Part shown: positions 1-64,000 of the stretch, piece by piece
Layout: the number at the start of each line of letters is the position of its first letter
How positions within the stretch are numbered: the first letter of the stretch is position 1
Assembly (NCBI GenBank): GCA_001792115.1
Contig: MGFX01000001.1
Coordinates: forward strand, 5,847 to 69,846
DNA from: Candidatus Woesebacteria bacterium RBG_16_42_24
Lineage (GTDB): Bacteria; Patescibacteriota; Microgenomatia; UBA8517
DNA: 64,000 nt
Direction: 5' to 3'
The notes under the pieces: model-generated
Told to the model about the DNA's origin: nothing
The model's database searches: none
What the model saw: the letters and a program-made list of their open reading frames with translations, nothing else
Position numbers and translations under genes: made by a program

Positions 1-2873
1 CCAATAGATATAGCCCAGGGAATTGTCGGTGGGGGCGCTTGAAGTTGAGGTAGTTGAGTATTCCTGGTCGATAATGTTTATCTGCTGTTCAATTCCCGGG
101 TCTGCAGCTTGGGCGTTAGTTGTATTTGCAAAAAAGGCAAGGTTATTTAAAAAGACAACTACAACAAGAAGTACTGCCAGGGTCGCCTTTGATACCCACC
201 TAATTCTACGAGGGCGAATCCTAAAATTACCAAAATTGGGATTTTGGGAATTGGGATTTGGGATTTGTTTAGAAATTAGAAATTTGAAATTAGAAATTTG
301 GGAGTGAGCCAAGTTTGGACTTGGCGAACGACCAGGCAGTATCCCTTGTATGAATCTGTAAAACCTTCCTCTTGTGAATATGTCTGTGATACGTCCTGTC
401 TTGGGAGTTCTAAACCAGGGTCCTTCAGAAGATTCCAGGAAACCTTTTAAGGAGGCATAGGCCTGGAAGGGAACGAGAATGTATGATAATGCCACGAAGG
501 AGGCAAGGCCTGCATAGTCTTTTTCTTCTGATTCCTCAAGGAATAGTCCCACTGCATTCATAAGTGGTAGGGCAAGTAAGTTGGTTAAGACTAAAGACCA
601 GCCCCAGAGCTCTGTCCAGAAGGGCAAGTGGGTTTTAAAGACGGTTTCAGAGATCAGCCAAGAAAAGGTACCTACCAAAAAGAAGAGGGCCTGGAGGTAG
701 TAAGGGGAAAGATAGAGGAACTCGAGTTTCTCTGATAATGTCAGTTTTGGGTTAAAAATGAGCTTCCTGAACATTTTTTTGACATTCTGGGAATGCCCTT
801 CTGCCCAGCGCATTCTTTGCCTGATTAATCTTTTGATTGTGGATACACACTCGGCAGGAGCTTGGATGTAGGGAGTATAGACTACTTTGTATCCGGCATT
901 GTAGAGCTTAAGAGTCAGTTCAAAGTCTTCGGTAATTGAGTTTTCCCAACCGATTTCCTGTAAAACATCCTTTCTGATCATATAGACCGAGCCCGAGATC
1001 TGCTTTAATCCTCCGTATATCTCCTCCCCGCTCCTTTCAATAACGTAGCTCCCTGCATACTCACTCCTTACCCCCCTGGTTATCCAGTTCTCGGACTTAT
1101 TAAGTACATGCCATTGGTAACCCTGGACAGCAGCGATGTTGGAGGGACTAGACCCTTTCTTAAAATCCAGTGTTCCAGCCGTAACTTGGAAGTACTTAAG
1201 GAATAGTGTCAGGGTGTCCGGATACGGTACAAAGTCTGCGTCAAAGACTGAAACGAATTCTGCCCTGGGGTCTGTGTGTCTTAAAGCCTCCCTTAAGGCT
1301 CCGCCCTTAAAACCGCTTCGGGAGGTCCTCTGGAGGTGTTTTAAGGTAACGCCGGGAGAAACCTCTACCGCACTTAGAGTCCATCCTTCTTGAGAGTTTC
1401 CGAAAACTTTAAGGGATTCCCCTTTGCCAAGGAACTTCTGTTGGTAGCGTTTAATAATAGTACTTGTTTCATCGGTTGAATCGTCACAAAGAATTACCTC
1501 ATACTCCCCTTTATAGTCAAAGCCTGTTGAAGCGGCTATTGCACGCTCAACTACATTTTTTTCGTTGTAAAAGGGAATTTGTATGGAAATAAATGGATAT
1601 CTTTCTAAATTAATACGGTCGAGGTTTGGTTCAAGGCCTGCAGGTCCTACCCTACCATTTTCATTCTTTACGCCGAGCGAACTTGAAGTGCCTTTACCAA
1701 TACCCAATATCCAGTAAAGTATTCCCCTTCTTCCTTTTCTCTCCCCAGCTTTAGCGAAGGAGGGTTCCCCTTGTGAGAAAGAAAGAACAATTGCCAAAGT
1801 TAGATAGTATTTAAGAGAATAGAGGAAGAAAAGCATTCCCATTGTCAGAGCCAGGCCCGAAAAGATATAGCCTATTGCCCCCTGCAAAGAAGAAACCCCG
1901 GTTAATAAGCGTATCCAGGTAAGAATTCCTAAAGATATGAAGAAAGTTAGTATTAAGGAGATAAATGAAGTCTTGATAAATGAGATTGATGAAGGCGGGG
2001 GTGCCGGCGCCAATGAAGGAACAAATTGTTCCCAAACGCTCCTGACTCTATCAGTTGGTACGGGTGTAGGCATAGCCGGGATAGCCGGCGCAAAATTCTT
2101 GGCGTAGGCAAGTCTGTCCTGATAGGTGCCTAAATTGTAGTTATCGAGTATTTTCCAAATAGTATATACAGAGGTAGATATCTTCTCGGAAAGAGAGTGG
2201 GCTGATAGTTGGGGGTTTTGGATGACTGCATCAAGAACATCTTGCTCAATTTTGGGATAAACCGCCCTTGGATGATTTTCTCCTCTTCTATAAGAATCTC
2301 TTAGTGTTTTAGAACCTTCTATACCTCTATCTGATGCCCTTTGATACTTATTAATCCACTCGTATATTGTTTTTCTGGAAACCCCAGCTTCTTGGGCCAG
2401 TTTACTGACTCCGATACCGCTTTCCAGATTCTTCTTAACAATGTTATATTTGGTAGAGGGTCCCAACCTTCCGGGGCCTGAAAAATTATTTACGAAGATT
2501 TTCCTTTTTTCCGGAGTCTCCGCGTCTATTTTTTTAAGAACTGAGTTAACGCCGAAGTAACCTAAATTAATTCCTTTTGTAGCCAATTCCCTACTTATAC
2601 GTCTAGACCCCCAGGCTGGATTTTTTACTATTAACTTGGTAATCGGGCCTTGAGCCTTGTGGGCAATTGAGCGTGGATGCTCCTCTCCTGTTACGTATCT
2701 AGGTTTAAATACCTGCTGTTTTAAATTGGGGGGGCTATTTTGATAACTTTTAATCCAAGAATAGATGGCTTTTCTGGAAATACCGTAGTTTTGGGCTAAT
2801 TGGGTAACATTACTTTTACCGGACAACGCTTCGAGTACTATATTTTGCTTATCCTGGGCAGTCATAGTCATTT
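1..2873 (-). CDS. HTH (transposase-like) - TM - family-2 glycosyltransferase fusion protein. Start codon at 2873; the ORF runs off the left window edge (partial). Paralog of the N-terminal ~750 aa of the 15355..21195 giant protein.
   Basis: My manual reverse-complement translation from ATG at 2873 is stop-free to position 1: MTMTAQDKQNIVLEALSGKSNVTQLAQNYGISRKAIYSWIKSYQ..., a second HTH (VSKLAQEAGVSRKTIYEWINKYQ), TM helices, then a GT2 domain (HIPFYNEK..CDDSTDET..DADFVP..QRMRWAEGH) and four TM helices. It is absent from the ORF track because no stop lies within the window. The track ORF 1811..2035 is in the wrong frame. Nucleotides 345-1840 are about 88% identical to 18690-20365. Confidence 0.55.
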
Positions 2874-2888
2874 TAGATTACAAAGTTA

Positions 2889-3321
2889 TTGTTACCGACC
2901 ATACTAACGGATGTCAATACCCATTATCTATGAGGCTAATAAATCAATTATTAGCTAATTATGGGATTATTCATGCATAGATTTACCAAGTATTCCAAAA
3001 ATATGTAAATCTTAGCAATATGCTTATTTTTGAAGCTAAATTACTTACTTGTTACCATCCATACTAACTCTCCATATAATTTAGGGTTTTGAGGCTCTTC
3101 CCCATTCTCTAAATCCCTTTTTTAAACAGTTAAAATTTTTGTAAGGAACCGACATCCTGCAATCAATTTTTGCCGTCTAATGCCAAAATATATTCTATTT
3201 TTCTTTTGACATAAATCCTAAAATAATTTCTTTTGTAACGGCGTTTTGCTGAGGTAACTGCTTTTTTTACCCGCCCTCTTTTTTATGATGCTCTGAATAA
3301 AGTGTTACCTACCATACTAAC
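2889..3321. promoter_or_regulatory. Three direct repeats of a 20-bp motif (TTGTTACCGACCATACTAAC / TTGTTACCATCCATACTAAC / GTGTTACCTACCATACTAAC) at 2889, 3049 and 3302, in the divergent AT-rich region between the HTH-GT2 gene and the excisionase-type HTH gene. Candidate operator sites.
   Basis: Direct reading of the sequence. Copies 1 and 3 are each followed by GAGGCTAA(A)TAA. Confidence 0.4.
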
Positions 3322-3478
3322 ACCCCCAAGATAACCCAATATTGAGGCTAAATAAGCCGCATAACTGTAATTTCCGCTTTTTAATATCACTCTTATTTTA
3401 CTCAAAATCTACGCACTCGTGCCTAATAATTAGAGGGTTGACAACTTACTTAGATAATAGTTATATATAATTAAATCT

Positions 3479-4129
3479 ATGCAGGATACTTCAGAATCTT
3501 TAATTATGCATTTATCAATTGGAAAAGCTTCAAAGTATTTGGGAGTTTCAATAGACACCTTGCGAAGGTGGGAGAAGAAAGAAAAGATATCTTCTCATCG
3601 TTCCCCCGGCGGCCACAGATATTTTCTAAAAGAAGACTTAGATCAGGTATTCCGCCCAAAAAAGAAGGAGAAGCCCAATCTAGTCACAGAGGCACCGATA
3701 CAGGATCGTCAGGAATACACACCACCCAGTCTTCCTGAAGCCCCCCAGCCACCCATAGAGGCCGAAATTAATATACCGGTCAACGAGCCTTTAAGTTGGC
3801 AAGGTTCCGAACCTTCTGAAACTCCTCAAGAGGAACCTCTGGTTCTTAACGAATCTGTCTCCGTCGAAGTACCTACGGCTCCTTCCTACCAACCGCCCTA
3901 CGTTGAGGAAATCCCATCAACTCCCGCCCCTACAGCCGAAGCACAATCATCCAATAGCGAAGAGACTCTCCTTTCGATTAAGGAAAATATCATTGGGAAG
4001 TTACCCCAGAAGCGCACAGTAACAAAAATATATTTTATCTTTCTGGGTCTTTTTCTACTGGTCGACGCATTCCTGTTCTTTTACTGGGTGGGACTTAAGG
4101 GCAATAGTTTCCTCTCTCCCCTTCCTTAG
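3479..4129 (+). CDS. MerR/excisionase-family HTH protein with a Pro-rich linker and a C-terminal TM anchor
   Basis: N-terminus LSIGKASKYLGVSIDTLRRWEKKEK matches excisionase/MerR-type HTH_17. The C-terminus IYFIFLGLFLLVDAFLFFYWVGL is a predicted TM helix. Confidence 0.6.
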   Translation: MQDTSESLIMHLSIGKASKYLGVSIDTLRRWEKKEKISSHRSPGGHRYFLKEDLDQVFRPKKKEKPNLVTEAPIQDRQEYTPPSLPEAPQPPIEAEINIPVNEPLSWQGSEPSETPQEEPLVLNESVSVEVPTAPSYQPPYVEEIPSTPAPTAEAQSSNSEETLLSIKENIIGKLPQKRTVTKIYFIFLGLFLLVDAFLFFYWVGLKGNSFLSPLP

Positions 4130-5913
4130 TAAGCTAATCGTATCTCTCTTTGCCCTTCGGTATATATCAATACATATCCTAATATATCTTTTTCAACCTT
4201 AAGTTTTCTTCCGTCTCCCGCATATGCCTTCCAGTTTGAATCAAATGTGACGGCAACCCTGACGGCATCGGCGGGGGAATCTTGAGAAATCCAATAACCA
4301 TTTGTGAAGCCTGAAACCTTAAGGGGTAATTTTTCGGGTAAAAGATAGGCTTTAAGTGCCGAAAGGTCCTTTCCGTCCTTAGGTTTAACGGTATGATATT
4401 CTTTCTCTAAGTCAATTGACCGAGCTAAGGAATTTTTCGGCATCTCAAGGATAATATCTCCTTTATCCTGCCAAATTACTTTACCTACATCTTTCCACTT
4501 CGATAAATTGACAAAGTCGTGATAATACTCATAGGACTTCGGGGTATGCACCAGAGCGTAAGTTATTCCTAGGCTTTGAAGCCACACACTGGCTAACTCT
4601 CCACTCTCCCCTTCTCTAATTTGATAAGCTGCGTGGTCCCAGTAGGGATTGATCGCGACTTTGTCTTGCCCACCCCTAACTTGGTTTAGGTCGTAAAGCG
4701 CATTTGCCCAAAAGACGGTTGACCCGGAAAGGAAAACTCGCTTTTCCCCGGCGATTTCTGAGAGTTTGGTCAAGGCATACACCCCCTGGGGAATGCTTTG
4801 GGAAATAAGAGCTGGTTTACCGAGGGTGTTATAGATTCGAAAACTTAGCCAATATGGCGAAAGAAACAGAATCAAAATGACAATATATATCTTAACAGAA
4901 TACCTGTGTTCGTTTTTTCTAATAAGGGAATAAGCCACCTGAGCCATCAAAAAGCCTATTCCTATCTCTAATTCATAAAACCAACTGCTCCAATCCTGCC
5001 AAAAATCCGGATCTCCCAGGAGTCTAAAAACACTTAAGAATAAAAACGTCAATAGCCAAGTGAGTGTAAAAACCGTGATTCGGCTTTTCAATTTCCCGGA
5101 AAAGAAAACGCTGACGATTGCCAGGAGGAACGGCAACCCATTTCTCAATATCTCAAAAATCCGTAAAATCACTTTCCCGGCTGAGGCTCCCCCAATAGAG
5201 GGATTAAAAAGAACAGTTGACCAATAGCCGGGCGTGTACCAAAGGGTTACCACTACTAGACTAAGTATCAGAGCCTTTAAGAACTTCTTTGAATAACCCC
5301 AAATGCCCTTTAATTTGCCGGATTTACCTTCCTGCCCCGCACTATACGATGCTGCCAAAATGACAGAGCCGGCTCCGACAATCAATATCGGCAAGATACT
5401 GGTATTGACAAGAAAAAGTAAGGATAGAGCCAATAGGACAACAATCAGTTTTCTCCTGGTGCTTTCTGTTAAATAGACATAAATCATAAATAATACCCAG
5501 GGCAGAAGGTTTCTGGCAACGATGAATGTCGTCTCCTCAAGGGCTAAGCTAGACAAATATCTCCAAGGAAGTATAAGGGCGGCAATTGATACGAATACCC
5601 CGATGATCCTATTCCCAGAGATCTTCCCTGCCAGCTCTCCCCAGCCAATGGCGCCGACGATAAAACTGAAAGTTATTAAAATGAAAGATAGGCTAAAAAG
5701 GCTAACTTGCGGAAAAAGCTTATGCAACAAAACCAAAAGCATTGGAACCACCGGCCCCAGGAGATACTTCGCAGGCAGCCCCAAATACCAGTAAGGGTAC
5801 CATCCTTCGTTAAAACTACGGATGGCAAGCCAGCCATTACTTTCAACCAGTTTTTCTAAATATCTTGAAACGGCTACCGCAACGGGAATGAGGGAGGTTT
5901 GGGAAGGAAACAT
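4126..5913 (-). CDS. Polytopic membrane protein (about 11 TM) with a C-terminal extracytoplasmic domain. Possibly a GT-C-type (PMT/ArnT/YfhO-like) glycosyltransferase; the function call is weak.
   Basis: 595-aa ORF with many hydrophobic helices in the first ~400 aa and a soluble C-terminal domain. No diagnostic catalytic motif recognised. Confidence 0.5.
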   Translation of the reverse strand: MFPSQTSLIPVAVAVSRYLEKLVESNGWLAIRSFNEGWYPYWYLGLPAKYLLGPVVPMLLVLLHKLFPQVSLFSLSFILITFSFIVGAIGWGELAGKISGNRIIGVFVSIAALILPWRYLSSLALEETTFIVARNLLPWVLFMIYVYLTESTRRKLIVVLLALSLLFLVNTSILPILIVGAGSVILAASYSAGQEGKSGKLKGIWGYSKKFLKALILSLVVVTLWYTPGYWSTVLFNPSIGGASAGKVILRIFEILRNGLPFLLAIVSVFFSGKLKSRITVFTLTWLLTFLFLSVFRLLGDPDFWQDWSSWFYELEIGIGFLMAQVAYSLIRKNEHRYSVKIYIVILILFLSPYWLSFRIYNTLGKPALISQSIPQGVYALTKLSEIAGEKRVFLSGSTVFWANALYDLNQVRGGQDKVAINPYWDHAAYQIREGESGELASVWLQSLGITYALVHTPKSYEYYHDFVNLSKWKDVGKVIWQDKGDIILEMPKNSLARSIDLEKEYHTVKPKDGKDLSALKAYLLPEKLPLKVSGFTNGYWISQDSPADAVRVAVTFDSNWKAYAGDGRKLKVEKDILGYVLIYTEGQREIRLAY

Positions 5914-5966
5914 AATTGTAGGTTACCAGAAAATTAGGATATCAGGAATAGAGACTAGAATATCAG

Positions 5967-6365
5967 CTAATTAGGTTTTTTTAGATTTGCTTGCTTTTCT
6001 TTAATATAGTTGATAAATCCATTTATTCCTTTAATTAATCCCTCATAGCTTTCGATAAGTTCGTCTGTCCTTTTTGGCAACAAGTATCTTTTCCCCTCCA
6101 TTTTTCTTAAATGGCTTTGCGTCTCTGCGGCTTCTCTCCTGGCCAGATAAAAAGATTTCATCTTGTCATTGTAGTAATAGGTTGAATAACCTTCGGCTAT
6201 GGCATCAACCACTGAAGATGACGACCTTTCGGCTTGATCTTGTATTCGAAATTTTTCCTCTCTGGGTAAAACTCTACAAATTTCGTGTATCTGAAGCATT
6301 AGCTTGTAGGCAATCTGCCATATTTGAAGTTTCTCAAACCCCACCCGAGTTCTCATTTTGTGCAA
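5967..6365 (-). CDS. Four-helix-bundle protein of the 23S rRNA intervening-sequence protein family (TIGR02436/PF05635-like), copy 1 of 3
   Basis: The 132-aa sequence has the family hallmarks (..QIHEICRVLPREEKFRIQDQAERSSSSVVDAIAEGY..YYLARREAAETQSHL). Flanked by GATATC-type repeat arrays. Confidence 0.7.
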   Translation of the reverse strand: MHKMRTRVGFEKLQIWQIAYKLMLQIHEICRVLPREEKFRIQDQAERSSSSVVDAIAEGYSTYYYNDKMKSFYLARREAAETQSHLRKMEGKRYLLPKRTDELIESYEGLIKGINGFINYIKEKQANLKKPN

Positions 6366-6470
6366 TTATCTGTTCTCCTGATATCCTAAATCCTATCCCT
6401 GATCCCCTAATATCCTGGTATCCTAACTCTGATACCCCGCTAATCTGATATCCTCTGTCTTTGTCTCCCC
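6366..6470. repeat. Low-complexity repeat array (CTGATATCCT / ATCCTAA units). Inverse counterpart AGGATATCAGG...GAATATCAG lies at 5930-5966 on the other side of the four-helix-bundle gene.
   Basis: Direct reading: cctgatatcctaaatcctatccctgatcccctaatatcctggtatcctaactctgataccccgctaatctgatatcct. Confidence 0.5.
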
Positions 6471-6641
6471 TACGGCCCCCTCAATTTTCCCAACTTGATT
6501 ATTCCCCTCTTTAAATGCAATTATCGGTCCTAACGCATCTTTTTCTTGTTCCAATATCTCCCTGTCCCGCGGAGGGAAAATCGCGAGGGCGCTTATAACC
6601 CCAATCAAATAGCCAATCGTAAATAAAGCAAAAAAAACCAT
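6423..6641 (-). CDS. Small membrane protein, hypothetical
   Basis: 72-aa ORF with one TM helix (VFFALFTIGYLIGVISALAIF). The overlapping + ORF 6074..6448 is antisense to the four-helix-bundle gene. Confidence 0.3.
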   Translation of the reverse strand: MVFFALFTIGYLIGVISALAIFPPRDREILEQEKDALGPIIAFKEGNNQVGKIEGAVGETKTEDIRLAGYQS

Positions 6642-6824
6642 AAAGCTATCCTAGGGCAGCAAAAACTCAAATTATTTAACTTAAGAAGGCAGATTCTGTC
6701 CTAACACTTTATTAAACCGTGAAGCAATATCTGTCAACCAATCGTAGTATATCAAATTATATCTTAGATGTACAAATATTTCTCCCCCTCACAACGATAC
6801 GGGATCGTCAAATCAATTCTAGGC

Positions 6825-7076
6825 TTAAGTCAGCTTTAGAAGTAAAAAATAGACGAGTATGGAGATTATAAATATTGCAAGCGTAACCCCCGTCCCAGTC
6901 CAAAAGAGCGTATTGTTTCTGGTTAAAACCTTATCCCTTAGTCCATCCTTTGCCAAAGCACTATCATATTTCAAAGAAGACGGGGACGAGCGATCGGGGA
7001 CCTTTGGAGGCTTACTCCTGACTTTCTCTATTTCAAGCGGTGCATTAAGGGGAATATTGGGTACAACTGGCGGCAT
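6825..7076 (-). CDS. Small hypothetical protein with a C-terminal TM helix
   Basis: 83-aa ORF, co-oriented with neighbours. The competing + ORF 6859..7083 looks less protein-like. Confidence 0.25.
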   Translation of the reverse strand: MPPVVPNIPLNAPLEIEKVRSKPPKVPDRSSPSSLKYDSALAKDGLRDKVLTRNNTLFWTGTGVTLAIFIISILVYFLLLKLT

Positions 7077-7088
7077 AGCTTAATGACA

Positions 7089-7514
7089 TTAACCTTGCTG
7101 CTCTTCAACTTTGGGTATTTCGTCCCGAGTATAACCTGCCAAAATTTCCTTAACCATATTGACTACTTGCTTGGGTTCAAATTCGCTCTTGACTATATAT
7201 TTAACCGCTCCTTTAGTCATAGCATTTTCAGCGTCTTTTTGCCCAGCCAAGTTTGTGAGTATCACGACGGGCAGACTCTTGGTTTCAGGATCGGTTTTGA
7301 GTTTGGTCAATACTTCAAAACCGTTCATTTTGGGCATCATAATGTCCAAAAGAATAAGATTGGGACGGCCGCTTCGAACCTTAGCCAAACCATCCTCTCC
7401 ATTATCGGCAGTGTCTACTTCGTAGCCCTCAAAAGAGAAAATCTTTTGATACATCCTACTCATTAAGGGGTCGTCTTCTATTATTAATACCTTAGCCATG
7501 AATGTGTTTTTCAA
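7089..7514 (-). CDS. Single-domain response regulator (CheY-like receiver)
   Basis: KVLIIEDDPLMSRMYQKIF..LILLDIMMPKMNGFEVL..VVILTNLAGQKD: phospho-acceptor Asp and receiver fold motifs. Confidence 0.85.
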   Translation of the reverse strand: MKNTFMAKVLIIEDDPLMSRMYQKIFSFEGYEVDTADNGEDGLAKVRSGRPNLILLDIMMPKMNGFEVLTKLKTDPETKSLPVVILTNLAGQKDAENAMTKGAVKYIVKSEFEPKQVVNMVKEILAGYTRDEIPKVEEQQG

Positions 7515-7860
7515 TCTCCTCTATGAGCTTTTCGGGCGGGTTATTGACCTTAACCAAATATCCATTTGCACCGAGCTCTATGGCTTTTTTGTAAGATTCA
7601 GTGTCGCTTAGATTGGTGAGCATTATGACCTCGCAGTCCTTGGTTTTCGGATCGCCCTTAAGCTCCTTAAGAACCACAAAACCGTCCATTTCCGGCATCA
7701 TGATGTCACAAAGGATTAAGTCGGGCTTTGACTCTTTGGCTTTTTCAAGGCCTTCCTTGCCGCTCCCGGCCATATCTACTTCGTATTTGCCTAGCGCGAA
7801 GAGTCTAGCGTAAAACCTGAGAACGTAGGGGTCGTCTTCAATAATTAGAATCCTCGACAT
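7492..7860 (-). CDS. Single-domain response regulator (CheY-like receiver)
   Basis: ILIIEDDPYVLRFYARLF..LILCDIMMPEMDGFVVL..VIMLTNLSDTES. Confidence 0.85.
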   Translation of the reverse strand: MSRILIIEDDPYVLRFYARLFALGKYEVDMAGSGKEGLEKAKESKPDLILCDIMMPEMDGFVVLKELKGDPKTKDCEVIMLTNLSDTESYKKAIELGANGYLVKVNNPPEKLIEEIEKHIHG

Positions 7861-7883
7861 TTTTTATATTTTAATTGCCAACC

Positions 7884-9770
7884 CTAATCTTTTGCAATAG
7901 GGAGTGTGAAATAAAAATTTGAACCCTTATCCTCTACGCTTTCTTCAAGTCCAATCGTCCCTCCCATCCCCACGACCATGAGCTTACTGATATAAAGACC
8001 TAGGCCGGTTCCCTTAGTGGTATCTCGAGTATAAAGACTCTCCCCCGCCTGCTGAAATTTTCTAAATAGAAGGGTTTGATTCTTAATGGAAATTCCCCTC
8101 CCGGTATCGATCACATTAATTTTAAGTTGGCTATCTTTTTCGACAAGGTTAATGGTTACACTTCCCTTTTCGGTGTACTTTATCCCATTTCCGATTAGGT
8201 TTATAAGCACCTCTTTGACCTTCTCGCTATCAGCGGCTACTAAAGGAGGTTTTTTCTTTGGCTCGAGAAACTTGAGCTCAAGTTTCTTTTGCTCTGCCGA
8301 GGAAACAAGCTCTTCCAAAACAGTCTTAATTGTCCCAGCAACATCGACTTTTTCTTTCTTAAATTCTATCCTCCCCTGCTCGAGTCGCGAGAGGTTCAAG
8401 AAATCGTTGACTATGTCAATCAAACGAATGCTTGAGGCGTGGATATCGTCTATTATATTTACGAATTCTGGGTCTTTGACTTTCTTGATAAAGTAGTCTC
8501 TGATAAGAGCCGTATTACCCCTAATGGCAGTTAGGGGCGTCCTAAGCTCGTGGCTGGCAATTGAAAAGAATTCGTCTTTGGAGCGCTCCAAGACCTTGGC
8601 CTCGGTTACGTCTCCAACGAGGATAATCGCCCCAACTATACTTCCGTTTGCCAAAGTTACCGGAACTACGAATAGCTCAAGAAACTTAGCCCCCCAGGAA
8701 AGTGCTCCAATAAAGACCGATTTTTGCTCTTGAGAAATTACCTTTTTAAAGTTTCCTCTCAAGTCAAAGCTTTCGCCCAAAAGACCCTGGAGGGTGTCGA
8801 GTGTCCAGCCTTCTTTTGGTGCTTTCCCAAAAATTTCTGTCAGTAATTTATTGGTGAGAACTACATTGCCACCAACGTCGGTTAGTATAAAACCTCGAGG
8901 AAGGCTCTCGATTGAGGCCAAAAGCTTGGCTTTCTCCTCGGCCAGCTCCTTGGTTCGCTCGGCGACTTCTTTCTCAATCACAAGTTTTGCTTCTTTATCG
9001 ACTGTTGCGTCCCTGAATACCTTAACGGCTCCTATTAACTTACCCCCAGAGATAAGGGGGGCTGTAATTGACACAATTGGGAATTTCCTGCCGGAAGCCG
9101 TCAGATAGTAGTGGTTGTCCTCAAGGTTTGTAATAATCGGCTTCTTTGTTTCTACTACCTGGACAAATGAACGTTCACCAATGGGTACTTCTTGGTCTCC
9201 CTTTAGTGTCTTAACTAACTCCGACCAGCTTTTGCCAATAGCCACCTGCCCCTTAAGTTCTAGAAGCTCCTCGGCTATGGGATTTAGCATGGTGACGCGC
9301 TTTTGGATATCAACAACCAAGAGCCCCTCTCCCATAGAAGAAACAATAAGCTGAATTCTGTCGCGCTCAGATTTAAGTGCTTGCTCGACCCCGCGTAGTC
9401 TCTCCCCGGCATACTTTCCCTGCAAAAGTCTCCCTTGGGCTTCTCTGAGCTTTCCTACAAATATTCCAATAAGTATTAATCCTATGTTGGGTACAATATT
9501 TGGCAAGAGAAATTCGCTTAGGCTCGTCCCTTCAACCGCATTTAGCAAAAGAAAATTTATTGGAAAGACAATTATCCCCCCGAATAACCCTCCCCAGCTG
9601 CCAAAAAGGTAGCCCGCCGAGATCGGAATGAGGCCGGAGAAAAGGAAGACTCCCGTTCCTACCCTGGCAAAAAACAAGAAGAAAAGTAGTAAAAAAACTC
9701 CCGCCAAGACAAGGACAATTACTAATTTGGTTAGCAGGTTTAAGCTCTTGGGGGCAGCATTATCTTTCAT
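7884..9770 (-). CDS. Membrane sensor histidine kinase with PAS/GAF-type sensory domains
   Basis: N-terminal TM helices; H-box FFSIASHELRTPLTAIRGNTALI; HATPase_c motifs NLIGNGIKYT...DTGRGI...GTGLGLYISK. Confidence 0.85.
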   Translation of the reverse strand: MKDNAAPKSLNLLTKLVIVLVLAGVFLLLFFLFFARVGTGVFLFSGLIPISAGYLFGSWGGLFGGIIVFPINFLLLNAVEGTSLSEFLLPNIVPNIGLILIGIFVGKLREAQGRLLQGKYAGERLRGVEQALKSERDRIQLIVSSMGEGLLVVDIQKRVTMLNPIAEELLELKGQVAIGKSWSELVKTLKGDQEVPIGERSFVQVVETKKPIITNLEDNHYYLTASGRKFPIVSITAPLISGGKLIGAVKVFRDATVDKEAKLVIEKEVAERTKELAEEKAKLLASIESLPRGFILTDVGGNVVLTNKLLTEIFGKAPKEGWTLDTLQGLLGESFDLRGNFKKVISQEQKSVFIGALSWGAKFLELFVVPVTLANGSIVGAIILVGDVTEAKVLERSKDEFFSIASHELRTPLTAIRGNTALIRDYFIKKVKDPEFVNIIDDIHASSIRLIDIVNDFLNLSRLEQGRIEFKKEKVDVAGTIKTVLEELVSSAEQKKLELKFLEPKKKPPLVAADSEKVKEVLINLIGNGIKYTEKGSVTINLVEKDSQLKINVIDTGRGISIKNQTLLFRKFQQAGESLYTRDTTKGTGLGLYISKLMVVGMGGTIGLEESVEDKGSNFYFTLPIAKD

Positions 9771-11338
9771 TTGAGCTGGCGAGTAATATAATTTGATATT
9801 AAGTATGTGGGCAAGATTGAAATGACAATTAGAAGAGCAGATATCAAGAAAGTGAGTTCAATCGAACGTCCGGCGGCAGCCAGAACCGAGTAAGCGGGCT
9901 TGCCTGTAAAGATCATCCCCACCGTCACCTCGTCTATATCCTTTAAAGGCTGATATGAAGCGAAATATTGTCGATTAAGGAGCGTAGTCAAAAGGGTTTT
10001 CTTCCCTCCTTTGGCAAGAACCTCACCCAAAACCTCTTTATTTGTTTCCTTAATCCCAATTGGCCGCCCTTTCCCTGATAAATCTGTAATCGTTGCGGCA
10101 GAAAGTGTATCTCCCCCAAAAACTGCCGCCTCAAGGCCCGTTGCCTTTTTGACCCCATCCATAAAAGCATTGTCTATTGATATACCAACCAGAACCGCCC
10201 CGATGATACCCTTTTCATCCTTAATGGGTACTGCCGCTCGCAGCAAAACTTCAGGGGCAAAAGCTCCGTCCTTTGTTATTATCGAAGTGTGTTCCTCTCC
10301 CAAAAGCGACCTTTTGGCCAACGAGTCGTCCGATAAGGAATCCCCCGTTCTCTCCCTCTCCTCTCCTCGAGCGACAACCTTGCCATCTGCATCCAAAATA
10401 ATTACGGAGCTTACTTTATTATCAAGGAGCGTCTCTTCGGCAAGCCCCGCAAGCACGGCTTTATCATCTGCCGCAATTGCGCTACCCGATAGTTGGTTTT
10501 GTGATAGTGTCAGGGCAATCGATTTTGCCTCGGAGGCTTTGGCGTCAAGAGCAAAGGATAAAATAGAGGCGTCTGTTTCGAGCCCGGATAGGGTTTCGTC
10601 CTGCATATTTTTTAGAAGTAAGAAGGTAAAAGAAACCGCGGTCAAGAGAAAAATGGCAAGTATCGTGCTCGTGAGGATAATAAAAAGCTGGGTATTTATG
10701 CGCTTAAGTAAGTAAGAAAATGCCCACCCAAAAAGGATAACAAAGGCAAAAGCCGCTATTAAGTGCTCTATTATCCAAAGTATCCCGAATGGTGCAACGA
10801 TTTCATAAATGTCGATGTTTGAAGTCCCCACAAAAAGGCCGCGCAGGGCAAGTAACTCATAAATAGCCAAGACGAAAAATCCTAGGCTGACCCTTTTTAA
10901 ATGGTGCTCCAAACCAATTGCTACTTTTCTTAAATAAAGCCAGCCGACGCCTGCCGCAAGAACCGGCTGGGCCAAAGAAGCTATCGGCAAAAACCAGAGA
11001 GATTTTGCCTCTTTGGCTCCTTTCGGGGCTAGTTGGGTATCCTCTACCAGAAGACCTATGGCAACAAGTATATAGCCCAATGTCCTCAAGAAGGTTACGA
11101 GAACGGCATTGAGATCACTCGAAAGTACAGAGCTTTCGAGGAGGGTCGCCTCGAGTTGGGTGGCGTGGAGTAAGAAAGAAAGAGATAGGAGCAAAAATCC
11201 TGCCACCTTGAGGCCATCTTTCAGATTTTTCTTTGGCCGCCAGACGTCAAAATAGAGCCAAAAAATAGAAAACAGCGAGAGTGCCCCAAACGCATTTAGG
11301 GCAAAGTGAAAATTTTCAAAAATAAAAGGCTTCCACAT
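9767..11338 (-). CDS. 7TM membrane sensor-domain protein (no kinase output), translationally coupled to the histidine kinase
   Basis: About seven N-terminal TM helices, then a soluble domain with a terminal TM (LTFLISALLIVISILPTYLI). The stop overlaps the HK start (ATGA). Confidence 0.55.
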   Translation of the reverse strand: MWKPFIFENFHFALNAFGALSLFSIFWLYFDVWRPKKNLKDGLKVAGFLLLSLSFLLHATQLEATLLESSVLSSDLNAVLVTFLRTLGYILVAIGLLVEDTQLAPKGAKEAKSLWFLPIASLAQPVLAAGVGWLYLRKVAIGLEHHLKRVSLGFFVLAIYELLALRGLFVGTSNIDIYEIVAPFGILWIIEHLIAAFAFVILFGWAFSYLLKRINTQLFIILTSTILAIFLLTAVSFTFLLLKNMQDETLSGLETDASILSFALDAKASEAKSIALTLSQNQLSGSAIAADDKAVLAGLAEETLLDNKVSSVIILDADGKVVARGEERERTGDSLSDDSLAKRSLLGEEHTSIITKDGAFAPEVLLRAAVPIKDEKGIIGAVLVGISIDNAFMDGVKKATGLEAAVFGGDTLSAATITDLSGKGRPIGIKETNKEVLGEVLAKGGKKTLLTTLLNRQYFASYQPLKDIDEVTVGMIFTGKPAYSVLAAAGRSIELTFLISALLIVISILPTYLISNYITRQLK

Positions 11339-11388
11339 GGTGTTAACTTAAAACTCAAATGTCAAAACTCAAAAGTATATCTAAAAAC

Positions 11389-11790
11389 TCAAAACCTTCT
11401 GTTTTTTAAAGTTATAATGCTCGATCCGAGCATCTTTGAAATCTCGTCAACTTCTCTTAATAGAGAATCGACTTTTACTTTGTCAAGGGAAGTTGTATCA
11501 CGAAGGAGATTCAACCAATAATTAGTTTCGTTGGCCGATTTTAAAGCTATCTCGTAGAACTTTATGAAATCCTTTCGAGAACTCGATGCCTTTGCCTCAA
11601 TTACGTTTGCACCGATTGAAGTAGCACATCTTAAAAGTTGATCTGAAATAATCCTATTAGATCTTTTAGTGGGCAGGGAATCAATAAAAGTGATTATATT
11701 TATTGAAAACTGGTAGCTACGGTGTCTTAAATCAGTTTTAAGATTTGAGTTCAAATTTTGAACTTTGAGTTTTGAGTTTTGAGATTCCAT
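11389..11790 (-). CDS. Four-helix-bundle protein (23S rRNA IVS protein family), copy 2. The true start is probably downstream of the repeat-encoded N-terminus.
   Basis: ..LLRCATSIGANVIEAKASSSRKDFIKFYEIALKSANETNYWLNLL.. typical of TIGR02436. The N-terminal MESQNSKLKVQNLNSNLKT is encoded by (TTTGAGTTTTGAG)n repeats. Flanked by inverted arrays: AAAACTCAAA x3 at 11340-11388 and TTTGAGTTTT x3 at 11745-11790. Confidence 0.7.
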   Translation of the reverse strand: MESQNSKLKVQNLNSNLKTDLRHRSYQFSINIITFIDSLPTKRSNRIISDQLLRCATSIGANVIEAKASSSRKDFIKFYEIALKSANETNYWLNLLRDTTSLDKVKVDSLLREVDEISKMLGSSIITLKNRRF

Positions 11791-11794
11791 ATAT

Positions 11795-13987
11795 TCAGTC
11801 TAGCAAATTATCGACCAACTCGTCTTTAGTTAAAAATCCAACCGCAACCTTTTGAACCACCCCTTTTCTATCGAGAAAAACGTGGCTCGGGAAATGTCTG
11901 ATTCCCAAATCCTGAATCAAAAGCCCGTCAGGGTCGGCCACAATATTTAGCTTGTAACCTCCCCTTTTCTTAAATGTTTCTATCTTACTTCTCCCCTCTT
12001 GTTCGGCTACAGCATAGACATTAACACTCTCATAATCTTGGGAAAATGCTTCAAGTGCTCCAATCTGATCTGAAGTTGTAGGCACCCACGTTGAAACAAA
12101 ACTTATGACCGTGGGTTTGCCTAAGATTGAAATATTAGAAACTGTCGTCTCTTGTGTTTCTAGAACAAAATCGGGTAAGACACTCCCTACAGCTTTATTA
12201 TCACCCAAAAGTTCTGTAGTTAGCTGGCTCGTCTCAAACTCGTCAACCCTACTTCTGAAATCTGGTAAACCAATAAATAATCCGCCCAGGGAAATTCCCA
12301 AGCTTTTTTCCAGAACGAAATTTTGATTCACTGGAGTTGGCTTATTAAGCTCAAAGATACTGCTTCTTACACCCTTAAATCCCGAGGCGCTTACGTCTAG
12401 GTAATATTTGCCAGAAGGCAAAATGAGTTTGTAGGCGCCGTCGGCGTCAGTCTTTTGGGGATTTTCCTGACCAAAAGCTTCCCCATCCCAAAGTAAAAAC
12501 TTACCGAGAGTCGGCTCATATATAAATACCGAAACTACTGCCTCAACTTGGTAATCACCTGAAGCCATAACTTTCCCGGCAGGTAGAGAAATGATAGTTG
12601 CCAGTTTTTCTTCGGTAATATTTTGCGCTCCATCTACCGACTTTGTGGTGAGGAAAAAAGTTCCCTCTTTGGCAAAGCTTAGTACCCCTTTCCAAAATCC
12701 GGATTCTACATTCTTAACCATTGAAAATAGCTGCGAATCAGAAAATAAATCAAGAGAAACGGGCCCCCCGGAGGCGGAAAGGGTAACAGAAGTATCCAGG
12801 CCCGTTATGGTTTTAATGACCCCGGAAGAATCGGGAGTCAGAATCATCGGGCCAAGCGAAAAAAGGGCACCGCCGACTTGCGGCGGAAGTCTATCTATAA
12901 TTAGGGTGTATTCTTTGGAGGTAACTTTATTGCCGCTGGGGTCCGTCGCCCTTACTTTAATTTTGTAATTACCGTCGTCGATAATTTCCGGTGTAAACTC
13001 AAAGGTTGTTGATTTTGCTCCGATTGCCCCAAAATCGTCAACTGGAAGCCAGTTTCTTCCACCATCGATAGAATATTCAACTTGAGTTACCCCAACGTCA
13101 TCGCTAGCCTTACCGCTGATTGTGGGAGACTGGCTAAATACTCCCGACAAATCGGTCGTTATAGAAACTGCAGGCAGGCTTGTGTCTGTAGCAGTTTTTG
13201 TTACCGTAGTTGTGGTCGTGGTTGTGGTGGTAACTGTAGTCGAGGCTTTTGATGATACAAAAGTATTATCATTTGTTTCCGTCGAATTACCATCTGCATC
13301 CGCGCTTTGAATACTATAATGGTATGTTGTGTTTGAAGAAAGACCTGTCACCTCAACGCTGTGTGAGGTAACGAGAGTTGAATCACTTTTAGTCGAACCG
13401 TAGCTTGCAGTTGTTCCATAATTAACGACTGAAGTTGCAGCCTCATCGGTAGTCCAGGTTATTTTAACCGACGTTTGTGATACATCGGTAATTGTAAGGC
13501 TGGAAATTGTTGGGGGGTTAACATCGGCAGGAGTAGAAGATATTGCAACAGAAAAGCTTCCTGTACATGTTGTAGGGTTGCTTCCGTCAGAAGAATCTGA
13601 AGCTTGAACAGTCCAGGAAGCAGCAGCAACAGCACTACTCCCCGTGGATACGCTCACATTAAAATCTTTAGTCGAGCTTCCTGGAAAATTACCGGAGGTA
13701 AAGCGAATTACAGTTCCTGAATCAATGGTTGCGGTCATACCATCGGCAGATCCATCAGTTATAGTAAAATTTGATGAAGGTGCTGTGAACTTTAGCCAGA
13801 CAATTGCATTGGAGTCGTTATTGTTTAAAGTAAACGTCAGGTTGGGCGAGGCATTTATTAATACCGTCGTAGGATCAACTTCTCCATCGCAAGATGAAAT
13901 TGCAGCTTTTGATACTTTAGAAGCGAAATTAAAAATAACCAAGACAAGGACAAGTAATAAGCACGCGAATAACCTCAACTTGGGCAT
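11795..13987 (-). CDS. Secreted multidomain protein: signal peptide, fibronectin-III-like domain, poly-Thr linker, Ig-like/CarboxypepD-like domains, and a C-terminal TlpA/redoxin-like domain that has lost both CXXC cysteines
   Basis: N-terminal signal MPKLRLFACLLLVLVLVIF. FN3-like PPTISSLTITDVSQTSVKITWTTDEAATSVVNYGTT...TTYHYSIQSADADGN. TTTTTTTTTVTKT linker. C-terminal GKPTVISFVSTWVPTTSDQ aligns with the TlpA motif GKPVLLNFWATWCPPCR, with Cys replaced by Val and Thr. Confidence 0.7.
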   Translation of the reverse strand: MPKLRLFACLLLVLVLVIFNFASKVSKAAISSCDGEVDPTTVLINASPNLTFTLNNNDSNAIVWLKFTAPSSNFTITDGSADGMTATIDSGTVIRFTSGNFPGSSTKDFNVSVSTGSSAVAAASWTVQASDSSDGSNPTTCTGSFSVAISSTPADVNPPTISSLTITDVSQTSVKITWTTDEAATSVVNYGTTASYGSTKSDSTLVTSHSVEVTGLSSNTTYHYSIQSADADGNSTETNDNTFVSSKASTTVTTTTTTTTTVTKTATDTSLPAVSITTDLSGVFSQSPTISGKASDDVGVTQVEYSIDGGRNWLPVDDFGAIGAKSTTFEFTPEIIDDGNYKIKVRATDPSGNKVTSKEYTLIIDRLPPQVGGALFSLGPMILTPDSSGVIKTITGLDTSVTLSASGGPVSLDLFSDSQLFSMVKNVESGFWKGVLSFAKEGTFFLTTKSVDGAQNITEEKLATIISLPAGKVMASGDYQVEAVVSVFIYEPTLGKFLLWDGEAFGQENPQKTDADGAYKLILPSGKYYLDVSASGFKGVRSSIFELNKPTPVNQNFVLEKSLGISLGGLFIGLPDFRSRVDEFETSQLTTELLGDNKAVGSVLPDFVLETQETTVSNISILGKPTVISFVSTWVPTTSDQIGALEAFSQDYESVNVYAVAEQEGRSKIETFKKRGGYKLNIVADPDGLLIQDLGIRHFPSHVFLDRKGVVQKVAVGFLTKDELVDNLLD

Positions 13988-14586
13988 TAAGATAATAATA
14001 CACCGCTACCTTCCCTTGTTTCTAGGACGAAGCTATACGAAAACCACCAGTAAATAAACAGCCACCCTAAAACTGCCAATGTAGAGCCGTAATCGTGGAA
14101 AATTATTGCTACGTTTTGGCCAAAATAGAAAGCAATAATGACAACAAACGCAATTCTGCCGAGGTTAACTAAAAAAGTTCCCAAAAAACCAATAAGCCAG
14201 GCTTTTACTTTTGACAAATTTGTGTATCTGTCGCCCTGCAACCCTATCCAGGAGGTTAGTACAAAAAACAAAAGGCTCTGCCAACCGACACAATTCCAAG
14301 CAATTTCAATTAGAAATGGTTGCTCCTTACCAATTGCAAGATACTCCCCTACCACTGCCGGCTGAAAACCGAAGGGATACAGAATCACCCCAACCATCCT
14401 AATTTCCCAGGGAACAACATAATTTTGGATAAATTTATAAGCATCAAGATTCATTACAACTCTTGTTAAAATGTCATTAAATGTCGTCACAAAAGGCATA
14501 AACATCAAAACAAAAACCAAGATCAAAAATATATATATAAATGTCTTTTTTTGGAAAATAAATTTTTTACTTGAGACTATAGTCAT
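13987..14586 (-). CDS. Minimal exosortase/archaeosortase-family protein (core domain, ~6 TM)
   Basis: 199-aa polytopic membrane protein with a conserved Cys in AWNCVGWQSL (compare exosortase ACSGxRSL) and an N-x-x-R-I motif (VNLGRIAFV). Overlaps upstream and downstream genes by 1-4 nt. Confidence 0.5.
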   Translation of the reverse strand: MTIVSSKKFIFQKKTFIYIFLILVFVLMFMPFVTTFNDILTRVVMNLDAYKFIQNYVVPWEIRMVGVILYPFGFQPAVVGEYLAIGKEQPFLIEIAWNCVGWQSLLFFVLTSWIGLQGDRYTNLSKVKAWLIGFLGTFLVNLGRIAFVVIIAFYFGQNVAIIFHDYGSTLAVLGWLFIYWWFSYSFVLETREGSGVLLS

Positions 14587-15353
14587 TCTTTTATAATGCT
14601 GAGATTATTGACTTTCGGATTCACCAAAATTTGAGAATTTACAACTATCGGTCTGCTTTCCGGATTGATTGTGTTATTTAGTTGTCCGTTCAAATATATA
14701 TTAATTAACATGGGTTCTGATAGAAAATCCCACTGAATCTCAAGATTATAACTTTTCCCAAAATAATCTTCGCCAAGGTTGCCATTAGAATCATTTGCAA
14801 CGTGTCCTCCGATATCGTTGTAAAAATCACACGTTATTTCATTGCCCGTTCCTGCTATAATGAGTGCGTTTTTCTGGTCAGTACCGTTAAAGTTAGCAAC
14901 AAGTAGTGTTTCTTCTTCATTCTCTCCAATCCAATCAGGAACAAAACTAAAAGAAATCTTACCCTTCTGAATATCCAGATTCCCTTTGTCATACGGCGTG
15001 AGTTTAGATAAATCACTGGGGACAAAAAACTGGTAATTGGGATTAGGGATAGGGCCTGCGGCTGGAGTCTCAACTTTACTTGTCGGAGTGGGAGGAATAG
15101 AATCCTTTTCTTGTTTATCTTGCAAGGCTATTTCGGTATCCTCAAAATCCCTACTATCCAGTCCAGTTGTATCACCTTCCTCCACACCTTGTCGAACATT
15201 AGCTTCTTCTTCAACTTCTCCTAATACTTCTGGTGCTTCTCGACTGTCTATTTCTTCTTTTCCTTCTTCCTTAAAAGTTAAAATCAGAACAAACAATATT
15301 GTTAGCCCCAAAACTAGAAAAATCCAGCGTCTCTTATTTAATCTTAGAAACAT
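14583..15353 (-). CDS. Membrane-anchored hypothetical protein (N-terminal TM, acidic linker, beta-rich C-terminal domain)
   Basis: 256-aa ORF starting 2 nt after the giant gene stop. The giant gene's terminal AGGAGGG provides its RBS. The N-terminal helix is WIFLVLGLTILFVLILTF. Confidence 0.6.
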   Translation of the reverse strand: MFLRLNKRRWIFLVLGLTILFVLILTFKEEGKEEIDSREAPEVLGEVEEEANVRQGVEEGDTTGLDSRDFEDTEIALQDKQEKDSIPPTPTSKVETPAAGPIPNPNYQFFVPSDLSKLTPYDKGNLDIQKGKISFSFVPDWIGENEEETLLVANFNGTDQKNALIIAGTGNEITCDFYNDIGGHVANDSNGNLGEDYFGKSYNLEIQWDFLSEPMLINIYLNGQLNNTINPESRPIVVNSQILVNPKVNNLSIIKE

Positions 15354-15354
15354 A

Positions 15355-18300
15355 TTACCCTCCTTTTTTCTTCTTTTTATTTAAAAACGATAAATATTTT
15401 GAAATAACAGGCAATGCCAACAAAAGAATCAGCGTTTTCTCGGGTACTACGGCAAATTCAAAATTAGTCCCTTCCCTCAATACCACGCCTATTTGTGAAC
15501 TTCCCGCACCACTTAAGGGACCGGAAATCTGCCCCAAATGATCTGCGCTACCGCTCCATCCCCAATCACTTTCACTCCCCCAGAAAATAGTTGTCGCGTC
15601 AGTTGATTTTAGATATGCCTTCTCATTAGTATCCTTGATTACGCTCGCGTAAAGATCTGAATTTGACGAATCGTAAGTGATTGTAGCCGAGGTAATATTT
15701 GTTTGGCTTGTCCACGGATCTGGCTCATCCGTCCAAGTAGGAAGGCAGTCCGCCGTGTCACAATCCGCAAAATAAACAGGGGGCTGGCTGGATTCCAAAG
15801 CATCATAATAAACAAGCTTGCAGTTCGTCGAGGATGGACAAGCAAGAGCAGATCTGGTCGGTGGATTTTCCAAATCAATAACGCTTCCAGAGGCACAAGC
15901 CGCACTATCGCAGTCGAAAAAATATTGATCTTCAGGGGAGGCTGTATTTCCTACATAAACTCCCTTACAATCATTTGCTCCATTACTACAATCAAGATCA
16001 ACGCCAAATGTAGTTAAACCTCCCGCAGTATCATCAATTTTGGTTATGGTATAATTGGCAGACGTGCAAGTTGCATCTCCGCAATCTACAAAATTAAATT
16101 CAAGCTGGCTTCCGTCCGCATAGATTAATTTGCAGTCAGTTGCCCCCGGAGTACAATCAATTGCGTTGGGAACATTAACTGAGGTTCCTCCAACATCCGT
16201 ATCGATATCAAGCTCGGTTCTGGAAGCACAAGTCGTAGAGGCGGTGCAGTCAATCAATGTAAGATCTCCCTCAACTGCGTCATGGTAGAGTATTTTGCAA
16301 TCATCTGCCGCAGGGCACCAAATAGAGTTTTTTGCATTTGAATTTGTTGTATTAATATTTAAAGAAATAGCAGTTAAAGCATCTCTCGTCGAACAGTTCG
16401 CATTTGAGCAGTCAGCAAACCATAAATCGTCAGTATCGTCTTCAAAAAAAACAACTTTGCAGTCAGTATCCCCCATACAATATAAAGAAGTGTTAGGCTT
16501 AGAAGTACTACCTCCCAAATCTCCATTGATATCCCCCTGGCTCGGAGCAGAACAAGTTTCATCATTACAATCTATAAGACTCACATCAGGACTATTTCCT
16601 CCTAAAAGATCCCCGTGTGCGATCTTACAATTGTTAGAAGTTACGCAAAATAAGGCTGGTGAAGGGGCATTAGTTGCGCTTCCTGTATCGGAATCTATGA
16701 CCCTTGGAGTACCGGAGCCAAAAGTCGAACAGTTTTCATCATCGCAGTCGACAAACACAAGATCAGGCCCAGCAGTTTCTAGGTTATCCACATAAACCAC
16801 TTTACAATTAGCCGGATCAGAAGTTGGACACCAAATATCCATTTCTGTATCTTGTTCGTCTCCGGATGAACCTGTGTCTGAGTCTATTAAAAACTCTGCA
16901 ATGTCTGCGGTACAACAGGAATAAAGTCTTGTATTTTGGTTAGTCGAAGTGTCAACGCTTAACGCCCAAATATTTGTACCGTCAGTAGTTACCGAGTAAA
17001 TAGTGTCTGTAACTGAACCAATGGTTTGATTATTCCTTCTCCATTCATCTCTCGAAGCATCATACTTGGCAAATGAAAGGTCTGTTCCGTCCTGAAACAC
17101 AACGGCAGCACTGGTTGCATCAAGTCCAACCAAGACCGGCCTATCTCCCGAAGTTAAACCAGCCCCTTGTGTTCCAAAGGTTACATTCCCAGTAACAACT
17201 GAGGTTGTGTTTCCGCTGCAAGACCCATCTAGACCCGCAATCTCAAAAGCGTTTATCTCAGCATCTCCACCGGTTGTATCCGAATAGGCGATGAGAACGC
17301 TAGTATCTGAAAACTGGGCAACTGAAGTCATAAACGTATTTCCAATAGCCCCAGCCTCTATGCTGGTCTGGCAAAGGGTTCCCTGTGCATCAGAACTTGC
17401 AGTATCAATTCGACGCCCTTCTGACCTATCTGCTCCATCATCTATCCACCAAACATGGATTATATTGTTGGAAACAGCTATTGAGGGATTATAATTATCT
17501 GTATCTCCGTCATCCACAGTAACCGCCGGATCCCAAGACAGCCCGTCTGAAGATTTCTTAAAAAAGATTCTTCCCCCCGTTGAGGCAGTACACGTTACTG
17601 CGTCGCAGTTATAAAATGCGTACCAGTTTCCATTTACATAGGCTACTTTCCTTTGCAGCCCGCCGTACTGAACTTCCCCTTCCTCTATTCCTCCAGAAAC
17701 TATTACCGAAGGATCGATTGAAATTGGGAAAACTCGCTCTTTCGCCGAAAGCCATGAGCCAAAATTTTGGCCAAAACTTTTTATAAGTCTATAGCCTATT
17801 TTGTCTTTCTCTAAACTAAAATCAATATCGTAGCTCACCTCGCCCATTGCATCTTTGGCAAAGGGTTGGGAAAACTTAAACAATTCCTCCCCTTCTTTAC
17901 TATAAAATCCAAAAGCTTCTGAATTTGGCGATACTATTTTTACGTCTGTGGTTTTCACAGATTGTATTATCGAAGCAGATGAGGAAAGTGAAGAGGAATC
18001 CTTTAATATAAATTCTTCAATCAATACATTACCTGCAATAGAATATTTTAAATCAACACCCTCAATTACTTCCTCATAAACAACTTCTTTATTTGAATAT
18101 ATTTTTGATTCCGAGGGAAAAGCTTTCTTGCCACCAATAGATAAAGTCTCAAATTCTACTTCACGACCATCGGCCTTAATTCTTACTCTGGGCTCTTTAT
18201 GGAATATAAACTCTATCTGTTTACCGCTCTTGGCGGTTTTAACAATCGCTCTTGGCGTGTCAATCTGGCGTGTAGAAGCATTTTTTAAAATTGTCTCTTT

Positions 18301-21195
18301 ATTGGAAGGATTTTTTGCCTCTGTAACTTCGTCGGAATGTGAAGCACTCAATAGATCCTGGGCTGTTCTAAGGTTTGGTTCTGAGGCGTAAGCAAGGTTG
18401 GATACTGGAATAAAGGGAGAAATAGCGGCCAAAATTGAACTCAGTGACAAAAGTAGGGATAAAGCAAAGTTCCCAAGTTTTCTTTTATTTCTCGGCAAAA
18501 TTCTGAAGTTGTCAAAGCGAGAGTTGGCAGTAGCCAGGGATAGATAAGGGTTTAGGGAGTTAGGGTTTAGCCTGCCTGCCGGCAAGGCAGGGGTATTGGC
18601 ATTAGGTTTTAGACTAAACCCTAGACCCCAGTGCCTAGCACCTAGTGTCTGCAAAGCAGGTGCCCTTCCGGGCAAAATCCCTGATATGAATCTGTAGAAT
18701 CTGCCCCTGGTAAAGATGTCTGTGATACGTCCTGTCTTGGGGGTTCTAAACCAAGGTCCTTCGCTTTTTTCCAGGAAACCTTTTAAGGAGGCGTAGGCTT
18801 GGAAGGGAACGAGAATGTAGGATAATGCCACAAATGAGGCAAGACCTGCATAGTCTTTTTCTTCCGACTCCTCAAGAAATAGTCCCACGGCATTCATTAG
18901 AGGTAGGGCCAGTAAGTTGGTTAAGACCAGACTCCAGCCCCAGAGCTCTGTCCAGAAGGGCAGGTGGGCTCTAAAGACGGTTTCAGAGACAAGCCAGGAG
19001 AGGGTTCCCACCAGGAAGAAGAAGGCCTGGAGGTAGTAAGGGGAAAGGTAAAGGAATTCGAGCTTTTCACTAAAAGATAGAGGGGAAGGAATCCAGCTCT
19101 TTGACGATGGAGGATGGGGGGTAGAAGATAGTGGTTGAGGATTGAGGTTAGAAGATTGACTTTCTACCTTCAAACTTCTACCTTCTACCCCCACATTCAA
19201 TCCTCTACCTTCTACCGTCGAATCTTCCCAGTGTCCAAACATCAGTCTCACAAACATCCTTTTAATGTTGTTTGAGTGTCCTTCTGCCCATCTCATTCTT
19301 TGCCTGACTAGTCTTTTAATGGTGGAGACACACTCGGCAGGGGCTTGGATGTAAGGGGTATAGACCACTTTGTAGCCAGCTTCGTAGAGTTTTAGGGTCA
19401 GTTCAAAGTCCTCGGTGATTGAAGTTTCCCAGCCTACTTCTTCTAAGACATCTCTTCTGATCATATAGACCGATCCTGAAATCTGTTTAAGGCCTGAATA
19501 GATTTCAGTTCCTGAACGCTCAATGACGTATGAACCGGCATACTCACTCCTTACTCCCCTGGTTATCCAGTTCTCGGACTTATTTAAGACGTGCCACTGG
19601 TAACCTTGCACCGCAGCTATGCGCTGCCCGTGATCCGTAATTTGTAATTCGTCATTCGCAGTTTTATTCGGTTTACTATTTACGGATGACTGTTTACTTT
19701 TGGCGAAGTCTAACGAGCCTGCAGTTACCTGGAAGTACTTAAGGAATAGTGTCAGGGTGTCAGGATACGGTACAAAGTCTGCGTCAAAGACAGAAACGAA
19801 TTCTGCCCTGGGGTCTGTATGGATTAGAGCCTCCCTTAATGCCCCACCTTTAAACCCCGAGCGGGAGGTCCGATGCAGGTGCTTAACTATTACTCCCGGG
19901 GCTACCTCTACCGAGCTTAACGTCCAGCCCTCCCCCCCTCTGAATTTGGAATTTGGAATTTGGAATTTTCCAAGATAATCAGAGATTATCTTGGATGTCC
20001 CATCTGTCGAGTCGTCGCAGAGAATTACCTCATACTCTCCTTCATAGTCAAAGCTGGTTGAGGCGTTGATTAGTCTTTCAACTACATTCTTCTCGTTATA
20101 AAGGGGTATATGGATGGAGATAAAGGGGTGTCTAGTTAGTCTTACATGCTCAAGGTTTGCTTCCAGTCCTCCGGCTTTTGTCAAATTAGCTTGTTTCTTG
20201 TCGTTTGCCTTCCTGCCACCCAGACCCAAAAGCCAAGTCAATAGACTTTTTCCTCTGGCTTCAATCCCAATTTCACCTTCCCCTTTTCCTTCTTGGCTGA
20301 ATGACAAGACTAGTGCCAAAGTTAGATAGTATTTAAGAGAGTAGAGGAAGAAAACTGAACCTATCAAAAGAGCAACCGTGGCAAAAAAAAGTCCAGCGCT
20401 ACCCATACCTGCTTTTTCGGCAGTTGTTACCACATACCCAAAGAACCCAGTTAAGAAGATTGTTGCCCCAAAAGAAAGAGAAAACGCAGTCAATATTCTG
20501 ATTACTTTCTTGCGAGTTTCGTGGGAAAGTGCAAAAAACTGCCCTACTCTCCCTAAAACGGCCGCGATTGTCCTTATCTGTGGAGTGATTTGGCCTTGAG
20601 CGAATAAGAATCTTTTTTCAAAAGTAGAAAGGTCGCTCCTTCTAAGTATGTTCTGCACCCCATGATGGCTAAGGATAGGGTGAACCCCGACCTTGGGAAG
20701 ATTTTGAACTATTTTTCTAACGCCGTACTTAGGATATTTAGAAACTAGAGACTTAACGGCCTCTTCGTATAGCTGGGGAGCCTGTCTAAAATACCTTTTA
20801 ACCTGCGGAATTTGATCGCTAACGGCCATTATCCTTTTATCCGGCGCCAGTTGATACCTTTTGATCCACTTATAAATAGTGTTTCGAGAAACTTCGTATT
20901 CTTTGGCAAGCGAAGATATATCTTTTTCTTTAGCTAAAGCAGCCTCAACCATCCTGAATCTCTCGAGAGAAGAGAGTTTTCTAAACACAATTTTCTTTGG
21001 GGTTTGAGATTTTCGAGGTCGGCCTCCGATCTTAAAACTTAATCCATTCTCTCCATACCTTCTATATCTATTCAGCCATCTATAAAAAATCGTGCGTGAG
21101 ATTTGATACTTTCCACAAATAGAAGATACGCTCTCACCTTCAAGAGCTCTTTTAATAAGCTCAATTCTTTGCTTAGCTGAATATTTAGGCTGCAT
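15355..21195 (-). CDS. Giant 1946-aa fusion protein: transposase-type HTH domains, TM, processive family-2 glycosyltransferase (DxD, QRMRW) with post-catalytic TM bundle, signal-anchor, extracellular Asp-box (BNR) region, seven ~45-aa Cys-rich repeats, and a C-terminal PEP-CTERM-like sorting tail (VVPEK-TLILLLALPVISKYLSFL-NKKKKKGG)
   Basis: HTH: SVSSICGKYQISRTIFYRWLNRY and ISSLAKEYEVSRNTIYKWIKRYQ. GT2: ILCDDSTDGT, VFDADFVP, RLVRQRMRWAEGH. Asp-box SSDGLSW. Repeats of the form C..NCK[VLI][VI]Y....[FL].DC....C seven times. Tail compared with the PEP-CTERM consensus VPEPSTLALLGLGLL..RRRK. Confidence 0.8.
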   Translation of the reverse strand: MQPKYSAKQRIELIKRALEGESVSSICGKYQISRTIFYRWLNRYRRYGENGLSFKIGGRPRKSQTPKKIVFRKLSSLERFRMVEAALAKEKDISSLAKEYEVSRNTIYKWIKRYQLAPDKRIMAVSDQIPQVKRYFRQAPQLYEEAVKSLVSKYPKYGVRKIVQNLPKVGVHPILSHHGVQNILRRSDLSTFEKRFLFAQGQITPQIRTIAAVLGRVGQFFALSHETRKKVIRILTAFSLSFGATIFLTGFFGYVVTTAEKAGMGSAGLFFATVALLIGSVFFLYSLKYYLTLALVLSFSQEGKGEGEIGIEARGKSLLTWLLGLGGRKANDKKQANLTKAGGLEANLEHVRLTRHPFISIHIPLYNEKNVVERLINASTSFDYEGEYEVILCDDSTDGTSKIISDYLGKFQIPNSKFRGGEGWTLSSVEVAPGVIVKHLHRTSRSGFKGGALREALIHTDPRAEFVSVFDADFVPYPDTLTLFLKYFQVTAGSLDFAKSKQSSVNSKPNKTANDELQITDHGQRIAAVQGYQWHVLNKSENWITRGVRSEYAGSYVIERSGTEIYSGLKQISGSVYMIRRDVLEEVGWETSITEDFELTLKLYEAGYKVVYTPYIQAPAECVSTIKRLVRQRMRWAEGHSNNIKRMFVRLMFGHWEDSTVEGRGLNVGVEGRSLKVESQSSNLNPQPLSSTPHPPSSKSWIPSPLSFSEKLEFLYLSPYYLQAFFFLVGTLSWLVSETVFRAHLPFWTELWGWSLVLTNLLALPLMNAVGLFLEESEEKDYAGLASFVALSYILVPFQAYASLKGFLEKSEGPWFRTPKTGRITDIFTRGRFYRFISGILPGRAPALQTLGARHWGLGFSLKPNANTPALPAGRLNPNSLNPYLSLATANSRFDNFRILPRNKRKLGNFALSLLLSLSSILAAISPFIPVSNLAYASEPNLRTAQDLLSASHSDEVTEAKNPSNKETILKNASTRQIDTPRAIVKTAKSGKQIEFIFHKEPRVRIKADGREVEFETLSIGGKKAFPSESKIYSNKEVVYEEVIEGVDLKYSIAGNVLIEEFILKDSSSLSSSASIIQSVKTTDVKIVSPNSEAFGFYSKEGEELFKFSQPFAKDAMGEVSYDIDFSLEKDKIGYRLIKSFGQNFGSWLSAKERVFPISIDPSVIVSGGIEEGEVQYGGLQRKVAYVNGNWYAFYNCDAVTCTASTGGRIFFKKSSDGLSWDPAVTVDDGDTDNYNPSIAVSNNIIHVWWIDDGADRSEGRRIDTASSDAQGTLCQTSIEAGAIGNTFMTSVAQFSDTSVLIAYSDTTGGDAEINAFEIAGLDGSCSGNTTSVVTGNVTFGTQGAGLTSGDRPVLVGLDATSAAVVFQDGTDLSFAKYDASRDEWRRNNQTIGSVTDTIYSVTTDGTNIWALSVDTSTNQNTRLYSCCTADIAEFLIDSDTGSSGDEQDTEMDIWCPTSDPANCKVVYVDNLETAGPDLVFVDCDDENCSTFGSGTPRVIDSDTGSATNAPSPALFCVTSNNCKIAHGDLLGGNSPDVSLIDCNDETCSAPSQGDINGDLGGSTSKPNTSLYCMGDTDCKVVFFEDDTDDLWFADCSNANCSTRDALTAISLNINTTNSNAKNSIWCPAADDCKILYHDAVEGDLTLIDCTASTTCASRTELDIDTDVGGTSVNVPNAIDCTPGATDCKLIYADGSQLEFNFVDCGDATCTSANYTITKIDDTAGGLTTFGVDLDCSNGANDCKGVYVGNTASPEDQYFFDCDSAACASGSVIDLENPPTRSALACPSSTNCKLVYYDALESSQPPVYFADCDTADCLPTWTDEPDPWTSQTNITSATITYDSSNSDLYASVIKDTNEKAYLKSTDATTIFWGSESDWGWSGSADHLGQISGPLSGAGSSQIGVVLREGTNFEFAVVPEKTLILLLALPVISKYLSFLNKKKKKGG
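19621..19700. repeat. In-frame 75-80 bp MITE-like insertion inside the GT2-coding region of the giant gene. It is made of left-end-like and right-end-like sequences of the 21205-21665 four-helix-bundle cassette, and is absent from the paralog at 1121-1180.
   Basis: ccgtaatttgtaattcgtcattcgca resembles cgtaatccgtaatctgtcattcgtca (21214-21239). tcggtttactatttacggatgactg resembles tcggattacgatttacggatgacgg (21638-21662). It adds ~20 aa (..SKPNKTANDELQITDHGQR..) without breaking the frame. Confidence 0.55.
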
Positions 21196-21204
21196 TGGGC
21201 AGGA

Positions 21205-21665
21205 TTTAAGTTCGTAATCCGTAATCTGTCATTCGTCACCCGGATACAAGCTCAGATTACGAATCGTCATCTTTTTTTCTTTTCTCTGTTGAACGTATCA
21301 ACCCACTTATTAACTGAAATCCTTGATTTATTTTGTCTATTAAAGATTGAAATTCATCACCTGTAAGGAAATTTAGGTCTTTAGCTAATATAAGAAAATT
21401 TTGTACCTCTGCGTTTGAGCCACGAGCCTGATAATAAAAACGTATCTTATCAGCGAAATGATATCTCCCCCAGCCTTCCGCTATGTTGGCAGTCACAGAA
21501 GATGCCGCCCTTCGAAGCTGGTCAATAAGACCAAATCTTTCACTATTAGGGAATTTCCTCGTAAGTCTATAAATGGCGACAGCCACATCGTGGTTAACTC
21601 TCCAAGCATCAAGATCAGAAAAATGCATGTTTTTCTTCGGATTACGATTTACGGATGACGGATTA
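21205..21665. mobile_element. Small cassette carrying four-helix-bundle gene copy 3, bounded by related ~26-bp terminal sequences. Candidate non-autonomous IVS-like mobile element.
   Basis: Left end TTCGTAATCCGTAATCTGTCATTCGTCACC (21209-21240) plus internal inverted copy GATTACGAATCGTCATC. Right end GGATTACGATTTACGGATGACGG (21640-21662). A deletion derivative of both ends lies at 19621-19700. Confidence 0.5.
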
Positions 21666-21670
21666 TTCAT
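21257..21670 (-). CDS. Four-helix-bundle protein (23S rRNA IVS protein family), copy 3
   Basis: ..WRVNHDVAVAIYRLTRKFPNSERFGLIDQLRRAASSVTANIAEGWGRYHFADKIRFYYQARGSNAEVQNFLILAKDL.. matches the TIGR02436-type family. Confidence 0.75.
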   Translation of the reverse strand: MNNPSSVNRNPKKNMHFSDLDAWRVNHDVAVAIYRLTRKFPNSERFGLIDQLRRAASSVTANIAEGWGRYHFADKIRFYYQARGSNAEVQNFLILAKDLNFLTGDEFQSLIDKINQGFQLISGLIRSTEKRKKDDDS

Positions 21671-21954
21671 AAGAGTACTGTAAACACCTTTTTAGTGTCC
21701 TAAGGCTAATTTTACGCTTATCTTTCATGTTAACATCCAGTGGGTAACGTCTGTCAAGCCCATTTTTGTATAAATAGGTATCTTTCTATGACAACGTATG
21801 AATTGACGATGAAATAAGAAATACTTTGACTTAAGAAATTGTTATTACTTTAATGAAGTATAATAATAAGAAGCAATTACATAATTAATGTTAAATGTCC
21901 CAAATAATAGGATATTATTGCGAGTCTAAATTATACTCAAAATACTCAAAACAT

Positions 21955-22224
21955 TTATTTTCTACACAGGATGCACGTTCCGCGGATAAAAATTGGAGAG
22001 GAAACCGCAAGAATAATTCTGAAAAGAGAATTTAAAGTTAGCCCTAGTCCTGAAAGCAAAATTGGAGCCCCGACTATGTAATTTAAGGGGTAGATAAGTA
22101 TTTTAATAAGAAAATATCCTCCAACAGCAAGTATTAGCCAGACTATTGCTCCCAAAGAACCTCTTAATATGTGATAAAAAACCATGATTATAAAGTGGAA
22201 GAGATTATGTGAATCGGCAGACAT
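21955..22224 (-). CDS. Small membrane protein, hypothetical (start trimmed to an internal Met so as not to overlap the tRNA)
   Basis: The track ORF 21955..22269 overlaps tRNA-Ala(CGC). An internal Met at 22224 gives a 2-3 TM protein (AIVWLILAVGGYFLIKILIYPLNYIVGAPILLSGLGL). Confidence 0.3.
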   Translation of the reverse strand: MSADSHNLFHFIIMVFYHILRGSLGAIVWLILAVGGYFLIKILIYPLNYIVGAPILLSGLGLTLNSLFRIILAVSSPIFIRGTCILCRK

Positions 22225-22295
22225 ATATTGGCTGTGGACCCGCCGGGAATTGAACCCGGTCCTCCGCAATGCGAATGCGGTGTTCTACCGGTATA
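22225..22295 (-). tRNA. tRNA-Ala (anticodon CGC)
   Basis: Minus-strand sequence GGGCCCGTAGTATACCGGTAGAACACCGCATTCGCATTGCGGAGGACCGGGTTCAATTCCCGGCGGGTCCA. Acceptor with G3:U70, anticodon stem CCGCA/TGCGG with loop TTCGCAT, T-arm GGTTCAATTCC. The D-stem is imperfect. Confidence 0.55.
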
Positions 22296-22309
22296 CTACG
22301 GGCCCCGCT

Positions 22310-22440
22310 TACGGGTCTGCGCAGCTCAAATTATATCAGATTTCGGTATTCCAGTATTCTAGTCAGACGGTGTACCGGTTAACCGGTCAACTGGTTTACT
22401 GACTTACCGGAATACCGGGTTACTGGACTACTGGATTACT
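22310..22440. repeat. Low-complexity array of TACCGG/TACTGGA-type units
   Basis: ccggttaaccggtcaactggtttactgacttaccggaataccgggttactggactactggattactgaag. Confidence 0.4.
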
Positions 22441-22448
22441 GAAGTTAT

Positions 22449-23555
22449 TTATCTCAGCACATTGAGTGGATTAAGGTAGACTCCGTTTTGGATGATCTCG
22501 AAGTGAAGGTGAATTCCGGTTGAGCGGCCTGTTGAGCCCATCTTGCCTATCGCATCTCCCCTATTTACGGTTTGTCCCGGAACGACCCAAACCTGACTCA
22601 AGTGACCATAAAGAGTCCTAAAACCGTTACCATGGTCAATTACTACGCGGTTTCCGTAGCCATAACCGTCTGGCCAGCCGGCTACAACAACCCGTCCTGC
22701 ATCCGCAGCCAAAACTGCAGGAGCTCCGTTATTGGCAATATCTATCCCCTTATGATACCAAACAAATCTTTGAGTAATTGTTCCCCCAGCAGGCCAAACG
22801 AAGGCGCCCGAGGCAACAACTGTTCCGGCATTGGGCGTAACCTGGCGTACCCTGGCAACGGGTGACCAAAGAACCTCTGCCGGTTTTACCCCATCCGGTA
22901 CAACTACCGTCTGTCCAATTGCCAACTCAAAAGTCTCGTCATTTACAAAAGTGTTATAAGGGAAATCAACTAGCGCCTGGGCCGCGGTATCGTATTTCTT
23001 GGCAATGGAATAGACGGTATCGCCTTTTTGCACCTTGTGCGAAACTCCGGTGACGGGCAAGATCTCCAAAACCTGTCCTACTTTTATAGCGTCCTGACTT
23101 TTAAGATTATTTTGCCAACGAATGGTATCGATAGAAACATCAAACTTGTCCGCAATGGAACTAACTGTATCACCTTCCTGGATTGTGTATTCTACTACCT
23201 TATCTCTCACTTTGTCAGAAACCAAAGTCAAAATTTCACTTCCCTCGGTAGTTGCCGAAAGAACTGCAGCAGTTGCTGGAATTTCCCAGGGGTCAACACT
23301 CCTTCCCGGGAACTCCTGGGCGATAACTGGAGCAATTACCATACCCAAAGCCGCCAAAGACGCCATTCCAGTGTGGATTAAGCGGCGGGAGAGCCTTCCT
23401 CTTTGTCTGTAGAGTGCGGAGACAAAAATGTTTTTCCCGGCCTCAAATTTTAGGAACGATACAAGGAGATTTTTGTATAGAAAATTACCAAGTTCGATAA
23501 AAAACAGCTTTATTTCGGTGAGTTGAGTCAAAATTTGACCCAAAGGATCTTCCAT
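22449..23555 (-). CDS. Peptidoglycan hydrolase: two LysM domains plus a C-terminal M23 (LytM-type) metallopeptidase
   Basis: LysM: YTIQEGDTVSSIADKFDVSIDTI and HKVQKGDTVYSIAKKYD. M23: HKGIDIA...GYGNRVVIDHGNGFRTLYGHLS...GSTGRSTGIHLHFEI. Confidence 0.8.
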   Translation of the reverse strand: MEDPLGQILTQLTEIKLFFIELGNFLYKNLLVSFLKFEAGKNIFVSALYRQRGRLSRRLIHTGMASLAALGMVIAPVIAQEFPGRSVDPWEIPATAAVLSATTEGSEILTLVSDKVRDKVVEYTIQEGDTVSSIADKFDVSIDTIRWQNNLKSQDAIKVGQVLEILPVTGVSHKVQKGDTVYSIAKKYDTAAQALVDFPYNTFVNDETFELAIGQTVVVPDGVKPAEVLWSPVARVRQVTPNAGTVVASGAFVWPAGGTITQRFVWYHKGIDIANNGAPAVLAADAGRVVVAGWPDGYGYGNRVVIDHGNGFRTLYGHLSQVWVVPGQTVNRGDAIGKMGSTGRSTGIHLHFEIIQNGVYLNPLNVLR

Positions 23556-23595
23556 ACGGCAAAGAAGAAGATAACATATGAAATTGACTCCGTCA

Positions 23596-23700
23596 ATTTA
23601 ATGTCCAATTGCCAATTTCCAATTTCCAAATAAATCAAAAGTTTCAAAATTCGAATTTATAAATTAACTGGAGACTGGAAACTACTATTTTAGGCTACTG
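23596..23700. repeat. AT-rich intergenic repeat element (CCAATTTCCAAATA...AATTCGAA...AATTAACTGGAGACTGGAAACT). Related copy at 39585-39680.
   Basis: Shared blocks between the two loci by direct comparison. Confidence 0.4.
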
Positions 23701-25039
23701 TGAGGCTATCAAGGAAGTCCTTGTTTGTTTCAGCCTTTTTTAAGCGCTCAAGAAGCGTCTCTGTGCGTTCGTCTTCGCTAACAAGCTCGAGCATTCTTCT
23801 TAAGGTATGAATTTTGGGCAAGTCGTTTTTGCCGTAAAGAAGTTCCTCCTGTCTGGTTCCAGAACGAGAAACGTCAATTGCAGGAAACACTCTTCTGTCT
23901 GCAAGCTTTCTGGTTAAATGAAGTTCCATGTTCCCCGTTCCTTTAAATTCCTCATAAATAAGGTCGTCCATTCGCGAGCCCGTCTCAACCAAGCATGTCC
24001 CAATTATGGTGAGCGACCCCCCGTTTTCTATTTTTCTTGCTGCTCCGAAGAATTTCTTGGCTGGGTAAAGTGCCACAGGGTCAAATCCACCCGTAAGTGT
24101 TCGTCCGGAGGTAGGCAGGGCTAAATTGTAAGCTCTGGCCATACGCGTGATTGAATCAAGAAGTATTACAACGTCCACTCCCTGCTCGACAATTCTTTTG
24201 GCGCGCTCTAAGGCAAGCTCTCCGACTCTTGTTTGGTCAACCGGAGCCTCGTCAAAATTGCTCGCTGCAACCTCACCAAAGCCATCCGTAGCCTCTTTTG
24301 TAACCCTAAGTATATCTGTTACTTCCTCCGGCCTCTCTCCTATAAGAACGGCCATTAGATGTACTTTCTTAGTTTTGGCTTTACCATTCTCCGGGTAATT
24401 CTTGGCAATTCCTGTGATGATATCTTTTAGAAGCCAAGTTTTACCTGCTTTTGGGGGTGAAACTATTAAAGCCCTTTGACCAAAACCTATTGGAGAAATT
24501 AAATCAATCACTCTAGATGTTAATATATCTTTCTCGGTCGCAAGAGTAATTTGTACATCAGGGTAAATTGCCAACAGGTCGTCATAGTTTGCCCTCTCGC
24601 CCATTTCCTCTATAGGAACTGCGTTTACTTTCTCAACCTTTAAAAGTCCCCAATAGCGCTCATTCTCTTTGGGGCGCCTCGCCTGCCCTCCAACTAAGTC
24701 CCCGACCCTAAGATTAAACCTCCTGATTTGAGAGGCCGAGATATAAATGTCATGTTCAGATGCGGCAAACTTAGGTCTTAGAAGGCCGGATCCTTCATTT
24801 GCAATATCAAGTATTCCTTCGATATATTCTGTGGGAAGTCCTGAATCCGGTAGCATTCTTTCATCTACGACTAAACTACTCGCCGGCGTCGAAAGCTCAT
24901 CTGCTTTCTCCACTGGTTCTCCGACCAATTCCGCTACGGACGGGTTTTTAACTTCTTGAGCAGTTTCGGTTAACTTCTTCTTGGCTACCATTAAAGATTT
25001 GAACTTTGGGAAGCGAGAAACGACTCGCGGCGAAGACAT
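23690..25039 (-). CDS. rho: Transcription termination factor Rho
   Basis: GQRALIVSPPKAGKT (P-loop), VLIGERPEEVTD, ILLDSITRMARAYN, IYEEFKGTGNMELHLTRKLADRRVFPAIDVSRSGTR. The C-terminal half is near-collinear with E. coli Rho. Confidence 0.85.
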   Translation of the reverse strand: MSSPRVVSRFPKFKSLMVAKKKLTETAQEVKNPSVAELVGEPVEKADELSTPASSLVVDERMLPDSGLPTEYIEGILDIANEGSGLLRPKFAASEHDIYISASQIRRFNLRVGDLVGGQARRPKENERYWGLLKVEKVNAVPIEEMGERANYDDLLAIYPDVQITLATEKDILTSRVIDLISPIGFGQRALIVSPPKAGKTWLLKDIITGIAKNYPENGKAKTKKVHLMAVLIGERPEEVTDILRVTKEATDGFGEVAASNFDEAPVDQTRVGELALERAKRIVEQGVDVVILLDSITRMARAYNLALPTSGRTLTGGFDPVALYPAKKFFGAARKIENGGSLTIIGTCLVETGSRMDDLIYEEFKGTGNMELHLTRKLADRRVFPAIDVSRSGTRQEELLYGKNDLPKIHTLRRMLELVSEDERTETLLERLKKAETNKDFLDSLTVA

Positions 25040-25051
25040 CCTTGCCGCTTA

Positions 25052-28000
25052 CTAGACAGGATAATTGTATTTGTTCTTTGTTTCATTGTCAACTACCCCC
25101 TCTTTGGTTGAAAGGACAAACCCCAAACCGGCAAAAAGCAAGGCAAATCCGAGAAATTCAAGTAATTGTGGCCAGAAAATGATATAAATTTTTGAGTTTT
25201 GAGTTTTGAGTTTTGAGTTTTCCACGAGCCATCCATTTGCCCAGGAATTAATTTTATAGTGCGGCAATATTTGGAAATTGGCTAATGCTATCCATCCATC
25301 TTCGTAAGCCTGGGAAAGTTCGATGTATCCGGATCCTTCCGTCTCTACAGAATAAAAGAATGTATTGACTTTAGTTATATTTTTAATCCGTAAATTTTGG
25401 GGGTTAGAAGTTGCGCCTCGGACAAGTACAATTCGACTCATCCAATTAACCGGAATTGGCAAAAACCCTATCTCTTCCAAGAAATTTACACTTTTTTCTG
25501 GGCCAAAGGAACGTGTTTCGGGAACAAAAGTGTATTCCCCTTTAGGATTTGTGCCCGGAAGGAGGGCATAGTATTCATCAAACGAACCTGTTGGCACTAA
25601 ATCTTCAAGATCATTATGGTGTGTGGCATGATTATTCAAGACAAACTTCAGTGACCTTCCTCGCCTATTTTCACCTTTAATCCTTAAAAGGTAACCCTGG
25701 TTTTGCACCAGTCCCGAATATACAAAATGGTCGCAATTAATCCCTCTGTCTTCTGATTCATAAGTTATCCCTGAAGAATCAACTTTCTTCTTGACCTCTC
25801 CAGTCCCAAAAATACTACAGTTTTCTGCCTCTTCCCCTCCACGATTTTGACTCCAGACTTCTTTCTTTATAAGTCCTTGTTCTTTCCCAAGAGGAAGTTC
25901 CAAAGATATCCTTTTAGCGTCTTTAATTTCTATCTTCCCTTCTTTAGGAGCAAAACTATCTTCTAGACGAACACCGGTCTGAGTAACCGAGGGATAAGTT
26001 TTAACGACAACATTTTTATATGAAATTGAAGATTCGTCTCCCTCTTCGTCTTTTGCTCTTGAGAGCAAATCGAGCCAGTAAACCCCACCAGATTGGGTCT
26101 CATAGAAGGTAGTAACTTCCGCCCAATCGTGACTAGATCCAGTTTGGTAAAATGGGGAGACGCCAATACAACCGGGGCTGCCCTCTTTAGTCAAACAGGT
26201 ATCTGGAGGGGTATCGGTAGTCGATTCGTGTTCTAATGTGACGCTTAAGAGGGTTGGGCCTGTAAATTCCATGGGTAAGCGTGCTCCAATACAGGCAGTT
26301 GCGTCTCTCGATGTTAGATTAATTTCACCATCGATTAAGGTTGCCTTAGTTCGGGTTTCTCTCCCCTCCCTTTCCCAGCACTTCCTAACTTCTTCTCCAT
26401 CAAAATTGGGGTATAAATCAAAATAAATATCGTCAGGCACTGAGTAAATTTTTAAAGATATTTCTGTGCTTTGGGGAAGGAGGATAGCTCCGACATATTG
26501 CTCGGAGGCTCCTTTTGATATTTCAAAATAATTATTGTCTCCAAATGAAAGTAGAATTTTCTCGGTACTTCCCGACATCGGTATGGTAAAGTCTCCTTCT
26601 GAAGTTTCTGAGATAACCTTTCCGTCGAGTTTAATAATAGGGTATAACCCCACTATCCTGAACTTAACACTTCCTCCTCCTTGGTAGGAAGCGTATAAAT
26701 CAACCGGTGCCAACCCCTCAAGGGGCACCCATGGCCCCAGATCTATATAAGCCGTACCTTCTTTGATATCTCTCTCCCAAATAAGTCTCCCGTCCTCCAT
26801 TCGAACATCAGTTGGTCTCGCGGACAAGACAGATGCAAAGGGGTGGTAAATACCGGTTCCGTTTATGTAATCTATACCAAAATAATAATTTGGGTCTTTT
26901 CTTAAATAAGAAAAGTCGTCTGACGTCGGGCTACCCACTAGTTTGGGCCCCCGAATATATTCGTCGTTCCTTCCAACGAAAATATGGTTCTCATAGAGGC
27001 TTAGACTATCAAATGTTTGAATCTCGTTTATTCTGTCTGAAGAGTTAATTAGGCTTTTTACTTCATCATAATAAAGAGCTTCAGACCATCCCCCTGGTTG
27101 GAATATATTTTCATCCATTAATATCCACCTAATCCTGTATTTACTTAGGACATTCTCGAAATCAGCTAGATCTTTCCTGTATATCGCATCGGCAATTTCC
27201 TGGTAATAACCCTCATTTTGACTACTCCAGGGGTCAAATGACCTATGAAGTAGCGGGGAAGAAATCCCCTGCCAAATAAATCCGCTGCCACGATAACCCC
27301 ACCTTGAGTATTCCCAGTTCCAAAAAGTAGGTTGAGGAAGGATGGCCACTCTGCCCTTATTCTCGGGTTTATCGAAAAAGTTAAACGCCTCAAAATATTC
27401 CTGTGGAATTTCTAGTTTTAATTTGTCATAGAGAAATTCTCCTCTAAAAGCAGGTAAACTCTCCAAGATAAGTCCGGCCAAAAACATGATTGCCAAGATG
27501 GGCGAGAGCGATTTTAGGATCCTGAAAGAGAAAATTCTCACCAGAGCGTAAGCCGATAGAACCGCAAAACTTAAGGCGTAAACTGTCGCGAATTTTGTGA
27601 AAGCAAATCTAAAAACTTCCTCGTAATAAGGGGAGTAATTCCAAATGAGTGACCGAACTGTCGAGATCAAAGGAATTCTAGCGCCTAAATTTAAAATACT
27701 GAAGGCAAAAATTGCGATGAATGGATAAACCGTTTTTTCTTTAGTCAATACTGCAAGAGTCAATCCGGCAATTGCCAATCCAAAAAGTACTAATCCAAAA
27801 AGCTCTATGGGGGGCTTTTGCCAGTAGTTTCTCCAAGTCTCCATTTGATATCCAAATTCGTTGTCTCCTTTCCAGTCTTCATAATCTAGACTAAAGCCGC
27901 GCATTAGTGCCACATTTTTGAGGTCTCCGAATGCCTCATTTCTGAGTACAATTTCCGGGTTCGAAAGTTCGTTAATCTTCGCGGAGGTTATTGTACTTGC

Positions 28001-28756
28001 GTTTTTATAGGCCGAATAAATATAAGGCAGACCCCAGAATGCATTGGTTGCAAAGAGAACAATAATAACTAAAACTGCGGCTTTTATGTTGTTTTTGTGA
28101 TTCTTAATTAAATGGAAAGCTAAAACTATAGCCACGAAAAACGCATAGACTATAAAGATTGTCGGAACGTGGGCTTGGGAAACTGCCAGTAAATTAACTG
28201 CAAATAAAAGCAAAAGATCCTTTTTCTTTCCCGACTCAAGATATTTAAGAAGCGTGAGAATAAGCCACGGCAAGAATCCAAAGTGGATGATAAAAAGCTC
28301 AAGGGGTGCATAAAACATCTGTATGGTGGCTGGATTGAAAAGATAAAAGACAGATGCAATCGAGGCTACCAAGGTTTTTAGCGGCTCGACTTCCTTTTTA
28401 AAAAGAAACCTGACTAGGTAGTAGATTCCCAATCCACCAAGCCCGTGCATCAAAAAGACAAAGAAATATCGAACAATACTTGCTTCTAGAAACTGGGAAA
28501 GAAACCAAATATAGCCTGTGTGAACTAAATTGGCGGCGTGGGCCATTCCGTCAAGTACCCCCAATCCTCTATATTCCTGCCAAACTGCTCCCAAATTTCT
28601 CGAAAAGTGCTCAGAAATATTTAATTCCGGCTGGGTGGAATCCCAACCAGTAAGCCAAGTTCCAGATACGTAATTGGACTTAAAAAGGAGAGTCTCAATA
28701 AGTAAAACCGCTAGGATAGGAAGCAAAAATTGAAATAATTTGAGGTATTTCTTCAT
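25052..28756 (-). CDS. Large (1234 aa) polytopic membrane protein with a big extracytoplasmic C-terminal region. Possible GT-C-type (YfhO/AftD-like) glycosyltransferase; the function call is weak.
   Basis: About 14 N-terminal TM helices followed by ~750 aa soluble and a C-terminal TM. Contains an in-frame (TTTGAGT)n repeat near the 3' end. Confidence 0.55.
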   Translation of the reverse strand: MKKYLKLFQFLLPILAVLLIETLLFKSNYVSGTWLTGWDSTQPELNISEHFSRNLGAVWQEYRGLGVLDGMAHAANLVHTGYIWFLSQFLEASIVRYFFVFLMHGLGGLGIYYLVRFLFKKEVEPLKTLVASIASVFYLFNPATIQMFYAPLELFIIHFGFLPWLILTLLKYLESGKKKDLLLLFAVNLLAVSQAHVPTIFIVYAFFVAIVLAFHLIKNHKNNIKAAVLVIIVLFATNAFWGLPYIYSAYKNASTITSAKINELSNPEIVLRNEAFGDLKNVALMRGFSLDYEDWKGDNEFGYQMETWRNYWQKPPIELFGLVLFGLAIAGLTLAVLTKEKTVYPFIAIFAFSILNLGARIPLISTVRSLIWNYSPYYEEVFRFAFTKFATVYALSFAVLSAYALVRIFSFRILKSLSPILAIMFLAGLILESLPAFRGEFLYDKLKLEIPQEYFEAFNFFDKPENKGRVAILPQPTFWNWEYSRWGYRGSGFIWQGISSPLLHRSFDPWSSQNEGYYQEIADAIYRKDLADFENVLSKYRIRWILMDENIFQPGGWSEALYYDEVKSLINSSDRINEIQTFDSLSLYENHIFVGRNDEYIRGPKLVGSPTSDDFSYLRKDPNYYFGIDYINGTGIYHPFASVLSARPTDVRMEDGRLIWERDIKEGTAYIDLGPWVPLEGLAPVDLYASYQGGGSVKFRIVGLYPIIKLDGKVISETSEGDFTIPMSGSTEKILLSFGDNNYFEISKGASEQYVGAILLPQSTEISLKIYSVPDDIYFDLYPNFDGEEVRKCWEREGRETRTKATLIDGEINLTSRDATACIGARLPMEFTGPTLLSVTLEHESTTDTPPDTCLTKEGSPGCIGVSPFYQTGSSHDWAEVTTFYETQSGGVYWLDLLSRAKDEEGDESSISYKNVVVKTYPSVTQTGVRLEDSFAPKEGKIEIKDAKRISLELPLGKEQGLIKKEVWSQNRGGEEAENCSIFGTGEVKKKVDSSGITYESEDRGINCDHFVYSGLVQNQGYLLRIKGENRRGRSLKFVLNNHATHHNDLEDLVPTGSFDEYYALLPGTNPKGEYTFVPETRSFGPEKSVNFLEEIGFLPIPVNWMSRIVLVRGATSNPQNLRIKNITKVNTFFYSVETEGSGYIELSQAYEDGWIALANFQILPHYKINSWANGWLVENSKLKTQNSKIYIIFWPQLLEFLGFALLFAGLGFVLSTKEGVVDNETKNKYNYPV
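25188..25221. repeat. (TTTTGAG)n tandem array lying in-frame inside CDS 25052..28756 (encodes ENSKLKTQNSKI)
   Basis: ttttgagttttgagttttgagttttgagtttt. Translation on the minus strand stays in the gene's reading frame. Confidence 0.6.
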
Positions 28757-28788
28757 AAGTTCTCGGCCTTCTTTCTTTGTCTAAAGGC

Positions 28789-29694
28789 TTAAGAACTGAA
28801 GGCCTTCCTTAGTTTAGCAATAACCGGAAAGTTGATGGAGGGCAAAACCATAGACGGCTTTACTATTCCGCGAATAAGCATATAAAGGGTAAAAACTACC
28901 CTCTCCGGAAGCAAATAAACAACTGCTATCTGAAGCAGAAATTTAGCGATAGAGAATATGCTGGGTTTGTATCCGAATTCATAGACTCCCCTAAGTCTAG
29001 TCGTTACAGAATTTCCAAAAGTACCCCTTACCCTTCTTAACGAGTCATTCTTGTCGTGAATTCGATAGTAAAGAAGTTTTTCGGGCAAGTTGTAATATCT
29101 TGCTCCACCCGAAATTTTCTTCATGGTGGTTAAGTAGTCATTATTGGTTGGATTGTCATTCAAATAAAGCTTTAGGCCGGGAAAAGCCGACTTTCTAAAA
29201 ACCTGAGTAGGATTAATCATAGGGTGGAAAACAAAGCAGTTTCTATAAATATCACTTTGAGTTTCGGGCATTATCTTTTGGCCTACAACCTCACCCTCAG
29301 TATTTATTACGTGAGCACAAGAACCAACTACGGCATACTCTGGGTTATCACTAAGAAACTTAAATTGCTTTTCAATCCTATCTGGTAACGCAATGTCGTC
29401 CGCATCCATTCTGGCGATAAACTCACCATTTGCCTTCTCAAACGCAATATTGGCAGCGGCATCTCCGCCCTTACCTCTATTTTTCCTAAGAGCAACAAGT
29501 GTAATTTTGTCGGGATTTTCCTCTTTGTATTTCTTAAGAATCTCCAAAGTCCCGTCTTTTGAAGCGTCGTCGACCAAAATAATTTCGATATTGGGATAGG
29601 TTTGCGAGAGTATACTCTCCACCGCCTCGGCGACAAACGCCTCCGCGTTATAAACAGGCATTATTACTGAAACTAATGGATTAGCGTTTTTCAT
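28789..29694 (-). CDS. Family-2 glycosyltransferase
   Basis: VSVIMPVYNAEAFVAEAVESILSQTYPNIEIILVDDASKDGT and a downstream DxD-type MDADD. Confidence 0.8.
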   Translation of the reverse strand: MKNANPLVSVIMPVYNAEAFVAEAVESILSQTYPNIEIILVDDASKDGTLEILKKYKEENPDKITLVALRKNRGKGGDAAANIAFEKANGEFIARMDADDIALPDRIEKQFKFLSDNPEYAVVGSCAHVINTEGEVVGQKIMPETQSDIYRNCFVFHPMINPTQVFRKSAFPGLKLYLNDNPTNNDYLTTMKKISGGARYYNLPEKLLYYRIHDKNDSLRRVRGTFGNSVTTRLRGVYEFGYKPSIFSIAKFLLQIAVVYLLPERVVFTLYMLIRGIVKPSMVLPSINFPVIAKLRKAFSS

Positions 29695-29695
29695 C

Positions 29696-30841
29696 TTATG
29701 GTTGATCTTGTATTCTCCACATCTCTCTTATTACGGGCTCGAAGCTTTCTTTAGGAGTCCCATCGGCATACATAATTCCAAATGACCCTTCGTGGCTATT
29801 TTCTTCTCTGGCCTTCGTATCAATGTATTCATGAGGAAAAACCAGCCTCGGCTTAACAGGGCCAGAATTTAGGGAACGAATTGAAGCAATAATACTTGCC
29901 GCTTGGTGAATGGGATCCCAATCTTTTGCGTGTGCTCTGGTGCTCCTTTCCGGTAAACCAAGTTCAGCAACAATGACGTCCTTTTTACCGTCTTGCTCAC
30001 CTACCCCATATCTAGTCGAAAAATAAGAAACTTGTCTGGGAAGATCCAAAATCTCGTTTGGATCTAAGTCAGGGTAAAGATCAAGAGTAATAGAGTTCAA
30101 ATCACCACATGGTTTAGTGATAGCGCCTCCCGGATTAACAAATCCACAAACGGCGTCAAAATAAACCACCTCTTCAGGATTTACTCCTGCATCTGCCCCT
30201 ACCCATTTGCTTACATTTGTGGTTACCTTGGCCTCAACTCCATGCTCTTCCCCGACTGCTTGTCTTAATGTATCAACGGCTGTTTTAAAGAAAAATCTGC
30301 GTCTTTCAAGGTATCCAGGGGGAAAGGGAAAACCAGGGTTTCTATTGTAATTATCGTCTAAGTGATCATCCCCCTCGTTAAAAATCTGCCAATAATCGAC
30401 TTTGTCTCCCCACCTTCTTCCTAAAAGCTCGTATTGCCTTCTTGTTTTACGAGTAAGCTGATCTATTTTTCTGGGATCAGCTGAAAGTTTGTCTACATTG
30501 GTTACTAGAAATACTTTCAAGCCTTTACTTTTTGCATAGTCTATAGCCTCATCGTATTTAGGCAAAGATTCTGGCTTAATATCCCAATCCCATAAAGGAA
30601 ATCTTATCCAAGGAATTTGCAGAGCGGCCAACTGATCACACGTGGTTTTGAATCTATCTAAATGTAGAAGCTGCTCATTCGGAGAAGTATAAAATCTGGT
30701 GTTAAAACCAAATTCAATTCGGCTTTGTCTTTCTCTTTCAGGAGATGGCTTAAGTTCGGGCGCACAAGCTGCAAGCACCACAGCACCCCCAGCGGCTGCG
30801 CCGATTTTCAAAAAACCTCTTCGATCAAGTGTTTCTGACAT
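29696..30841 (-). CDS. Tat-exported glycoside hydrolase (TIM-barrel, GH5-like)
   Basis: Twin-arginine signal DRRGFLKIGAAAGGAVVLAACAP. WQIFNEGDDH (NE catalytic acid/base motif of clan GH-A). Confidence 0.55.
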   Translation of the reverse strand: MSETLDRRGFLKIGAAAGGAVVLAACAPELKPSPERERQSRIEFGFNTRFYTSPNEQLLHLDRFKTTCDQLAALQIPWIRFPLWDWDIKPESLPKYDEAIDYAKSKGLKVFLVTNVDKLSADPRKIDQLTRKTRRQYELLGRRWGDKVDYWQIFNEGDDHLDDNYNRNPGFPFPPGYLERRRFFFKTAVDTLRQAVGEEHGVEAKVTTNVSKWVGADAGVNPEEVVYFDAVCGFVNPGGAITKPCGDLNSITLDLYPDLDPNEILDLPRQVSYFSTRYGVGEQDGKKDVIVAELGLPERSTRAHAKDWDPIHQAASIIASIRSLNSGPVKPRLVFPHEYIDTKAREENSHEGSFGIMYADGTPKESFEPVIREMWRIQDQP

Positions 30842-31120
30842 ATTTTGATATAAATAGATCGTATCTTATTAGACGTTTTCAACTCTGAACCTTAAGGTTA
30901 AGAGCTCAAAACGTCGGCATACAGGAAAATAAAGCTTCATCTCTAAAAAGAGGTGAAACCCTATGAGGGTCGACGTTTGTTTGCGCAAGCGCAAACCTAG
31001 CGAGTCCCCATAGGGGAAATAATTGCAAAGCTGATAACGGAGCTGACCCGTCCTAAGAGCTTGCGCTCTTAAGCCTCTCCCCATAACCTTGGCTATGGCT
31101 TGAGTTTAGTAGAGCCGGCT

Positions 31121-32242
31121 CTACCCGTCGGTTGGGAACGGCCCGGGAACGAGCGCATCGCCCTCGACATGATAGATGAGCTTGCCATCCCAGTTGCTCT
31201 GAGCTTGGGCTTGCTCATAGGAGCAGCCGGGATAGGTGTAGGCACCACCGCCTTCCACCCAGGAGGGTAGCACGATCGAGGTTTCCGCAGGGAAGACCAC
31301 GACGATTCGCCCATCCGGCATCCTGGAGTCGCTGCTGAAGGGTTCGAAGGAAATCGGGTCTGAGAGCAGTTCGTACTGCTTGCCCGGTTCCCAGTCGAGG
31401 GAGCGCATTTCTTCTCCGCTACAACCCGCTCCTCCAGCTTCCCCGATAGGGGCTTGCTCCATCCCGTCGGTGGTGAGGAAACCTTCCTCACTGACGAGTC
31501 CCAAGCGGAAGAGGTCCCTCATGTACCATAGATGGCCTGTGAGGACCTTCTCGATTTCCGCTTCAGGGAGGTTCAGATGGTTGTAGACCACCCGGTCCAT
31601 GAGCATCGGCAGCGTCAGCTCCTTGACCTGGTCGATGGTCAAGTCCGTCAGGTTGACGACGAGACCAGAGTGGCCAGAGTCGACCCTGTCCCAAGCGTAG
31701 CGGCTGGTGTCAGCGATGACCATTCGCATGTTCATCCTGGTCACTCCATCGGCGCCCACTTCAAGCCAGTCGGGATGACATCCCGCAGGGTTTGCCTGCC
31801 AGGGGCTCCCGAAGCCGTACCAGATTGCCTGGACTTGACCCGGCTCAACGAGCAGGGGGACCAGGTAGGACACCGATTGCCATGTCCTGGGATAGAAATC
31901 CCGATGCTGGATCTGATTCCCGCCGATCTCGAGCCGCCACAGCCAGTCCGGCTCAGTGCCAGCCTCGCTGTTCGGCTCAAACGGAACCAGACAGACATTG
32001 GGCGAACCCATGACCTGCTGGTCAACTGGCTCCGGGGTTGCCCCTGCCGAAGACTCCTGAGTAGGAGCTGCGGTCGGGAGATTCCCGAACGCATCAAGCG
32101 GATTGGGCTCCCCTTCCTGGGCTTGCAGCTGCGCTTGGGCAGCCTTGGCCGTAGCCTCCCAGTTGACGCCGGGAGTGGTCTGCAGCAGTAAGCCGCAGCC
32201 GGACAGGGCCAGTGCGATGAGAAGAACGAGCAGTTTCTTCAT
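31121..32242 (-). CDS. Lipoprotein, hypothetical (start taken at the internal Met with a lipobox)
   Basis: MKKLLVLLIALALSGCGLL (LSGC lipobox). The track ORF extends further upstream, but the RBS and lipoprotein signal favour this start. High-GC codon usage. Confidence 0.5.
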   Translation of the reverse strand: MKKLLVLLIALALSGCGLLLQTTPGVNWEATAKAAQAQLQAQEGEPNPLDAFGNLPTAAPTQESSAGATPEPVDQQVMGSPNVCLVPFEPNSEAGTEPDWLWRLEIGGNQIQHRDFYPRTWQSVSYLVPLLVEPGQVQAIWYGFGSPWQANPAGCHPDWLEVGADGVTRMNMRMVIADTSRYAWDRVDSGHSGLVVNLTDLTIDQVKELTLPMLMDRVVYNHLNLPEAEIEKVLTGHLWYMRDLFRLGLVSEEGFLTTDGMEQAPIGEAGGAGCSGEEMRSLDWEPGKQYELLSDPISFEPFSSDSRMPDGRIVVVFPAETSIVLPSWVEGGGAYTYPGCSYEQAQAQSNWDGKLIYHVEGDALVPGPFPTDG

Positions 32243-32682
32243 GCTGCTTCCTCCTTGGGCTTGCGACGCGAAAGCATCGCATACCCGATGATGATGGCCA
32301 CCGAAGAAAGCGCGACCATCAAACGTGTTTCGAAGGACATTGTCCAGCCGGAGAGCACAAAGGCTACTGCACCTCCCAGGAGAAGAATCAACCCCACGTT
32401 GTCGCGGGATGTAATCCCCTCCCTCCAGCGCATCGGAAGCCAGATCAGCAATGCGAACACGCTGACCACCCCTCCGAAGGCCAGAAGACCCCCACGAAGT
32501 AGGTCGTTCGGGCTGGCCCAGAAAAGGCCGGCCCAATCAACCACCAGCGCCAGAACAAGAAACCCGATGCGCCCTCTCCAGCTCTGGGAGAGGTAGACCT
32601 TCGACCTGGCATCGTTGTCGGCAATAATAAGCCCGGCAGCGATTGCGGCGAAGATCCCGAAGAGAACGAGGTACGTATCCAC
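32239..32682 (-). CDS. Small 4-TM membrane protein, hypothetical, translationally coupled to the lipoprotein
   Basis: 147-aa ORF with four hydrophobic helices. The stop overlaps the lipoprotein start. Confidence 0.5.
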   Translation of the reverse strand: MDTYLVLFGIFAAIAAGLIIADNDARSKVYLSQSWRGRIGFLVLALVVDWAGLFWASPNDLLRGGLLAFGGVVSVFALLIWLPMRWREGITSRDNVGLILLLGGAVAFVLSGWTMSFETRLMVALSSVAIIIGYAMLSRRKPKEEAA

Positions 32683-32923
32683 GAAATCCTCCTCCTTTTC
32701 CTTCAGGTTATGTCGGCGGACGACGGTAATGAAAACAGCCCAAAAAAAAGGCTGATAATTTTCCTGTATGCCTTGTTAACGTACCTTTGGCAATTATTAC
32801 TCAGAACAAATTCGGCGAACCGAAGGTCCTAAGTAAGCCAAAGTTTGTATGCTTTGGAAACTGTTAGTCCCAGAGCAGAGGAGAAATCTAAAGGGTTTTT
32901 AGGTCTCTACCCTGCCCTCGACC

Positions 32924-33193
32924 TTAACCTCTGATAAAAGAAGTTGTCTTTCTTTTCGAAAGATAAAGGAGAAACCCTGAAGCGCTAACTAAAGCCCCAC
33001 CGAGTATAGCGGGGTTAATATCCCCAATAGCCGTTTCTTTTGGCTCGTGGGTAACAGCAAGAACTTGTTCCTCTTCTCTACAAACAACCGGCTGTCCATA
33101 CTCTTGGGTACAAACCGTTTTTGCATAAGAGATCTGCGGGGTCGAAAGTACCGCAGTTAGTAAAGTGAAAGCGACTAAAAATTTCTTTAACAT
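32924..33193 (-). CDS. Small secreted protein with a signal peptide and a C-terminal hydrophobic segment plus basic tail. Candidate sortase substrate.
   Basis: MLKKFLVAFTLLTAVLSTPQISYA signal. C-terminus ...IGDINPAILGGALVSASGFLLYLSKRKTT (hydrophobic + KRK). Sits immediately downstream of the sortase gene. Confidence 0.45.
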   Translation of the reverse strand: MLKKFLVAFTLLTAVLSTPQISYAKTVCTQEYGQPVVCREEEQVLAVTHEPKETAIGDINPAILGGALVSASGFLLYLSKRKTTSFIRG

Positions 33194-33282
33194 GATTTAA
33201 AATAACCTCTGAATTATAGGTTAATCGTTATAAGGTGTAAAGTATATACTTCTAATAACTTTTGTCAAGCCCCAGCTTGGAG

Positions 33283-33984
33283 CTATATTTCAAGAAGCCT
33301 GGCGTAGCGAAATATCCTGACCGGCGAGTTAAGGCTCTCACAAGTATATAGGATAAGGTCTGCCGAGTAATCAGTTATAGTTTCACCGTCTTCTTCTCTA
33401 TAAACCTCATAGATATATTTTCTCTGTCTCCAAATAATTTCCACAGTGTCGCCGGTTTTTAGTTTGGGAAGATTATAGAAAGAATTTTTGAGTCGGTAAG
33501 GAATACTCCAGGCAAGATACCCATACCTATGGGCCGCCAAAATAACCGGTTTACTTCTATCGGCAGGAGTCCCAAAATCCGAAACCCTCCAGACTCCTTT
33601 TCTTAGAGCCTCTTCATAATTATCAAGCGTAGCTTCGTTAATTTGGGTGTCGATTTTGGCTGAGACAATTTTAAGTCTAGATTCTTGCGGTAAAGTCGCG
33701 TCGAGTTTGGGTTGGTAAGCTGGTTTAACTGTTATCGGGGCAGTTTCGGCCTCTTTCGCAGTTCTCGCCAAAAGTTCTGAAATATTATTGGGGATTCCTC
33801 CTTTTAGGTAGTACCAAATCGACGGGGCAAAGAAAATTAAAAGAACGAGAACTCCTACCAGGAAAAGATACTTGGCAGTCCTAGTTAAAAACCTGGCAAG
33901 GATTAGGTCGGACTCCCTTTTGTAGTCCTCCACCTTAAAAACTCGCCGGCCCTGATAGACGTGATAAATCTCCCCTTGTTCCAT
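33283..33984 (-). CDS. Sortase-family transpeptidase
   Basis: N-terminal TM anchor. Conserved His in VILAAHRYG and a catalytic Cys in a TLxTC-like context (LILYTCES); downstream Arg (VRIFRYA). Confidence 0.7.
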   Translation of the reverse strand: MEQGEIYHVYQGRRVFKVEDYKRESDLILARFLTRTAKYLFLVGVLVLLIFFAPSIWYYLKGGIPNNISELLARTAKEAETAPITVKPAYQPKLDATLPQESRLKIVSAKIDTQINEATLDNYEEALRKGVWRVSDFGTPADRSKPVILAAHRYGYLAWSIPYRLKNSFYNLPKLKTGDTVEIIWRQRKYIYEVYREEDGETITDYSADLILYTCESLNSPVRIFRYARLLEI

Positions 33985-34195
33985 ATATTTATTTAATCAC
34001 AAAAAATCGGCTCCACAAGGAACGGGTAGATCGCCTGCCCTACAATCCACCCGTCCCCTTCAGAGCCGAATTTCACGAAAACTAATAGGGCCTTGACAAG
34101 ACCCTAACAAACTTTCTAGTCTAGAGTGATTTATCTTTTTATTCCTGTCCTAAGATAAATCCGGTTTCTACTTAAGCGTAGTAACCAAACCTAAA

Positions 34196-34272
34196 GAGCA
34201 CCTCTATTCGTGGCGAGTAACGATTAATCTCGGAGTACCCAACGATGGCGGTGCTCTTTTTTTTGTAATTCA
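34196..34272 (+). terminator. Long hairpin followed by a T-run (AGAGCACC...GGTGCTCTTTTTTTT). Possible 3' end of an unidentified plus-strand small RNA in the 570-nt noncoding region 33985-34552.
   Basis: Inverted repeat agagcacc/ggtgctct separated by ~45 nt, then T8. Confidence 0.3.
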
Positions 34273-34552
34273 GCCTTTCAGGCTGAACACAATCCTCCAT
34301 AAATCGCTTCTTGAGCCGCAGTTCAAATGAACTAAGGCGAAAGATAAGATTGGGAGGATGACTCCTTCCACTTAAACAAACCATGAAATTCAAAGAACAA
34401 AAAAATTGTAACACCCCCTGTCAACCTTGTCAAACCCTATAACTATAATGCATTATTAAAGTATCCTGCCCATAGTAATCGGGGTGTTAAAATCTATATC
34501 AACTTTCGCTTTAATTTCGGCGGTTTAAATAATTGTGGAAAACTTGGGGAAA

Positions 34553-37135
34553 CTATTTAAGAAGCTTCTTTATTGCCTCGTTGACATATTTTATTTCTCT
34601 TTGAGTAATCGGTCTTATCAGCCCCAACCTTCTTGCCTCTTTCACCCTTTTATCTTGTGCAACAACCTCCCTAATCTCGCCTAATAATCCGACCTCCCCC
34701 AGTGCCAGGCTGCCTTTGGGTAAGGGTTTATCAAAAAACGATGAGGCAATAGCAAGACAAATGGCCAAATCACTTGCAGGCTCCACTACTTTGATACCTC
34801 CGGCAACGTTTACGAAAACGTCGTATTCGTATAAAGGTAACCCGCACCTTCTGATAAGAACGGCCAACAGAAGCTCAAGCCTCCTTGAATCAACGCCCTG
34901 GGCTACCCTTTTAGGAAAAGGCATTTTGGAAGAAACAACCAGAGCCTGAATCTCTACCAAAAGCGGCCTTGTGCCTTGAAGAGTGGAGGTAACCACGCTT
35001 CCAGCTACATCCATATGCTCCCTGGAAATAAAAATCTTTTCTACGTTTGTTTCCGGAATTAATCCTTTATCCTCCATCTCGAAAATTCCCACCTCATCGG
35101 TTGGACCAAAGCGATTCTTGACTGCACGAAGCAGCCTCAAGGTCAGAGACTTGTCTCCCTCAAACCACAAGAGAGTATCGACTATGTGGGCAAGAACCGC
35201 TGGACCGGCGACTGTGCCTTCCTTGGTAACGTGTCCCACCAAAAATAATGGAATATTTTTTTCTTTTGCGATCCTTAAAAGCCTAAAGGCGCACTCGCGA
35301 ACCTGCCCAACGCTCCCCGCCAACCCGTTTAAATCCTCTGTAGTCATTGTTTGAATCGAATCCACTACCACACCTTTAAGGGTTGTTCCTTTAAAGGTAG
35401 ATGTTGTTTCGACCACGGAATCTACATCTGTCTCCTCCAAAAGACTTATCGAATTTTTCTTTATTCCGAGCCTTTCGGCTCTTACTTTTATCTGACTCCC
35501 CGATTCCTCTCCGCACACATATAAAACGTCGCCGAGTTTATCTGCGAGCTGAAGAAGGAGGGTAGAGTTGTGACTAACGATTCCGTTGGTAACCAGTGAA
35601 TGTGTTTTCGGTATACACAGATCAAAACAGACTGAATTACCCATATCTGCTACACTCTCCACTTTATCCCAATAAAATTGGGGCTCGAGTAATACTCTAA
35701 GCTCGGGAACATATCTTGCTATTTCTTTCAATTTTTTATAACTCGCAGACCGCATTCCCCTTAAATAGCGTCTATCCCAACGATGATCACTAGGAATTCT
35801 TGACAGATCTATAAAAGGCAAATGCGGAATTACATCTAAATTGCTGTTAGATAATTTAGAAAGTAATCTCATACTATTCTGTTTTCGGCTTAATCTAAAA
35901 CCAATCTCAGAGTAGAATAGCCTCGCACTGTCGCCGAGAAGTTGAAGAATCCATGCTCCTTGCTTTTTGTTTTTGCGAAAACGCAATTTCCCCACAATAC
36001 CAAATTGAAGCAAAACAAGATGGACCTGCTTTGCTAGTTGTTTTGAGGTGGTGCAATACTCAATTACACCTGGCATACTGCCACCACTTTTAGAATTAGA
36101 AGATCCGTCTGTATCAAATAAACCTTGTAAAAAGGCTCTCACAATCTGTTTTGGAGCAGAAAGAATTAATTCTGGAATACTCTTCAATTGCGCACGAACG
36201 GAAATAAAACCGATATGCCTAAGCCAAAGGTGGAAAAGACGATTATTAACTGACAACCTATATCTAAGAATGCCAGTCTTTAAACCTAAACTAGATATCC
36301 AATTTTCAAAATTTTCCTTAATTTCCGAATCTGCAGTAGTAAGGTTTACGTGTCCAAAATCAGTCAAACCTCCATCTCCAACCAACAAACCTAGACAGTA
36401 AGCCATATTCTTATCTATCTTTTTAGGAAAAATTGGCACGACTGCGTTGGTATTGATCCTAAATTTGAATGGGGGCAAGGAAGTGTTGTTGCCCCAAATA
36501 GCATCATGCCTTTGGATAGCAACATAGTCACCAACTCTTATTTGTTCCATGTTCTTCCAACTCTTTTTACCTTCCTGCGAAAGTGTCAGAATGGGATGTG
36601 TATATGTCGCCTGGAGTTCATACCCCATCCGAGTAGTAATTCGTTTCGTAATTTGTTCGTCGCTGGTATAAAAATGGCTCGTTTCTTGCAATCCATTAAG
36701 GGATTGAACGGCTATTCGTAATTCAACAAATCCTTTATTAGCATTTTTAGGTTTTAATTTCTCAATCGAAACGAGACCTCGCTCAGTTGGAATTAACGTA
36801 TCGGCAGCTACACATTTGCCAATACCTGGCTCTCCTGCAATAAGAACAACCTGACCAGGCACAAGCCCGCCACCCAAAACCCTATCCAGTTCTGAAATTT
36901 TAGTAGAGATCCTCGCAGTTGATTTTGAAGGGATGGAAGAAAGTGAAACAGGGTTTTTCTTTATACCTGTGCTACTTTTACTACCTTTTCTACCTCTACT
37001 ACTCTCTGTCGAGACTATTGTTTCAACTAAACTCCCCCAGCTTCCACAATTGGGGCATTTCCCAGCCCAGCCGACTTGAGAATAGCCGCACTGTTGGCAG
37101 ATGTACTTAGAATGAGGCTTGGCCATTTCGGCCAA
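34553..37135 (-). CDS. radA: DNA repair protein RadA/Sms, interrupted in the P-loop by a 416-aa intein
   Basis: Zn-finger CQQCGYSQVGWAGKCPNCGSWGS. Walker A split GEPGIGK|C...HN|STLLLQ. The C-terminal Lon-like domain is intact. Confidence 0.85.
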   Translation of the reverse strand: MAEMAKPHSKYICQQCGYSQVGWAGKCPNCGSWGSLVETIVSTESSRGRKGSKSSTGIKKNPVSLSSIPSKSTARISTKISELDRVLGGGLVPGQVVLIAGEPGIGKCVAADTLIPTERGLVSIEKLKPKNANKGFVELRIAVQSLNGLQETSHFYTSDEQITKRITTRMGYELQATYTHPILTLSQEGKKSWKNMEQIRVGDYVAIQRHDAIWGNNTSLPPFKFRINTNAVVPIFPKKIDKNMAYCLGLLVGDGGLTDFGHVNLTTADSEIKENFENWISSLGLKTGILRYRLSVNNRLFHLWLRHIGFISVRAQLKSIPELILSAPKQIVRAFLQGLFDTDGSSNSKSGGSMPGVIEYCTTSKQLAKQVHLVLLQFGIVGKLRFRKNKKQGAWILQLLGDSARLFYSEIGFRLSRKQNSMRLLSKLSNSNLDVIPHLPFIDLSRIPSDHRWDRRYLRGMRSASYKKLKEIARYVPELRVLLEPQFYWDKVESVADMGNSVCFDLCIPKTHSLVTNGIVSHNSTLLLQLADKLGDVLYVCGEESGSQIKVRAERLGIKKNSISLLEETDVDSVVETTSTFKGTTLKGVVVDSIQTMTTEDLNGLAGSVGQVRECAFRLLRIAKEKNIPLFLVGHVTKEGTVAGPAVLAHIVDTLLWFEGDKSLTLRLLRAVKNRFGPTDEVGIFEMEDKGLIPETNVEKIFISREHMDVAGSVVTSTLQGTRPLLVEIQALVVSSKMPFPKRVAQGVDSRRLELLLAVLIRRCGLPLYEYDVFVNVAGGIKVVEPASDLAICLAIASSFFDKPLPKGSLALGEVGLLGEIREVVAQDKRVKEARRLGLIRPITQREIKYVNEAIKKLLK
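35567..36814 (-). mobile_element. Intein (416 aa) in radA with a LAGLIDADG homing-endonuclease domain
   Basis: Intein N-terminus Cys (CVAADTLI) directly after GIGK. C-terminal ...VSHN followed by the +1 Ser of the extein. LAGLIDADG motifs AYCLGLLVGDGGL and FLQGLFDTDGS. Boundaries computed from codon counts and checked against the DNA (tgt at 36812-36814; aac at 35567-35569). Confidence 0.8.
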
Positions 37136-37155
37136 TTATAACACTGAAGAAAAAT

Positions 37156-37797
37156 CTATCTGCTACCCAGACCCATTACATGCCCTGAACGTGGCGCGTC
37201 TTCCCGCAGTCCACCCAATTCGTATCTATTGCTTTTGGCAGCTTCAAAAAGCCACCTTGCCGTGTTGAATTCTGCCATAGTATCGATACTAAAATTTAGG
37301 GGTCTGAAATACAACAAAAGCATTTCTTTTACCTCACGGGATCTTTTGTTCATAACCTCTCCAAACCTCAAAGCCAACAAAGGTTCTGTATTTTCTAACC
37401 GAAATTTCCTCACCCGGAGACTCTGTGAGGGTAGGTATAACTGATCATACTCACTCCAAGCCGCATCTTTGAGATAATAATCCTCGGACCCCTTACCCAT
37501 CAAAGAAAGGCCCAACTTCCATTTTTCCCCATCCAACTTATTACTAGTAAAGCCAGCAAAGATAATCATTGCCGGTTCCGAGGGCTCTCCTATAGCTACC
37601 AATGCGTGTTGCATGGTTCGGCTCGCTTCCTGTCTCAGAACCATTGGATAACAAACCATAGCTCTGTCACCTCGTCTATAGAATAATAAAACCGCAGGAG
37701 CAAGCTCATCTACTGAAGAAAGTCCCCATTTTTCCTTTAAGAAAACATTAAATTCTTCTGTAGTTTTTTGTACTCCCTCACTAAATTCTGCGAACAT
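37156..37797 (-). CDS. Hypothetical protein (213 aa)
   Basis: Intact ORF co-oriented with neighbours. No recognisable motif. Confidence 0.55.
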   Translation of the reverse strand: MFAEFSEGVQKTTEEFNVFLKEKWGLSSVDELAPAVLLFYRRGDRAMVCYPMVLRQEASRTMQHALVAIGEPSEPAMIIFAGFTSNKLDGEKWKLGLSLMGKGSEDYYLKDAAWSEYDQLYLPSQSLRVRKFRLENTEPLLALRFGEVMNKRSREVKEMLLLYFRPLNFSIDTMAEFNTARWLFEAAKSNRYELGGLREDAPRSGHVMGLGSR

Positions 37798-37887
37798 TGG
37801 CCAGGAGTATAGAATCTTTTATCTTTGATGTCAATCTAAACTTGGGAACAATATATTCGAGCAAGGCTTAGTGTAATAATCGCTTGT

Positions 37888-38985
37888 TTATTTATACCCT
37901 ACAGGTTTTTCTGTCAATACCAAACCCAAAGATAACTTTTTAGCTTTTGGGTCAATTTCCTGGACATAACAATTTACTTCCTCACCGTATGAAAGTTTCT
38001 TTCCAGGAGGAATATTGGTTATATGGATTAGCCCCTCGATTCCGGGTTCAAGTTGCACAAAAACCCCGAAATCGGTAACTTTAGTTACTTTACCCGAAAC
38101 CCTGGCTTCGGAAGCATATTTTTTACCAGCTTCTTCCCAAGGATCTTTTTGGGCGGCTTTAAACGAAAATGATAATTTGCCGTCTCTAACCCCAATGACT
38201 TTGACCTTAACCTTGTCTCCTTCGGAAACTACATCTCCCACATTTTCGACCTTGCTCCATGATAGTTCTGAAATGTGTACCAGGCCCTCGACGGGAATTG
38301 TTCCCTTTCCTTCTTTTATATCGATCCTCACGAAGCAGCCGAAATTGGCAACCGTTGTGACAATTCCGTCGTATATCTCTCCCTCCTTAACCTTAGAGAG
38401 GGCCTCCTTGGCAAGCTTCATTTCCCCTGCTTCGGAGACCGCTTTTTCGGACAAAACAACTTTATTTGAACTCTTTTCCAACTCAATAACTTTGGCCCTA
38501 AAACTCTTGCCTATTAAAAATTGTGGATTATCCATCGCTTCTTTCCCCAACTGCGAAAAAGGGATAAAGCCTATGAGTCCTTCTACTTCTACGGTTACCC
38601 CTGAAGGCCCTGAACCGCGGCCGACAACACTAAGGGGGGTCTCTTTCTCTTTGGCGTTTCTTAATCTATCCCAAGTTGCACCTTGGGTAGCTTCTCGTAA
38701 AGATAATATTACGTAGCCTTCGGAGTTTTCTGGAATCAGAACCGCACAATTTACTTTATCCCCTATCTTAAGAATCTTAATATAATCCCTGGCCTCGACA
38801 AATGCTTTCTCGGTTACTATCCCTTCCGACTTGCCTCCTATATCAAGAACCAAAGCTTTAGGTGTTTTTGCAATTACTGTAGCCGTTAGCCTTTGGCCTT
38901 TTGAAAATCCATGAATTTTGCCTTCGTAGGAGGCCAAAAGCGCCTCCATAGTTGTAGGTTCTTTAGATGAGCCTTTTGAAGTCAC
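37888..38985 (-). CDS. S1 RNA-binding-domain protein (four S1 repeats; ribosomal protein S1-like)
   Basis: Repeated S1 motifs (G..V.G.V....FG.FV.L..GIEGL.H.S). Confidence 0.75.
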   Translation of the reverse strand: MTSKGSSKEPTTMEALLASYEGKIHGFSKGQRLTATVIAKTPKALVLDIGGKSEGIVTEKAFVEARDYIKILKIGDKVNCAVLIPENSEGYVILSLREATQGATWDRLRNAKEKETPLSVVGRGSGPSGVTVEVEGLIGFIPFSQLGKEAMDNPQFLIGKSFRAKVIELEKSSNKVVLSEKAVSEAGEMKLAKEALSKVKEGEIYDGIVTTVANFGCFVRIDIKEGKGTIPVEGLVHISELSWSKVENVGDVVSEGDKVKVKVIGVRDGKLSFSFKAAQKDPWEEAGKKYASEARVSGKVTKVTDFGVFVQLEPGIEGLIHITNIPPGKKLSYGEEVNCYVQEIDPKAKKLSLGLVLTEKPVGYK

Positions 38986-39140
38986 TTATCATACCTTCTT
39001 TCTTTTAGTGGGGACATTATACCCCTTTACGAAGCCTTCCTCAATGCCCCAATCGCCTTCAATGCCCCATTGAACGAGCTACCCCAGGTCTTTTTCTTAA
39101 CGACGCCTTTAAAATTTCACTAGAATGTAAACTTGTGAAT

Positions 39141-39375
39141 TCTTCTCAAAGGTACGAATTGTTCGACGAGGACTATAAGTCCGAAGAAGTTAAAGATACA
39201 TCGTATGAACAAGTTTATGTTCAGTAGAAATTTTTATTGGCGGGCCCTTTCTTGGTTCATTCTTTGGGCAAACAAAGAATGAACAGATAGGTTCTTGAGT
39301 GAGCAGAGAAGTACAAAATGGATTCTGGCACGACAAGAAATCGACAAGACTCATTAAGAATTATAAATTTTTTTC
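39141..39375. repeat. About 230-nt noncoding element immediately downstream of 5S. Related in direct orientation to 45861-46060 in the rRNA spacer.
   Basis: Shared ends TACGAATTGTTCGACGAGGAC / TCCGAATTGTTCGACAAGGAC and ACAAGAAATCGACAAGACTC / CAAGAAATTGACAAGAATC. The interior is ~70% similar. The shared DNA is read in different frames by local ORFs, so it is not a conserved protein. Confidence 0.4.
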
Positions 39376-39389
39376 CAAAAATTAAGGGC

Positions 39390-39518
39390 ACTGTTCTGGC
39401 GATGACCTATTTTCGCGATCCGTTGCCGGATAACTATCGTTGGCGCTGAGGCGTTTTACGTCCCTGTTCGGAATGGGAAAGGGTAGTTCCACCTCGCTAA
39501 AATCACCAGAACGGTGCC
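39390..39518 (-). rRNA. rrf: 5S ribosomal RNA
   Basis: The minus strand reads ..GCACCGTTCTGGTGATTTTAGCGAGGTGGAACTACCCTTTCCCATTCCGAACAGGGACGTAAAACGCCTCAGCGCCAACGATAGT...CATCGCCAGAACAGTGC. Helix I pairs the termini, and the CCGAAC loop-B motif is present. The ends are approximate. Confidence 0.7.
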
Positions 39519-39584
39519 CTCAAATATAATTTGTACTCTCAAAACTGAAGAGAAAAGCCATCTCTCACGCTCCGCGTGAGAATT

Positions 39585-39680
39585 TCCAATTTCCAAATAC
39601 CAAATTCCAAATAAATTCTAAATTTCTAATTTCGAAATTCGAAAATTAAATGGAAACTGGAGACTGGAATCTGGAAACTC
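39585..39680. repeat. AT-rich repeat element in the 23S-5S spacer (AATTTCCAATTTCCAAATACC...AATTCGAA...TGGAGACTGGAA), followed by the hairpin CTCGTGCGAGGCACGAGAG
   Basis: Direct comparison with 23596-23700. Confidence 0.4.
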
Positions 39681-39815
39681 TCGTGCGAGGCACGAGAGAA
39701 TAGTTTTCTTCGACCGATTCGCACAGGTAAGCTTAAACCCTTACGGGTCTTCCACATCCTGCCGATTAACCCCGTCTTCTTCGGGGGGTCTATAACGAGT
39801 CCTAATCTTAGGGGG

Positions 39816-39848
<33 letters not shown>

Positions 39849-39979
39849 CTTAGGAACATAGCTACCCGGCGATGCTACTGACGTAACAACCGGCACACCA
39901 GAGGTTCCTCCAGCCTGGTCCTCTCGTACTGAGGCCAGCTCCCTTCAAGACTCGAACGATTCCACCGGATAGAGTCCGA

Positions 39980-40830
39980 CATAATTGTTACTAATGGCTA
40001 GCCAATTTACATTCTTGCTAGCTCCCACGATCACCCGTGGGGTCCGACCATATCTTTCCGCCCGCAACTGCGTAGCTGTTGGCGGATCTGGCGTATGGCC
40101 TGTGAGGATTCTAGTTTTGATAGTCTTGGAGTATTTTTTCTTTTAATACCCTTCTTTTTTGAGTATTCATAGAATAAGCAATCTCCAAAACCTCCGTTAT
40201 ACCTTCTTTGGTTAAATGCGCTTTATCAGCAACTAACTCAATTACTCTTTTGAATTTTTCAAAAGTTTGTTGCTTAATATGCAATTTACCCTCAAAGAAA
40301 GGAATAATTTTATCTCTTAAACTAGGCAAATCTCGAACAACATATGCCAAAGATTTGTCAGTTCTATCTATCCGACTATTTTGTTTTACATAACCACAAG
40401 AAAATCTTTTTTGAAAGTACTCCAAAACCCCTCTTCCCGAAGGATTTTGAGAGACCTTAAAAAAATAGATTACTTGCCAACCGGTCTTAGTTTCAGGTGA
40501 ACGAACAATACCTATATAAAACATACCTTCACCTTCCACAAAACCGACCAAATAGTCATCTGATATATGAGATTGAAAACTAGCCTTTCCTGCTGATGAT
40601 CTCAGGTTTGACATTTTTACTAGTATATTACATATGTACTAGTAGTCAAACATTAACGAGACTTTCCAGCATATAGCCAGATTTATATCCCTTCATTTTA
40701 CTCCCCACGCTTCGCGCGGGGACCCCGGGCTATCACTCCGAGGTGTTTATGGACAAAAAGTTTTAATTCCACACTCAATGTATATTCAATACGTCTAAAG
40801 GGCGAGACCGCTTGGACTTGTCACTTTGAT
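39980..40830 (-). mobile_element. Group I intron in 23S rRNA, inserted after GAGACAGTT (near E. coli position 2593, the I-CreI-type site), encoding a LAGLIDADG endonuclease
   Basis: Exon sequence stops at ...gtctcacgacg/cagttgac (40858) and resumes at ccaccggatagagtccga (39962-39981; RC TCGGACTCTATCCGGTGG = E. coli CGGTCCCTATCTGCCGTGG). About 850 nt of non-rRNA sequence lies between. The boundaries are approximate to within 20 nt. Confidence 0.65.
40111..40614 (-). CDS. LAGLIDADG homing endonuclease (single-motif, I-CreI-like size) encoded within the 23S group I intron
   Basis: 167 aa with motif DDYLVGFVEGEGMFYIGIV (the LAGLIDADG equivalent). Confidence 0.75.
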   Translation of the reverse strand: MSNLRSSAGKASFQSHISDDYLVGFVEGEGMFYIGIVRSPETKTGWQVIYFFKVSQNPSGRGVLEYFQKRFSCGYVKQNSRIDRTDKSLAYVVRDLPSLRDKIIPFFEGKLHIKQQTFEKFKRVIELVADKAHLTKEGITEVLEIAYSMNTQKRRVLKEKILQDYQN

Positions 40831-41348
40831 ATGTCACCAAAGTCAACTGTCTCACGACGTTCTGAACCCAGCTCACGTACCACTTTAATGGGCGAACAGA
40901 CCAACCCTTGGCACCTTCTCCAGCGCCAGGATGTGATGAGCCGACATCGAGGTAGCGAACCGCGCCGTCGATATGGACTCTCGGGCGCGACTACTCTGTT
41001 ATCCCCGGGGTAGCTTTTATCAATTAAGCTCCGTGCACACCCAAAGTGCATCGGAGGATCACTAAGACCTACTTTCGTACCTGCTCCATCCTTCGATGTC
41101 GCAGTCAAGCTGGCTTAAACCTTTACGCTTTCCCCACGATTTCCATCCGTGGTAAGCCAACCTTTGTGTCCCTGCGTTACTTTTTAGCAGGGTACCGCCC
41201 CAGTAAAACTGCCCGTCTAGCACTCTCCCTGTCGCCGTCTTCAGGCGACCTAGGTTAGCCTCACATTTTTTAACGAGAGGTATCACACGGTTGACGAATC
41301 TCCCTCCTATTCTTGGCAATCAAAAAATATGAAAGCAATACCAAACTG

Positions 41349-41379
<31 letters not shown>

Positions 41380-41458
41380 GTGGAATTAGGCCGCGTCTTC
41401 ACAGCCAACGCAATTTCGCCGAGTGAATGTTCAAGACAGTTACTAGCTCGTGACGCCA

Positions 41459-41490
<32 letters not shown>

Positions 41491-42914
41491 CTTCGCTACC
41501 GTAGAACAGTTATAGTTACTGCTGCCGTTTACTGGAGCTTAAGTTCAGAGCCTAAAAGCCTTGCGGCCTAAAGACCCCTCCCCTTAACTTACCAGCACTG
41601 GGCAGGCGTCAGCCCCTATACCGTGCCTTTCGGCTTCGCAGGGACCTGTGTTTTTGATAAACAGCCGACTAGTAAACTTTTGTTGCAACCCCGATATAAT
41701 CGGGGCAACCCATCTTCCAAAGTTACGGGTAACTTTTTTGCCGAATTCCTGGAACATCCTTCTCTCGCTCACCTTAGTCTTCTCGACCAACCCACCTGTG
41801 TCGGTTTGCGGTACGGCTTAATCTAAATCTCACTGCGAGCCTTTTATCTGAAATTGAATAAAGTAAAATTGCCCCACTTTCATAGGACTCTGCATCACTG
41901 CTCAATTAATCAGGAAAGCGGATTTCCCAGCTAACCCTATTTAACAGCTTACACCAGGCTTCACCTCCTGGCCTTACTCATCCATTTTCGTCAGCCCCCA
42001 GCTATCATGCTTGCGCATGCACCTTGCGGTGTAACGATTTAAACTAAATAGCAGAATTTTGACTGCTCACCCATCGACTACGCCAATTGGCCTCGCCTTA
42101 GGTGCCGACTAACCCGTCGTGGACGAACCTTGCGACGGAAACCTCGGGTATTCGGTGTCCCAGATTCTCACTGGGATTGTGCGCTACTCATACCGGCATT
42201 CTCACTCCCATGCGCTCCACCAACCCTTACGGGTCAACTTCACTGCACATAGGACGCTCCCCTACCACTATCGCCTTGCGGCGTAATCTTTGTCTTCGGC
42301 ACTACCTTTATCCTCGATACATCTTGGGCGCTAACCTTCATCGACCAGTGAGCTGTTACGCTTTCTTTAAAGGGTGGCTGCTTCTGAGCCAACCTCCTGG
42401 CTGTTTCTGAAAGTTAACTTCCTTTTAAACTTAAGGTAGATTTAGAGGCCTTAGACGAAAGTCTGGGATGTTTCCCTCTCGCCATATCAGCTTAGCCCGA
42501 TATGACTGTCTCCCGCCCTAATTAGACTTATGTCTTCGGAGTTTGGTTAGACTGCCTCCCTTGCGGTTGGTAATCCATCCAGTGCTCTACAACATAAGCC
42601 GAAAAGGCGAGACGGTCCCTATAGACCTTTCGGGGAGAACCAGCTATCTCCGAGTTCGATTAGTATTTTGCCACTATCCACAGCTCATCCCAAGTCATTG
42701 CAACGACTACGGGTTCGGGCCTCCCTCAATCTTTCGATTAAGTTCACCCTGGCCATGGTTAGATCACTCGGTTTCGGGTCTGTCATATCACACTTATTTC
42801 GCCTTTTAAGACTCGCTTTCGCTGCGCCTCCCCCCGGTTTACGGGGTTAGACTTGTGTAATAAGACAACTCGCCGGTTCATTCTTCAATAGGCACGAGAT
42901 CACTCGCGCGCAGC

Positions 42915-43025
42915 GCGAGAAATTCCTAAATTTTTAATTTCTAATTTCTAAATAATTCTTAAATTCTCAAATTAATAAATTGGGATTTAATTAGAAATTA
43001 GGTCAATTAGTAGTTAGAAATTCCT
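42915..43025 (-). other. AT-rich intervening sequence / expansion segment within 23S rRNA (about 600-700 nt from the 5' end, helix-25 region), flanked by GC stems
   Basis: cgcgcgcagcgcgag-[aaattcctaaatttttaatttctaatttctaaataattcttaaattctcaaattaataaattgggatttaattagaaattaggtcaattagtagttagaaattcc]-ttgtgctacgcacaag. The composition and AATTTCTAA units match the dispersed intergenic repeats elsewhere in the window. Confidence 0.55.
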
Positions 43026-43104
43026 TGTGCTACGCACAAGCTCTCTCGGCTTGTTAGCAAACAGTTTCAGTTTCTATTTCACTGGGTGTCTCACCCTTCT
43101 TTTA

Positions 43105-43140
<36 letters not shown>

Positions 43141-43854
43141 AACCTATATTTAGCCTTAGAGGATGGTTCCCCTAGATTCCCACAGAGTATGTGCTCCGTG
43201 GTACTTGGGAATTCCCTAGAGGTCATCTTGGTTTTGCATACGAGACTTTCACTCTTTCTAGTCGGCAATTCCATGCCGTTCTGCTACCGCGACAACTCCC
43301 ATATTGGGCTCCCGCAACCCTCCACGAAGCCTCTTGCGAGGCAAAGTGGAGTTTAGGCTGATGCGCTTTCGCTCGCCGCTACTGACGCAATCACGATTGT
43401 TTTCTCTTCCTCGCCCTACTTAGATGTTTCAGTTCGGGCGGTTCCCTCCTAAACTTTAGTAGCCCCGACAAGTCGGGACATTTCAAATTTAGGTACTCAA
43501 AATGAGTAGGTTTCCCTATTCGGACACCAACGGATCAAAGCTTCGTGGCAGCTCCCCGCTGAGTTTCGTCACCATGTACGTCCTTCTTAGGTAGGTTGTA
43601 CCAAGGCATCCACTGTCTGCATTAGTGAAAACTTATTGTCCTGAACCAGGACGGTTCAGGACGGCCTTTCTCTTCAGATGTCAAAGAACAAATGAATTTA
43701 AGGTAAAAAGGTAAAAAGGTAAAAGAGTAAAATTTGAAAAAACTTTTACTCTCTTGCCCTCTCGCCTTTTCACCTTAAAGCTGTGGACCCGGGGAGAGTC
43801 GACAATCCCGATTCAATCGGAATTGGTTATTCACTCCCTGATCCGCCATATTTG

Positions 43855-43929
43855 TGGACCGTGCCGGGATTGAACCGGCGACCTCTACATTGCAAATGTA
43901 GCGCTCTAATCCAGCTGAGCTAACGGCCC
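43855..43929 (-). tRNA. tRNA-Ala (anticodon TGC) in the 16S-23S spacer
   Basis: GGGCCGTTAGCTCAGCTGGATTAGAGCGCTACATTTGCAATGTAGAGGTCGCCGGTTCAATCCCGGCACGGTCCA. G3:U70, anticodon loop TTTGCAA, 7-bp acceptor. Confidence 0.85.
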
Positions 43930-44008
43930 ATTTAGGCCAGCAAATTATGGCGGACAAACCGGCCTGGCTGTCGCCAGCGACCAGAGTCTAAAACTTCGGG
44001 CCCCTAAA

Positions 44009-44218
44009 TTACTTCTTGGCTTTCCTTAAGGCTTCGATCTCAGCCTTAATGGTCTCGACGTGATCCTCCCGAACTTTAAGATCCGAATACGATAGTTCAC
44101 CTTGAGCAGATTCGTGGGCAACTCCTCGAAATTTTGAAAGGCGTTCCCGATATTTTTCTTCGGCGCGAGCCAGCTTCTGTTCAAGTTCTTTAAGCTTTAA
44201 AGTAGTTTTGGCATCCAT
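44009..44218 (-). CDS. Small coiled-coil protein (69 aa), hypothetical, located between tRNA-Ile and tRNA-Ala
   Basis: MDAKTTLKLKELEQKLARAEEKYRERLSKFRGVAHE...EIEALRKAKK, a heptad-like charged helix. Co-oriented with the rRNA genes. Confidence 0.4.
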   Translation of the reverse strand: MDAKTTLKLKELEQKLARAEEKYRERLSKFRGVAHESAQGELSYSDLKVREDHVETIKAEIEALRKAKK

Positions 44219-44344
44219 TTTTATGTGCTAATTTTACCCTCCTTATCTTCGCACTCGGCTTCTGGGAACTATTCGTTCACGCCTCATGCCAAGATTGGTC
44301 GGAGGGTTGTTGACTATTTGTATTTAAAAAGGTCAACAAAAAAC

Positions 44345-44375
44345 CGGCTTTGAAGCCGGCTTAATACCTGAAAGC
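44345..44375 (-). terminator. Rho-independent terminator-like hairpin downstream of tRNA-Ile (minus strand: AAGCCGGCTTCAAAGCCGG + TTTTTT)
   Basis: Plus strand aaaaaaccggctttgaagccggctt. On the minus strand the GC stem is followed by a T6 run. Confidence 0.5.
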
Positions 44376-44533
44376 TAATTTACCTTTTTATCCCGTCGAT
44401 AGACCACTAAATTCCCCGCCTGTTGGTTTTAAGTTTAGGTAATAGCTTCTCATTAAGGCTTCAAAAGTATGCAAAGTATATAGAAGGTAGTTTATATAGT
44501 CAAGGGGTCGAATTGTTTTGAGAGCAAATTTGT

Positions 44534-44739
44534 GGGCGCTCCAGGAGTCGAACCTGGCACCTCTTTCTTATAACGAAATTTAGCGTACTCTTGTGGGCTG
44601 CCTAGGAGTCGAACCTAGCACCTCTTTCTTATCAGGAAAGCGTTCTACCGCTGAACCAGCAGCCCTCGTATGCTAAATTTCGATATGTCAATTTCCTGAT
44701 TGTCATCAGGAAAGCGTTCTACCGCTGAACCAATCGCCC
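44534..44739 (-). tRNA. tRNA-Ile(GAT)-like gene whose anticodon loop is interrupted by a 132-nt insertion that itself contains a complete tRNA-Ile(GAT). The 5' half is 44705..44739, the 3' half 44534..44572.
   Basis: 5' half GGGCGATTGGTTCAGCGGTAGAACGCTTTCCTGAT. 3' half AAGAAAGAGGTGCCAGGTTCGACTCCTGGAGCGCCCA. Joined, they give a canonical tRNA-Ile(GAT) with one A6:G67 mismatch. The insertion is flanked by the inverted repeat CGAAATTTAGC...GCTAATTTCG, and the 5' junction forms TTTCCTGAT-GACA-ATCAGGAAA. Confidence 0.4.
44594..44665 (-). tRNA. tRNA-Ile (anticodon GAT), intact copy nested inside the interrupted copy
   Basis: GGGCTGCTGGTTCAGCGGTAGAACGCTTTCCTGATAAGAAAGAGGTGCTAGGTTCGACTCCTAGGCAGCCCA. 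Perfect 7-bp acceptor, anticodon loop CTGATAA. Confidence 0.85.
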
Positions 44740-44985
44740 GCAATGTGAATAATTTATCATAAAAATAGCTTCAAAACAAATAGCCTATAATTTCTTGCTT
44801 TCTCTTCTTTCCCGTTGTAAAATACCCCTAATCAAAATCCACAAAAGCGTGGATTTTAGATACATTTCCGCGAAGCTTACTACTTCGCGTTTGCACGTTA
44901 ACTTGCGGAGGGCGTAATCGTCCGAAATCCTGCAACAATCGCTCCTCGAGCCGTGTACGAGTAGTACCCGAGGGCGAGAGGTAAG

Positions 44986-45369
44986 ATGTGTAGGACGGGA
45001 GTCAACTGGGAAAGCCGAGTGCTAAGTTTCGGAGGACGGAATCAACCGGAACCCATATCATTCAGGGCAAAGCCCAAAGGAGGACTCGTGTCTATATCGG
45101 CAGGAATCTCTGACAAACTCGAGCTCGTCGATGTAGAAATGAAATTGGAGAAGCTACTACCCAAAGGTCTGGGGGTAAGAACCATTAGCGATGAAGATCC
45201 GTCGGGTCATAGGTACCACTATCGCGTCGAGATCTACAAACCCGTTCTGTTCGGACTGTTCGGAAGAACCATCGCGAAAGTCTACACAAATGTCCAAGGA
45301 GGCGCCACAGTCGTGTTCGAAGATCCGGTCGAGAAGATCCAAAGCGCTGTCGCGTCACTTCGTCCATAA
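44986..45369 (+). CDS. Hypothetical protein (127 aa) in a moderately GC-richer segment of the rRNA spacer; start uncertain
   Basis: ORF preceded by GAGAGGTAAG-ATG. Local GC is about 52-55% versus ~42% around it. Confidence 0.35.
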   Translation: MCRTGVNWESRVLSFGGRNQPEPISFRAKPKGGLVSISAGISDKLELVDVEMKLEKLLPKGLGVRTISDEDPSGHRYHYRVEIYKPVLFGLFGRTIAKVYTNVQGGATVVFEDPVEKIQSAVASLRP

Positions 45370-45414
45370 TCTCGCTAATCTCGCAGGGCTTTAAGCCCGA
45401 GGAGGAAGACAAAC

Positions 45415-45633
45415 ATGATTGAATGGACATGGCGCCTTGTTGACGGAGAGATAATAATCTACGTCAACTATGGAGACCGCTCAGTGGCCAAGTTCGTTGA
45501 GGCCTTTGAGGAGCCTCGCAACCTCAGGTTAGTCGAGGCCTCTCGAGTGGATAAAACTTGGGGAGAGCTGCAACGTCTTTCACCCATGTACCACCAAGTG
45601 CTTTCCATGGTCCTGCCTCAACCACCACGGTGA
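45415..45633 (+). CDS. Hypothetical small protein (72 aa)
   Basis: Strong RBS GAGGAGGAAGACAAAC-ATG. Co-oriented with 44986..45369. Confidence 0.45.
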   Translation: MIEWTWRLVDGEIIIYVNYGDRSVAKFVEAFEEPRNLRLVEASRVDKTWGELQRLSPMYHQVLSMVLPQPPR

Positions 45634-45860
45634 CCTTCCGCAAGTACAATTCAAAACCCCTCTGTCCCCATTGGGAGACTACAATCTCAATATACAGAGG
45701 GGCGCACTACCTCAATTCAAATTCCTAATTTCTGACCTTCTTTTTTGTTGAGTCCCGCCGTGCGAAGAATTTATTTTTTTAATCCCCTTTAAAATTTGAT
45801 TTCGTGGATTTAAATGGGTCCCGCCATGCGAAGACTCCATGAGTTAGTGAGCGAATACCC

Positions 45861-46060
45861 CTTCAGAAGTCCGAATTGTTCGACAAGGACCCTGGTGTCC
45901 GCCGGAGTTGAAGAGACAAAGCATGAGCGACTTGCCTGCGCAAGCAGGGCTAACGAATGGGTGATGAGCACATGCGGGCGTCCTTCTTTCGTCAATTTCT
46001 TAGACGAGCAAGAAATTGACAAGAATCTTTGGACAAGCAAAGAGTGAACAATCTTTATAT
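45861..46060. repeat. Second copy of the ~200-230-nt element related to 39141-39375. The track ORF 45814..46047 overlaps it.
   Basis: See the 39141 feature. Also a local direct repeat GTCCCGCC[GA]TGCGAAGA at 45752 and 45819. Confidence 0.4.
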
Positions 46061-46071
46061 AATAAGTTTGT

Positions 46072-48207
46072 ATGCATCACCTGACCACACTTCTACTTAA
46101 ACTTCCTCGTAACACCGAAGTTACACCCGAAGCCGCCCAAACTTTTTTGGCGGCCCTCACCCAAATAAACTCCGTGGGTTTTTTGCAAAGACTTTTTGGG
46201 GCCCGTTCCCAAGCTCTTTCCCTGGAAATTGTCCAAATAAACCAGCAAATCCAATTTTTGGTTACTTGCGATACAGCTCTTGTTTCTTTCGTCAAAACCC
46301 AAATTCAATCAAATTATCCATTGGCAATAATTGACGAAATTCCCGATCCACTTGCTACCAACCCAAAACTACATGTTTCCACCCTTAAGTTATCAAAAGG
46401 AAGCTTTTATCCTTTAGCAACCTTTGCCAACTTTACAGACGTTGATCCGCTGGCTTCGGTTCTCTCCGTTCTTGCAAAATCCACCCCCGATGAGCTGGTA
46501 GCCGTCCAATATGCACTCGAATCGGTTAGTCCCTCCTGGCAAACCCAAGGGGCAAACTACGCCGCTTACGGGGCTAAGAAAGAGGACGGCACTTATTCCC
46601 CACGTGAGGACCAAAGTATCATAAAAGAGAAAATTTCTTACCCAGGCTTTGCTGTTTCTCTCCGACTTGCAGCTACTTCGAATGAAACCCTAAGGGAGCT
46701 TGCTTCCGCCTTCGGGGTTTTTACAAGAGCCGACGGGAATTCTTTCTCGACCAAAGGTCGCTCTTTCCTGAGGAAAACTAAACCCTTAATAGATTTTTTG
46801 TCGCGAAAAGTTTCCGGTAATCAAATCATGAACATATTAGAACTTGCCACCGTCTGGCATTTGCCTTCCGAAAAAATAAAAACACCTATGATTGCCTGGG
46901 GTACAAGTGTCCTTTCAGACCCTCCCGAAAACCTTCCTACTTCCTACGGTGCAACGGATGAGGATAAAATGGGCATTAACTTCTTTGGTAAAACACAGTT
47001 CAAAAATAACGAGGTGATCTTCGGAATTAAGGATAAAGACCGCCGCCGCCATCTCTGGAATATTGGAAAAACCGGAACCGGAAAATCGACCCTAATTGCC
47101 AATATGGCAATCGACGATCTTAAAAAAGGACGGGGTCTGGCTGTCATTGACCCCCACGGAGACCTTTGTGAAATAATCCTCGACTATATTCCTCGCGAGC
47201 GGATTAACGACGTCGTCTACTTTAACCCGGCAGATAAGGATTATCCAATTGTAGTAAATCCACTTGAGGTAACCAATAAAGAAGAGGCCGAACTCGTGGT
47301 CTCCGGAATAGTATCGATATTCAATAAAATCTTTGGATTTTCCTGGGGACCCCGACTCGAATATATCTTAAGGACTACCCTTTTAACCCTAGCCGATGTG
47401 CCCAACTCCACCCTAAAAGATGTACCTATGATATTAACAGTTCCCGATTTTAGACGAAGGATAACAGACAAAATCACCGACCCGATCCTTAAGTCTTTCT
47501 GGGTTGACGAGTTTGAGAAAATGCCGCCCAATCTTCAGAAAGAGGCTATCTCCCCTATTCTTAACAAGGTTGGCCAGTTTGTTACCTCACCCCTAATTCG
47601 AACAATCATCGGCCACCCCAAAAGCTCTATCCGTCTAGATGACATCATGAATGAAGGCAAAATCCTACTTGCCAATCTTTCCCAGGGTCGACTGGGAGAG
47701 GATAACGCGGCACTTTTAGGAGCCATGCTTATTACCAAACTTCAGCTTGCCGCGATGCACAGGGTCGATATGCCGGAAGAATCCCGCCGTGACTTTTACC
47801 TCTACGTCGACGAGTTTCAAAACTTTGCAACCGGATCTTTTATTAAAATCATGTCAGAAGCAAGGAAGTACCGACTAGATATAATGCTCGCCAACCAATA
47901 TATGGCCCAGATCCCGGAAGAGGTACAAAAGGCAATACTGGGAAATGCAGGATCTATTATGTCTTTTGCGGTGGGAGCAAGCGATGCTTCAATTCTTTTT
48001 AAGGAATTTGCGGAGGTTTTTTCCGAAACAGACTTGGTGAATCTTTCCAACTACCAGGTAGCCTGTAAATTGACCGTCGACGGCTATTCAACCAGACCCT
48101 TCCTGGCCTATACCCTACCCCTTCCTATCTCCCGAAATCAAAATCGGGACAAGGTCATTCGCGTCTCCCGCGAACGCTGGACAAAAAGAGGTCCCCACAC
48201 TGTTTGA
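46072..48207 (+). CDS. Cytoplasmic P-loop NTPase of the TraD/TraG/VirD4-coupling-protein or HerA (DUF87) type
   Basis: Walker A GKTGTGKST, VIDPHGDL, Walker B FYLYVDEFQNF, LANQYMAQIP. No N-terminal TM segment. Lies antisense within the 16S-23S spacer. Confidence 0.75.
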   Translation: MHHLTTLLLKLPRNTEVTPEAAQTFLAALTQINSVGFLQRLFGARSQALSLEIVQINQQIQFLVTCDTALVSFVKTQIQSNYPLAIIDEIPDPLATNPKLHVSTLKLSKGSFYPLATFANFTDVDPLASVLSVLAKSTPDELVAVQYALESVSPSWQTQGANYAAYGAKKEDGTYSPREDQSIIKEKISYPGFAVSLRLAATSNETLRELASAFGVFTRADGNSFSTKGRSFLRKTKPLIDFLSRKVSGNQIMNILELATVWHLPSEKIKTPMIAWGTSVLSDPPENLPTSYGATDEDKMGINFFGKTQFKNNEVIFGIKDKDRRRHLWNIGKTGTGKSTLIANMAIDDLKKGRGLAVIDPHGDLCEIILDYIPRERINDVVYFNPADKDYPIVVNPLEVTNKEEAELVVSGIVSIFNKIFGFSWGPRLEYILRTTLLTLADVPNSTLKDVPMILTVPDFRRRITDKITDPILKSFWVDEFEKMPPNLQKEAISPILNKVGQFVTSPLIRTIIGHPKSSIRLDDIMNEGKILLANLSQGRLGEDNAALLGAMLITKLQLAAMHRVDMPEESRRDFYLYVDEFQNFATGSFIKIMSEARKYRLDIMLANQYMAQIPEEVQKAILGNAGSIMSFAVGASDASILFKEFAEVFSETDLVNLSNYQVACKLTVDGYSTRPFLAYTLPLPISRNQNRDKVIRVSRERWTKRGPHTV

Positions 48208-48345
48208 CTTCCAAGATATGACCAGAAGCGGATCCCGTTTGATTTACCCTGCTTGAGGATACAGCTCAAACGGCGAACATAAAAACTGGGTGTTGTCACT
48301 CCGCCTAAATATGATATTTTTGGCGGATTCCGTGAGAACTCCTTA

Positions 48346-49812
48346 GAAAGGAGGTGATCCATCCGCACCTTCCAGTACGGATACCTTGTTACGACTTAAT
48401 TCTTGTCGCTGGTTTCAGCTTCCCCCGAAACATTCGAGGTTCGGCTGCCCCCAACTTCACTAACTTGACGGGCGGTGTGTACAAGACCTGAGAACGTATT
48501 CACCGCGGCTTAGCTGATCCGCGATTACTACCAATTCCGCGTTCATGAGGGCGAGTTGCAGCCCTCAATCCCCACTGAGAAGCCGTTTGATGGGATTAGC
48601 TCCGCCTTGCGGCTTGGCAACCCATTGTCGGCTCCATTGTAGCATGTGTGTCGCCCCGGACATAAGGGCCATGCTGACCTGACGTCGTCCCCACTTCCTT
48701 CCGAGAAAAACTCGGAAAGTCCCGTATGAATATTCAACATACGGCAGGGGTTGCGCTCGTTACCCCACTGAAGGGAACACCCCACGGCACGAGCTGACGA
48801 CGGCCATGCAACACCTGTTCTACCTTTCTTAATTGCTTAAGAATCGGTTCGTATTTCTACAATCCTAAAACGGTAGAATGTCAAACCCGGGTAAGGTTCT
48901 TCGGTTCGTCTCGAATTAAACCACATGCTCCACTGGTTGTGCAGGTCCCCGTCAATTCCTTTGAGTTTTAAGCTTGCGCTCGTACTCCCCAGGCGGCTCG
49001 CTTCACGCGTTAGCTTGCACCCGTTTTAAAAAAACGGGTTAGCGAGCAAAGTTTACGGCTAGGACTACAGGGGTCTCTAATCCCTTTCGCTCCCCTAGCT
49101 GTCGTTCCTCAGCGTCAAAAAATTCCTAGTTTTCTGCCTTCGCCCTTGGTGTTCCTCTCGATATCAACGGATTTCACTCCTACACCGAGAGTTCCGAAAA
49201 CCCCGAAATCTTTCAAGTTGGATAGTATTGTCCCCCTTTCCAAGGTTGAGCCCTGGTCTTTGAAGGACAACTTATCCTACAGCCTACGAAACGCTTTACG
49301 CCCAATAAATCCGGATAACGCTTGCATCCTCTGTATTACCGCAGCTGCTGGCACAGAGTTAGCGGATGCTTATTCTACGTAAGGTCTCCCTTACGTCAAA
49401 AGAGGTTTACAACCCGAAGGCCTTCATCCCTCACGCGGCGTCGCGGCGTCAGACTTTCGTCCATTGCGCACGATTCCCGGTTGCTGCCACCCGTAGGTGT
49501 ATAGGCCGTGTCTCAGTCCTATTCTGGGGGGTCACGCTCTCACGTCCCCTACCCGTCGTAGCCTTGGTAGGCCGTTACCCTACCAACAAGCTGATGGGCG
49601 ATAAGCTCCTCCCTCGGTGGACAGTTACGTCCTTTCACCTTGCGGTCTTATGCGGTATTAGCTACTCTTTCGAGTAGGTATTCCCCGCCAAGGGGTAGAT
49701 ACTTATCTTGTACTCAGCCGTTCGCAGCTGACCTCTTGCGAGGCCCGCTCTACTTGCATGCCTAAGGCACGCCGCTAGCGTTCATCCTGGGCCAGGATCA
49801 AACCCTCAAAAA
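48346..49812 (-). rRNA. rrs: 16S ribosomal RNA (about 1467 nt, no large insertions)
   Basis: Plus-strand reverse complements of universal sites: AAGGAGGTGATCCA (3' end, 48348), ACGGGCGGTGTGTAC (48470), CCGTCAATTCCTTTGAGTTT (48950), GGACTACAGGGGTCTCTAATCC (49060), ATTACCGCAGCTGCTGGCAC (49338), CTGGGCCAGGATCAAACCCTC (5' end, 49790-49812). Confidence 0.9.
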
Positions 49813-50103
49813 GTGACGATTGGTTCTATCCTTGCATGCGTTAAAGCACGAAGGTAAAACTTCGTCTTAACGCTTCCAGTCATATCTTGGATGTCAAAGA
49901 GCCCAGATAAAAGTAGCAAGAAACAAGCTGCAAGCAGGCAGAAAAGTGTATGAACAATGTATAAAATACTATGAACTAAAAACTAAGCTTTTCTCTACTT
50001 GTAACTTGTTCTTTGCCGCTTTTAAGGATCTGAAGTTGTTATCCTGTTCTAGCTGGGCGCTATAGTCCCGAGCGTAGTCGAGGGAAAGTTAACCTCTAAT
50101 TAA

Positions 50104-50132
50104 ACGAAAAAAGCCGCCAGATGGCGGCTGCC
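50104..50132 (-). terminator. Rho-independent terminator downstream of CDS 50222..50767 (minus strand GGCAGCCGCCATCTGGCGGC + TTTTTT), just upstream of the 16S promoter region
   Basis: Plus strand aaaaaagccgccagatggcggctgcc. Confidence 0.5.
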
Positions 50133-50221
50133 ACTTGCACCTCGCATCTGGTCACTTTCTCATCTTATATAAAGGATTATAACACATGATAGTAGTTGGT
50201 CAATGCCCTACTCCTGGTGAA

Positions 50222-50767
50222 CTAGAAGGGAATATCACTATCCTCACCTGAACTTTCCGTTTTCCCCTCTGTTGTAGCTAGAATTTCTGGGGTTAAGTCA
50301 GTATACAAACCTAGAGAATCAACCGCGGTACGGCAAATATTTTCATCCTGTTCCTCCGTTCCCCCGCTAAAAGCCATTGCTCCCACAAATTCTATTTTGG
50401 CTTCATCTGCGAAAACTGCGACACCGCCACCAAATAGGCTTCCAATCCGATCCCCAAAATCTTCCCTTTTCTGGCCTTTTGACTCCATCCTTTCTCTTTG
50501 TACACTAGTAGAACGGTGAATCGACAGAGCTGTTTTTGCCTTAGCTAAAGCTATTGCTATGTTAGTTTCATTGTACCTACCTAGTCCCTCTGAAGTAAGT
50601 TGAAGGCCCCTTGCATCGAAAATTATAAGGAAACCCTCAACGCCGTTTTCTCGAGCATTCTCCAGAGCTGCCTCGCGCAAGGCAATCGCCCCTTCAGCAC
50701 TAAGGGTTCTCAACTCACTTAGGTGTTTTCTTTCAGTCATATCGAAAGCGAATTCTATATTAAGCAC
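50222..50767 (-). CDS. GlcG/HbpS-like (DUF336) heme-binding-family protein; probable GTG start
   Basis: ..GGGVAVFADEAKIEFVGAMAFSGGTEEQDENICRTA.. is typical of the GlcG/HbpS fold. The start codon is GTG by direct reading. Confidence 0.55.
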   Translation of the reverse strand: MLNIEFAFDMTERKHLSELRTLSAEGAIALREAALENARENGVEGFLIIFDARGLQLTSEGLGRYNETNIAIALAKAKTALSIHRSTSVQRERMESKGQKREDFGDRIGSLFGGGVAVFADEAKIEFVGAMAFSGGTEEQDENICRTAVDSLGLYTDLTPEILATTEGKTESSGEDSDIPF

Positions 50768-50803
50768 GAGAATTAATCAAACTTTCCCCCAAATTCCAGC
50801 CGA

Positions 50804-51082
50804 TTACTTTTTCCAATATCTAATCTGCCCCAAGAAGAGAAATATCGCAAAAAGGGTGTATACGAAAAGGTATGAGAATTCTGTGAGGAAGTACCCCGTA
50901 TCCACCAGGGGCTTAGCCTCCGTCAGCCTTAGGCTAAAGCCGATACAAAAGAAAAAAAGAGGAACCAGAAAGAAAATCCCCTTGCCGCTTGCTACCCCAA
51001 ATCTTTTTAATAGTATGGTTGTGAGGGCTGAGAAAAGACCAAAGAGCAGGAAAATTGCAAGAATCTGATAAGCAAACATCAA
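50804..51082 (-). CDS. Small membrane protein (92 aa, 3 TM), hypothetical
   Basis: Hydrophobic helices ILAIFLLFGLFSALTTILL, IFFLVPLFFFCIGFSL, FSYLFVYTLFAIFLFL. Confidence 0.4.
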   Translation of the reverse strand: MMFAYQILAIFLLFGLFSALTTILLKRFGVASGKGIFFLVPLFFFCIGFSLRLTEAKPLVDTGYFLTEFSYLFVYTLFAIFLFLGQIRYWKK

Positions 51083-51144
51083 AAAGGAGTGTAGATTTTA
51101 AATATTTATATACAAGAGGCAAATCCTCCCCAAATTCCAGCCAG

Positions 51145-51717
51145 TTATTCCAGCGCGCTTGCAACCTGCTTGAGTGAAGAAATAATTTCTTCGGGAATGG
51201 GCTGAAGTTCATCTTTAAATATAGATAATCCCAGCCAGTTAACAACGTCTGGTGCAAGTGCCTTAAATTTTCTTCTTATTTCGGAAGGTGCAGAAGATAT
51301 CTTCGATATTTTTGCAGGTAAATCAGGTATATAGTTATCACCCTCTCTCAAACGTAATGACAGTGTGCCATAACTATCCAAAGAGAACATCATTAGCTCG
51401 TTTGCTTGGCCCCAAACACTAAAAATAATATCACTCACTCTTTCTATTCCAACTATCCGTGTACCATCTTTCAGTTGAATTGCTTTTGCCTTCTTTTGTT
51501 CTTCAAAATATGAAAGAGATGGAGCTAGGAGCTCGGCTGGATAGAAAAAGTGGAGCATGGCTTCGGCACGTACACATGCCTCTTCTATGGGGTCTGCCCG
51601 GTTTGTCTCTTGTCTTACCTGGGATAATTCTCTCATTTTGAGTAATTTAACAGCCAAATATTGAAAAGTCAATTTCCCCAAAGGCCTGAGCGGAGTCGAA
51701 GGCCAAATTCCAGCCAT
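51145..51717 (-). CDS. Hypothetical protein (190 aa)
   Basis: Intact ORF. The N-terminus coincides with the repeat motif, so the true start may be an internal Met. Confidence 0.5.
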   Translation of the reverse strand: MAGIWPSTPLRPLGKLTFQYLAVKLLKMRELSQVRQETNRADPIEEACVRAEAMLHFFYPAELLAPSLSYFEEQKKAKAIQLKDGTRIVGIERVSDIIFSVWGQANELMMFSLDSYGTLSLRLREGDNYIPDLPAKISKISSAPSEIRRKFKALAPDVVNWLGLSIFKDELQPIPEEIISSLKQVASALE

Positions 51718-52048
51718 GCTTGATTTTTTTGTATTTTTCTCTATACTCTGCCAAATGGACCACGAGATAATAGTCGAACAAGTTAAGCTTCAGCCTCCTG
51801 ATGCCAGAAAGCGCACAAGAGAACTAATAAACCAAAGGGGTATACTCCCCCTTAGGGAACTTATCGAAACCGGCCGCACTGAAGGTTGGGATTTTGGAAT
51901 TGGAGTAGATATTCTTGACTATATACTCGCCCAAAGAGATCAGGGGAAAATAAAGATTATGCAGCTATTTCTTCCTGGCCAGAATTCTCCTCTTTATATA
52001 ATTTCTCATTCCCTGCTTGACCGAAGAGAAAGCCCAACCTCAACATAA
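51716..52048 (+). CDS. Hypothetical protein (110 aa)
   Basis: ORF only. Possibly starts at the internal MDHEIIV. Confidence 0.35.
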   Translation: MLDFFVFFSILCQMDHEIIVEQVKLQPPDARKRTRELINQRGILPLRELIETGRTEGWDFGIGVDILDYILAQRDQGKIKIMQLFLPGQNSPLYIISHSLLDRRESPTST

Positions 52049-52099
52049 CGCCCCCAAATTCCAGCCGAGGTGAAAATGGTTGGCAAGCGATAATCGAAT

Positions 52100-52465
52100 C
52101 TAAACGAAGTATTTTTCTCCCAATCTTTTCGTAGTTCCAAAATCTGTCAGTCCGTTCTGTTTCATCTTATCCTCTGTCTCTCGTTCCATAAGTAGAAGCC
52201 CGAATCTTTCTCCTGCTGAAAAACCTAGAGTCATGACAAGCTGGGCAATCATTATTTCTCTTCCGTCTACCCTCCTATTAAGCACAAGTTGGGCTGCATC
52301 CATTGCTGTTCTGGGATTACGAAGCAATTCAGTTGCAACTGGCTCGATATCCTCAAGAGAAGCCCTCTCGGATAACCCGTGTTTTTTGCGTATTTCTGCA
52401 ACAACACTATCTCCAGGTTCACCTTTTCTCTGAAATGCACCAATGTGTTGCTCTCTATCTACCAT
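52100..52465 (-). CDS. Hypothetical protein (121 aa)
   Basis: ORF with soluble-protein character. No recognisable motif. Confidence 0.45.
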   Translation of the reverse strand: MVDREQHIGAFQRKGEPGDSVVAEIRKKHGLSERASLEDIEPVATELLRNPRTAMDAAQLVLNRRVDGREIMIAQLVMTLGFSAGERFGLLLMERETEDKMKQNGLTDFGTTKRLGEKYFV

Positions 52466-52728
52466 AGAAACGTATTTTACCTTATAGGTTTATCGAAAAT
52501 CAAGAAGAGGCGAGAATGGTTATCAATTCCCCCGAATTCCAGCTCGTAGATGGTGAGCGAATTATAAATCCTGAGGAGAACCGAAGGAGTCGAACCATCG
52601 AAGATCCTGAGTGAAATCGAAGGATCAAAGATGGTGAGTTATATCGAACCACAAATTCCAGCCCTTTGATTTTTTCCCTTCTCTCAAATTCCATAAGTTT
52701 TTTTGATATGTTATGATTTCTCTAGCCA

Positions 52729-53070
52729 ATGCTAACCTTGGTTGTCACAGTCCTTTTTGGATTAGGATTTGCGCTTTTTGCTACCCAGAATACTGGCCAT
52801 ACGGCCATAAATGTCGGGCCTTATGCGCTTGCGGAAGTCCCTGTTTACCTTGTCATTCTTGCCTCCGTTATTCTTACCCTTCTGGTAACCGGTTTTATCT
52901 ACCTTCTTAAATCTCTCTCCACCTCCATGACCATAAGCGAAAAGGAGGATGAGCTTAAAAAAACCAAGGATGAGCTTGCGGAGATTACAAAACAAGCCCA
53001 CAAACTAGAACTTGAAAATACCAAGCTCAAGGCAGAAGCTGGAGAAGAGGAAGACGAAAATGCCATATGA
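52729..53070 (+). CDS. LapA-like (DUF1049) membrane protein with a C-terminal coiled coil
   Basis: Two N-terminal TM helices, then KEDELKKTKDELAEITKQAHKLELENTKLKAEAGEEED. Confidence 0.55.
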   Translation: MLTLVVTVLFGLGFALFATQNTGHTAINVGPYALAEVPVYLVILASVILTLLVTGFIYLLKSLSTSMTISEKEDELKKTKDELAEITKQAHKLELENTKLKAEAGEEEDENAI

Positions 53071-53543
53071 AGGATGCTTTAGCCAAACTCTGGCAGCAGC
53101 TTAATCTCGGAACAAAAGCCCAACTTCGCATAATGCGGGTTCTTAATGACGAATTCTTGGTGGGTGTAACTGGAGTTATTCTAAACGATAAAAACGAGGT
53201 TCTTCTGGTAAAACATACCTATAGAAGCACCGATTCCTGGAGTCTCCCCGGAGGGTATATCAAAAAAGGCGAACACCCCAAAGAGGCGCTCGAGAGAGAA
53301 ATCAAGGAAGAAACGGGATTAATTGTAAGTGCCGATGAGAGGATGAAGATAAGAACGGACAGGGAAACCGCAAGACTAGACATTACTTATAAAGGGGTTT
53401 TTATTGGAGGAGTGTTTCAGCCCTCAAAGGAGGTTTCCCAGGCCGACTTTTTCGCTTTCGATAAACTTCCCGTCCTCCCCAAGAATCAACTTCAGTTCAT
53501 AGACAAAGCTATGAACACTACAACCACAAAAACTCAATCTTAG
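53067..53543 (+). CDS. NUDIX hydrolase
   Basis: Nudix box LPGGYIKKGEHPKEALEREIKEETGL (GX5EX7REUXEEXGU). The start overlaps the previous stop (ATGA). Confidence 0.8.
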   Translation: MKDALAKLWQQLNLGTKAQLRIMRVLNDEFLVGVTGVILNDKNEVLLVKHTYRSTDSWSLPGGYIKKGEHPKEALEREIKEETGLIVSADERMKIRTDRETARLDITYKGVFIGGVFQPSKEVSQADFFAFDKLPVLPKNQLQFIDKAMNTTTTKTQS

Positions 53544-53550
53544 CTGTCAA

Positions 53551-53784
53551 TTAGATAAAGGGGGCATTTTGGGCCAAATAGGAAGCAATTCCCTTGGTAA
53601 GATTGGGGCTCCAGTCGGGCAATTTACCCAAATCTTGTGGGCTTAGGGTTTCGGAAATGGCCTGGAGTCTTTTGCTAAATGGTTCTGTTTCTAGGCCCTC
53701 GAAAGATTTAGCAAAACTTTCTTTCCAAGAAGCGGGTCCTGCGTCCTCTGAAACTTGCCATTCTATTTTGCTATTATCTCCCAT
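53551..53784 (-). CDS. Hypothetical small protein (77 aa)
   Basis: ORF only. Confidence 0.3.
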   Translation of the reverse strand: MGDNSKIEWQVSEDAGPASWKESFAKSFEGLETEPFSKRLQAISETLSPQDLGKLPDWSPNLTKGIASYLAQNAPFI

Positions 53785-53903
53785 AATTTCTCAAATTCTA
53801 GCACTAAACACCCTAAAATGGTAAAATATCAACCGCCTGGCCCCGTCGTCTACAATGCACAAAGCAGTGCTATACGACGGACTTTACTTGATGCCTGACA
53901 TAT

Positions 53904-53975
53904 GGCCCCGTCGTCTAACGGCTAGGACACGGCCCTTTCAAGGCTGGAAAACGAGTTCGAATCTCGTCGGGGTCA
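53904..53975 (+). tRNA. tRNA-Glu (anticodon TTC)
   Basis: GGCCCCGTCGTCTAACGGCTAGGACACGGCCCTTTCAAGGCTGGAAAACGAGTTCGAATCTCGTCGGGGTCA. The 5' 14 nt (GGCCCCGTCGTCTA) are duplicated at 53841-53854. Confidence 0.8.
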
Positions 53976-54024
53976 CTCAAAAATCTCTGCGGAGATTTTT
54001 GAGTGCAAGCACCTAAGTCTAAAT

Positions 54025-54285
54025 ATGAGGTGGTATATGTATATTGTGAGATGTGCAGATGATTCACTTTATACAGGTATTACAAAGGACTTAGAACGAA
54101 GAACACAGGAACACAATTCCAACAATATTTTAGGCGCTAAGTCTTTAAGGCATAAACGACCGGTTGTTCCCGTGTATTACGAGTTGTTTGCAACTCAATC
54201 CGAAGCAGCAAAAAGGGAAAAATCTATTAAACGCTGGACGCGGAAATATAAATTGAAACTTATTGAGGGCTTTAATCCTAAGTAG
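54025..54285 (+). CDS. GIY-YIG nuclease-family protein (86 aa, UPF0213-like)
   Basis: YMYIVRCADDSLYTGITKDLERRTQEH...KREKSIKRW (GIY-(10)-YIG-type motif with conserved Arg and Glu). Confidence 0.8.
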   Translation: MRWYMYIVRCADDSLYTGITKDLERRTQEHNSNNILGAKSLRHKRPVVPVYYELFATQSEAAKREKSIKRWTRKYKLKLIEGFNPK

Positions 54286-54316
54286 GGGTTCACCCTCAAA
54301 AATTGGAAATTTTTGA

Positions 54317-54388
54317 GGGCCCATAGCTCAATGGCAGAGCAAGTGCCTTTTAAGCACGTGGTTGGGGGTTCGAATCCCTCTGGGCTCA
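54317..54388 (+). tRNA. tRNA-Lys (anticodon TTT)
   Basis: GGGCCCATAGCTCAATGGCAGAGCAAGTGCCTTTTAAGCACGTGGTTGGGGGTTCGAATCCCTCTGGGCTCA. Its 3' 18 nt are duplicated at 54499-54518. Confidence 0.8.
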
Positions 54389-54577
54389 CTAAAAAATTCC
54401 TTGCCGAATTTTTCAGTGCAAGCACTTTAGTTTGGGCATAATATAGATTGGGGGGTGAGAAGTTTACCCTGAAAACGAAGTTTTTAGGGAATCCCTCTGG
54501 GCTCACTTAAAAACAGTAATTTTTAAGTGCAAGCATACTATCTAACAGATTAGACAGTTCGAGAGCTCACACTTCAT

Positions 54578-54648
54578 TGCGGGGTCGTCTAATGGTAGGA
54601 CAGGCGCCTTTGGAGCGTCGAATCGGGGTTCGAATCCCTGCCCCGCAG
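54578..54648 (+). tRNA. tRNA-Gln (anticodon TTG) with a U1:A72 pair and a G73 discriminator
   Basis: TGCGGGGTCGTCTAATGGTAGGACAGGCGCCTTTGGAGCGTCGAATCGGGGTTCGAATCCCTGCCCCGCAG. U1-A72 and G73 are classical tRNA-Gln identity elements. Confidence 0.7.
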
Positions 54649-54688
54649 CACAATTGGACACACAAAAATATAATTAGGTAAGAAAAAT

Positions 54689-55426
54689 ATGTACACCAGA
54701 GAGGAAATTTTAAGTGAAACACGAAGGCTTGGAAAAGAGAAGGGCGGTAAGGCACCAAGCGAAAAAGAGCTTGACCTAAATGCTGGGATTAAAAATTATT
54801 ACTGGCATAAATATTGGACGAAAATCTCAGATCTTCAAAAAGAAGCTGGTTTCTCTCCCAACACATTCTTGAAAACTCCATATAGACATGATGATTTGTG
54901 TAAAAAATTTACTTCACTCATAAGAGAAATAGATAAGTGGCCAACTAAGGCTGAAATAGAAGTGAAACATAATAAAAAAATGGATTTTCCAGGGTCAACC
55001 ATTTTCTATAAGAATCTAGGCAATATAAAGGATCTGGCAAAAAATATCTTAGAATATGCAAAAAGACGAAATTATGATGATGTGATTGAAATATGTGAAG
55101 GTGTGATTGAACAATATAAAGACAGTGATCGTCAAAAAGTAAATGGGGCAGAGGAAAAAACTCATGGATGGGTGTACCTTATTAAACATGGACGTTTCAA
55201 TCAGTACAGAATAGGCCAAACTACCAATATATTGCGACGTTGGAAAGAAAATAAAATTGAGTTACCTGAGGAACCGAAACATATTCATACAATAGAAACA
55301 GTCGATCCCGAAGGTGTTGAAAAATACTGGCTCAACCGTTTCGCTACCAAAAAAATGAATGGTGACTGGTTTAAGCTAACTCCTGCTGATGTAAAAGAAT
55401 TTAGAGCGTGGAGAAAAATTGTATAG
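54689..55426 (+). CDS. Protein with a C-terminal T5orf172/GIY-YIG-like domain; very AT-rich gene
   Basis: C-terminal GWVYLIKHGRFNQYRIGQTTNILRR (GxVYxxK...YRIGQT pattern of T5orf172/MUG113). GC content about 33%. Confidence 0.55.
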   Translation: MYTREEILSETRRLGKEKGGKAPSEKELDLNAGIKNYYWHKYWTKISDLQKEAGFSPNTFLKTPYRHDDLCKKFTSLIREIDKWPTKAEIEVKHNKKMDFPGSTIFYKNLGNIKDLAKNILEYAKRRNYDDVIEICEGVIEQYKDSDRQKVNGAEEKTHGWVYLIKHGRFNQYRIGQTTNILRRWKENKIELPEEPKHIHTIETVDPEGVEKYWLNRFATKKMNGDWFKLTPADVKEFRAWRKIV

Positions 55427-55519
55427 CCGATTTACCTATAGGATTAAACGGTCCTAGACCGACCCGCTCAGCACTTCGACTCGCTTTGCTCGCTCAGTGC
55501 TATAGCCAAAGCGAAGAAC

Positions 55520-56350
55520 TTAACTCTTCAGGGCTTCTTCGATAGTTGCTTTGATATTCTCGTAGGGCTGGGCTCCTATTACAAGCCACATTTCACCTTT
55601 TTGATTAACTATAAAACTCCCTGGGGTACCGGTAATTCCCGCTTTAATTCCCCCCTGATAATCACTCTCAACATAGTCTGCATATTTACCACTGTCTAAA
55701 CAAGATTTAAATGCTGCCTGGTCAACTCCAGCGTCACCCGCATAGGTTGGAAGAAGTGTATGGTCAAGCCCATTGTTTGCAGGAGTAACCTCAAAGATCT
55801 TATCTACAAATTTCCAAAAAGCTTCTTCTCCCCCCAGTTCCCTGACACACTCGGATGCTTCTGCCTCTTTGTCTGCTTTAGAATGAAGCTGATCTAAAGG
55901 AAAATGTCTATACACCAGGGCGAGTTGCCCTCCATACTCCTCTAATAGTTGAAGTACAGTTGGGTGAAATTTTTTACAAAACGGGCACTCCAAATCCGAG
56001 TACTCTATCAATATAAGTTTTGCGTCTTTGGAGCCTCGAATATGGTCTTTATCACTAAGGGTAGGAACATTCTTCGCTTGCTCTTCAGATAGTTTACCTC
56101 CTGCCGGGGGGTTACCCTGGGTGGTATCTGCTGTCGTTCCCTTCGTCGAAGTTTTGGAAGAAAGGTAACTTACTTTTTGCCACAAGACTCCGACCATGAA
56201 GGCCAAGATTATAGAAATGATTATTAATAAGGGGGTAAATTTCTCTAAGAACTTACCTCTGAATTTTTTTGATGGTCGTGAAGTTTTTGGCTCCACTCTT
56301 TTTTCTTCAGGCATATCAGTAATTTTGCCCGTAAGTACCTTGGGTGTCAA
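55520..56350 (-). CDS. Membrane-anchored DsbA-family thiol:disulfide oxidoreductase
   Basis: N-terminal TM helix. Active site YSDLECPFCKKFHP (CPFC). Confidence 0.75.
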   Translation of the reverse strand: MTPKVLTGKITDMPEEKRVEPKTSRPSKKFRGKFLEKFTPLLIIISIILAFMVGVLWQKVSYLSSKTSTKGTTADTTQGNPPAGGKLSEEQAKNVPTLSDKDHIRGSKDAKLILIEYSDLECPFCKKFHPTVLQLLEEYGGQLALVYRHFPLDQLHSKADKEAEASECVRELGGEEAFWKFVDKIFEVTPANNGLDHTLLPTYAGDAGVDQAAFKSCLDSGKYADYVESDYQGGIKAGITGTPGSFIVNQKGEMWLVIGAQPYENIKATIEEALKS

Positions 56351-56359
56351 TATGATGTC

Positions 56360-57409
56360 TTACCAAGATGGAGGCGGCTTGTCGAGGTATCGAAGCACTT
56401 CCATCGCCGCCATACAACCGAATCCAGCGGCGGTTACTGCTTGGCGATAGTGGTAATCGTGAACATCCCCCGCCACAAAAATTCCGTCGCCAATGTTCGT
56501 AGAGGGCATATTTTTGGTCACAATATAACCTTTTTCATCAAGCTCAATTTTGCCGGAAAATATGCTGGTTGCCGGAGTATGCCCAATTGCTACAAACATT
56601 CCGTCAATCGGTACCTTCCAAAAAATAAAGCCTTCCCTCTCCTCTATCATCTCTCCATCAAATTCGGCAATTTTGCCTCCCCTTAATCCCTCCGCCATCT
56701 TGGAGTCGGTCTTAGTTCTTAGGGTTATAGCTTCTAACTTCTCCCTTCCGCGGACTTCTGTGACTTCCGTATCCCAAATGATTTTAATTTTTCCTCCCCT
56801 CTCCATTTCGATAACTTTGGCCTGCATCGCTTGGGACGCACGGAGCTCGTCTCTTCTATGGATTAGAACCACACTTTTAGCATACTTTGTCAGAACCAAA
56901 ACTTCCTCCATAGCCGAATCCCCTCCGCCCACAACTACAACTCTCTTGTCTTTGAAAAATGGCGCATCACAAGGAGCGCAGGAGGATATTCCTCTGCCGA
57001 TTAATTCCTTTTCCCCGGGGACACTCAGCCATTTTGTATCAGCACCAGTTGAGATTATCAAGGTCTTTGCCAAATACTTTTTCTCCCCCGCTAAAATTTC
57101 AAATGGCCTTTTTTCAAAATCAACAACGCGGACGTCCTCCTCCTTAAATTCTGCTCCAAAACGTTCTACCTGCTTTCTCATCCGCACCATCAGCTCCGGG
57201 CCTTCAATTCCCTCGGGAAAGCCCGGAAAATTGTCAACTGTAGTTGTGAGCATCAGTTGCCCACCCCACTTTGCCCCTCCAAGGATAAGAGTTGAAGCGG
57301 CTCCTCGAGTGGTATAAATTGCAGCAGTTAAAGCTGCGGGCCCGCTTCCAATGATGGCAACGTCCCAAGGTTCACTACCTACCGGTTTTGGTGCGAGGGT
57401 TTCCTCCAT
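56360..57409 (-). CDS. trxB: Thioredoxin-disulfide reductase-like FAD/NAD(P) oxidoreductase
   Basis: FAD site VAIIGSGPAALTAAIY. Redox CxxC ISSCAPCDAPFF. NAD(P) site VVVVGGGDSAMEE. Confidence 0.8.
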   Translation of the reverse strand: MEETLAPKPVGSEPWDVAIIGSGPAALTAAIYTTRGAASTLILGGAKWGGQLMLTTTVDNFPGFPEGIEGPELMVRMRKQVERFGAEFKEEDVRVVDFEKRPFEILAGEKKYLAKTLIISTGADTKWLSVPGEKELIGRGISSCAPCDAPFFKDKRVVVVGGGDSAMEEVLVLTKYAKSVVLIHRRDELRASQAMQAKVIEMERGGKIKIIWDTEVTEVRGREKLEAITLRTKTDSKMAEGLRGGKIAEFDGEMIEEREGFIFWKVPIDGMFVAIGHTPATSIFSGKIELDEKGYIVTKNMPSTNIGDGIFVAGDVHDYHYRQAVTAAGFGCMAAMEVLRYLDKPPPSW

Positions 57410-57455
57410 ACAAGTATCGAACTAAATCGGCTGAATTAGTATAGAAAAACTGGCC

Positions 57456-57728
57456 TTATGCTTGAGGCGGCACACCCGGCTCCTCTGGCTTTTCAGGCAT
57501 AGGCATTCCTGGCTCGGCCGGAGGAGTTTCTGTCGGCTCAGGCGTAGACGGCATCGGTACCTCCTCTGCCGAAGGTGGTACTACAGGTTCCGCTGGCGGA
57601 GCCATCGGTGTATCTCCCATTGGAGCTTGCGTCGGTTCAGCAGGCGGCATTCCTCCACCTACAGGAACATCTGTCGGTGCTTGTCCGGCTGGCTCCATCG
57701 GGTTTTGTGGTTTATTTGGGTCGTCCAA
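57456..57728 (-). CDS. Proline-rich small protein (90 aa), hypothetical
   Basis: Co-oriented between trxA and trxB. The opposite-strand Arg-rich ORF 57462..57734 is its antisense artefact. Confidence 0.35.
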   Translation of the reverse strand: MDDPNKPQNPMEPAGQAPTDVPVGGGMPPAEPTQAPMGDTPMAPPAEPVVPPSAEEVPMPSTPEPTETPPAEPGMPMPEKPEEPGVPPQA

Positions 57729-57743
57729 AGATAATCACCTCCT

Positions 57744-58094
57744 TCACAATCCTTTCTTGATCAAATCTTCAAAAGCTTGTTTTCCTGCAAATCCAATTTG
57801 GCGTCCAACTTCCTTTCCTTCCTTATACAAAATAGTAGTAGGTATACTCATTACACCATATTTCATAGGGATTTGACTATTCTCATCGACATTTAGCTTC
57901 AAGATTTCAGTTTTTCCTTTGTAAGTTTCGGAAAGTTCCTCTAAAATCGGCTCTGCCATTCTACATGGTGCACACCAAGGAGCCCAAAAGTCAACCATTA
58001 CAGGGGTTTTATTAGAAAGAACTCTTGAGTCAAAATCGCCATCTGTTACGTCTGCCGTTGTCATTTCGACCTTCACTATACCTTTTTGGTGCAA
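57744..58094 (-). CDS. trxA: Thioredoxin
   Basis: VDFWAPWCAPCRMAEPILEEL (WCAPC). Confidence 0.85.
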   Translation of the reverse strand: MHQKGIVKVEMTTADVTDGDFDSRVLSNKTPVMVDFWAPWCAPCRMAEPILEELSETYKGKTEILKLNVDENSQIPMKYGVMSIPTTILYKEGKEVGRQIGFAGKQAFEDLIKKGL

Positions 58095-58407
58095 AGTGCG
58101 TCAAGAGTAAAAAGTTGAAAATTCGCACCGATAGATTATATAATCACCCCGTGAGCGCATACATCACCAAGGAAGGAGTTCTGGGCATTAACCCGGAGAT
58201 TTTGGGTCAGTGTGGAGCACAATCCTTTAGGTCCAAAACGGGCTATATAACGGTAAGAGGAGGTGTTATGGGATCTGCTGAGGTTTGGAAAAATGGAATA
58301 CGCCAAACCACTTTAAAACCAGGAAAAGATCCTATTAAAATTAGGCTTACCGACGGCTCAATTATGGTTAGGGCTGTCGATAACTATCAATCCCAAGAAT
58401 AACCTAC

Positions 58408-60525
58408 TTATAGCTTCACCCTCTTAAGAAGAAGGGCATTAGCAACAACTATTAAAGAAGAGGCACTCATAAGTAAGGCTCCATATTCAGGCCGAAGCAT
58501 TAGTCCCCAGGGAATAAATACTCCTGCTGCCGCCGGAATCGCCAAGACATTATAACCAGTAGCCCAGGCAAGGTTTTGCTTCATTTTAGCATCGGTTGCA
58601 CGACTCAAGGCAACTACTTTAACAATGTCTAAGGGGTTACTTTTAACGAGTACTATCTCTGCGCTTTCTATGGCAACATCTGTTCCTGCACCAATCGCAA
58701 TTCCAACGTGAGCCTGGGTAAGAGAGGGCGCATCGTTTACCCCGTCTCCGACCATGCCCACCGTGAAGCCTTTTTTCTGAAGTTCCTTTACCTTATTGAC
58801 CTTATCCTCTGGTAGAACCTCTGCAAAAACGGTGTCTATCCCAAGTCTTCTGCCTACTTCCTCGGCTATATCTTTCTTGTCTCCGGTAAGCATTGCGGTT
58901 TTAACTCCCAACCCATGAAGTCTGGAAATTGCCTCTTTTGACTCTTCTCTCACCGTATCCTCTACCAAAATCGTCCCAGCAAAAAACTTGTCTACCGCAA
59001 CAAATATCTCAGTCCCCAAGCTCTCTTCTCCTTCCGGAACTTTTATGCCATTTTCCTGAAACAGATTTCTATTTCCTATAAGGACTTCTTTTGCCTCTAC
59101 CTTTCCCGAGGCACCTTTTCCGGGGTAAGATTTAAACTCCCGGGCGGGAGTAAATGCTATCTGCTTTATCTTGGTAGCATTCACAATCCCCCTGGCGATT
59201 GAATGCTGGGAATGAACCTCTACGGCCGCGGCCAGGCCTAAAAGTTCGTCATTCGTTATTCGCCCGCCTGCCGGACGGGCAGGTGATTTGTCACTCGCAA
59301 GAATTTTGGAAACCCCAAACTCTCCCTTTGTCAGTGTCCCGGTTTTATCCAAGACTACATAATTTAAGCGCTTTGCAATCTCGAGGCCCTTCATATCCCT
59401 TATCAGAATCCCGTTTCTGGCTGCAAGTGCACTTGTAATAGTTGTAACCGTAGGAATCGCAAGTCCCAAGGCGTGTGGACAAGCGATGACAACCACTGTT
59501 ATTGCGAGAGTCGCTGCAAAAATTGCTCCCTGGGAATTTACAAAAAACCAGTATATGAAGGTTCCCGATCCGACTACAATCGCAACAATTGTTAGGGCGT
59601 TGGCGGCCTTGTCAGCCAGCTTTTGTACAGCAGGTTTTGTTTCCTGAGCTTTCTTTATCAAATCCATTATCTGGGAAATGGCGGTTTCGCTCCCAGTTTT
59701 TGTAACTTTTAATGTGAGTGAGCCATCATTATTAATAGTGCCACCGATAACTTTATCCCCAACTTTCTTCTCAACCGGCCTAGACTCTCCCGTAATCATC
59801 CCTTCATTAACCGAGGACTCTCCTTCAACTACATCTGCGTCTATCGGAATCTTCTCTCCTGGTTTAACCAAAACTAAATCTCCTTTAACAAGTATCTCTG
59901 TTTGTACATCTTTTATTTGCCTATTTACAAGCTTGTGAGCCGTCGGCGGAATAAGCTTTGCAAGCTCCCTTAATGCGTTTCCAGTTCCCAAAACTGCCCT
60001 CATCTCCATCCAGTGGCCGAAAAGGAATGCCAATACAAGGGTCGAAATTTCCCACCAAAGGCTTTCTCCTGGGAAAAGAAAGGTTGCGGCTGCCGAAAAT
60101 AAGAAACCCGACAATACGGCCAAAGAAACTAGGGTCATCATCCCCCAATTTTTACTTCTTAATTCGTCTTTAGCCGCGCTATAAAAAGGCCATCCTCCAT
60201 ACCAAGCAATAAGGCTTCCAAGGCCAAAAAGAACGACATTTCTTAAAGAAAATTCAAGCGAAAATCCGAACCATTCTTGGATTTTCGAAGACAAAAGTAG
60301 AACAATAATTGTCAGGGGTAAGACTACAAAAAATCTCCTTCTGAAATCCTCCGCCATCTTTCTGTGGTGTTCGGTGTGATCCATCGAAGCCATCTTGTCT
60401 CCTTCGTCTTTACCCTTTTGAGTTTTTACTTCAATAAGCTCCATCCCGCACTTAGGACAACTACCTTGTTTATCTAAGATAACATCGGGGTGCATTGGGC
60501 AGATGTATTTCACTCCATCTTCCAT
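58408..60525 (-). CDS. Heavy-metal-translocating P1B-type ATPase with an N-terminal CPMHP...CPKCGM metal-binding domain and a CPH transmembrane motif
   Basis: [22 protein letters not shown]; TM6 ACPHALGLA; phosphorylation site DKTGTLT; GDGVNDAP hinge. Confidence 0.85.
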
Positions 60526-60965
60526 TTAAAACTCCTCTCTTTTCCGTCAAGACTTATCCTTAATTCCAAATTGGTTGGCTTGGGCGAAATTGGGCTAAAT
60601 TTTAAAATTCCCCGCCTGTGGTGTCCTTCCGGAGGGTCACCCTCCCACCCTAAAGCTTTATGGCTCTTTCCGTTTTCGTCAACGAGCATCGATGCTTCCG
60701 CCAAATCAAAATCAAGTTCAACCGAGTGAGTATTTAGTTCAAATTCGAAATTCCAGACTTCCCCCGACAACTCTTTGGGTGTAACCAAAATCTCAACCTC
60801 ACCCTCATTATTAACTATTGTACCTAGAGTATCTTCTATGGGCTCTTGGTTCTCAATAGTTCCTCCTTCTGTCGCTTTAGGTTTGGGCAACAAAAGAAAA
60901 CCCGTCGCTATACCAGTAATTACGACTAACTCTAAAAAAATGTATTTCAGTTCTCCCGTTTTCAT
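60510..60965 (-). CDS. Membrane-anchored periplasmic protein (151 aa), hypothetical; overlaps the ATPase start
   Basis: N-terminal [20 protein letters not shown], then a soluble His-rich domain (PPEGHHRRG). Confidence 0.5.
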
Positions 60966-61369
60966 TTTGGAATCTTTCTAAGCTTATTTGTTAAATATAA
61001 AATCCCAAGAAAATTAGCTATAAGTCCAACCCAAAAAAGTTCAATTTGATATTGAGAAATAACCGTCAAAATTCCAACTGTTCCAAGCAGGGGTAAGATA
61101 TTGACTAAGTAGTGGCTGCAACAGGAAACCATGGCAAAAGTACTTGTGGTTCCGGAAACGGCAACCACTCCTCCATGAGCACCTTTAACTACCTGCTTTA
61201 GTCTTGTAAAAAGAGCTACCTGCACACCAAAACCCATCGAAAGGGCCAAAATAAAATACCAATACCTCGTAAACTGTTCTTGAGCAAAATCTATTCCCGA
61301 AATTAGGCTAACCAGGGAAAAATAGATAGCCAAAAGTCCCAATGATGCGAGAAATCCCTTAGTTATCAT
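60962..61369 (-). CDS. 4-TM membrane protein (135 aa), hypothetical
   Basis: Contains MVSCCSHY between TM helices. Its start overlaps the stop of the upstream 36-aa ORF (ATGATAACTAA). Confidence 0.55.
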
Positions 61370-61472
61370 CCTTCTCTTCTTTTACCTCTACCAAGTTCAT
61401 ACCACACTTGGGACAACTTCCGGGCTCATCAGAGGAAATTTCCGGATGCATCGGACAAGTATACTTTTTCAT
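61362..61472 (-). CDS. Unlisted 36-aa heavy-metal-binding-domain protein ([37 protein letters not shown]), a paralog of the ATPase N-terminal domain
   Basis: My reverse-complement translation of 61362-61472. The CPMHP(x12)CPKCGM motif is identical in pattern to the CopA-like N-terminus at 60430-60520. It overlaps upstream and downstream genes by 4-8 nt. Confidence 0.5.
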
Positions 61473-61675
61473 TTATCCCCTTTCCTCCAAAGCCACCTGA
61501 TAGCGGCAACCAGAAGTACCGCAAGAAGTATTTGGATTACAAAATCCATAACTCCGGACAAACCCCAAAGGGATCTCGTGCCACCATAATAATTCTGCAT
61601 CATTTGTTTCATATAATCGGGCATTGAATCCCAATTATCCCCATACCATCCCCCATTTAACATATGTCCCATCAT
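61469..61675 (-). CDS. Small membrane protein (68 aa), hypothetical
   Basis: Met/Gly/Tyr-rich N-terminus then the TM helix [19 protein letters not shown]. Its stop overlaps the next start. Confidence 0.4.
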
Positions 61676-61694
61676 TTTTTAATTGCCACCTCCT

Positions 61695-61958
61695 TCATTT
61701 AGTAAATTTATTATATATCCAGGCAAACAACCATCCGCCGACCCAAGAAAGCACTACCGCGGATACCAAGCCTAGCAAGAAATTTTCTGAAAAGGTTCTA
61801 GGCGTCCAAATATTTGCCATATCAAAACCATGGAACCAGCTTCTGGTCACTTGCATAGATAGTCCTGGGAAAAGCGCAATGGCAAATCTACAAAAAAGAT
61901 AGACAATGCCCATAAAGAGAGCAGATGCATTAGCAAAAGCATTCTGGTGTAATTTCAT
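61695..61958 (-). CDS. Small 2-3 TM membrane protein (87 aa), hypothetical
   Basis: ORF with hydrophobic helices. The track + ORF 61624..61902 is antisense. Confidence 0.4.
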   Translation of the reverse strand: MKLHQNAFANASALFMGIVYLFCRFAIALFPGLSMQVTRSWFHGFDMANIWTPRTFSENFLLGLVSAVVLSWVGGWLFAWIYNKFTK

Positions 61959-62069
61959 TTTTTCTCACCCCCATCCGCTTCGCGGAAAATCCAAAATTCT
62001 AATTTCTAAATCCAAATTATTATTTTGAGTTTAGGATTTTGAACTTGAGATTTTCCCAACTTTGTTGGG

Positions 62070-63308
62070 CTATGCTCCACAACTTCCACCGGCACCACCC
62101 TTAAACTGTACGGGACCAACTTTGGCGTAAATATCCGCTGCTCCTTTGGCAGACGAATAAGCCTCACCCAAAACTTCTTTTGCTGAAACGTCTGCCCAGG
62201 CTATTCCCTGGCGGGCAAAATAGGTGGCGGTCGTCAAATAAGTATCCGGAAACCAGAAGGAATTGAGCTTTAGTACCTCTTTATAGATTTCTTCGTCGGA
62301 TAAGGTGCCCTTTGAAACCAGAAGTTCAATCGCGGCAAGGGCCGCCATACCGTGGTTACAATCCGGAAACCAAGTGGAGTTGCCGCAGCAGGGGCGAAAA
62401 ACTCCTTTTGCAATCTCTCCTACCCGTCTTTGCTGTTCGGAAGTCAAAGGAATTAAATCGAATTTATTGAGATAGTTGACGGCATCTCCACGGGCTAAAC
62501 TCCATCCACCAGTCGAAGCAAAATTTCCAACGCGTCCTGCATATTCCTTTCCCAAAGGTCCCTCGGTATAAACAATACTTTTTTGTGCGAGCCCCAAAGC
62601 CCAGAGCATGTCGACCACAAACTGGCCATTCTTCATATCGATACTAATTGGAATATCTCCGCCTTCCCTTAAAATCTTCTTTTGCTCATCGGTAAGTTTT
62701 ACTCCATTCTCAAATTTATCTGCGTCGATTACTCCCAGGGCAACGAGTCTTGGACCAATGTCTCCCCAACTTAGAGGAAGGGTGAAGCCCGCTTCAGGGA
62801 GAACCTTACCTGGTAGATCTGATAAATCAAAAAGCTTCTCCCCCGACTTTTCCCAAGCCTTCATTCCTCCTTCCAGGTGCTTTACATTGACGTAACCCAG
62901 TTTCTTGAGGGTAAGAAGTGCCTCAGCACTCATCCTTCCGGTTTTACAATAAAGAATTATTTCGGTATTTTTATCCTGGGGAAGCTTAGCTTTTGCCGCG
63001 ACAATTCCGTCGTATTCCATAAACATGTCGGTGCCGGCGATTTCCCCTTCATACGGAGTGTGGACATTTATGAATGTAAAATCCTTGTTGTTAAGCTTAT
63101 TTTTTAACTCACTTACGCTCACTTTTTCGCTTGCGGAGATTAATAATGTTGGGGGGATCCTGAAAATTGAAGTAATTTTATCTTTTGCTGTACCCGCATA
63201 AATCCCCAAAAGAAAAAAACTCGCAAAAAGAATAGGCAGCGCAACCACAAGTGGTACCTTTTTTAAGCGCTTACTAATCTTTTTAAAATGAAATTTAGCT
63301 TTGGCCAT
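62070..63308 (-). CDS. Membrane-anchored rhodanese-domain protein with a Cys-rich C-terminal domain
   Basis: N-terminal TM. Rhodanese active site EIILYCKTGRMSAEA...GGMKAW. C-terminal CCGNSTWFPDCNHGMAA. Confidence 0.65.
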   Translation of the reverse strand: MAKAKFHFKKISKRLKKVPLVVALPILFASFFLLGIYAGTAKDKITSIFRIPPTLLISASEKVSVSELKNKLNNKDFTFINVHTPYEGEIAGTDMFMEYDGIVAAKAKLPQDKNTEIILYCKTGRMSAEALLTLKKLGYVNVKHLEGGMKAWEKSGEKLFDLSDLPGKVLPEAGFTLPLSWGDIGPRLVALGVIDADKFENGVKLTDEQKKILREGGDIPISIDMKNGQFVVDMLWALGLAQKSIVYTEGPLGKEYAGRVGNFASTGGWSLARGDAVNYLNKFDLIPLTSEQQRRVGEIAKGVFRPCCGNSTWFPDCNHGMAALAAIELLVSKGTLSDEEIYKEVLKLNSFWFPDTYLTTATYFARQGIAWADVSAKEVLGEAYSSAKGAADIYAKVGPVQFKGGAGGSCGA

Positions 63309-63310
63309 TC

Positions 63311-63883
63311 TTATATGAAATAGTTGAGCAAAATATATAGGGCAAGACTCAAAATGAGGATGCTTCCTAGACTTACTATTATTCTTTGAAATGGAAAGAA
63401 AACTTTCCCTCGCGCTTTTATAAGGGCGTTATCGGCAATATCCACTAAATAAAACAGAATTCCTCCGGAAATCACCCCGAATGTCAATTTATCCACACCC
63501 AAAATCTGCCCCGCATGAGGGTTGACTAGATAGAATCTGAGCTTAGCTATCATATAGTCATTAAATGCGTAAAAGGACCAAATGGTTAGGCCAAAAAAGA
63601 TAATGTAGGTAGCCGGCCTTAGAATAGACGGAGCAATTTTTACTTTTTTGGCAAGCCATGAATCCAGCCAAAAAGAAATAGCACCAATAAATGCCGCGAG
63701 CCATACACCAGTTATTGCATCGTCAATCCCAAAAAATCTAGCTACCGAAAGACCAATCGCCGCTCCTCCAACACATAAAGGACAATGGGCGAGTGTTTCA
63801 CGAGTGAATAGTGAATAGTGAATAGTGAATAGTGAAATTAAGAAAACAAAAAAAATTTTGAGTTTTGAATTGAAATTTTGCAC
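63311..63883 (-). CDS. Membrane protein with a CPLC motif (190 aa). The N-terminal ~30 codons are encoded by short tandem repeats, so the true start is probably downstream.
   Basis: HCPLCVGGAAIGL and 4-5 TM helices. The N-terminal codons overlap the (GAATAGT)n and TTTGAGTTTTGAA repeats. Confidence 0.45.
   Translation of the reverse strand: MQNFNSKLKIFFVFLISLFTIHYSLFTRETLAHCPLCVGGAAIGLSVARFFGIDDAITGVWLAAFIGAISFWLDSWLAKKVKIAPSILRPATYIIFFGLTIWSFYAFNDYMIAKLRFYLVNPHAGQILGVDKLTFGVISGGILFYLVDIADNALIKARGKVFFPFQRIIVSLGSILILSLALYILLNYFI
63804..63836. repeat. (GTGAATA)n 7-bp tandem repeat, 4.5 units, followed at 63850-63910 by TTTTGAGTTTTGAATT-type units
   Basis: gtgaatagtgaatagtgaatagtgaatagtgaa. Confidence 0.6.
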
Positions 63884-64000
63884 TTTGAGTTTTGAATTTT
63901 GAATTATTGAGATACTACGGTCCCGCTAAAGGTTAACTCCTTAACTCCAGCTGGATCGGAGAAAGTAAGATATATCATTCTGTTAAAGGGCCCAGTTCCT

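Follow-up and report, generated by a model that had tools for sequence, protein, structure and literature searches.

Three genes of the PF05635/TIGR02436 four-helix-bundle family, designated c1, c2 and c3, lie in the 64,000-nt stretch of Candidatus Woesebacteria bacterium RBG_16_42_24 DNA analysed here (the window), and each of them sits between imperfect inverted arms of 35-57 nt that consist of short tandem units, mostly of 7 nt, with the unit differing gene by gene. We consider it probable (approximately 0.7) that c1-c3 represent the cargo of selfish cassettes of 440-540 nt each, of the type known from ribosomal intervening sequences (IVSs). Both a family of tiny cassettes and a link to rRNA IVSs had been suggested in a preliminary description of this sequence, and both find support: cassette status is supported by orthologous sites that are empty or refilled, by homology ending at the arms, by ORF-less hairpins and by the spectrum of loop lengths, and the IVS link by an ORF-less array hairpin in 23S rRNA helix 25 of the window and by the anatomy of the Coxiella IVS (PMC4990558).

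Three four-helix-bundle genes between inverted arrays

The genes and their arms are as follows:

5967..6365, minus strand: c1 four-helix-bundle gene (PF05635/TIGR02436; Pfam E=1e-23)
5919..5966, minus strand: c1 cassette 3' arm, TAGGATATCAG / TAGAATATCAG units
6378..6454, minus strand: c1 cassette 5' arm, four CTGATATCCT-type units
11389..11790, minus strand: c2 four-helix-bundle gene (PF05635 E=2e-26; also TIGR02436)
11345..11395, minus strand: c2 cassette 3' arm, GAGTTTT units (sense strand)
11734..11786, minus strand: c2 cassette 5' arm, (AAAACTC)n, within codons 2-19, reading SQNSKLKVQNLNSNLKT
21257..21670, minus strand: c3 four-helix-bundle gene (PF05635 E=3e-34; also TIGR02436)
21211..21249, minus strand: c3 cassette 3' arm, CGTAATCCGTAATC...
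21631..21665, minus strand: c3 cassette 5' arm, GGATTACGATTTACGGATGACGGATTA, inside the annotated ORF

The products of c1, c2 and c3 score 83.7, 92.9 and 117.7 bits against PF05635 (cut-off 33.8) and 81.7, 106 and 110.7 bits against TIGR02436 (cut-off 24), respectively, and no Pfam or NCBIfam domain beyond the four-helix bundle was found in the three ORFs. The start codon of c1 is a TTG at 6365 preceded by AGGAG, or an ATG at 6356, c2 begins with an ATG 4 nt past the stop of the 730-aa gene upstream of it, and the true start of c3 is probably an internal ATG (21628). The structure model of c2 (pLDDT 86) exhibits helices at 21-37, 43-68, 72-97 and 104-130, and Foldseek matches it to 2RLD (E = 2e-7, TM 0.74-0.91) and to 2GSC, which c3 also resembles at the sequence level (1e-18); the matched crystal entries contain five chains, while the models obtained here are of monomers only. 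The c2 fold also matches that of Avd, a four-helix-bundle protein of diversity-generating retroelements (DGRs), and the family members are basic, with a median pI of 9.66. All three genes occur singly, 5-10 kb apart, scattered among housekeeping-type genes, their neighbours encoding a Cache sensor, an AhpC/Ig protein, a GT2 protein and an unknown membrane protein. A role in anti-phage defence was considered, and none of the three proteins matched a PADLOC defence model.

Inverted arrays had been described as flanking all three genes, each with a different unit, which is fully borne out (CTGATATCCT-type for c1, AAAACTC for c2 and CGTAATC for c3). The arms oppose each other over 48 nt in c1 (5919-5966 vs 6378-6425, 77% complementary), 49 nt in c2 (11347-11395 vs 11735-11783, 76%) and 35 nt in c3 (21215-21249 vs 21631-21665, 74%). 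Their local inverted-alignment scores of 21, 19 and 13, respectively, exceed chance, represented by maxima of 16.5, 16 and 11.5 among 1000 shuffles each, and in flank complementarity c1-c3 occupy ranks 1-3 among the 50 ORFs of the window (median 7.5). Folding of the flanks had been proposed as a test for long hairpins, and in the predicted folds the complementary termini form a long stem around the rest of the element, the terminal stem closing each ORF in both the MFE and the centroid RNA structures; in total fold energy, c3 does not surpass its shuffled versions (z = 0.0).

The proposed placement of the gene copies between arrays holds insofar as flanking arms are present, but the 5' arms of c2 and c3 were found to lie inside the annotated ORFs. 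The 5' arm of c1 extends into the 3' end of a 72-aa ORF lying upstream (6423-6641), and the 3' arms terminate just before the next gene, i.e., 6 nt short of its ATG (5913) for c1, 6 nt short of the ATG (11338) of the Cache-sensor gene for c2, and about 16 nt short of the ATG (21195) of a 1946-aa ORF for c3. The c2 leader encoded by the 5' arm (residues 1-19) is disordered in the structure model and is conserved evenly over the three codon positions (0.69/0.70/0.64, vs 0.76/0.85/0.53 in the core); it is conserved as nucleic acid, not as protein.

Association of the arms with the gene family across genomes

The association between four-helix-bundle genes and inverted arrays, raised in the preliminary description for the genome at large, was examined in a comparative sample of 1.1 Mb from 81 genomes, comprising 102 four-helix-bundle genes and 949 other ORFs, and genes lacking such arrays are in the minority. 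The inverted-flank score of 83 of the 102 genes lies above the 95th percentile of the other ORFs, with medians of 19 and 8, respectively (Mann-Whitney p = 9e-46), most of this statistical weight being supplied by one subfamily of 80 c2-like loci. Anchored c2-type genes score at least 13 in 66 of 69 cases, and 15 of 22 genes of other subfamilies possess arms made of other units. Small ORFs of other kinds are without such arms (95th percentile 11.5, n = 269), while inverted pairs with loops of 300-500 nt enclose a four-helix-bundle gene in 40 of 42 instances. Inverted heptamer arms were furthermore observed at eight of twelve cyanobacterial or Azospirillum plasmid genes; the arrays of two cyanobacterial copies are direct, not inverted. 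The anatomy of the cassettes and the specific association of gene and arms are evident from these data, and no earlier account of a general rule by which PF05635 genes are bracketed by inverted arrays was found in the literature searched. The genes are co-oriented with their neighbours in 88% of cases, a modest enrichment over the background of 77% (p about 0.01), and the next ORF begins a median of 60 nt past their stop codon.

The two arms of a cassette co-vary, as arms of the same cassette match each other better than they match those of relatives (20.5 vs 17.4 +/- 0.5; 0 of 20000 permutations). Mismatches on the sense strand show no preference for G:U (180, vs 221 for A:C) and transversions dominate; the sense RNA duplex as such therefore bears no mark of selection, and the arms may instead stay complementary because one is copied from the other at the DNA level.

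Gain, loss and ORF-less relatives of the cassettes

Cassettes have been both gained and lost at one orthologous site, the g730|g523 junction. It is empty in two relatives, L082 (where a 4-nt spacer is present) and L085; L087 has a different cassette there, c3-like and with GTATTAA arms, L086 an ATPase gene together with an AATTTCT hairpin that lacks an ORF, and L081 a solo array. Homology between copies is limited to the cassette: copies are 80-89% identical in nucleotide sequence over 412-477 nt, and the similarity breaks off precisely where the arms end, the flanks being unrelated. One genome (L024) carries two homologous copies 4.5 kb apart, and relatives of c2 with 52-74% identity occur in Patescibacteria, Thermodesulfovibrionales, Omnitrophota, Dehalococcoidia, Nitrospirae and Bacteroidales. 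The c2 arms are constant over ten independent assemblies, one of which carries a single substitution in 521 nt. Terminal inverted repeats and presence/absence polymorphism, by which transposons and MITEs are recognised, are both present. No target-site duplication is visible at eight mapped boundary pairs or at the filled-versus-empty junction, where repeat-made ends blur the boundaries, and no transposase or recombinase was found within the cassette; mobility is therefore deduced from comparative patterns only.

Array hairpins without an ORF, and solo arrays, are also present in the window:

about 42913..43036, minus strand: ORF-less array hairpin (AATTTCT / AGAAATT) in the 23S rRNA helix 25 loop (z = -6.2)
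61990..62055, minus strand: ORF-less array hairpin downstream of a rhodanese gene, one arm c2-like (z = -4.0)
39581..39679, minus strand: ORF-less heptamer-array hairpin between 5S rRNA and a LAGLIDADG ORF (z = -8.7)
43697..43779, minus strand: ORF-less array hairpin (period 8) in the tRNA-Ala / 23S spacer (z = -7.3)
22344..22417, minus strand: ORF-less array hairpin (period 8) adjoining tRNA-Ala(CGC) (z = -5.1)
25188..25221, minus strand: solo perfect (AAAACTC)4.9 array of the c2 unit, in frame as ENSKLKTQNSK within a 1234-aa ORF
63854..63910, minus strand: solo homologue of the c2-type 5' arm, fused to the 5' end of a membrane-protein ORF

The helix-25 hairpin is an IVS. It had been assigned the same unit as the cassettes, but its actual unit is AATTTCT, and a supposed solo array at 62010-62050 belongs to the hairpin downstream of the rhodanese gene. 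Two other predicted solo arrays of a cassette unit, at 25188-25221 and 63854-63910, do consist of the c2 unit (13 matches vs 1.55 expected), and no significant enrichment was found for solo arrays of the c1 and c3 units. Outside cassettes, 42 (AAAACTC)3-like arrays were counted, and 12 of 14 composition-matched units yielded no more than three each. Empty c2-type hairpins bear an arm signature identical to that of the full cassette, among 84 periodic control flanks the period is 7 in 71, and 23S_rRNA_IVP ORFs are present in 16S and 23S insertions of CPR bacteria.

Dispersed arrays of this kind could alternatively represent putative iteron-like DNA or RNA sites for a basic, pentameric four-helix-bundle regulator or nucleoid-type factor, in which case the flanking arrays would serve autoregulation, solo arrays and hairpins built of the same unit and dispersed elsewhere would make up a regulon, and the module would not be selfish. 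Such a role would agree with a unit that is subfamily-specific and inherited along with the gene, with the enrichment of c2-unit arrays outside cassettes, often directly upstream of start codons, with the basic pI of the proteins, and with the earlier interpretation of heptamer arrays in Geobacter and Beggiatoa as regulatory (PMC2700814, PMC4679880). We nevertheless regard it as unlikely: similar hairpins occur within 23S rRNA and in frame in coding sequences, where a regulon is hard to invoke, the orthologous junctions of close relatives are without any array, and one junction is occupied by different cassettes. It is, moreover, compatible with selfish cassettes, as the protein of a mobile element would bind its own ends too.

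Considerably less probable is a resident, vertically inherited gene that evolved an mRNA stem for its own stability or translation, with arrays made by slippage as a by-product of AT-rich, slippage-prone CPR genomes and with nothing moving. Heptamer arrays are indeed common genome-wide, also beside other ORFs, an arm contains or adjoins the start codon or SD sequence, and the cassette is near-constant in the ten assemblies of the species. However, this explanation is largely refuted by orthologous junctions that are empty or filled by a cassette of another subfamily, and by homology that ends at the arm ends between unrelated flanks, both within and between genomes; proteins of 52-74% identity in distant phyla, arm signatures common to ORF-less copies, and other small ORFs without such arms also speak against it. 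Finally, a phase-variable contingency locus, switched on or off by gain or loss of one unit that shifts the frame (c2) or alters the 5' UTR (c1, c3), is very unlikely, for although seven is not divisible by three, the c2 array lies within the ORF and heptamer number upstream of the Coxiella S23p varies by strain (PMC4990558), the ten assemblies show no unit-number change in the c2 arms, the arms are degenerate (68-77% unit identity), which suppresses slippage, leader length is conserved through the family, and the matching inverted copy beyond the gene is left unexplained.

Relation to known elements and proposed mechanism

The cassettes share with 23S rRNA IVSs bearing an S23p ORF the same protein family in the loop, terminal inverted repeats that form a long stem, tandem heptamers beside the start codon, a length of about 430-760 nt and co-orientation with the host transcript. 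IVSs with such an S23p/PF05635 ORF reportedly occur in Leptospira, Coxiella burnetii and Brucella (Ralph & McClelland 1993; Afseth 1995; Warrier 2016, PMC4990558). In Coxiella, the IVS has an S23p ORF, GACAGAT heptamers repeated two to three times in tandem, and a terminal stem of 28 bp that RNase III cuts (PMC4990558). In contrast, c1-c3 reside between protein-coding genes and not in rRNA (23S helix 9, 25 or 45), their arms are composed almost wholly of repeat units, with many subfamilies having a unit of their own, and they have genome-dispersed ORF-less derivatives and solo arrays.

Small palindromic elements that are co-transcribed with genes include the Correia elements of Neisseria, the Rickettsia palindromic elements (RPEs), MITEs and REP/REPIN. 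As is the case for such elements (for REPINs, see PMC3116915), the cassettes are short, bounded by inverted repeats and intergenic, they come in autonomous and shorter non-autonomous forms with the same ends, and, like RPEs, some related elements lie in frame within coding sequences. They differ in their cargo, a four-helix bundle without known nuclease or recombinase fold, in ends that are tandem heptamer arrays rather than unique TIRs, and in that target-site duplication is not seen. Heptanucleotide repeats have been reported as cyanobacterial STRR, as convergent GGGAATC pairs in Xanthomonas and as GGGGAYT in Nostoc (PMC4692102), as GGACCGG/MTYCTGA in Geobacter (PMC2700814) and as TAACTGA in Beggiatoaceae (PMC4679880), and these are similar in having period 7, in being intergenic and sometimes intragenic, in frequently forming convergent (hairpin) pairs and in varying among close relatives. 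The present arrays, however, specifically flank PF05635 genes and share their signatures with that family, a link that is absent from the three reports.

Avd (PDB 4DWL, 8UB7) is a homologous basic four-helix bundle that is pentameric in crystals and part of an RNA-protein complex. Identity of c1-c3 with Avd was rejected, as they reach 17-25 bits against NF033474, far under the equivalog cut-off of 80, and neither a reverse transcriptase nor a TR/VR pair was found among their immediate neighbours. Integron cassettes are likewise promoterless, tightly placed, co-oriented single-ORF units with a hairpin-forming imperfect inverted repeat; this assignment was also rejected, since the ORF has arms on both sides where an integron cassette has one 3' attC, an integrase-linked array is absent, and the cassettes are scattered singly in operons and rRNA.

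In the proposed model, a cassette comprises a 5' arm, a basic four-helix-bundle (S23p/Avd-like) ORF and a 3' arm, the arms being mutually complementary runs of a subfamily-specific unit, mostly of 7 nt, and it is wedged, in the same orientation as its surroundings, either into the handful of bases that separate one gene's stop codon from the following start codon or into an exposed helix of rRNA. Space for its own promoter is not evident in the cassette, which, so placed, is presumably transcribed by read-through from the host. In the transcript, the arms would pair into an imperfect duplex of 35-57 bp that loops out the ORF and rejoins the host flanks in proximity. By analogy with the IVSs of Coxiella, Leptospira and Salmonella, RNase III would then cut the duplex, freeing the four-helix-bundle RNA and leaving the host RNA functional; looping-out and cleavage would together explain the tolerance of insertions in operons and rRNA. 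Cassettes undergo gain, loss, duplication and exchange between phyla, and the ORF-less hairpins derive from them much as MITEs do from transposons. Processing by RNase III, read-through expression, a putative affinity of the protein for its own arms, its function and the mode of movement are all inferred.

More tentatively, and with appreciable doubt about the combination of arm recognition, copying and heptamer origin that it entails, orphan PF05635 genes may constitute an unrecognised, multi-phylum class of mobile elements. An Avd-like pentamer would recognise the heptamer-array arms of its own cassette and promote copying of the latter via hairpin-templated DNA synthesis or, alternatively, the excised RNA would be copied by a reverse transcriptase acting in trans. 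CPR bacteria and cyanobacteria possess many DGR reverse transcriptases. If this is true, ORF-less derivatives and solo arms would be the source of the unexplained heptamer excess in bacteria, i.e., of STRR, the Xanthomonas GGGAATC pairs and the heptamers of Geobacter and Beggiatoa, and ORF-less rRNA IVSs would likewise stem from these cassettes.

The three cassettes of the window

The genes c1, c2 and c3 are IVS-type (intervening-sequence-type) cassettes located outside rRNA, each a hairpin with subfamily-specific heptamer-array arms and a loop occupied by a basic, Avd-like four-helix-bundle (4HB) ORF; they are not filed within the rRNA IVS class because they lack the rRNA location that defines it. 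[quoted passage not shown]

5967-6365, minus strand: c1 4HB gene, PF05635/TIGR02436
5919-5966 and 6378-6425: c1 inverted arms, 48 nt, 77% complementarity
11389-11790, minus strand: c2 4HB gene, PF05635/TIGR02436
11347-11395 and 11735-11783: c2 inverted arms, 49 nt, 76% complementarity
21257-21670, minus strand: c3 4HB gene, PF05635/TIGR02436
21215-21249 and 21631-21665: c3 inverted arms, 35 nt, 74% complementarity

The arm unit is particular to each gene, i.e., CTGATATCCT-type for c1, AAAACTC for c2 and CGTAATC for c3, while both c2 arms have a period of 7 (TRF) and the annotated ORFs of c2 and c3 contain their own 5' arms. Flank complementarity was scored by local inverted alignment of the sequences 5' and 3' of each ORF, which replaced RNAduplex flank energies, abandoned as too noisy because chance long gapped duplexes score well. 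The scores of 21, 19 and 13 obtained for the three genes occupy ranks 1, 2 and 3 among 50 window ORFs (median 7.5), and each exceeds those of all 1000 shuffles. Furthermore, a terminal stem loops out each of the three ORFs in the sense-RNA folds, in MFE and centroid structures alike. The c3 fold does not surpass shuffled versions of c3 in total energy. The claim of the preliminary description that all three genes are bracketed by inverted arrays, with a different unit for each, is borne out. A candidate fourth 4HB gene at 63602-63901 (tblastn E = 6e-5) was rejected, as only the repeat-encoded leader matches, the iterated HMM is negative and the ORF encodes a membrane protein.

Under strict criteria, six of the seven tandem arrays in the window have a period of 7. 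The window also holds at least six array hairpins that lack an ORF:

19122-19216: ORF-less array hairpin inside coding sequence, fold z = -3.5
22344-22417: ORF-less array hairpin
39581-39679: ORF-less heptamer array hairpin, z = -8.7
42913-43036: ORF-less array hairpin with AATTTCT/AGAAATT units, inserted in the 23S rRNA at the helix 25 loop
43697-43779: ORF-less array hairpin
61990-62055: ORF-less array hairpin

All except that at 19122-19216 have fold z values of -4.0 to -8.7, and the helix 25 loop is a classical IVS site. Solo arrays of cassette units had been claimed at four places, two of which stand: 25188-25221 and 63854-63910 are arrays of the c2 unit (13 matches vs 1.55 expected). That at 62010-62050 falls within the hairpin 61990-62055, and the 23S insertion is built from a different unit; for the c1 and c3 units, the window shows no significant enrichment of solo arrays.

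The array at 25188-25221, a perfect (AAAACTC)4.9 with no inverted partner nearby, is read in frame as ENSKLKTQNSK within a 1234-aa ORF without a Pfam match, directly before its C-terminal transmembrane helix. The 5' end of the membrane-protein ORF 63311-63883 is joined to a stretch (63800-63910) in which a perfect (AGTGAAT)5.3 array comes after a c2-type 5'-arm homologue (reading QNSKLKVQNFNSKLK); this stretch looks like a cassette remnant that gave the ORF its N-terminus. The coding sequence around 19122-19216 is a 1946-aa ORF (15355-21195, minus strand) that combines an IS630-type HTH, a GT2 glycosyltransferase domain and a large Cys-rich C-terminal part. Its GT2 domain holds in-frame heptamer arrays at 18547-18570, 19122-19216, 19636-19658 and 19939-19968, with translations such as KFQIPNSKF and ANDELQIT, and recalls the palindromic elements found inside genes of Rickettsia. 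The 95-nt hairpin encodes residues 660-692, immediately after the QRMRW motif, and a CGTAATT array in the same ORF is similar to the c3 arms, 1.6 kb distant.

Two rRNA spacers of the window are also of note. The 1.27-kb gap between 23S and 5S rRNA (39394-40785) contains a free-standing LAGLIDADG endonuclease ORF (40111-40614) in addition to the hairpin 39581-39679, and the 16S rRNA to tRNA-Ile spacer (44666-48346) extends over 3.6 kb, with ORFs for a 711-aa TraG/VirD4/HerA-like ATPase (46072-48207) and a 127-aa product (44986-45369) on the opposite strand; rRNA operons are not usually interrupted in this way. The window opens (236-298) with adjoining, near-perfect arrays of two different units, (TTGGGAT)4.4 and (TTAGAAA)4.3, whose partners, if any, would lie outside it.

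Flanking arms across the 4HB family

The association of 4HB genes with inverted flanking arms is specific and extends well beyond the window. A search with c2 returned 1730 relatives at E <= 1e-5, the N-termini of which all correspond to TQNSKLKTQN.NSK.KT, the in-frame translation of (AAAACTC)n. Eighty loci (1.06 Mb, one genome per species) were sampled from many Patescibacteria lineages as well as from Thermodesulfovibrionales, Omnitrophota, Dehalococcoidia, Nitrospirae and Bacteroidales, and an iterated HMM identified 104 4HB genes in these loci and the window, 21 of those from the loci belonging to other subfamilies, with units such as TAGAACA, GTGAAAA, ATCAGGG, CAGACGT, ATTCGTG and ATTGTTC. 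The median flank score was 19 for 4HB genes vs 8 for 949 other ORFs (Mann-Whitney p = 9e-46), and 83 of 102 4HB genes exceeded the 95th percentile of the control ORFs, which for small controls (90-180 aa) was 11.5; among c2-type genes anchored on their conserved motif, 66 of 69 scored at least 13. When significant inverted pairs were listed without bias over all loci, their loop lengths peaked sharply at 300-500 nt, and 40 of the 42 pairs with such loops contain a 4HB gene, the remaining two being copies of a GC-rich palindrome.

Outside the CPR, twelve PF05635 genes on cyanobacterial and Azospirillum plasmids were analyzed, eight of which possess inverted heptamer arms (CAGGAGT, GGGTGTA, AAGGGAA, GGACGGA, GGTGACA, AGGAGAT, GGGGAGA and CTGCCCT) and two of which are unclear. 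The other two carry arrays in direct orientation, i.e., (TAAAAGC)8 upstream and (TAAAAGCC)10 downstream in Pseudanabaena (L093) and G-rich arrays flanking the gene on either side in Oscillatoria (L096), so that no hairpin can form from these arms. A period of 7 was found in 27 of 28 c2-type arms, 11 of 15 other arms and 71 of 84 control flanks, figures which tell only the dominant period where one is detectable, the strict test (80% self-match over 28 nt) leaving most arms unclassified because their units are degenerate.

Gain, loss and maintenance of cassettes

Cassettes are gained and lost at an orthologous gene junction. Metagenomes were searched with g523, the Cache-sensor gene directly downstream of c2, and orthologous junctions between it and g730, the 730-aa gene directly upstream, were compared:

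Orthologous g730|g523 junctions, with identity of g523
Window: 442-nt cassette between TGA-ATAT and TTAACACC-ATG
L081 (71%): 117 nt with a solo TTTTACAA-type array
L082 (70%): TAA-AATT-ATG only, empty
L086 (51%): ATPase gene and ORF-less AATTTCT/AGAAATT hairpin
L087 (49%): a different, c3-like 4HB cassette with GTATTAA/ATAATAC arms
L085 (45%): 12-nt spacer, empty

The hairpin unit at the L086 junction is that of the 23S insertion of the window. Nucleotide-level homology between cassette copies (80-89% over 412-477 nt, also for two copies within the L024 genome at 4.5 kb distance from each other) reaches to the outer limits of the arms and no further, the flanks being unrelated. No target-site duplication is visible at the g730|g523 junctions or at the mapped boundaries of cassette copies, and the cassettes carry no recombinase. 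Phase variation at c2 was rejected, the cassette and its arms being identical in ten independent assemblies.

ORF-less derivatives were identified in a Bacteroidales MAG (L076, JALNZC010000010.1), where successive intergenic gaps of the region 8940-13450 hold a full c2-type cassette and two empty hairpins, in which the 5' arm is joined to the 3' arm via an 18-35-nt loop; all three have in common the non-repeat signature AAAATTACAAT / ATTGTAG. This region, which also contains a second cassette of another subfamily with TAGAACA arms, amounts to a local swarm of cassette-type elements. One further empty hairpin was found in L003, and (AAAACTC)3-like arrays outside cassettes number 42 per 0.98 Mb, while 12 of 14 composition-matched permuted units give at most three. 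Together with the empty or differently filled junctions and the arm-limited homology, these derivatives uphold the earlier reading of tiny IVS-like cassettes.

GC-rich REP-like palindromes were also observed in otherwise AT-rich CPR genomes (L024 ~15880-15915, L020 8052-8559 and L068 5536-5985), where one cassette copy has a TCCCGCTTTGCGGGA... palindrome lodged between its stop codon and its 3' arm and a TTTCCGCCCAAGGCGGATCCGCCTCTGGCGGAAA palindrome occurs in pairs; they are a second small repeat family, unrelated to the cassettes.

The arms are preserved at the nucleic-acid level and not at the protein level. The 20-codon leader of the c2 family is almost equally conserved at its three codon positions (0.69/0.70/0.64), while the core exhibits a protein-coding pattern (0.76/0.85/0.53). 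In the AlphaFold model of c2, residues 1-18 have a pLDDT below 50 and the four helices begin at residue 21. An arm matches its partner in the same cassette better than it does the arms of relatives (20.5 vs 17.4 +/- 0.5; none of 20000 permutations as high). Mismatches between arms are mostly transversions. As a sense-strand wobble signature is absent (180 G:U vs 221 A:C mismatches), compensatory RNA evolution is not claimed. Arm complementarity is maintained, not demonstrably through selection on a sense-RNA duplex; it is explained at least as well if one arm is copied from the other at the DNA level.

The c2 model matches, in order, BT_0352 (2RLD), XCC0516 (2GSC) and the DGR accessory protein Avd (4DWL, 8UB7), while the c3 sequence matches 2GSC; c1-c3 score far below the Avd equivalog cut-off. 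Membership of a defence system was rejected, a PADLOC search with c1-c3 returning no match. The family is basic (median pI 9.66, n = 94), and the strong conservation of its core (41 invariant columns among 22 sequences) indicates a functional protein.

Kinship with rRNA IVSs and genomic setting

The cassettes are akin to rRNA IVSs. In the Coxiella 23S helix-45 IVS, an S23p ORF is accompanied by a 28-bp terminal stem that RNase III cuts, and two to three tandem GACAGAT heptamers, strain-dependent in copy number, lie just 5' of the start codon, the first heptamer being the RNase III cut position (Warrier et al. 2016, PMC4990558). The same authors called IVS origin unknown and cited the mobile-element idea of Ralph and McClelland. 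CPR rRNAs contain 23S_rRNA_IVP ORFs as well as short ORF-less insertions, probably of RNase III type (Tsurumaki et al. 2024). Heptamer arrays, often as convergent pairs, have been reported, unexplained, in Xanthomonas and Nostoc (PMC4692102), in Geobacter (PMC2700814) and in Beggiatoaceae (PMC4679880), with the PF05635/S23p family mentioned in none of these three papers. In the non-subscription literature searched by family names and repeats, PF05635 is tied to flanking heptamer arrays solely in the Coxiella IVS description, and under all family names a general PF05635-array association is stated nowhere.

Cassettes are co-oriented with both neighbours in 88% of cases vs 77% of adjacent gene pairs generally (p about 0.01). 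Between the 4HB stop codon and the start of the next ORF there is a median of 60 nt, scarcely enough for the 3' arm, and the 3' arms of the window finish 6-16 nt ahead of the next start codon; the c2 ATG lies 4 nt from the upstream stop, the same spacing as that of the downstream gene at the empty site. Such cassettes would be transcribed by read-through, their arm duplex presumably being cleaved by RNase III, and the insertion would be silenced as the stem rejoins the host flanks; the 4HB protein may act at its own arms.

Cyanobacterial cassettes on plasmids of Anabaena sp. 90 (L091), Pseudanabaena galeata (L093) and Picosynechococcus PCC 7003 (L098) interrupt cas operons, twice at cas6|cas4 and once at cas10|cmr3. 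This position could reflect selfish insertion and not function, and may be the reason why '23S rRNA IVP' is listed among CRISPR-linked domains (PMC10910872). By wedging into rRNA and into operons, cas operons among them, cassettes can give rise to spurious "associations" in guilt-by-association screens. They also append repeat-encoded pseudo-peptides to the N-termini of ORFs and put in-frame peptides into CPR enzymes, and they have a simple recognisable signature, a 4HB ORF between two period-7 arms with an overall length of 0.42-0.55 kb. Three old puzzles are possibly one phenomenon, i.e., the origin of rRNA IVSs and the function of the S23p / four-helix-bundle protein (dating from 1993), the cyanobacterial STRR and other heptamer repeats (dating from 1990) and the excess of heptameric simple repeats seen generally in prokaryotes, in which case all three would be testable in the cultivable carriers Nostoc, Xanthomonas and Azospirillum.

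Follow-up and report, generated by a model that had tools for sequence, protein, structure and literature searches.

A candidate dedicated exosortase system encoded beside a tail-bearing polysaccharide synthase in Patescibacteria and Chloroflexota

We analysed a window of 64,000 nucleotides from Candidatus Woesebacteria bacterium RBG_16_42_24 (contig MGFX01000001.1), in which nine co-directional genes had been predicted, and found all nine as minus-strand open reading frames (ORFs). In order, they encode a giant HTH-GT2 synthase of 1946 aa (15355..21195), a hypothetical accessory protein of 256 aa (14583..15353), an exosortase/archaeosortase-family protein of 199 aa (13987..14586), a secreted FN3/Big (Ig)/CarboxypepD_reg protein whose redoxin domain (TlpA/AhpC-like) is free of cysteine (11795..13987, from Pfam), a four-helix-bundle protein (11389..11790) and a signalling block (7089..11338), annotated with Pfam and NCBIfam. 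The block begins with a multi-TM sensor protein of the dCache type (9767..11338), continues with a histidine kinase containing PAS (7884..9770) and ends with two response regulators that have a receiver domain only (7492..7860 and 7089..7514). The last regulator, called at 136 aa, probably starts from an internal ATG. Spacing across the nine genes ranges from 4-nt overlaps to 51-nt gaps, compatible with one operon; a consensus promoter and terminator scan performed no better than on shuffled sequence, so we infer the operon from spacing only.

The giant synthase is built, from its N-terminus, of two HTH domains, two TM helices, a BcsA-like GT2 domain, TM and interface helices, the motif WFRTPK, a basic linker, a TM helix at aa 911-929, an ectodomain and a C-terminal tail. 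In line with the HTH domains of the original prediction, two HTH modules were detected by Pfam within aa 1-120 (HTH_28 at 69.7 bits, HTH_23, HTH_Tnp_1 and HTH_32), as part of a cytoplasmic N-terminal module (aa 1-190, 20626..21195) of transposase-type DNA-binding domains without a DDE catalytic domain. The IS481 model NF033577 scores 84 bits (cutoff 224) and covers only profile positions 2-111 of 284, and the module is kept in more than 100 homologues. The predicted GT2 domain with QRMRW was likewise matched by Pfam (aa 359-722); together with NCBIfam and PDB alignment, this places a catalytic domain of the processive BcsA/PgaC type at about aa 355-725 (19021..20133), whose DxD (FDADF), TED and QRMRW align with E. 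coli BcsA (7lby). The NCBIfam CelA and PgaC matches are partial and miss the equivalog cutoffs by an order of magnitude. The WFRTPK gating-loop motif is found in 118 of 119 homologues, and a linker of variable length (50-322 aa) separates the synthase core from the last two helices. Hydropathy and flanking charge define the topology: five Lys/Arg residues precede the TM helix at aa 911-929, and the tail helix is followed by five to six. The giant lacks a signal peptide, and a polytopic carrier without one is unlike classical exosortase cargo.

The extracytoplasmic domain (aa 930-1916, about 990 aa, 15448..18408) is all-beta, and its sequence has no match in Pfam or the PDB. An AF2 model consists of strands throughout (mean pLDDT 69), and the best Foldseek matches are a GH74 xyloglucanase, sialidases and DDB1-type propellers, at low TM-scores of 0.2-0.3; as modelled, the ectodomain probably comprises tandem beta-propellers, including Cys-pair repeats. 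These repeats, already recognised in the original prediction, contain 28 Cys in 14 close pairs at aa 1456-1817 (nt 15745..16830), with alternating spacing and about four Cys per repeat. Ectodomain length varies among homologues from about 180 to 2080 aa.

At its C-terminus (aa 1911-1946, 15358..15465) the giant carries, as had been read, the tripartite sequence NFEFAVVPEK, TLILLLALPVISKYLSFL and NKKKKKGG, the helix beginning directly after VPE in the AF2 model. The tail is present in the Daviesbacteria and Chisholmbacteria orthologues, and a pattern of [TV][VI]PE[NK], a helix containing PF[IL]P and a Lys/Arg cluster occurs in 100 of 120 homologous HTH-GT2 giants; conserved as it is in orthologues and most paralogues, the tail cannot be put down to chance. 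Among 1.84 billion representative proteins, a profile search yielded 217, matched nearly always at the C-terminus, and the carriers belong essentially to this one synthase family. One carrier adjoining the enzyme at another locus (L068) is not a GT2 protein and combines an N-terminal hydrophobic signal-like segment with a VVVPE tail. Further tail-bearing or signal-bearing candidates were found neither in the window, nor in 80 genome loci, nor in the global profile search. The proposed likeness to PEP-CTERM stands for the design of the tail but not for membership, as TIGR02595 does not match it; one relative's tail scores 15.5 on this model (cutoff 16), and none of the NCBIfam sorting-signal models recognises the window's tail. 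We regard it as a conserved, previously uncatalogued sorting-type tail. Its position is that of the BcsB tail anchor or of BcsA TM8.

The 199-aa protein contains both motifs noted previously, AWNCVGWQSL and VNLGRIA, and belongs to the exosortase/archaeosortase family according to TIGR04178 (39.7 bits, cutoff 23), but stays below the PF09721 threshold (20.3 against 25.7). Every enzyme clade tested scores above the TIGR04178 cutoff, and the window's enzyme reaches none of the named exosortase subfamily cutoffs in NCBIfam. It had been called minimal, a description we do not retain, since 160-200 aa is not unusually small and the XrtG, XrtX, XrtR and ArtF models span 160-187 positions. We collected 417 homologues and 261 genome loci. 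Among 50 relatives from several clades and two phyla, Cys99 is kept in 49, and Arg144 and His164 in all 50; a Cys/Arg/His triad has been put forward for exosortases and archaeosortases alike (Haft preprint 10.1101/2023.06.07.544157), and these three are the predicted catalytic residues. Such invariance argues for retained catalysis. The AF2 model is a helical membrane protein (pLDDT 83), and the charge count tentatively favours the outer membrane face for Cys99.

Pairing of enzyme and tail was counted in 80 genome loci, of which 49 have a tail-bearing ORF that lies on the strand of the exosortase and ends at most 3 kb upstream of that gene (at most 150 nt in 27); the tail pattern matches just 64 of the 1734 ORFs in these loci. 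In most related loci the tail gene is the immediate upstream neighbour, and the exosortase start adjoins its 3' end, stop and start often overlapping. In eleven loci whose upstream sequence exceeds 1.5 kb, the enzyme has neither GT2 nor tail beside it. Tail subtype follows enzyme clade, type A accompanying exo1-like enzymes (18/18) and type B exo2-like enzymes (5/5), a co-variation that could simply reflect inheritance of the cassette as a unit. Three loci contain tandem cassettes. The pair recurs across Patescibacteria and Chloroflexota, the Chloroflexota relatives carrying REC (some also MshEN) in place of the HTH pair. The system looks dedicated, with one enzyme and one adjacent synthase rather than one enzyme serving many targets.

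Additionally, the same genome encodes a second HTH-GT2 giant of 2196 aa, identified by Pfam, whose N-terminal 959 aa lie in the window (1..2877, minus strand) and whose C-terminus and own exosortase lie just beyond the window start. The complete second cassette is found on MGFZ01000023.1 (L087; giant2 2363..8953, exo2 1701..2315), where exo2, of 204 aa, is 44% identical to the first exosortase and scores 39.1 bits on TIGR04178. A MerR-family regulator (3479..4129, plus strand, Pfam MerR) diverges from the second giant; seven other loci also have a divergent MerR gene upstream of the giant, making it a recurrent neighbour of this synthase family.

The accessory protein consists of an N-terminal membrane anchor, an acidic linker and a domain of roughly 140 aa, and has no family match in Pfam or NCBIfam at a threshold as loose as E<=1. 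Homologues occupy the same position in L001/L014, L021, L027 and L028, and the gap between giant and exosortase is 700-1100 nt in nine loci; the accessory protein is an optional part of the cassette. Downstream, the redoxin domain indeed lacks CxxC, and an FN3/redoxin protein directly follows the exosortase in L069 as well, as a lineage-specific neighbour. The supposed 7TM sensor turned out to have multiple TM helices and a dCache_3 domain, and no kinase domain. L069 has the same signalling block after the exosortase, and in L009, L013 and L024 the enzyme is followed by a histidine kinase, a response regulator or both. Two-component linkage is confined to a minority of CPR loci; in the Chloroflexota version, a REC domain fused to the synthase builds this link in. 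Model scores ruled out PEP-CTERM, XrtG and PrsK/PrsR identities.

The interpretation of the original prediction, an exosortase with a sortable synthase, is supported by the TIGR04178 score, the conserved tail, adjacency, the second cassette, subtype co-variation and the triad. We consider it probable that this exosortase system is dedicated to the adjacent polysaccharide synthase, which would itself be the substrate and is a BcsA-like enzyme with a BcsB-like tail-anchored ectodomain; dedicated one-to-one systems are a recognised category in the field (Haft). The giant would act as a BcsA-like processive GT2 synthase and translocase whose cytoplasmic N-terminal part would be regulatory, being made up of two HTH domains in this genome and of REC, with or without MshEN, in Chloroflexota; the two-component genes may likewise be regulators. 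The basic linker and signal-anchor helix (aa 911-929) would export the large, lineage-variable, putative beta-propeller ectodomain, which the tail would tie back to the membrane, with VPE-K on the outer face, the proline-bearing helix within and the Lys/Arg cluster inside. The exosortase (Cys99/Arg144/His164) would most likely recognise the tail in the membrane and cleave at or near VPE, taking off the tail helix and basic cluster, and the new C-terminus may be transferred to an envelope acceptor (lipid, wall or glycan), by analogy with archaeosortase A. In the mature synthase, the ectodomain would either have one end released or be attached covalently to the envelope beside the exit pore of its own glycan. 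This suggests that Patescibacteria and Chloroflexota process their own polysaccharide synthases by a sortase-like system.

Because the tail is essentially confined to one synthase family, it could instead be a structural helix. The BcsB-like or BcsA-TM8-like helix would then pack on the synthase core and never be removed, and the exosortase-like protein would be a non-proteolytic partner (an assembly factor, or one for lipid or glycan handling). The order of elements fits, as QRMRW, two TM helices, an interface-like helix, WFRTPK, a TM helix, the ectodomain and a final TM helix map on BcsA/BcsB, and so does the missing signal peptide; moreover, BcsB is a tail-anchored periplasmic carbohydrate-binding partner, sometimes fused to BcsA, and thus a precedent for a tail-anchored co-subunit beside a synthase without a protease (PMC8892547). 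We nevertheless judge a permanent anchor unlikely, given the invariant triad, a signature exactly at the outer helix boundary with a basic end, as in all known sorting signals, the 50-322 aa linker, by which the last two helices are no rigid part of the channel, and the non-synthase carrier of L068.

The enzyme could also act, XrtG-like, on an unrecognised protein, its GT2 adjacency reflecting a common exopolysaccharide pathway and the tail resemblance being coincidental. Known XrtG loci, in which an exosortase occurs with two GT2 genes and has its Firmicu-CTERM cargo in a protein of its own (PMC12854382), provide the precedent, Chloroflexota members match XrtG weakly (19-33 bits) and some loci lack an adjacent synthase. 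Still, the searches described above gave no other candidate substrate, tail subtype tracks enzyme clade and the enzyme adjoins the tail gene itself, so we find such a separate substrate improbable. We give very little credence to a proteobacterial-type EPS locus, in which EpsH/XrtA with PrsK/PrsR would control many PEP-CTERM proteins. The exosortase, GT2 and two-component genes are co-directional and tightly packed, and two-component genes recur near the enzyme in the four loci named above, but the match to this grammar claimed in the original prediction did not survive: PrsK/PrsR have no homologues among the two-component genes, the receiver-only regulators have neither sigma-54 nor DNA-binding output, and the kinase's best models (PnpS, WalK and PhoR-like) are each below cutoff. 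Against it also stand the unreached subfamily cutoffs, the unmatched PEP-CTERM model, a host within Patescibacteria and the lack of another tail ORF in the window, the genome's only other known carrier being the second giant just outside.

Compared with known systems, the cassette shares with XrtA/EpsH-PEP-CTERM and ArtA-PGF-CTERM a polytopic membrane enzyme with the Cys/Arg/His triad that passes TIGR04178, a tripartite signal of short Pro-Glu signature, hydrophobic helix and basic cluster, and linkage to polysaccharide genes. It differs from them in an enzyme outside every named subfamily cutoff, in a signal with [TV][VI]PE[NK], a conserved PF[IL]P in the helix and a Lys-rich cluster, in a multi-pass GT2 synthase without signal peptide as carrier, and in a one-to-one relation with the adjacent gene in Patescibacteria and Chloroflexota hosts. 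With XrtG/Firmicu-CTERM it has in common hosts that lack an outer membrane, a small exosortase (about 190 aa) that adjoins GT2 glycosyltransferase genes (PMC12854382), and weak model similarity in Chloroflexota members; however, the XrtG cutoff of 102.75 is not approached (with an E-value limit of 0.01 the window protein has no match, and relatives score no more than 33 bits), the GT2 synthase itself bears the tail, unlike the separate XrtG cargo, and the giant scores 16.5 on TIGR03111, the XrtG-associated GT2 model (cutoff 364).

As in BcsA-BcsB, a processive GT2 with DxD, TED and QxxRW, and with WFRTPK resembling the gating-loop FxVTxK, is combined with a probably carbohydrate-handling ectodomain that one membrane helix at the C-terminus holds in place; BcsB is tail-anchored in this way and in some cases forms a single polypeptide with BcsA (PMC8892547). 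Unlike BcsA, the giant lacks PilZ and has its regulatory module at the N-terminus (two HTH domains, or REC/MshEN); its ectodomain varies greatly and has no relation to BcsB, whose anchor has no known sortase-type partner. The locus recalls, in its consecutive enzyme and target genes, the dedicated systems of Haft, in which enzyme and target from consecutive genes replace the criteria of many unrelated targets per genome, whereas here several target paralogues occur per genome, each apparently paired with an enzyme paralogue of its own, and the target is not a surface protein but itself an enzyme complex.

On the minus strand at 7089-21195, all nine ORFs of the original prediction are present at their proposed coordinates, among them the 1946-aa synthase (the giant, 15355..21195) and the 199-aa exosortase-family protein (the enzyme, or exo1, 13987..14586), with small overlaps or gaps of no more than 51 nt between neighbours. 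A scan of the locus for promoter and terminator consensus sequences gave counts close to those of shuffled controls, none of them better, and was therefore uninformative on boundaries, so that the single-operon reading is an argument from gene spacing. Pfam and NCBIfam models assigned the giant a pair of HTH modules within aa 1-120 (HTH_28 at 69.7 bits) and, at aa 359-722, a GT2 domain, and identified FN3, Big and CarboxypepD_reg domains together with a redoxin domain in the 730-aa protein, a TIGR02436 four-helix bundle in the 133-aa protein and a PAS-HisKA-HATPase kinase in the 628-aa protein; Pfam further gave a multi-TM, 523-aa protein with a dCache_3 domain and two response regulators, each a receiver domain alone. 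The redoxin domain has no CxxC, in agreement with the cysteine-less TlpA domain previously read from the sequence. The 256-aa accessory protein was assigned no Pfam or NCBIfam family, and a Pfam search at E ≤ 1 with this protein and three homologues returned no credible match. Upstream of the locus, a 104-aa ORF (21955..22269, minus strand) without a family overlaps tRNA-Ala(cgc) (22234..22305, minus strand) and is probably not a gene.

The giant ends in a tripartite tail (VPEK, a helix placed by AF2 prediction at aa 1920-1945, and KKKKK), and the expectation that its orthologues would share this ending was borne out. The Daviesbacteria orthologue (locus L001) ends ...NFEFGTLPEK-TLVLVLLVPFLPGLL-KKLRESKRL and the Chisholmbacteria orthologue (locus L003) ...NFEFATVPEK-SLILLVLAPFLPKAL-KGWRKEKNAH, both directly upstream of their exosortase genes, and 100 of the 120 best homologues of the giant show the tail pattern at their C-terminal segment, with the PE motif 22-75 residues from the C-terminus. 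Within these 100 tails, P is kept in 100 and E in 99, preceded by V, I or L in 95 and, before that, by T in 47, and the residue after PE is N in 38, K in 22, I in 10 and R in 7, giving two invariant positions and one conservative position. The Leu-rich helix that follows has Pro at +11 in 67% and at +14 in 72%, and the cluster at +21 to +24 is mixed Lys/Arg instead of mostly Arg. Nearly all 120 homologues are HTH-GT2 proteins of 1070-3140 aa. Their ectodomains vary in length from about 180 to about 2080 aa, and the Pfam domains in them are as unrelated as DUF2341, Kelch, Laminin_G_3 and MG2; since the ectodomains vary while tail and synthase are shared, conservation lies in the synthase module and the tail and not in the passenger. 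An exhaustive search of 1.84 billion representative proteins with a tail profile, replacing an uninformative word-indexed search (230 candidates, 1 match), returned 217 matches at E ≤ 0.001, nearly all C-terminal and ending within a few residues of the C-terminus, the full-length ones being GT2 synthases and the short ones fragments. A minority of tails have a cytoplasmic extension beyond the basic cluster. One subset of the synthase family with a PEIP-type signature (P0143, P0154, P0156, P0163, P0164, P0175, P0200, P0212) has 30-40 aa of cytoplasmic sequence after the basic cluster, ending ...LD(E/K/R/D)LPV, and its tail is not at the extreme C-terminus.

Viewed against Haft's criteria for tripartite C-terminal sorting signals, the tail has a C-terminal or near-C-terminal location and a hydrophobic helix followed by a basic cluster. 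It has no Pro-Glu-Pro signature, the third position being variable, and TIGR02595 (PEP-CTERM, cutoff 16) does not match the window's tail even at E ≤ 10, so that the likeness to PEP-CTERM noted earlier does not extend to membership; one of ten relatives' tails reaches 15.5 bits on this model. None of the NCBIfam sorting-signal models recognises the window's tail. The carriers also lack an N-terminal signal peptide, since they begin with cytoplasmic HTH or REC domains, and their ectodomains are exported via an internal signal-anchor helix.

The enzyme is 100% identical to hypothetical protein A2V56_01930 of Candidatus Woesebacteria bacterium RBG_19FT_COMBO_42_9 (Microgenomates group, Patescibacteria). 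Its predicted family membership was upheld by TIGR04178 (39.7 bits, cutoff 23) and not by PF09721 (20.3 bits, gathering threshold 25.7), whose alignment covers the C-terminal half only, positions 133-250 of 254. Five relatives from other clades score 32-41 bits on TIGR04178, every clade tested passing, and a Chloroflexota relative exceeds the PF09721 threshold with 30.1 bits. A total of 417 homologues are detectable. Among the best 120, identity runs from 60 to 100% and length is mostly 180-215 aa, and the named sources are Woese-, Davies- and Chisholmbacteria; some homologues are already annotated as 'exosortase/archaeosortase family protein', and the window's own record reads 'hypothetical protein'. 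An alignment of 28 sequences shows no change at Cys99 (WNCxGWQS), Arg144 (NLxRI) or His164 (FHDYGS), and 49, 50 and 50, respectively, of 50 sequences drawn from all clades adjoining tail-bearing genes keep these residues; Cys/Arg/His is the catalytic triad proposed for the exosortase/archaeosortase family (Haft preprint 10.1101/2023.06.07.544157). Neither the enzyme nor the tested clades approach the cutoffs of the named subfamilies XrtG, XrtX, XrtR, ArtC, ArtF and CrtC: the enzyme's best score is 18.9 on ArtC (cutoff 100), and its relatives score at most 32.9 on XrtG (cutoff 102.75), 31.8 on XrtX (cutoff 170) and 33 on ArtC. The models of several of these subfamilies are 160-187 positions long, which makes the enzyme's small size unexceptional, and we rejected its description as a minimal exosortase. 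The AF2 model of the enzyme is confident (pLDDT 83) and helical, and a PDB search found neither a sequence nor a fold relative. From our count of charged residues, a topology with four spans seems the likelier, in which case Cys99 and His164 would lie near the outer leaflet.

Next to the enzyme gene, a tail-bearing gene recurs across genomes. When one genome from each GTDB species was scanned, 261 enzyme loci were found, 80 of which were retained; by their labels these are mainly from Microgenomates-group lineages, with Nealsonbacteria and Chloroflexota (Anaerolineae, Dehalococcoidia) in addition, at 40-47% identity. MAGs labelled 'uncultured Gammaproteobacteria' and 'Bathyarchaeia' were left out of this distribution, as their labels look unreliable. 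When the tail HMM and a simple pattern were run on six-frame ORFs of all loci, 49 of the 80 loci proved to have, upstream of the exosortase and in its orientation, a tail-bearing ORF whose end is no more than 3 kb away; many of the negative loci have less than 1.5 kb of upstream sequence. The distance is at most 150 nt in 27 of the 49, often with stop/start overlap. Of the 1734 ORFs in those loci that are 100 aa or longer, only 64 fit the tail pattern. Neither tail nor GT2 was found in 11 well-covered loci. Apparent carriers that were short or without GT2 proved to be synthase genes broken by frameshifts, N-runs or masked runs, or contig ends, and were rejected. The sole remaining non-synthase candidate in the searched loci, at L068, is a 411-aa protein encoded beside the enzyme, which has a hydrophobic, signal-like stretch in its N-terminal part and a tail of the form VVVPE-helix-RR.

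The genome of the window contains a second cassette of giant and adjacent exosortase, about 12 kb from the first. The first 2877 nt of the window (minus strand) encode the N-terminus of this second HTH-GT2 giant, most of which lies outside the window together with its exosortase, exo2; in full it is a 2196-aa protein on contig MGFZ01000023.1 (locus L087, cassette at 1701..8953, minus strand). Directly after it comes exo2, a 204-aa protein 44% identical to exo1 with 39.1 bits on TIGR04178, which is followed by a four-helix-bundle gene. Such genes (TIGR02436/23S rRNA-intervening-sequence protein) stand before the first giant (21257..21670), in the middle of its operon (11389..11790) and after the signalling genes (5967..6365), all on the minus strand of the window, as well as after exo2 (1251..1613 in L087). 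The tail of the second giant, ...SWLIIQVSGLQVPEN-LLIFLPLVLFIP..., is of a different subtype. Type-A tails ([FY][ES]F-x3-PE) adjoin exo1-like enzymes in 18/18 cases and type-B tails (SWL..-SSL-x2-PE) adjoin exo2-like enzymes in 5/5, and other tail forms pair with enzymes about 40% identical to both. This pairing of tail subtype and enzyme clade is the pattern expected for enzyme/signal specificity; as co-inheritance of whole cassettes would yield the same pairing, we take the co-variation as supportive, not decisive.

The GT2 domain of the giant aligns to E. coli BcsA via FDADF (DxD), TED and QRMRW, and WFRTPK, found in 118 of 119 homologues, matches the gating-loop FxVTxK consensus whose role is known from BcsA (PMC8892547). 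Scores against the equivalog models for CelA (68.8 vs a cutoff of 699.1) and PgaC (64.8 vs 422.3) remain far below the cutoffs. Hydropathy and charge predict that cytoplasmic HTH modules are followed by two TM helices, the cytoplasmic GT2 domain, TM/interface helices and the gating loop, and then by a basic linker of variable length (50-322 aa), a TM helix (aa 911-929) with five Lys/Arg on its N-side, the ectodomain (aa 930-1916), the tail helix (aa 1921-1939) and KKKKK on the inside. The ectodomain, in which 14 Cys pairs form repeats of roughly 55 aa, is modelled as all-beta (pLDDT 69) and resembles, at low TM-score only, tandem propellers like those of GH74 xyloglucanases and sialidases; PDB sequence searches with the ectodomain and with the HTH region returned nothing. 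The 1075-aa synthase of the Chloroflexota locus L038 (3689..6916) has three RNA polymerase alpha-CTD (helix-hairpin-helix) repeats at aa 768-829 (117.6 bits), between synthase core and tail, which would be odd for a site that, by analogy with the window's giant, is predicted to be extracytoplasmic.

At the other end of the giant, the similarity of the HTH region to IS481, IS3 and IS630 transposase models is limited to their DNA-binding N-termini (for the IS481 model NF033577, profile positions 2-111 of 284, at 84 bits against a cutoff of 224), and no rve/DDE Pfam match to a catalytic domain was found, consistent with the proposed fusion of transposase-type HTH domains to GT2. An IS insertion or assembly artefact was rejected, as the region is in frame, lacks DDE and is kept in more than 100 homologues. 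At the Chloroflexota loci (L038, L045, L058, L081 and L082), a NarL-type response regulator gene lies upstream of the synthase, and a REC domain at the synthase N-terminus replaces the HTH pair; MshEN (c-di-GMP-binding type) is also present in L058 (5047..9975) and in a related protein, P0292. Relative to the synthase, the exosortase gene is upstream in L045 and downstream in the other four of these loci. The cytoplasmic module at the N-terminus is thus interchangeable, and we infer that it serves as a regulatory input to the synthase; by analogy, the exchange of HTH for REC/MshEN suggests synthases regulated as BcsA is by PilZ, via different inputs. Separate signalling genes recur as well: a kinase and/or receiver follows the enzyme in the CPR loci L009, L013 and L024, and L069 repeats the window's entire downstream block of FN3-redoxin, dCache, kinase and two receivers. 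Additionally, at least eight loci have a small MerR-family gene upstream of the synthase and in divergent orientation, among them the second cassette of this genome (window 3479..4129, plus strand), L001 (1828..2136), L003 (4106..4411), L074 (5139..5456) and L076 (3956..4291), and this repeated arrangement suggests a dedicated transcriptional regulator.

Elsewhere in the window, 16S and tRNA-Ile of the rRNA operon (39394..49813, minus strand; 16S, tRNA-Ile, tRNA-Ala, 23S, 5S) are about 3.7 kb apart, and the space between them contains an opposite-strand 711-aa ORF (46072..48207, plus strand) with TraG/TrwB/HerA-type coupling-ATPase domains. An intein carrying a LAGLIDADG endonuclease domain splits an 860-aa KaiC/DnaB-like ATPase (34553..37135, minus strand). 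Two minus-strand ORFs, 25052..28756 (1234 aa) and 4126..5913 (595 aa), have no Pfam or NCBIfam family, and the former adjoins a conventional 301-aa GT2 gene (28789..29694).

We find the simplest account to be a dedicated exosortase system as Haft defines it, in which the genes for enzyme and target are regularly adjacent: tail-bearing gene and enzyme gene adjoin in 49 of the 80 loci, this genome has two such cassettes, and the carriers have the synthase module in common and not the ectodomain. Processing of the synthase tail by the exosortase, judged from sequence, is the explanation towards which we lean: the enzyme would recognise the VPE-helix-basic tail of the adjacent synthase and then remove it, and the new C-terminus might be transferred to an envelope acceptor, archaeosortase A being known to transfer its substrate's new C-terminus to lipid (Haft preprint 10.1101/2023.06.07.544157). 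In the main rival account, the tail would stay in place permanently as a BcsB-like anchor, with the enzyme as a non-proteolytic partner. That the tail is confined to a single protein family fits such an anchor; however, the invariant Cys/Arg/His triad, a signature that coincides exactly with the outer boundary of the helix, a linker of variable length between the core and the last two helices and the L068 carrier all speak against it, and we regard it as unlikely. That the enzyme acts on some substrate other than the adjacent synthase appears distinctly improbable. The locus had also been compared with the EpsH/PrsK/PrsR loci, and this comparison survives as locus grammar and not as homology: both regulators match Response_reg only, in place of a sigma-54-dependent PrsR, and the kinase is not PrsK-like, its best models among the best 25 of 80 families being PnpS, WalK, PhoR and similar, all below cutoff. 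We accordingly give a literal EpsH/PrsK/PrsR system very little weight.

A further version of tail processing, which we consider rather improbable, makes the exosortase a transpeptidase that covalently joins the post-VPE C-terminus of the ectodomain to an envelope polymer, possibly the synthase's own extruded glycan. If so, the product would be a self-anchoring, trans-envelope synthase/adhesin whose variable propeller ectodomains give each paralogue a different surface specificity, and this could be a main route by which ultra-small episymbiotic CPR cells build an attachment surface, controlled from inside by HTH or REC/MshEN modules.

NCBIfam release 20 and the searchable literature contain neither the cognate tail and its placement on a polytopic GT2 synthase, nor the one-to-one cassettes with paralogue-specific tail subtypes, nor the Patescibacteria/Chloroflexota distribution, and the literature searched yielded no paper linking exosortases to CPR/Patescibacteria and none on HTH-GT2 fusions. 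Exosortases are common yet, to our knowledge, almost unstudied biochemically, and the substrates in the known cases are either numerous secreted proteins of Gram-negative bacteria or S-layer proteins of archaea. The presumed substrate here is a single, adjacent, easily recognised protein that is itself a polysaccharide synthase, so that two genes make up a compact system for studying how exosortases recognise their substrates and what chemistry they perform. The locus would also extend sorting signals to polytopic enzymes. Annotation resources would gain an uncatalogued signal and an enzyme subfamily, such genes at present being labelled only 'glycosyltransferase', 'hypothetical' or 'exosortase/archaeosortase family protein'. 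Patescibacteria have reduced genomes and depend on cell-surface contacts, we know of almost no work on their surface biology, and the system points to a conserved, multi-paralogue envelope machine in this group.

In its layout, the giant parallels BcsA combined with tail-anchored BcsB, which form a single polypeptide in some species (PMC8892547). Of the systems described from bacteria that lack an outer membrane, XrtG/Firmicu-CTERM comes closest; in its loci GT2 genes adjoin and the cargo is a separate Firmicu-CTERM protein (PMC12854382); unlike that cargo arrangement, the tail described here sits on the GT2 synthase itself.

Follow-up and report, generated by a model that had tools for sequence, protein, structure and literature searches.

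A giant synthase of Microgenomates predicted to regulate itself and to carry the substrate of a miniature sortase

We analysed a 64,000-nucleotide stretch of DNA from Candidatus Woesebacteria bacterium RBG_16_42_24 (the window) and found that a giant open reading frame (ORF) within it is a genuine member of a large CPR/Patescibacteria family. The family consists of three-part membrane proteins present in multiple copies in Microgenomates (Patescibacteria), in which a helix-turn-helix (HTH) head, a synthase and an ectodomain are joined, and it appears to be so far undescribed. The protein is probably a self-regulating synthase whose ectodomain is the dedicated substrate of a sortase homolog encoded nearby, with both the sorting and the autoregulation being predicted functions. 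The observations reported here concern the domain architecture, the fold of the synthase, conservation of the tail throughout the family, linkage to a sortase gene that retains the catalytic residues, and a DNA element exclusive to the front of these genes.

15355..21195, minus strand: giant ORF of 1946 aa, in the order HTH, GT2 synthase, ectodomain, putative sorting signal

The reading frame is single and uninterrupted, and the fusion of HTH and GT2 domains is common to more than 120 independent protein clusters and to 395 genomic matches in species-representative genomes. Of 71 synthase ORFs whose 5′ end was intact, 70 carried the HTH. The original prediction of a family of HTH-synthase fusions in this genome was correct, and the family proved far wider than one genome. 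Given that the HTH matches transposase families, that CPR metagenome bins are fragmented, and that homologs are annotated by JGI as 'glycosyltransferase/transposase', an assembly or gene-calling fusion, or the HTH of an active insertion sequence that landed upstream, was also considered. The same continuous architecture was found in clusters from independent assemblies, however, no DDE/rve domain was detected in the giant protein (Pfam and NCBIfam profile search, E ≤ 1), and the promoter element described below has no inverted partner downstream, as the ends of an insertion sequence would show. Recurrence of the fusion, the intact frame and the missing DDE/rve domain refute this explanation in practice, and we regard it as exceedingly improbable; the chimera that had been named as a threat to the original prediction is excluded by the same clusters, genomic matches and 5′ ends.

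20593..21189, minus strand: predicted cytoplasmic DNA-binding head, with HTH1 at aa 3-62 and HTH2+HTH3 at aa 76-201 (Pfam, NCBIfam)

Pfam HTH_28, HTH_23, HTH_Tnp_1 and HTH_29 matched within these two regions of the head, above their own cut-offs. Two or three HTH modules of the IS3/IS630 kind had been proposed for this region; both of the peptides then quoted are present and three HTH units were found, but the best transposase match was to the N-terminus of IS481 (NCBIfam NF033577, 84.3 bits, E 9.8e-24). In this alignment, aa 79-193 pair with model positions 2-111 of 284, and HTH2+HTH3 are equivalent to the first ~110 aa of an IS481-type transposase; the whole-protein score of 84.3 lies below the family threshold of 224. 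The head helices (7-52, 76-116 and 141-201) were modelled with pLDDT mostly above 90, and the HTH region has no solved-structure sequence relative to guide a DNA-binding model. We read the three HTH units of the head as descendants of the DNA-binding part of an IS481-type transposase that has lost its catalytic domain. It shares HTH_28/HTH_32-type units with IS481 transposases, whereas the giant protein lacks the DDE domain and paired terminal repeats, and it represents a clear case of domestication of a transposase DNA-binding domain into a membrane enzyme. ToxR and CadC join a cytoplasmic DNA-binding domain covalently to a membrane protein that also has an extracytoplasmic part. The predicted head of the giant protein is likewise tied to a membrane part and an extracytoplasmic domain, but ToxR and CadC are single-pass sensors whereas the membrane part here is an enzyme with about six helices.

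20296..20523, minus strand: two long N-terminal TM helices, aa 225-300, with the invariant motif G279...YSLKYY
19237..20133, minus strand: GT-A catalytic domain, aa 355-653 (profile matches, invariant motifs, model)
18718..19074, minus strand: three long C-terminal membrane/interface helices, aa 708-808 (alignments, model)

The Pfam families Glyco_trans_2_3, Glyco_tranf_2_3 and Glycos_transf_2 all matched above cut-off, so that the searches for HTH-type and GT2 domains on which the original prediction had staked itself were both positive. The TM helices and the GT2 motifs that it listed were located: DDSTDGT at 394-400 (with invariant DDS..D at 394-398), DADF at 471-474 and QRMRW at 632-636, the last on the interface helix, in addition to GYQWHVLN at 531-538 and TED at 594-596. 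After the interface helices, an invariant W-F-R-T-P-K-T-G (aa 815-822) lies in a region of low model confidence. Synthases of this type have a cytosolic gating loop at this place (FxVTxK, as in cellulose synthases, or WGTR-type), which W-F-R-T-P-K-T-G resembles in position and sequence. The D,D,D, TED, QxxRW and WFRTPKTG motifs were invariant in alignments of 40 and 79 sequences.

In an AlphaFold2 model of the N-terminal part (pLDDT 77.6), the GT domain is flanked by TM helices at either end. Foldseek searches with this model returned BcsA (E 1.5e-14), CvHAS (target TM-score 0.58), Chs1 and CesA8, and the top matches were nearly all membrane-integrated processive synthases (BcsA, HAS, Chs1, CesA), which bears out the earlier comparison with cellulose, chitin and hyaluronan synthases. 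A four-helix TM bundle had been expected after the GT2 domain; helices are present there, but the model shows three long helices together with an interface helix rather than a clear four-helix bundle. Sequence and model identify the core as a processive GT2 synthase integrated in the membrane, of the BcsA/hyaluronan-synthase type. The curated models TIGR03030 (BcsA/CelA; 68.8 bits versus a cut-off of 699.1) and TIGR03937 (PgaC; 64.8 versus 422.3) gave similar scores, each well short of its threshold, and so do not point to a particular sugar. The core shares with BcsA, HAS, CHS and CesA a TM-flanked GT-A domain, D,D,D and TED motifs and QxxRW on an interface helix, and its W-F-R-T-P-K may correspond to their gating loop. 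It differs from BcsA in having only two N-terminal TM helices and no PilZ match (Pfam, giant protein), as well as in the triple HTH at its N-terminus, the fused variable ectodomain of ~1000 aa and the sortase-type tail.

18382..18507, minus strand: internal signal-peptide-like segment, aa 897-938, with basic n-region RNKRK, hydrophobic core and A-Y-A|S
16876..18273, minus strand: ectodomain part 1, with a beta-sandwich at aa ~975-1165 and an all-beta, propeller-like region at aa ~1184-1440
15721..16866, minus strand: seven 4-Cys repeats, aa 1456-1817, C-x5-7-C-K-x-x-[YFH]...D-C-x4-5-C, period ~55 aa

A signal-anchor followed by about 1000 aa of extracellular sequence had been predicted, and the anchor indeed lies at about aa 897-938, with about 1000 aa beyond it. 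Family members have a mean of 3.8 K/R in the 12 residues preceding the hydrophobic core, and an [AV]-x-A site was present in 33 of 55 members versus a background of 16% (p = 1.4e-13, by a simple motif-enrichment test rather than a trained predictor); A-Y-A|S may be a signal peptidase I site. If the ectodomain is outside, the number of membrane crossings must be even, so that one of the three long helices modelled after the GT domain would be an interface helix; that one of these helices is interfacial is argued from charge, the position of the gating loop and Cys content.

The ectodomains are hypervariable across the family and do not align. In the giant protein, the beta-sandwich is weakly DUF7948-like, and the region that follows was modelled as an all-beta, propeller-like fold. 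The BNR region proposed earlier is weakly supported: the Asp-box SSDGLSW (aa 1215-1221, nt 17533-17553) is present and the model is propeller-like, but it is the sole strict Asp-box and no BNR family matched the ectodomain (Pfam HMM, E ≤ 10). GH74 and sialidase propellers were among the Foldseek matches to the whole ectodomain. The seven Cys repeats noticed at the outset were recovered, each with about four strands in the model (pLDDT about 85-95), which fits a 7-bladed beta-propeller; the Foldseek matches were tandem propellers, and copy numbers in other proteins cluster at 7 or 14. The repeat is rare (130 matches among 1.84e9 representatives) and has no Pfam model. The window also contains a DsbA-like gene, and this gene and the Cys-rich ectodomain together fit an extracytoplasmic location.

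15358..15456, minus strand: putative C-terminal sorting signal, F-A-V-V-P-E-K, TM helix (LILLLALPVISKYLSFL), KKKKK
13987..14586, minus strand: miniature exosortase/archaeosortase-family protein of 199 aa (TIGR04178), the putative tail-processing enzyme

Three features escaped the original prediction and left it incomplete, namely the putative sorting signal at the C-terminus, the sortase gene close by and the promoter element peculiar to the family. P1918 and E1919 were at least 90% conserved across the family alignments even though the ectodomains cannot be aligned. All intact members end in [VI]-P-E/D-x, a TM helix (often with P-F-L-P) and a basic cluster, with two being P-D variants, and the tail logo reads [VI]-P-E-[NKR]-LLLL..P-F-L-P..[KR]n. 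Sortase-type signals characteristically have such a motif where the helix begins and basic residues after the helix (PMC1569441), and the family tail resembles an exosortase sorting signal. The third position of the motif is N, K, R or I and never a conserved P, in departure from the Pro-Glu-Pro of PEP-CTERM, and four representative tails matched no NCBIfam sorting-signal model, including TIGR02595 (E ≤ 10).

The 199-aa protein scored 39.7 bits with TIGR04178 against a cut-off of 23. Haft 2006 defined the EpsH motifs C-x-G, N-x-x-R and His (PMC1569441). Among 48 sortase homologs, the corresponding residues were conserved as C99 (48/48), G101 (48/48), N141 (43/48), R144 (46/48) and H164 (47/48); four residues past the conserved His, A and S occur as well as G. 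The best named subfamily was ArtC, at 18.9 bits and thus below its cut-off of 100. Sortase homologs, which form 417 clusters, are about 185-210 aa long with roughly 4-6 hydrophobic segments. Given that classical exosortases have at least eight TM helices (PMC1569441), the competence of the ~200-aa sortase is assumed.

The sortase gene was located downstream of the synthase on the same strand in 29 of 39 informative loci, and in 15 loci it abuts or overlaps the synthase stop. This arrangement speaks against the C-terminal helix being simply a second anchor, and such an anchor would not need the near-invariant P-E/D exactly at the helix start or the basic cluster; moreover, the tail is the sole conserved feature among the otherwise unalignable ectodomains and, within the sampled loci, is confined to synthase-family ORFs, leaving no other ORF with a comparable tail as an alternative substrate. 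The competing explanation, that the HTH-synthase is fused to a surface adhesin and doubly anchored while the sortase homolog processes different proteins or serves some other function, does draw on several observations. Ten of the 39 informative loci have no sortase gene within 10 kb, a minority of members carry a conserved cytoplasmic extension of ~35 aa beyond the tail helix that would be unusual for a cleaved signal, and the sortase is far shorter than the classical enzymes. BcsB has one TM helix at its C-terminus, which packs against BcsA. The ectodomain and single C-terminal helix of the giant protein are reminiscent of BcsB in topology, and by this analogy the helix could pack on the synthase in the same manner. 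We consider a plain anchor unlikely.

The proposed sorting system is similar to PEP-CTERM/exosortase systems (EpsH, XrtA) in its tripartite C-terminal signal with Pro-Glu on diverse, poorly annotated passengers (PMC1569441), in its polytopic enzyme with C-x-G, N-x-x-R and His, and in its genetic association with polysaccharide synthesis. It differs from them in the motif [VI]-P-E/D-[NKR], in the small size of the enzyme, in the internal position of the export signal after the synthase rather than at the N-terminus, and in its monoderm-like CPR hosts; in addition, each sortase gene in the sampled loci has only a single candidate substrate, the synthase itself, where PEP-CTERM systems have many across a genome. 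The XrtG system of Firmicutes comprises a Firmicu-CTERM protein, the exosortase XrtG and two associated GT2 glycosyltransferases (PMC12854382). In both it and the present loci, a gene of the exosortase family sits in a cluster with GT2 and with a dedicated substrate that bears a C-terminal signal, and the bacteria lack an outer membrane, but substrate, sortase and GT2s are separate proteins in the XrtG system, whereas the substrate is here fused to the GT2 synthase. The GT2 of the window scored below the XrtG-associated TIGR03111 (16.5 versus 363.95 bits) and the XrtP-associated NF053846 (29.7 versus 520), and the window sortase matched only the generic TIGR04178 signature.

21757..21727, minus strand: putative promoter/operator element, type A, TTGACA-gac-GTTACCCA-ctggat-GTTAACAT
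21257..21670, minus strand: four-helix-bundle gene of 137 aa, 23S_rRNA_IVP family (PF05635 E 3.4e-34, TIGR02436)
1..2871, minus strand: partial paralog with HTH, TM, GT2, TM, signal anchor and the start of a different ectodomain, running off the window
2888..2917, minus strand: variant promoter element of the paralog, TTGACA-tcc-GTTAGTA-tggtc-GGTAACAAT
3479..4129, plus strand: MerR-type HTH protein with a C-terminal TM helix (Pfam MerR E 1.2e-12), divergent from the paralog

In the element upstream of the giant ORF, a conserved spacer core separates a -35 box from a -10-like box that contains an imperfect inverted half-site; the consensus is TTGACA-N3-4-(G)TACCCA-N5-7-G[GT]TAACA. The 23S_rRNA_IVP-family gene is wedged between the element and the giant ORF, where it probably heads the operon; elsewhere in the family the element lies 1-170 nt from the synthase start. 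A strict regular expression for the element was observed 32 times versus 0.1 expected, 29 of 30 profile matches (E ≤ 0.1) were upstream of HTH-synthases, and in an unbiased metagenome-wide search with DNA alone all 21 testable matches preceded the N-terminus of an HTH-synthase. The spacer core was missing from 67 of 85 generic promoter-like sites. The element is exclusive to the front of HTH-synthase genes. The frame of the paralog, which had been recognised from the start as sharing the same N-terminal architecture, extends without a stop from the edge of the window to its ATG at 2871 (given earlier as 2873), and its HTH-TM-GT2-TM-anchor layout matches that of the giant protein.

The HTH1 recognition helix was SRKTxYxW in 16 of 16 proteins downstream of type-B elements and ISR[TV][ILV][FL]YxW at all 11 type-A sites for which HTH1 was captured, and tandem paralogs in one genome comprised one element/HTH1 pair of each sub-type. 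This co-variation is confounded by phylogeny, the sub-types following two sub-families, and the link between the HTH head and the element is correlative. The element might alternatively be bound by another factor, such as the membrane-anchored MerR-type protein or a dedicated sigma factor, with the HTH head serving in dimerisation, general DNA tethering or binding of a non-DNA ligand. MerR-family activators bind dyads in promoter spacers of 19-20 nt, and the spacer of type-A elements, at 19 nt, is typical of MerR-regulated promoters. The MerR-type gene is conserved and divergent in about 15 loci and lies beside the paralog in the window, which makes its product a candidate co-regulator and rival binder; of the 15 type-A and 16 type-B elements, however, 6 and 1, respectively, have it nearby, which leaves 9 and 15 without it, whereas nearly all synthases carry the fused HTH. 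The sub-type of the element also follows the HTH1 class without exception in the captured cases, and the element occurs nowhere but before genes encoding the head. We consider binding by another factor unlikely.

In the favoured model of a self-regulating synthase with a dedicated sortase substrate, the enzyme would polymerise a UDP-sugar and thread the polymer through its own channel, while the internal signal-peptide-like helix would export the hypervariable all-beta ectodomain, which in the giant protein is predicted to comprise a beta-sandwich, a propeller-like region and a seven-blade propeller rich in disulfides. The small sortase homolog would recognise the P-E motif at the outer face of the membrane, remove the C-terminal anchor and transfer the ectodomain to a cell-surface acceptor, and signal peptidase may part the ectodomain from the synthase at the internal [AV]-x-A site. 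The HTH head would bind the element that lies in its own promoter, between the -35 and -10 boxes, giving rise to membrane-tethered autoregulation. Substrate signal and polysaccharide synthase would then reside in one polypeptide, with a minimal dedicated sortase adjoining. We know of no polytopic membrane enzyme that serves as an exosortase substrate.

A more elaborate version joins these parts. The sortase might ligate the new C-terminus of the ectodomain directly onto the polysaccharide emerging from the same polypeptide, or onto its lipid-linked form, and the head and element might be a domesticated transposase DNA-binding domain and its terminal-repeat-like site, acting as a membrane-tethered switch that places each paralog under its own cognate operator. 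We hold this combined version to be speculative and on balance doubtful. If true, the gene would be a natural fusion that physically ties exosortase substrates to polysaccharide synthesis. The identity of the exosortase acceptor and the reason for the placement of these systems in polysaccharide loci have been an open question since 2006, and in the compact two-gene system described here cleavage, acceptor and coupling to polymer export are directly testable. An abundant, multi-copy family with hypervariable ectodomains is also the pattern expected of host-attachment molecules. CPR/Patescibacteria have few recognisable regulators, and the conserved, putative HTH-operator pair would be a rare testable regulatory circuit in these bacteria.

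14583..15353, minus strand: secreted or anchored protein of 256 aa with no assigned family
11795..13987, minus strand: secreted protein of 730 aa with FN3/Ig domains and a C-terminal thioredoxin-like (ResA/DsbE-type) domain
4126..5913, minus strand: polytopic membrane protein of 595 aa with ~10 TM helices and a soluble C-terminal domain of ~230 aa

The 256-aa protein, whose gene is packed tightly between those for the synthase and the sortase, is conserved only in the closest relatives. The gene for the 730-aa protein overlaps the sortase stop by 1 nt; the protein has no homolog in the other loci and is specific to the window, and it may serve disulfide handling for the Cys-rich ectodomain. 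The 595-aa protein matched no NCBIfam model and no PDB profile. The loci contain 39 homologs of it (E down to 1e-138), often as the third conserved gene beside the synthase or the sortase, and PF10131 (PTPS_related) was weakly matched by 5 of 24 members of its family, with a best E of 2e-5.

The open reading frame at 15355..21195 on the minus strand is single and unbroken, encodes 1946 amino acids, and has a composition with nothing unusual relative to the rest of the window, which is chromosomal given that an rRNA operon and tRNAs lie in it. All sequence features quoted in the original prediction are present in this giant ORF, and both its observation and its interpretation were upheld; the label "BNR" for part of the protein was weakly founded. 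The features of the protein and of the genes that proved to accompany it are as follows.

Features of the giant protein (aa positions) and associated genes (window positions)
aa 3-62 and 76-201, minus-strand ORF: helix-turn-helix (HTH) units, Pfam HTH_28/HTH_23/HTH_Tnp_1/HTH_29
aa 394-400: DDSTDGT, motif of the GT2 domain
aa 471-474: DADF, motif of the GT2 domain
aa 632-636: QRMRW, motif of the GT2 domain, on the interface helix in the model
about aa 911-929: hydrophobic anchor
aa 1215-1221: Asp-box SSDGLSW, single copy
aa 1456-1817: seven four-cysteine repeats
13987..14586, minus strand: 199-aa membrane protein, two genes downstream of the giant ORF
4126..5913: 595-aa polytopic membrane protein adjoining the partial paralog, with 39 homologs in the fetched loci

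The family of HTH-synthase fusions that had been proposed for this genome reaches far beyond it. A search of 5.8 billion proteins found more than 120 clusters of proteins that combine HTH and GT2 domains in a single polypeptide, with lengths of 1070 to 3142 aa and sources in Woese-, Davies-, Gottesman-, Chisholm- and Roizmanbacteria as well as unnamed Patescibacteria, and a scan of species-representative genomes gave 395 confirmed matches. The 72 fetched loci include 71 synthase ORFs whose 5' end is intact, and 70 of these have the HTH head; many genomes contain multiple copies, frequently in tandem. The partial paralog at the left edge of the window is likewise real: its frame starts at an ATG at 2871, stays open as far as that edge, and has the N-terminal layout of the giant protein. 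Assembly chimerism was rejected because the same fusion occurs in hundreds of independent contigs. We regard the architecture and family membership of the giant protein as close to certain. No description of an HTH-GT2 fusion was found in the searchable literature, including that on CPR bacteria. Many of the TPA_asm MAG records behind the loci (L001, L004, L008, L012, L014 and others) bear titles that do not fit this Patescibacteria-type gene family ("uncultured Gammaproteobacteria bacterium", "Bathyarchaeia archaeon", "Nevskiaceae", "Dehalococcoidales"), and these are probably placeholder or mis-binned labels.

The GT2 domain scored above cut-off with three Pfam GT2 models, and its three predicted motifs were all found. 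Six motifs show little or no variation across 79 family members: D394-D395-S-x-D398, D471-x-D473, GYQWHVLN, T594-E-D596, Q632-R-M-R-W636 and W815-F-R-T-P-K-T-G822. For the C-terminal half of the GT domain, the sole solved relatives by sequence are BcsA proteins. In an AlphaFold2 model (mean pLDDT, 77.6), aa 1-935 comprise, beyond the HTH head, two long N-terminal transmembrane helices, a GT-A domain, the interface helix and three more long helices. Its best structural matches were nearly all membrane-integrated processive synthases: BcsA of E. coli and Rhodobacter, hyaluronan synthases of a Chlorella virus and Xenopus, chitin synthases of yeast and an oomycete, and plant CesAs. Together, the invariant motifs and these matches bear out the suggested resemblance to cellulose, chitin and hyaluronan synthases, and on this basis the giant protein is predicted to work like that class. 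It nevertheless lies outside the cellulose-synthase equivalog (68.8 bits; cut-off, 699) and the PgaC equivalog (64.8 bits; cut-off, 422), and Pfam detected no PilZ domain in it.

Both HTH peptides quoted in the original prediction fall within Pfam HTH matches, and their transposase-type character was confirmed, but the attribution to IS3/IS630 was not: the top curated match of the head was to IS481-family transposases, over their N-terminal ~110 residues, with IS3, IS630 and the IS66 accessory protein matching more weakly. A PDB sequence search returned no solved relative of the head, the three helical bundles of which were modelled by AlphaFold2 with pLDDT mostly above 90. Neither Pfam nor NCBIfam detected a DDE/rve domain in the giant protein. 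An active IS element was rejected in that both a DDE domain and paired repeats are missing; judged from its sequence matches, the head is a putative domesticated transposase DNA-binding region rather than a transposase.

When the stretches of 120 nt ahead of the synthase starts were aligned, an element emerged with the consensus C-TTGACA-N3-4-(G)TACCCA-N5-7-G[GT]TAACA(T). GTTAC is the reverse complement of GTAAC, which makes an imperfect dyad of the -10-like box and the conserved core in the spacer. The strict pattern was counted 32 times in the loci and the window (1.08 Mb together), where 0.1 occurrences are expected. Thirty occurrences lie directly upstream of HTH-synthase N-termini, and another is the window's own copy (21757..21727), ahead of the four-helix-bundle gene that probably heads the operon of the giant ORF. 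The one unexplained occurrence is an extra type-B copy at L031:536-568; the copy adjoining the synthase in that locus lies about 630 nt further downstream, and no recognisable HTH-synthase start comes right after the extra one. A DNA profile of the element placed 29 of 30 matches at E<=0.1 upstream of synthases, including matches outside the set used to build it.

Given that the loci had been chosen for containing synthases, we separately searched the whole JGI metagenome collection by DNA alone, with the type-A form as an exact pattern of 22 specified bases. Twenty-seven contigs matched. An HTH-synthase N-terminus follows in all 21 that have at least 250 nt downstream (E 1e-12 to 1e-126). Of the six shorter contigs, three also have one, and the others have fewer than 80 nt downstream, too little to judge; no off-target site was seen among the 27, some of which duplicate contigs of the genome collection. 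The alternative that the element is simply the general promoter consensus of these organisms was rejected, since 67 of 85 TTGACA-N15-19-TAnnAT sites are without the core and the metagenome search matched only HTH-synthases. With a spacer of 19 nt, the element escapes a generic promoter scan.

Element sub-type and head sequence vary together. Type B (...GGTAAC, 17-nt spacer) precedes a first HTH unit of the form [IV]-[ST]-R-K-T-x-Y-x-W in 16 of 16 cases, and type A (...GTTAAC, 19-nt spacer) was accompanied by I-S-R-[TV]-[ILV]-[FL]-Y-x-W in all 11 units captured; tandem paralogs within one genome include one pair of each element and HTH type. A membrane-anchored MerR-type gene, divergent from the synthase, is near 6 of 15 type-A elements and 1 of 16 type-B elements, but as a universal binder of the element its product was rejected, being missing from most element-bearing loci. 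On the most parsimonious interpretation, the head fused to each synthase would bind the promoter of its own gene; we give this an even chance, and the evidence for it is a correlation confounded by descent. The transposase-derived head would then be matched to a promoter element known only at HTH-synthase genes.

The anticipated signal-anchor ahead of the ectodomain corresponds to the hydrophobic stretch between synthase and ectodomain. Across the family, this junction contains every part of a signal peptide: a mean of 3.8 K/R in the 12 residues ahead of the hydrophobic core, a core of 15-20 residues, and an [AV]-x-A site after it in 33 of 55 members versus 16% of control windows (p=1.4e-13). 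The site in the giant protein is A-Y-A|S (aa 935-938), and we infer from these features that signal peptidase may separate the synthase and ectodomain halves. Several features agree with an ectodomain outside the cytoplasm: a basic stretch with a gating-loop-like motif before the segment, a Cys-rich propeller after it, KKKKK after the last helix, and genes in the window for DsbA-like and thioredoxin-like proteins. The DsbA-like thioredoxin-fold protein (55520-56350, minus strand), followed directly by a 349-aa ORF (56360-57409, minus strand), fits a role in extracytoplasmic disulfide formation in Cys-rich surface proteins.

Searches of Pfam (E<=10), NCBIfam and PDB sequences found no relatives of the ectodomain except a sub-threshold match to DUF7948. 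The region that had been called BNR, ahead of the Cys repeats, is propeller-like and has the one Asp-box, but no BNR model matched the ectodomain in Pfam at E<=10. The AlphaFold2 model of aa 936-1946 (mean pLDDT, 80.2) is all-beta, and its Foldseek matches were all tandem beta-propeller proteins (GH74, NanB sialidase, LRP6, DDB1, galactose oxidase). All seven predicted Cys-rich repeats were confirmed, each with four cysteines and contributing about four strands to the model. The repeat is scarce (130 representative clusters among 1.84 billion at E<=1e-3) and is carried both by synthase fusions and by stand-alone secreted proteins. Its copy number per protein clusters at 7 or 14, which supports a model in which the repeats form one or two seven-bladed propellers. 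Other family members have unrelated ectodomains (DUF2341, LamG-like, Kelch and MG2 domains), marking this as the hypervariable part of the protein.

The giant protein ends in ...FAVVPEK-TLILLLALPVISKYLSFLN-KKKKKGG. P1918 and E1919 are conserved to at least 90% in two alignments, of 40 and of 79 diverse family members, although the ~1000 residues ahead of them cannot be aligned. The tail consists of [VI]-P-E-[NKR], then a hydrophobic helix in which positions +11 and +14 are P (P-F-L-P), and finally at least four K/R. Among the 53 synthase ORFs with a 3' end inside a locus, 41 have the strict pattern; the 12 that do not comprise five with variant tails (two with P-D) and seven fragments from frameshifts or N-masking, so that every intact member has the tail. 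All credible tails in the loci are on synthase-family ORFs. A layout of motif, helix and basic cluster is how Haft and colleagues defined PEP-CTERM and LPXTG signals (PMC1569441); the tail differs from PEP-CTERM in that its third motif position is not proline. An NCBIfam scan of four representative tails (E<=10) returned no sorting-signal model. Some members (P0023, P0034, P0036, P0043, P0044, P0055, P0080 and P0092) have a cytoplasmic extension of ~35 aa past the basic cluster with a conserved end, ...L-D-x-L-P-V, and in these the signal is not at the extreme C-terminus.

The 199-aa protein scored 39.7 bits against the exosortase/archaeosortase signature model (cut-off, 23), and its gene is tightly packed, with overlaps of 4 nt with the upstream and 1 nt with the downstream gene. 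A protein of Ca. Woesebacteria bacterium RBG_19FT_COMBO_42_9 is 100% identical to it, and on that ground the window was assigned to this genome. The EpsH motifs are kept among 48 homologs from the loci: W-N-C-x-G-W-Q-S (C and G in 48 of 48), N-x-x-R (N in 43, R in 46) and a His (47). For 39 synthase genes the sequence beyond the gene extends for 3 kb or more, and 29 of them have such a gene downstream on the same strand. It lies within 3 kb in 25 cases, and in 15 it abuts or overlaps the stop codon of the synthase (-28 to +20 nt). Public data hold 417 clusters of homologs of ~190-210 aa, which are far shorter than classical exosortases (at least eight transmembrane helices) and fit no named exosortase subfamily. 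We consider it likely that this miniature sortase and the tail of the giant protein are related as enzyme and substrate, in which case a new P-E/D-type C-terminal sorting signal would be served by a dedicated miniature exosortase homolog.

Clustering of exosortases with GT2s has a precedent in the XrtG system of Firmicutes, comprising a CTERM protein, XrtG and two GT2s (PMC12854382). The parts of that system are separate proteins, however, and the GT2 of the giant protein fails the XrtG- and XrtP-associated models. A literature search found nothing relevant on exosortases or archaeosortases in Patescibacteria, CPR or Microgenomates. The fuller picture would have four parts: an HTH head with its element, a BcsA/HAS-like synthase, a hypervariable exported ectodomain, and a P-E/D tail with a mini exosortase homolog. 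Every single component is of a known kind. We found the combination described neither in the literature nor in curated model libraries; seemingly new are, in particular, a polysaccharide synthase that itself bears a sortase signal and, with it, the pairing of HTH and operator.

The 595-aa membrane protein is probably a third component; its homologs are encoded on the same strand as the synthase and lie immediately ahead of it or immediately past the sortase. PF10131 (PTPS_related membrane protein) matched 5 of 24 members of this family weakly; NCBIfam gave nothing meaningful and a profile search no PDB relative. A PTPS-related protein as part of the XrtG system was rejected, as the XrtG paper names none among its components, and the PF10131 match therefore stands only as a weak match. 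A 256-aa protein between synthase and sortase is kept in the closest relatives alone. A 730-aa FN3/Ig/thioredoxin-like protein is specific to the window, and directly downstream of the synthase-sortase operon (7089-11338, minus strand) are a double-Cache sensor, a PAS histidine kinase and two receiver-domain proteins; these genes, too, are found in the window alone, and both they and the 730-aa protein were rejected as family components, not being conserved in other loci.

Three paralogous "23S rRNA intervening-sequence protein" four-helix-bundle genes (21257-21670, 11389-11799 and 5967-6365, minus strand) are wedged into operons, the first between the synthase element and the synthase. Homologs elsewhere are wedged between synthase and sortase or past the sortase (L047:16495-16884, L012:7587-7961), and the genes behave like small insertions. 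The rRNA operon (39394-49813) is broken up by protein genes: an ORF for a 711-aa TraG/VirD4-like coupling ATPase (46072-48207, opposite strand) lies between 16S and tRNA-Ile/tRNA-Ala, and a LAGLIDADG endonuclease ORF (40111-40614) between the 23S and 5S genes. A KaiC/RadA/DnaB-like ATPase gene (34553-37135, minus strand) holds an intein with a LAGLIDADG homing-endonuclease domain. In a GC-rich patch at 30000-34000 (0.48-0.50 versus about 0.42 elsewhere), a 471-aa ORF without a family match (31121-32536) may be foreign DNA.
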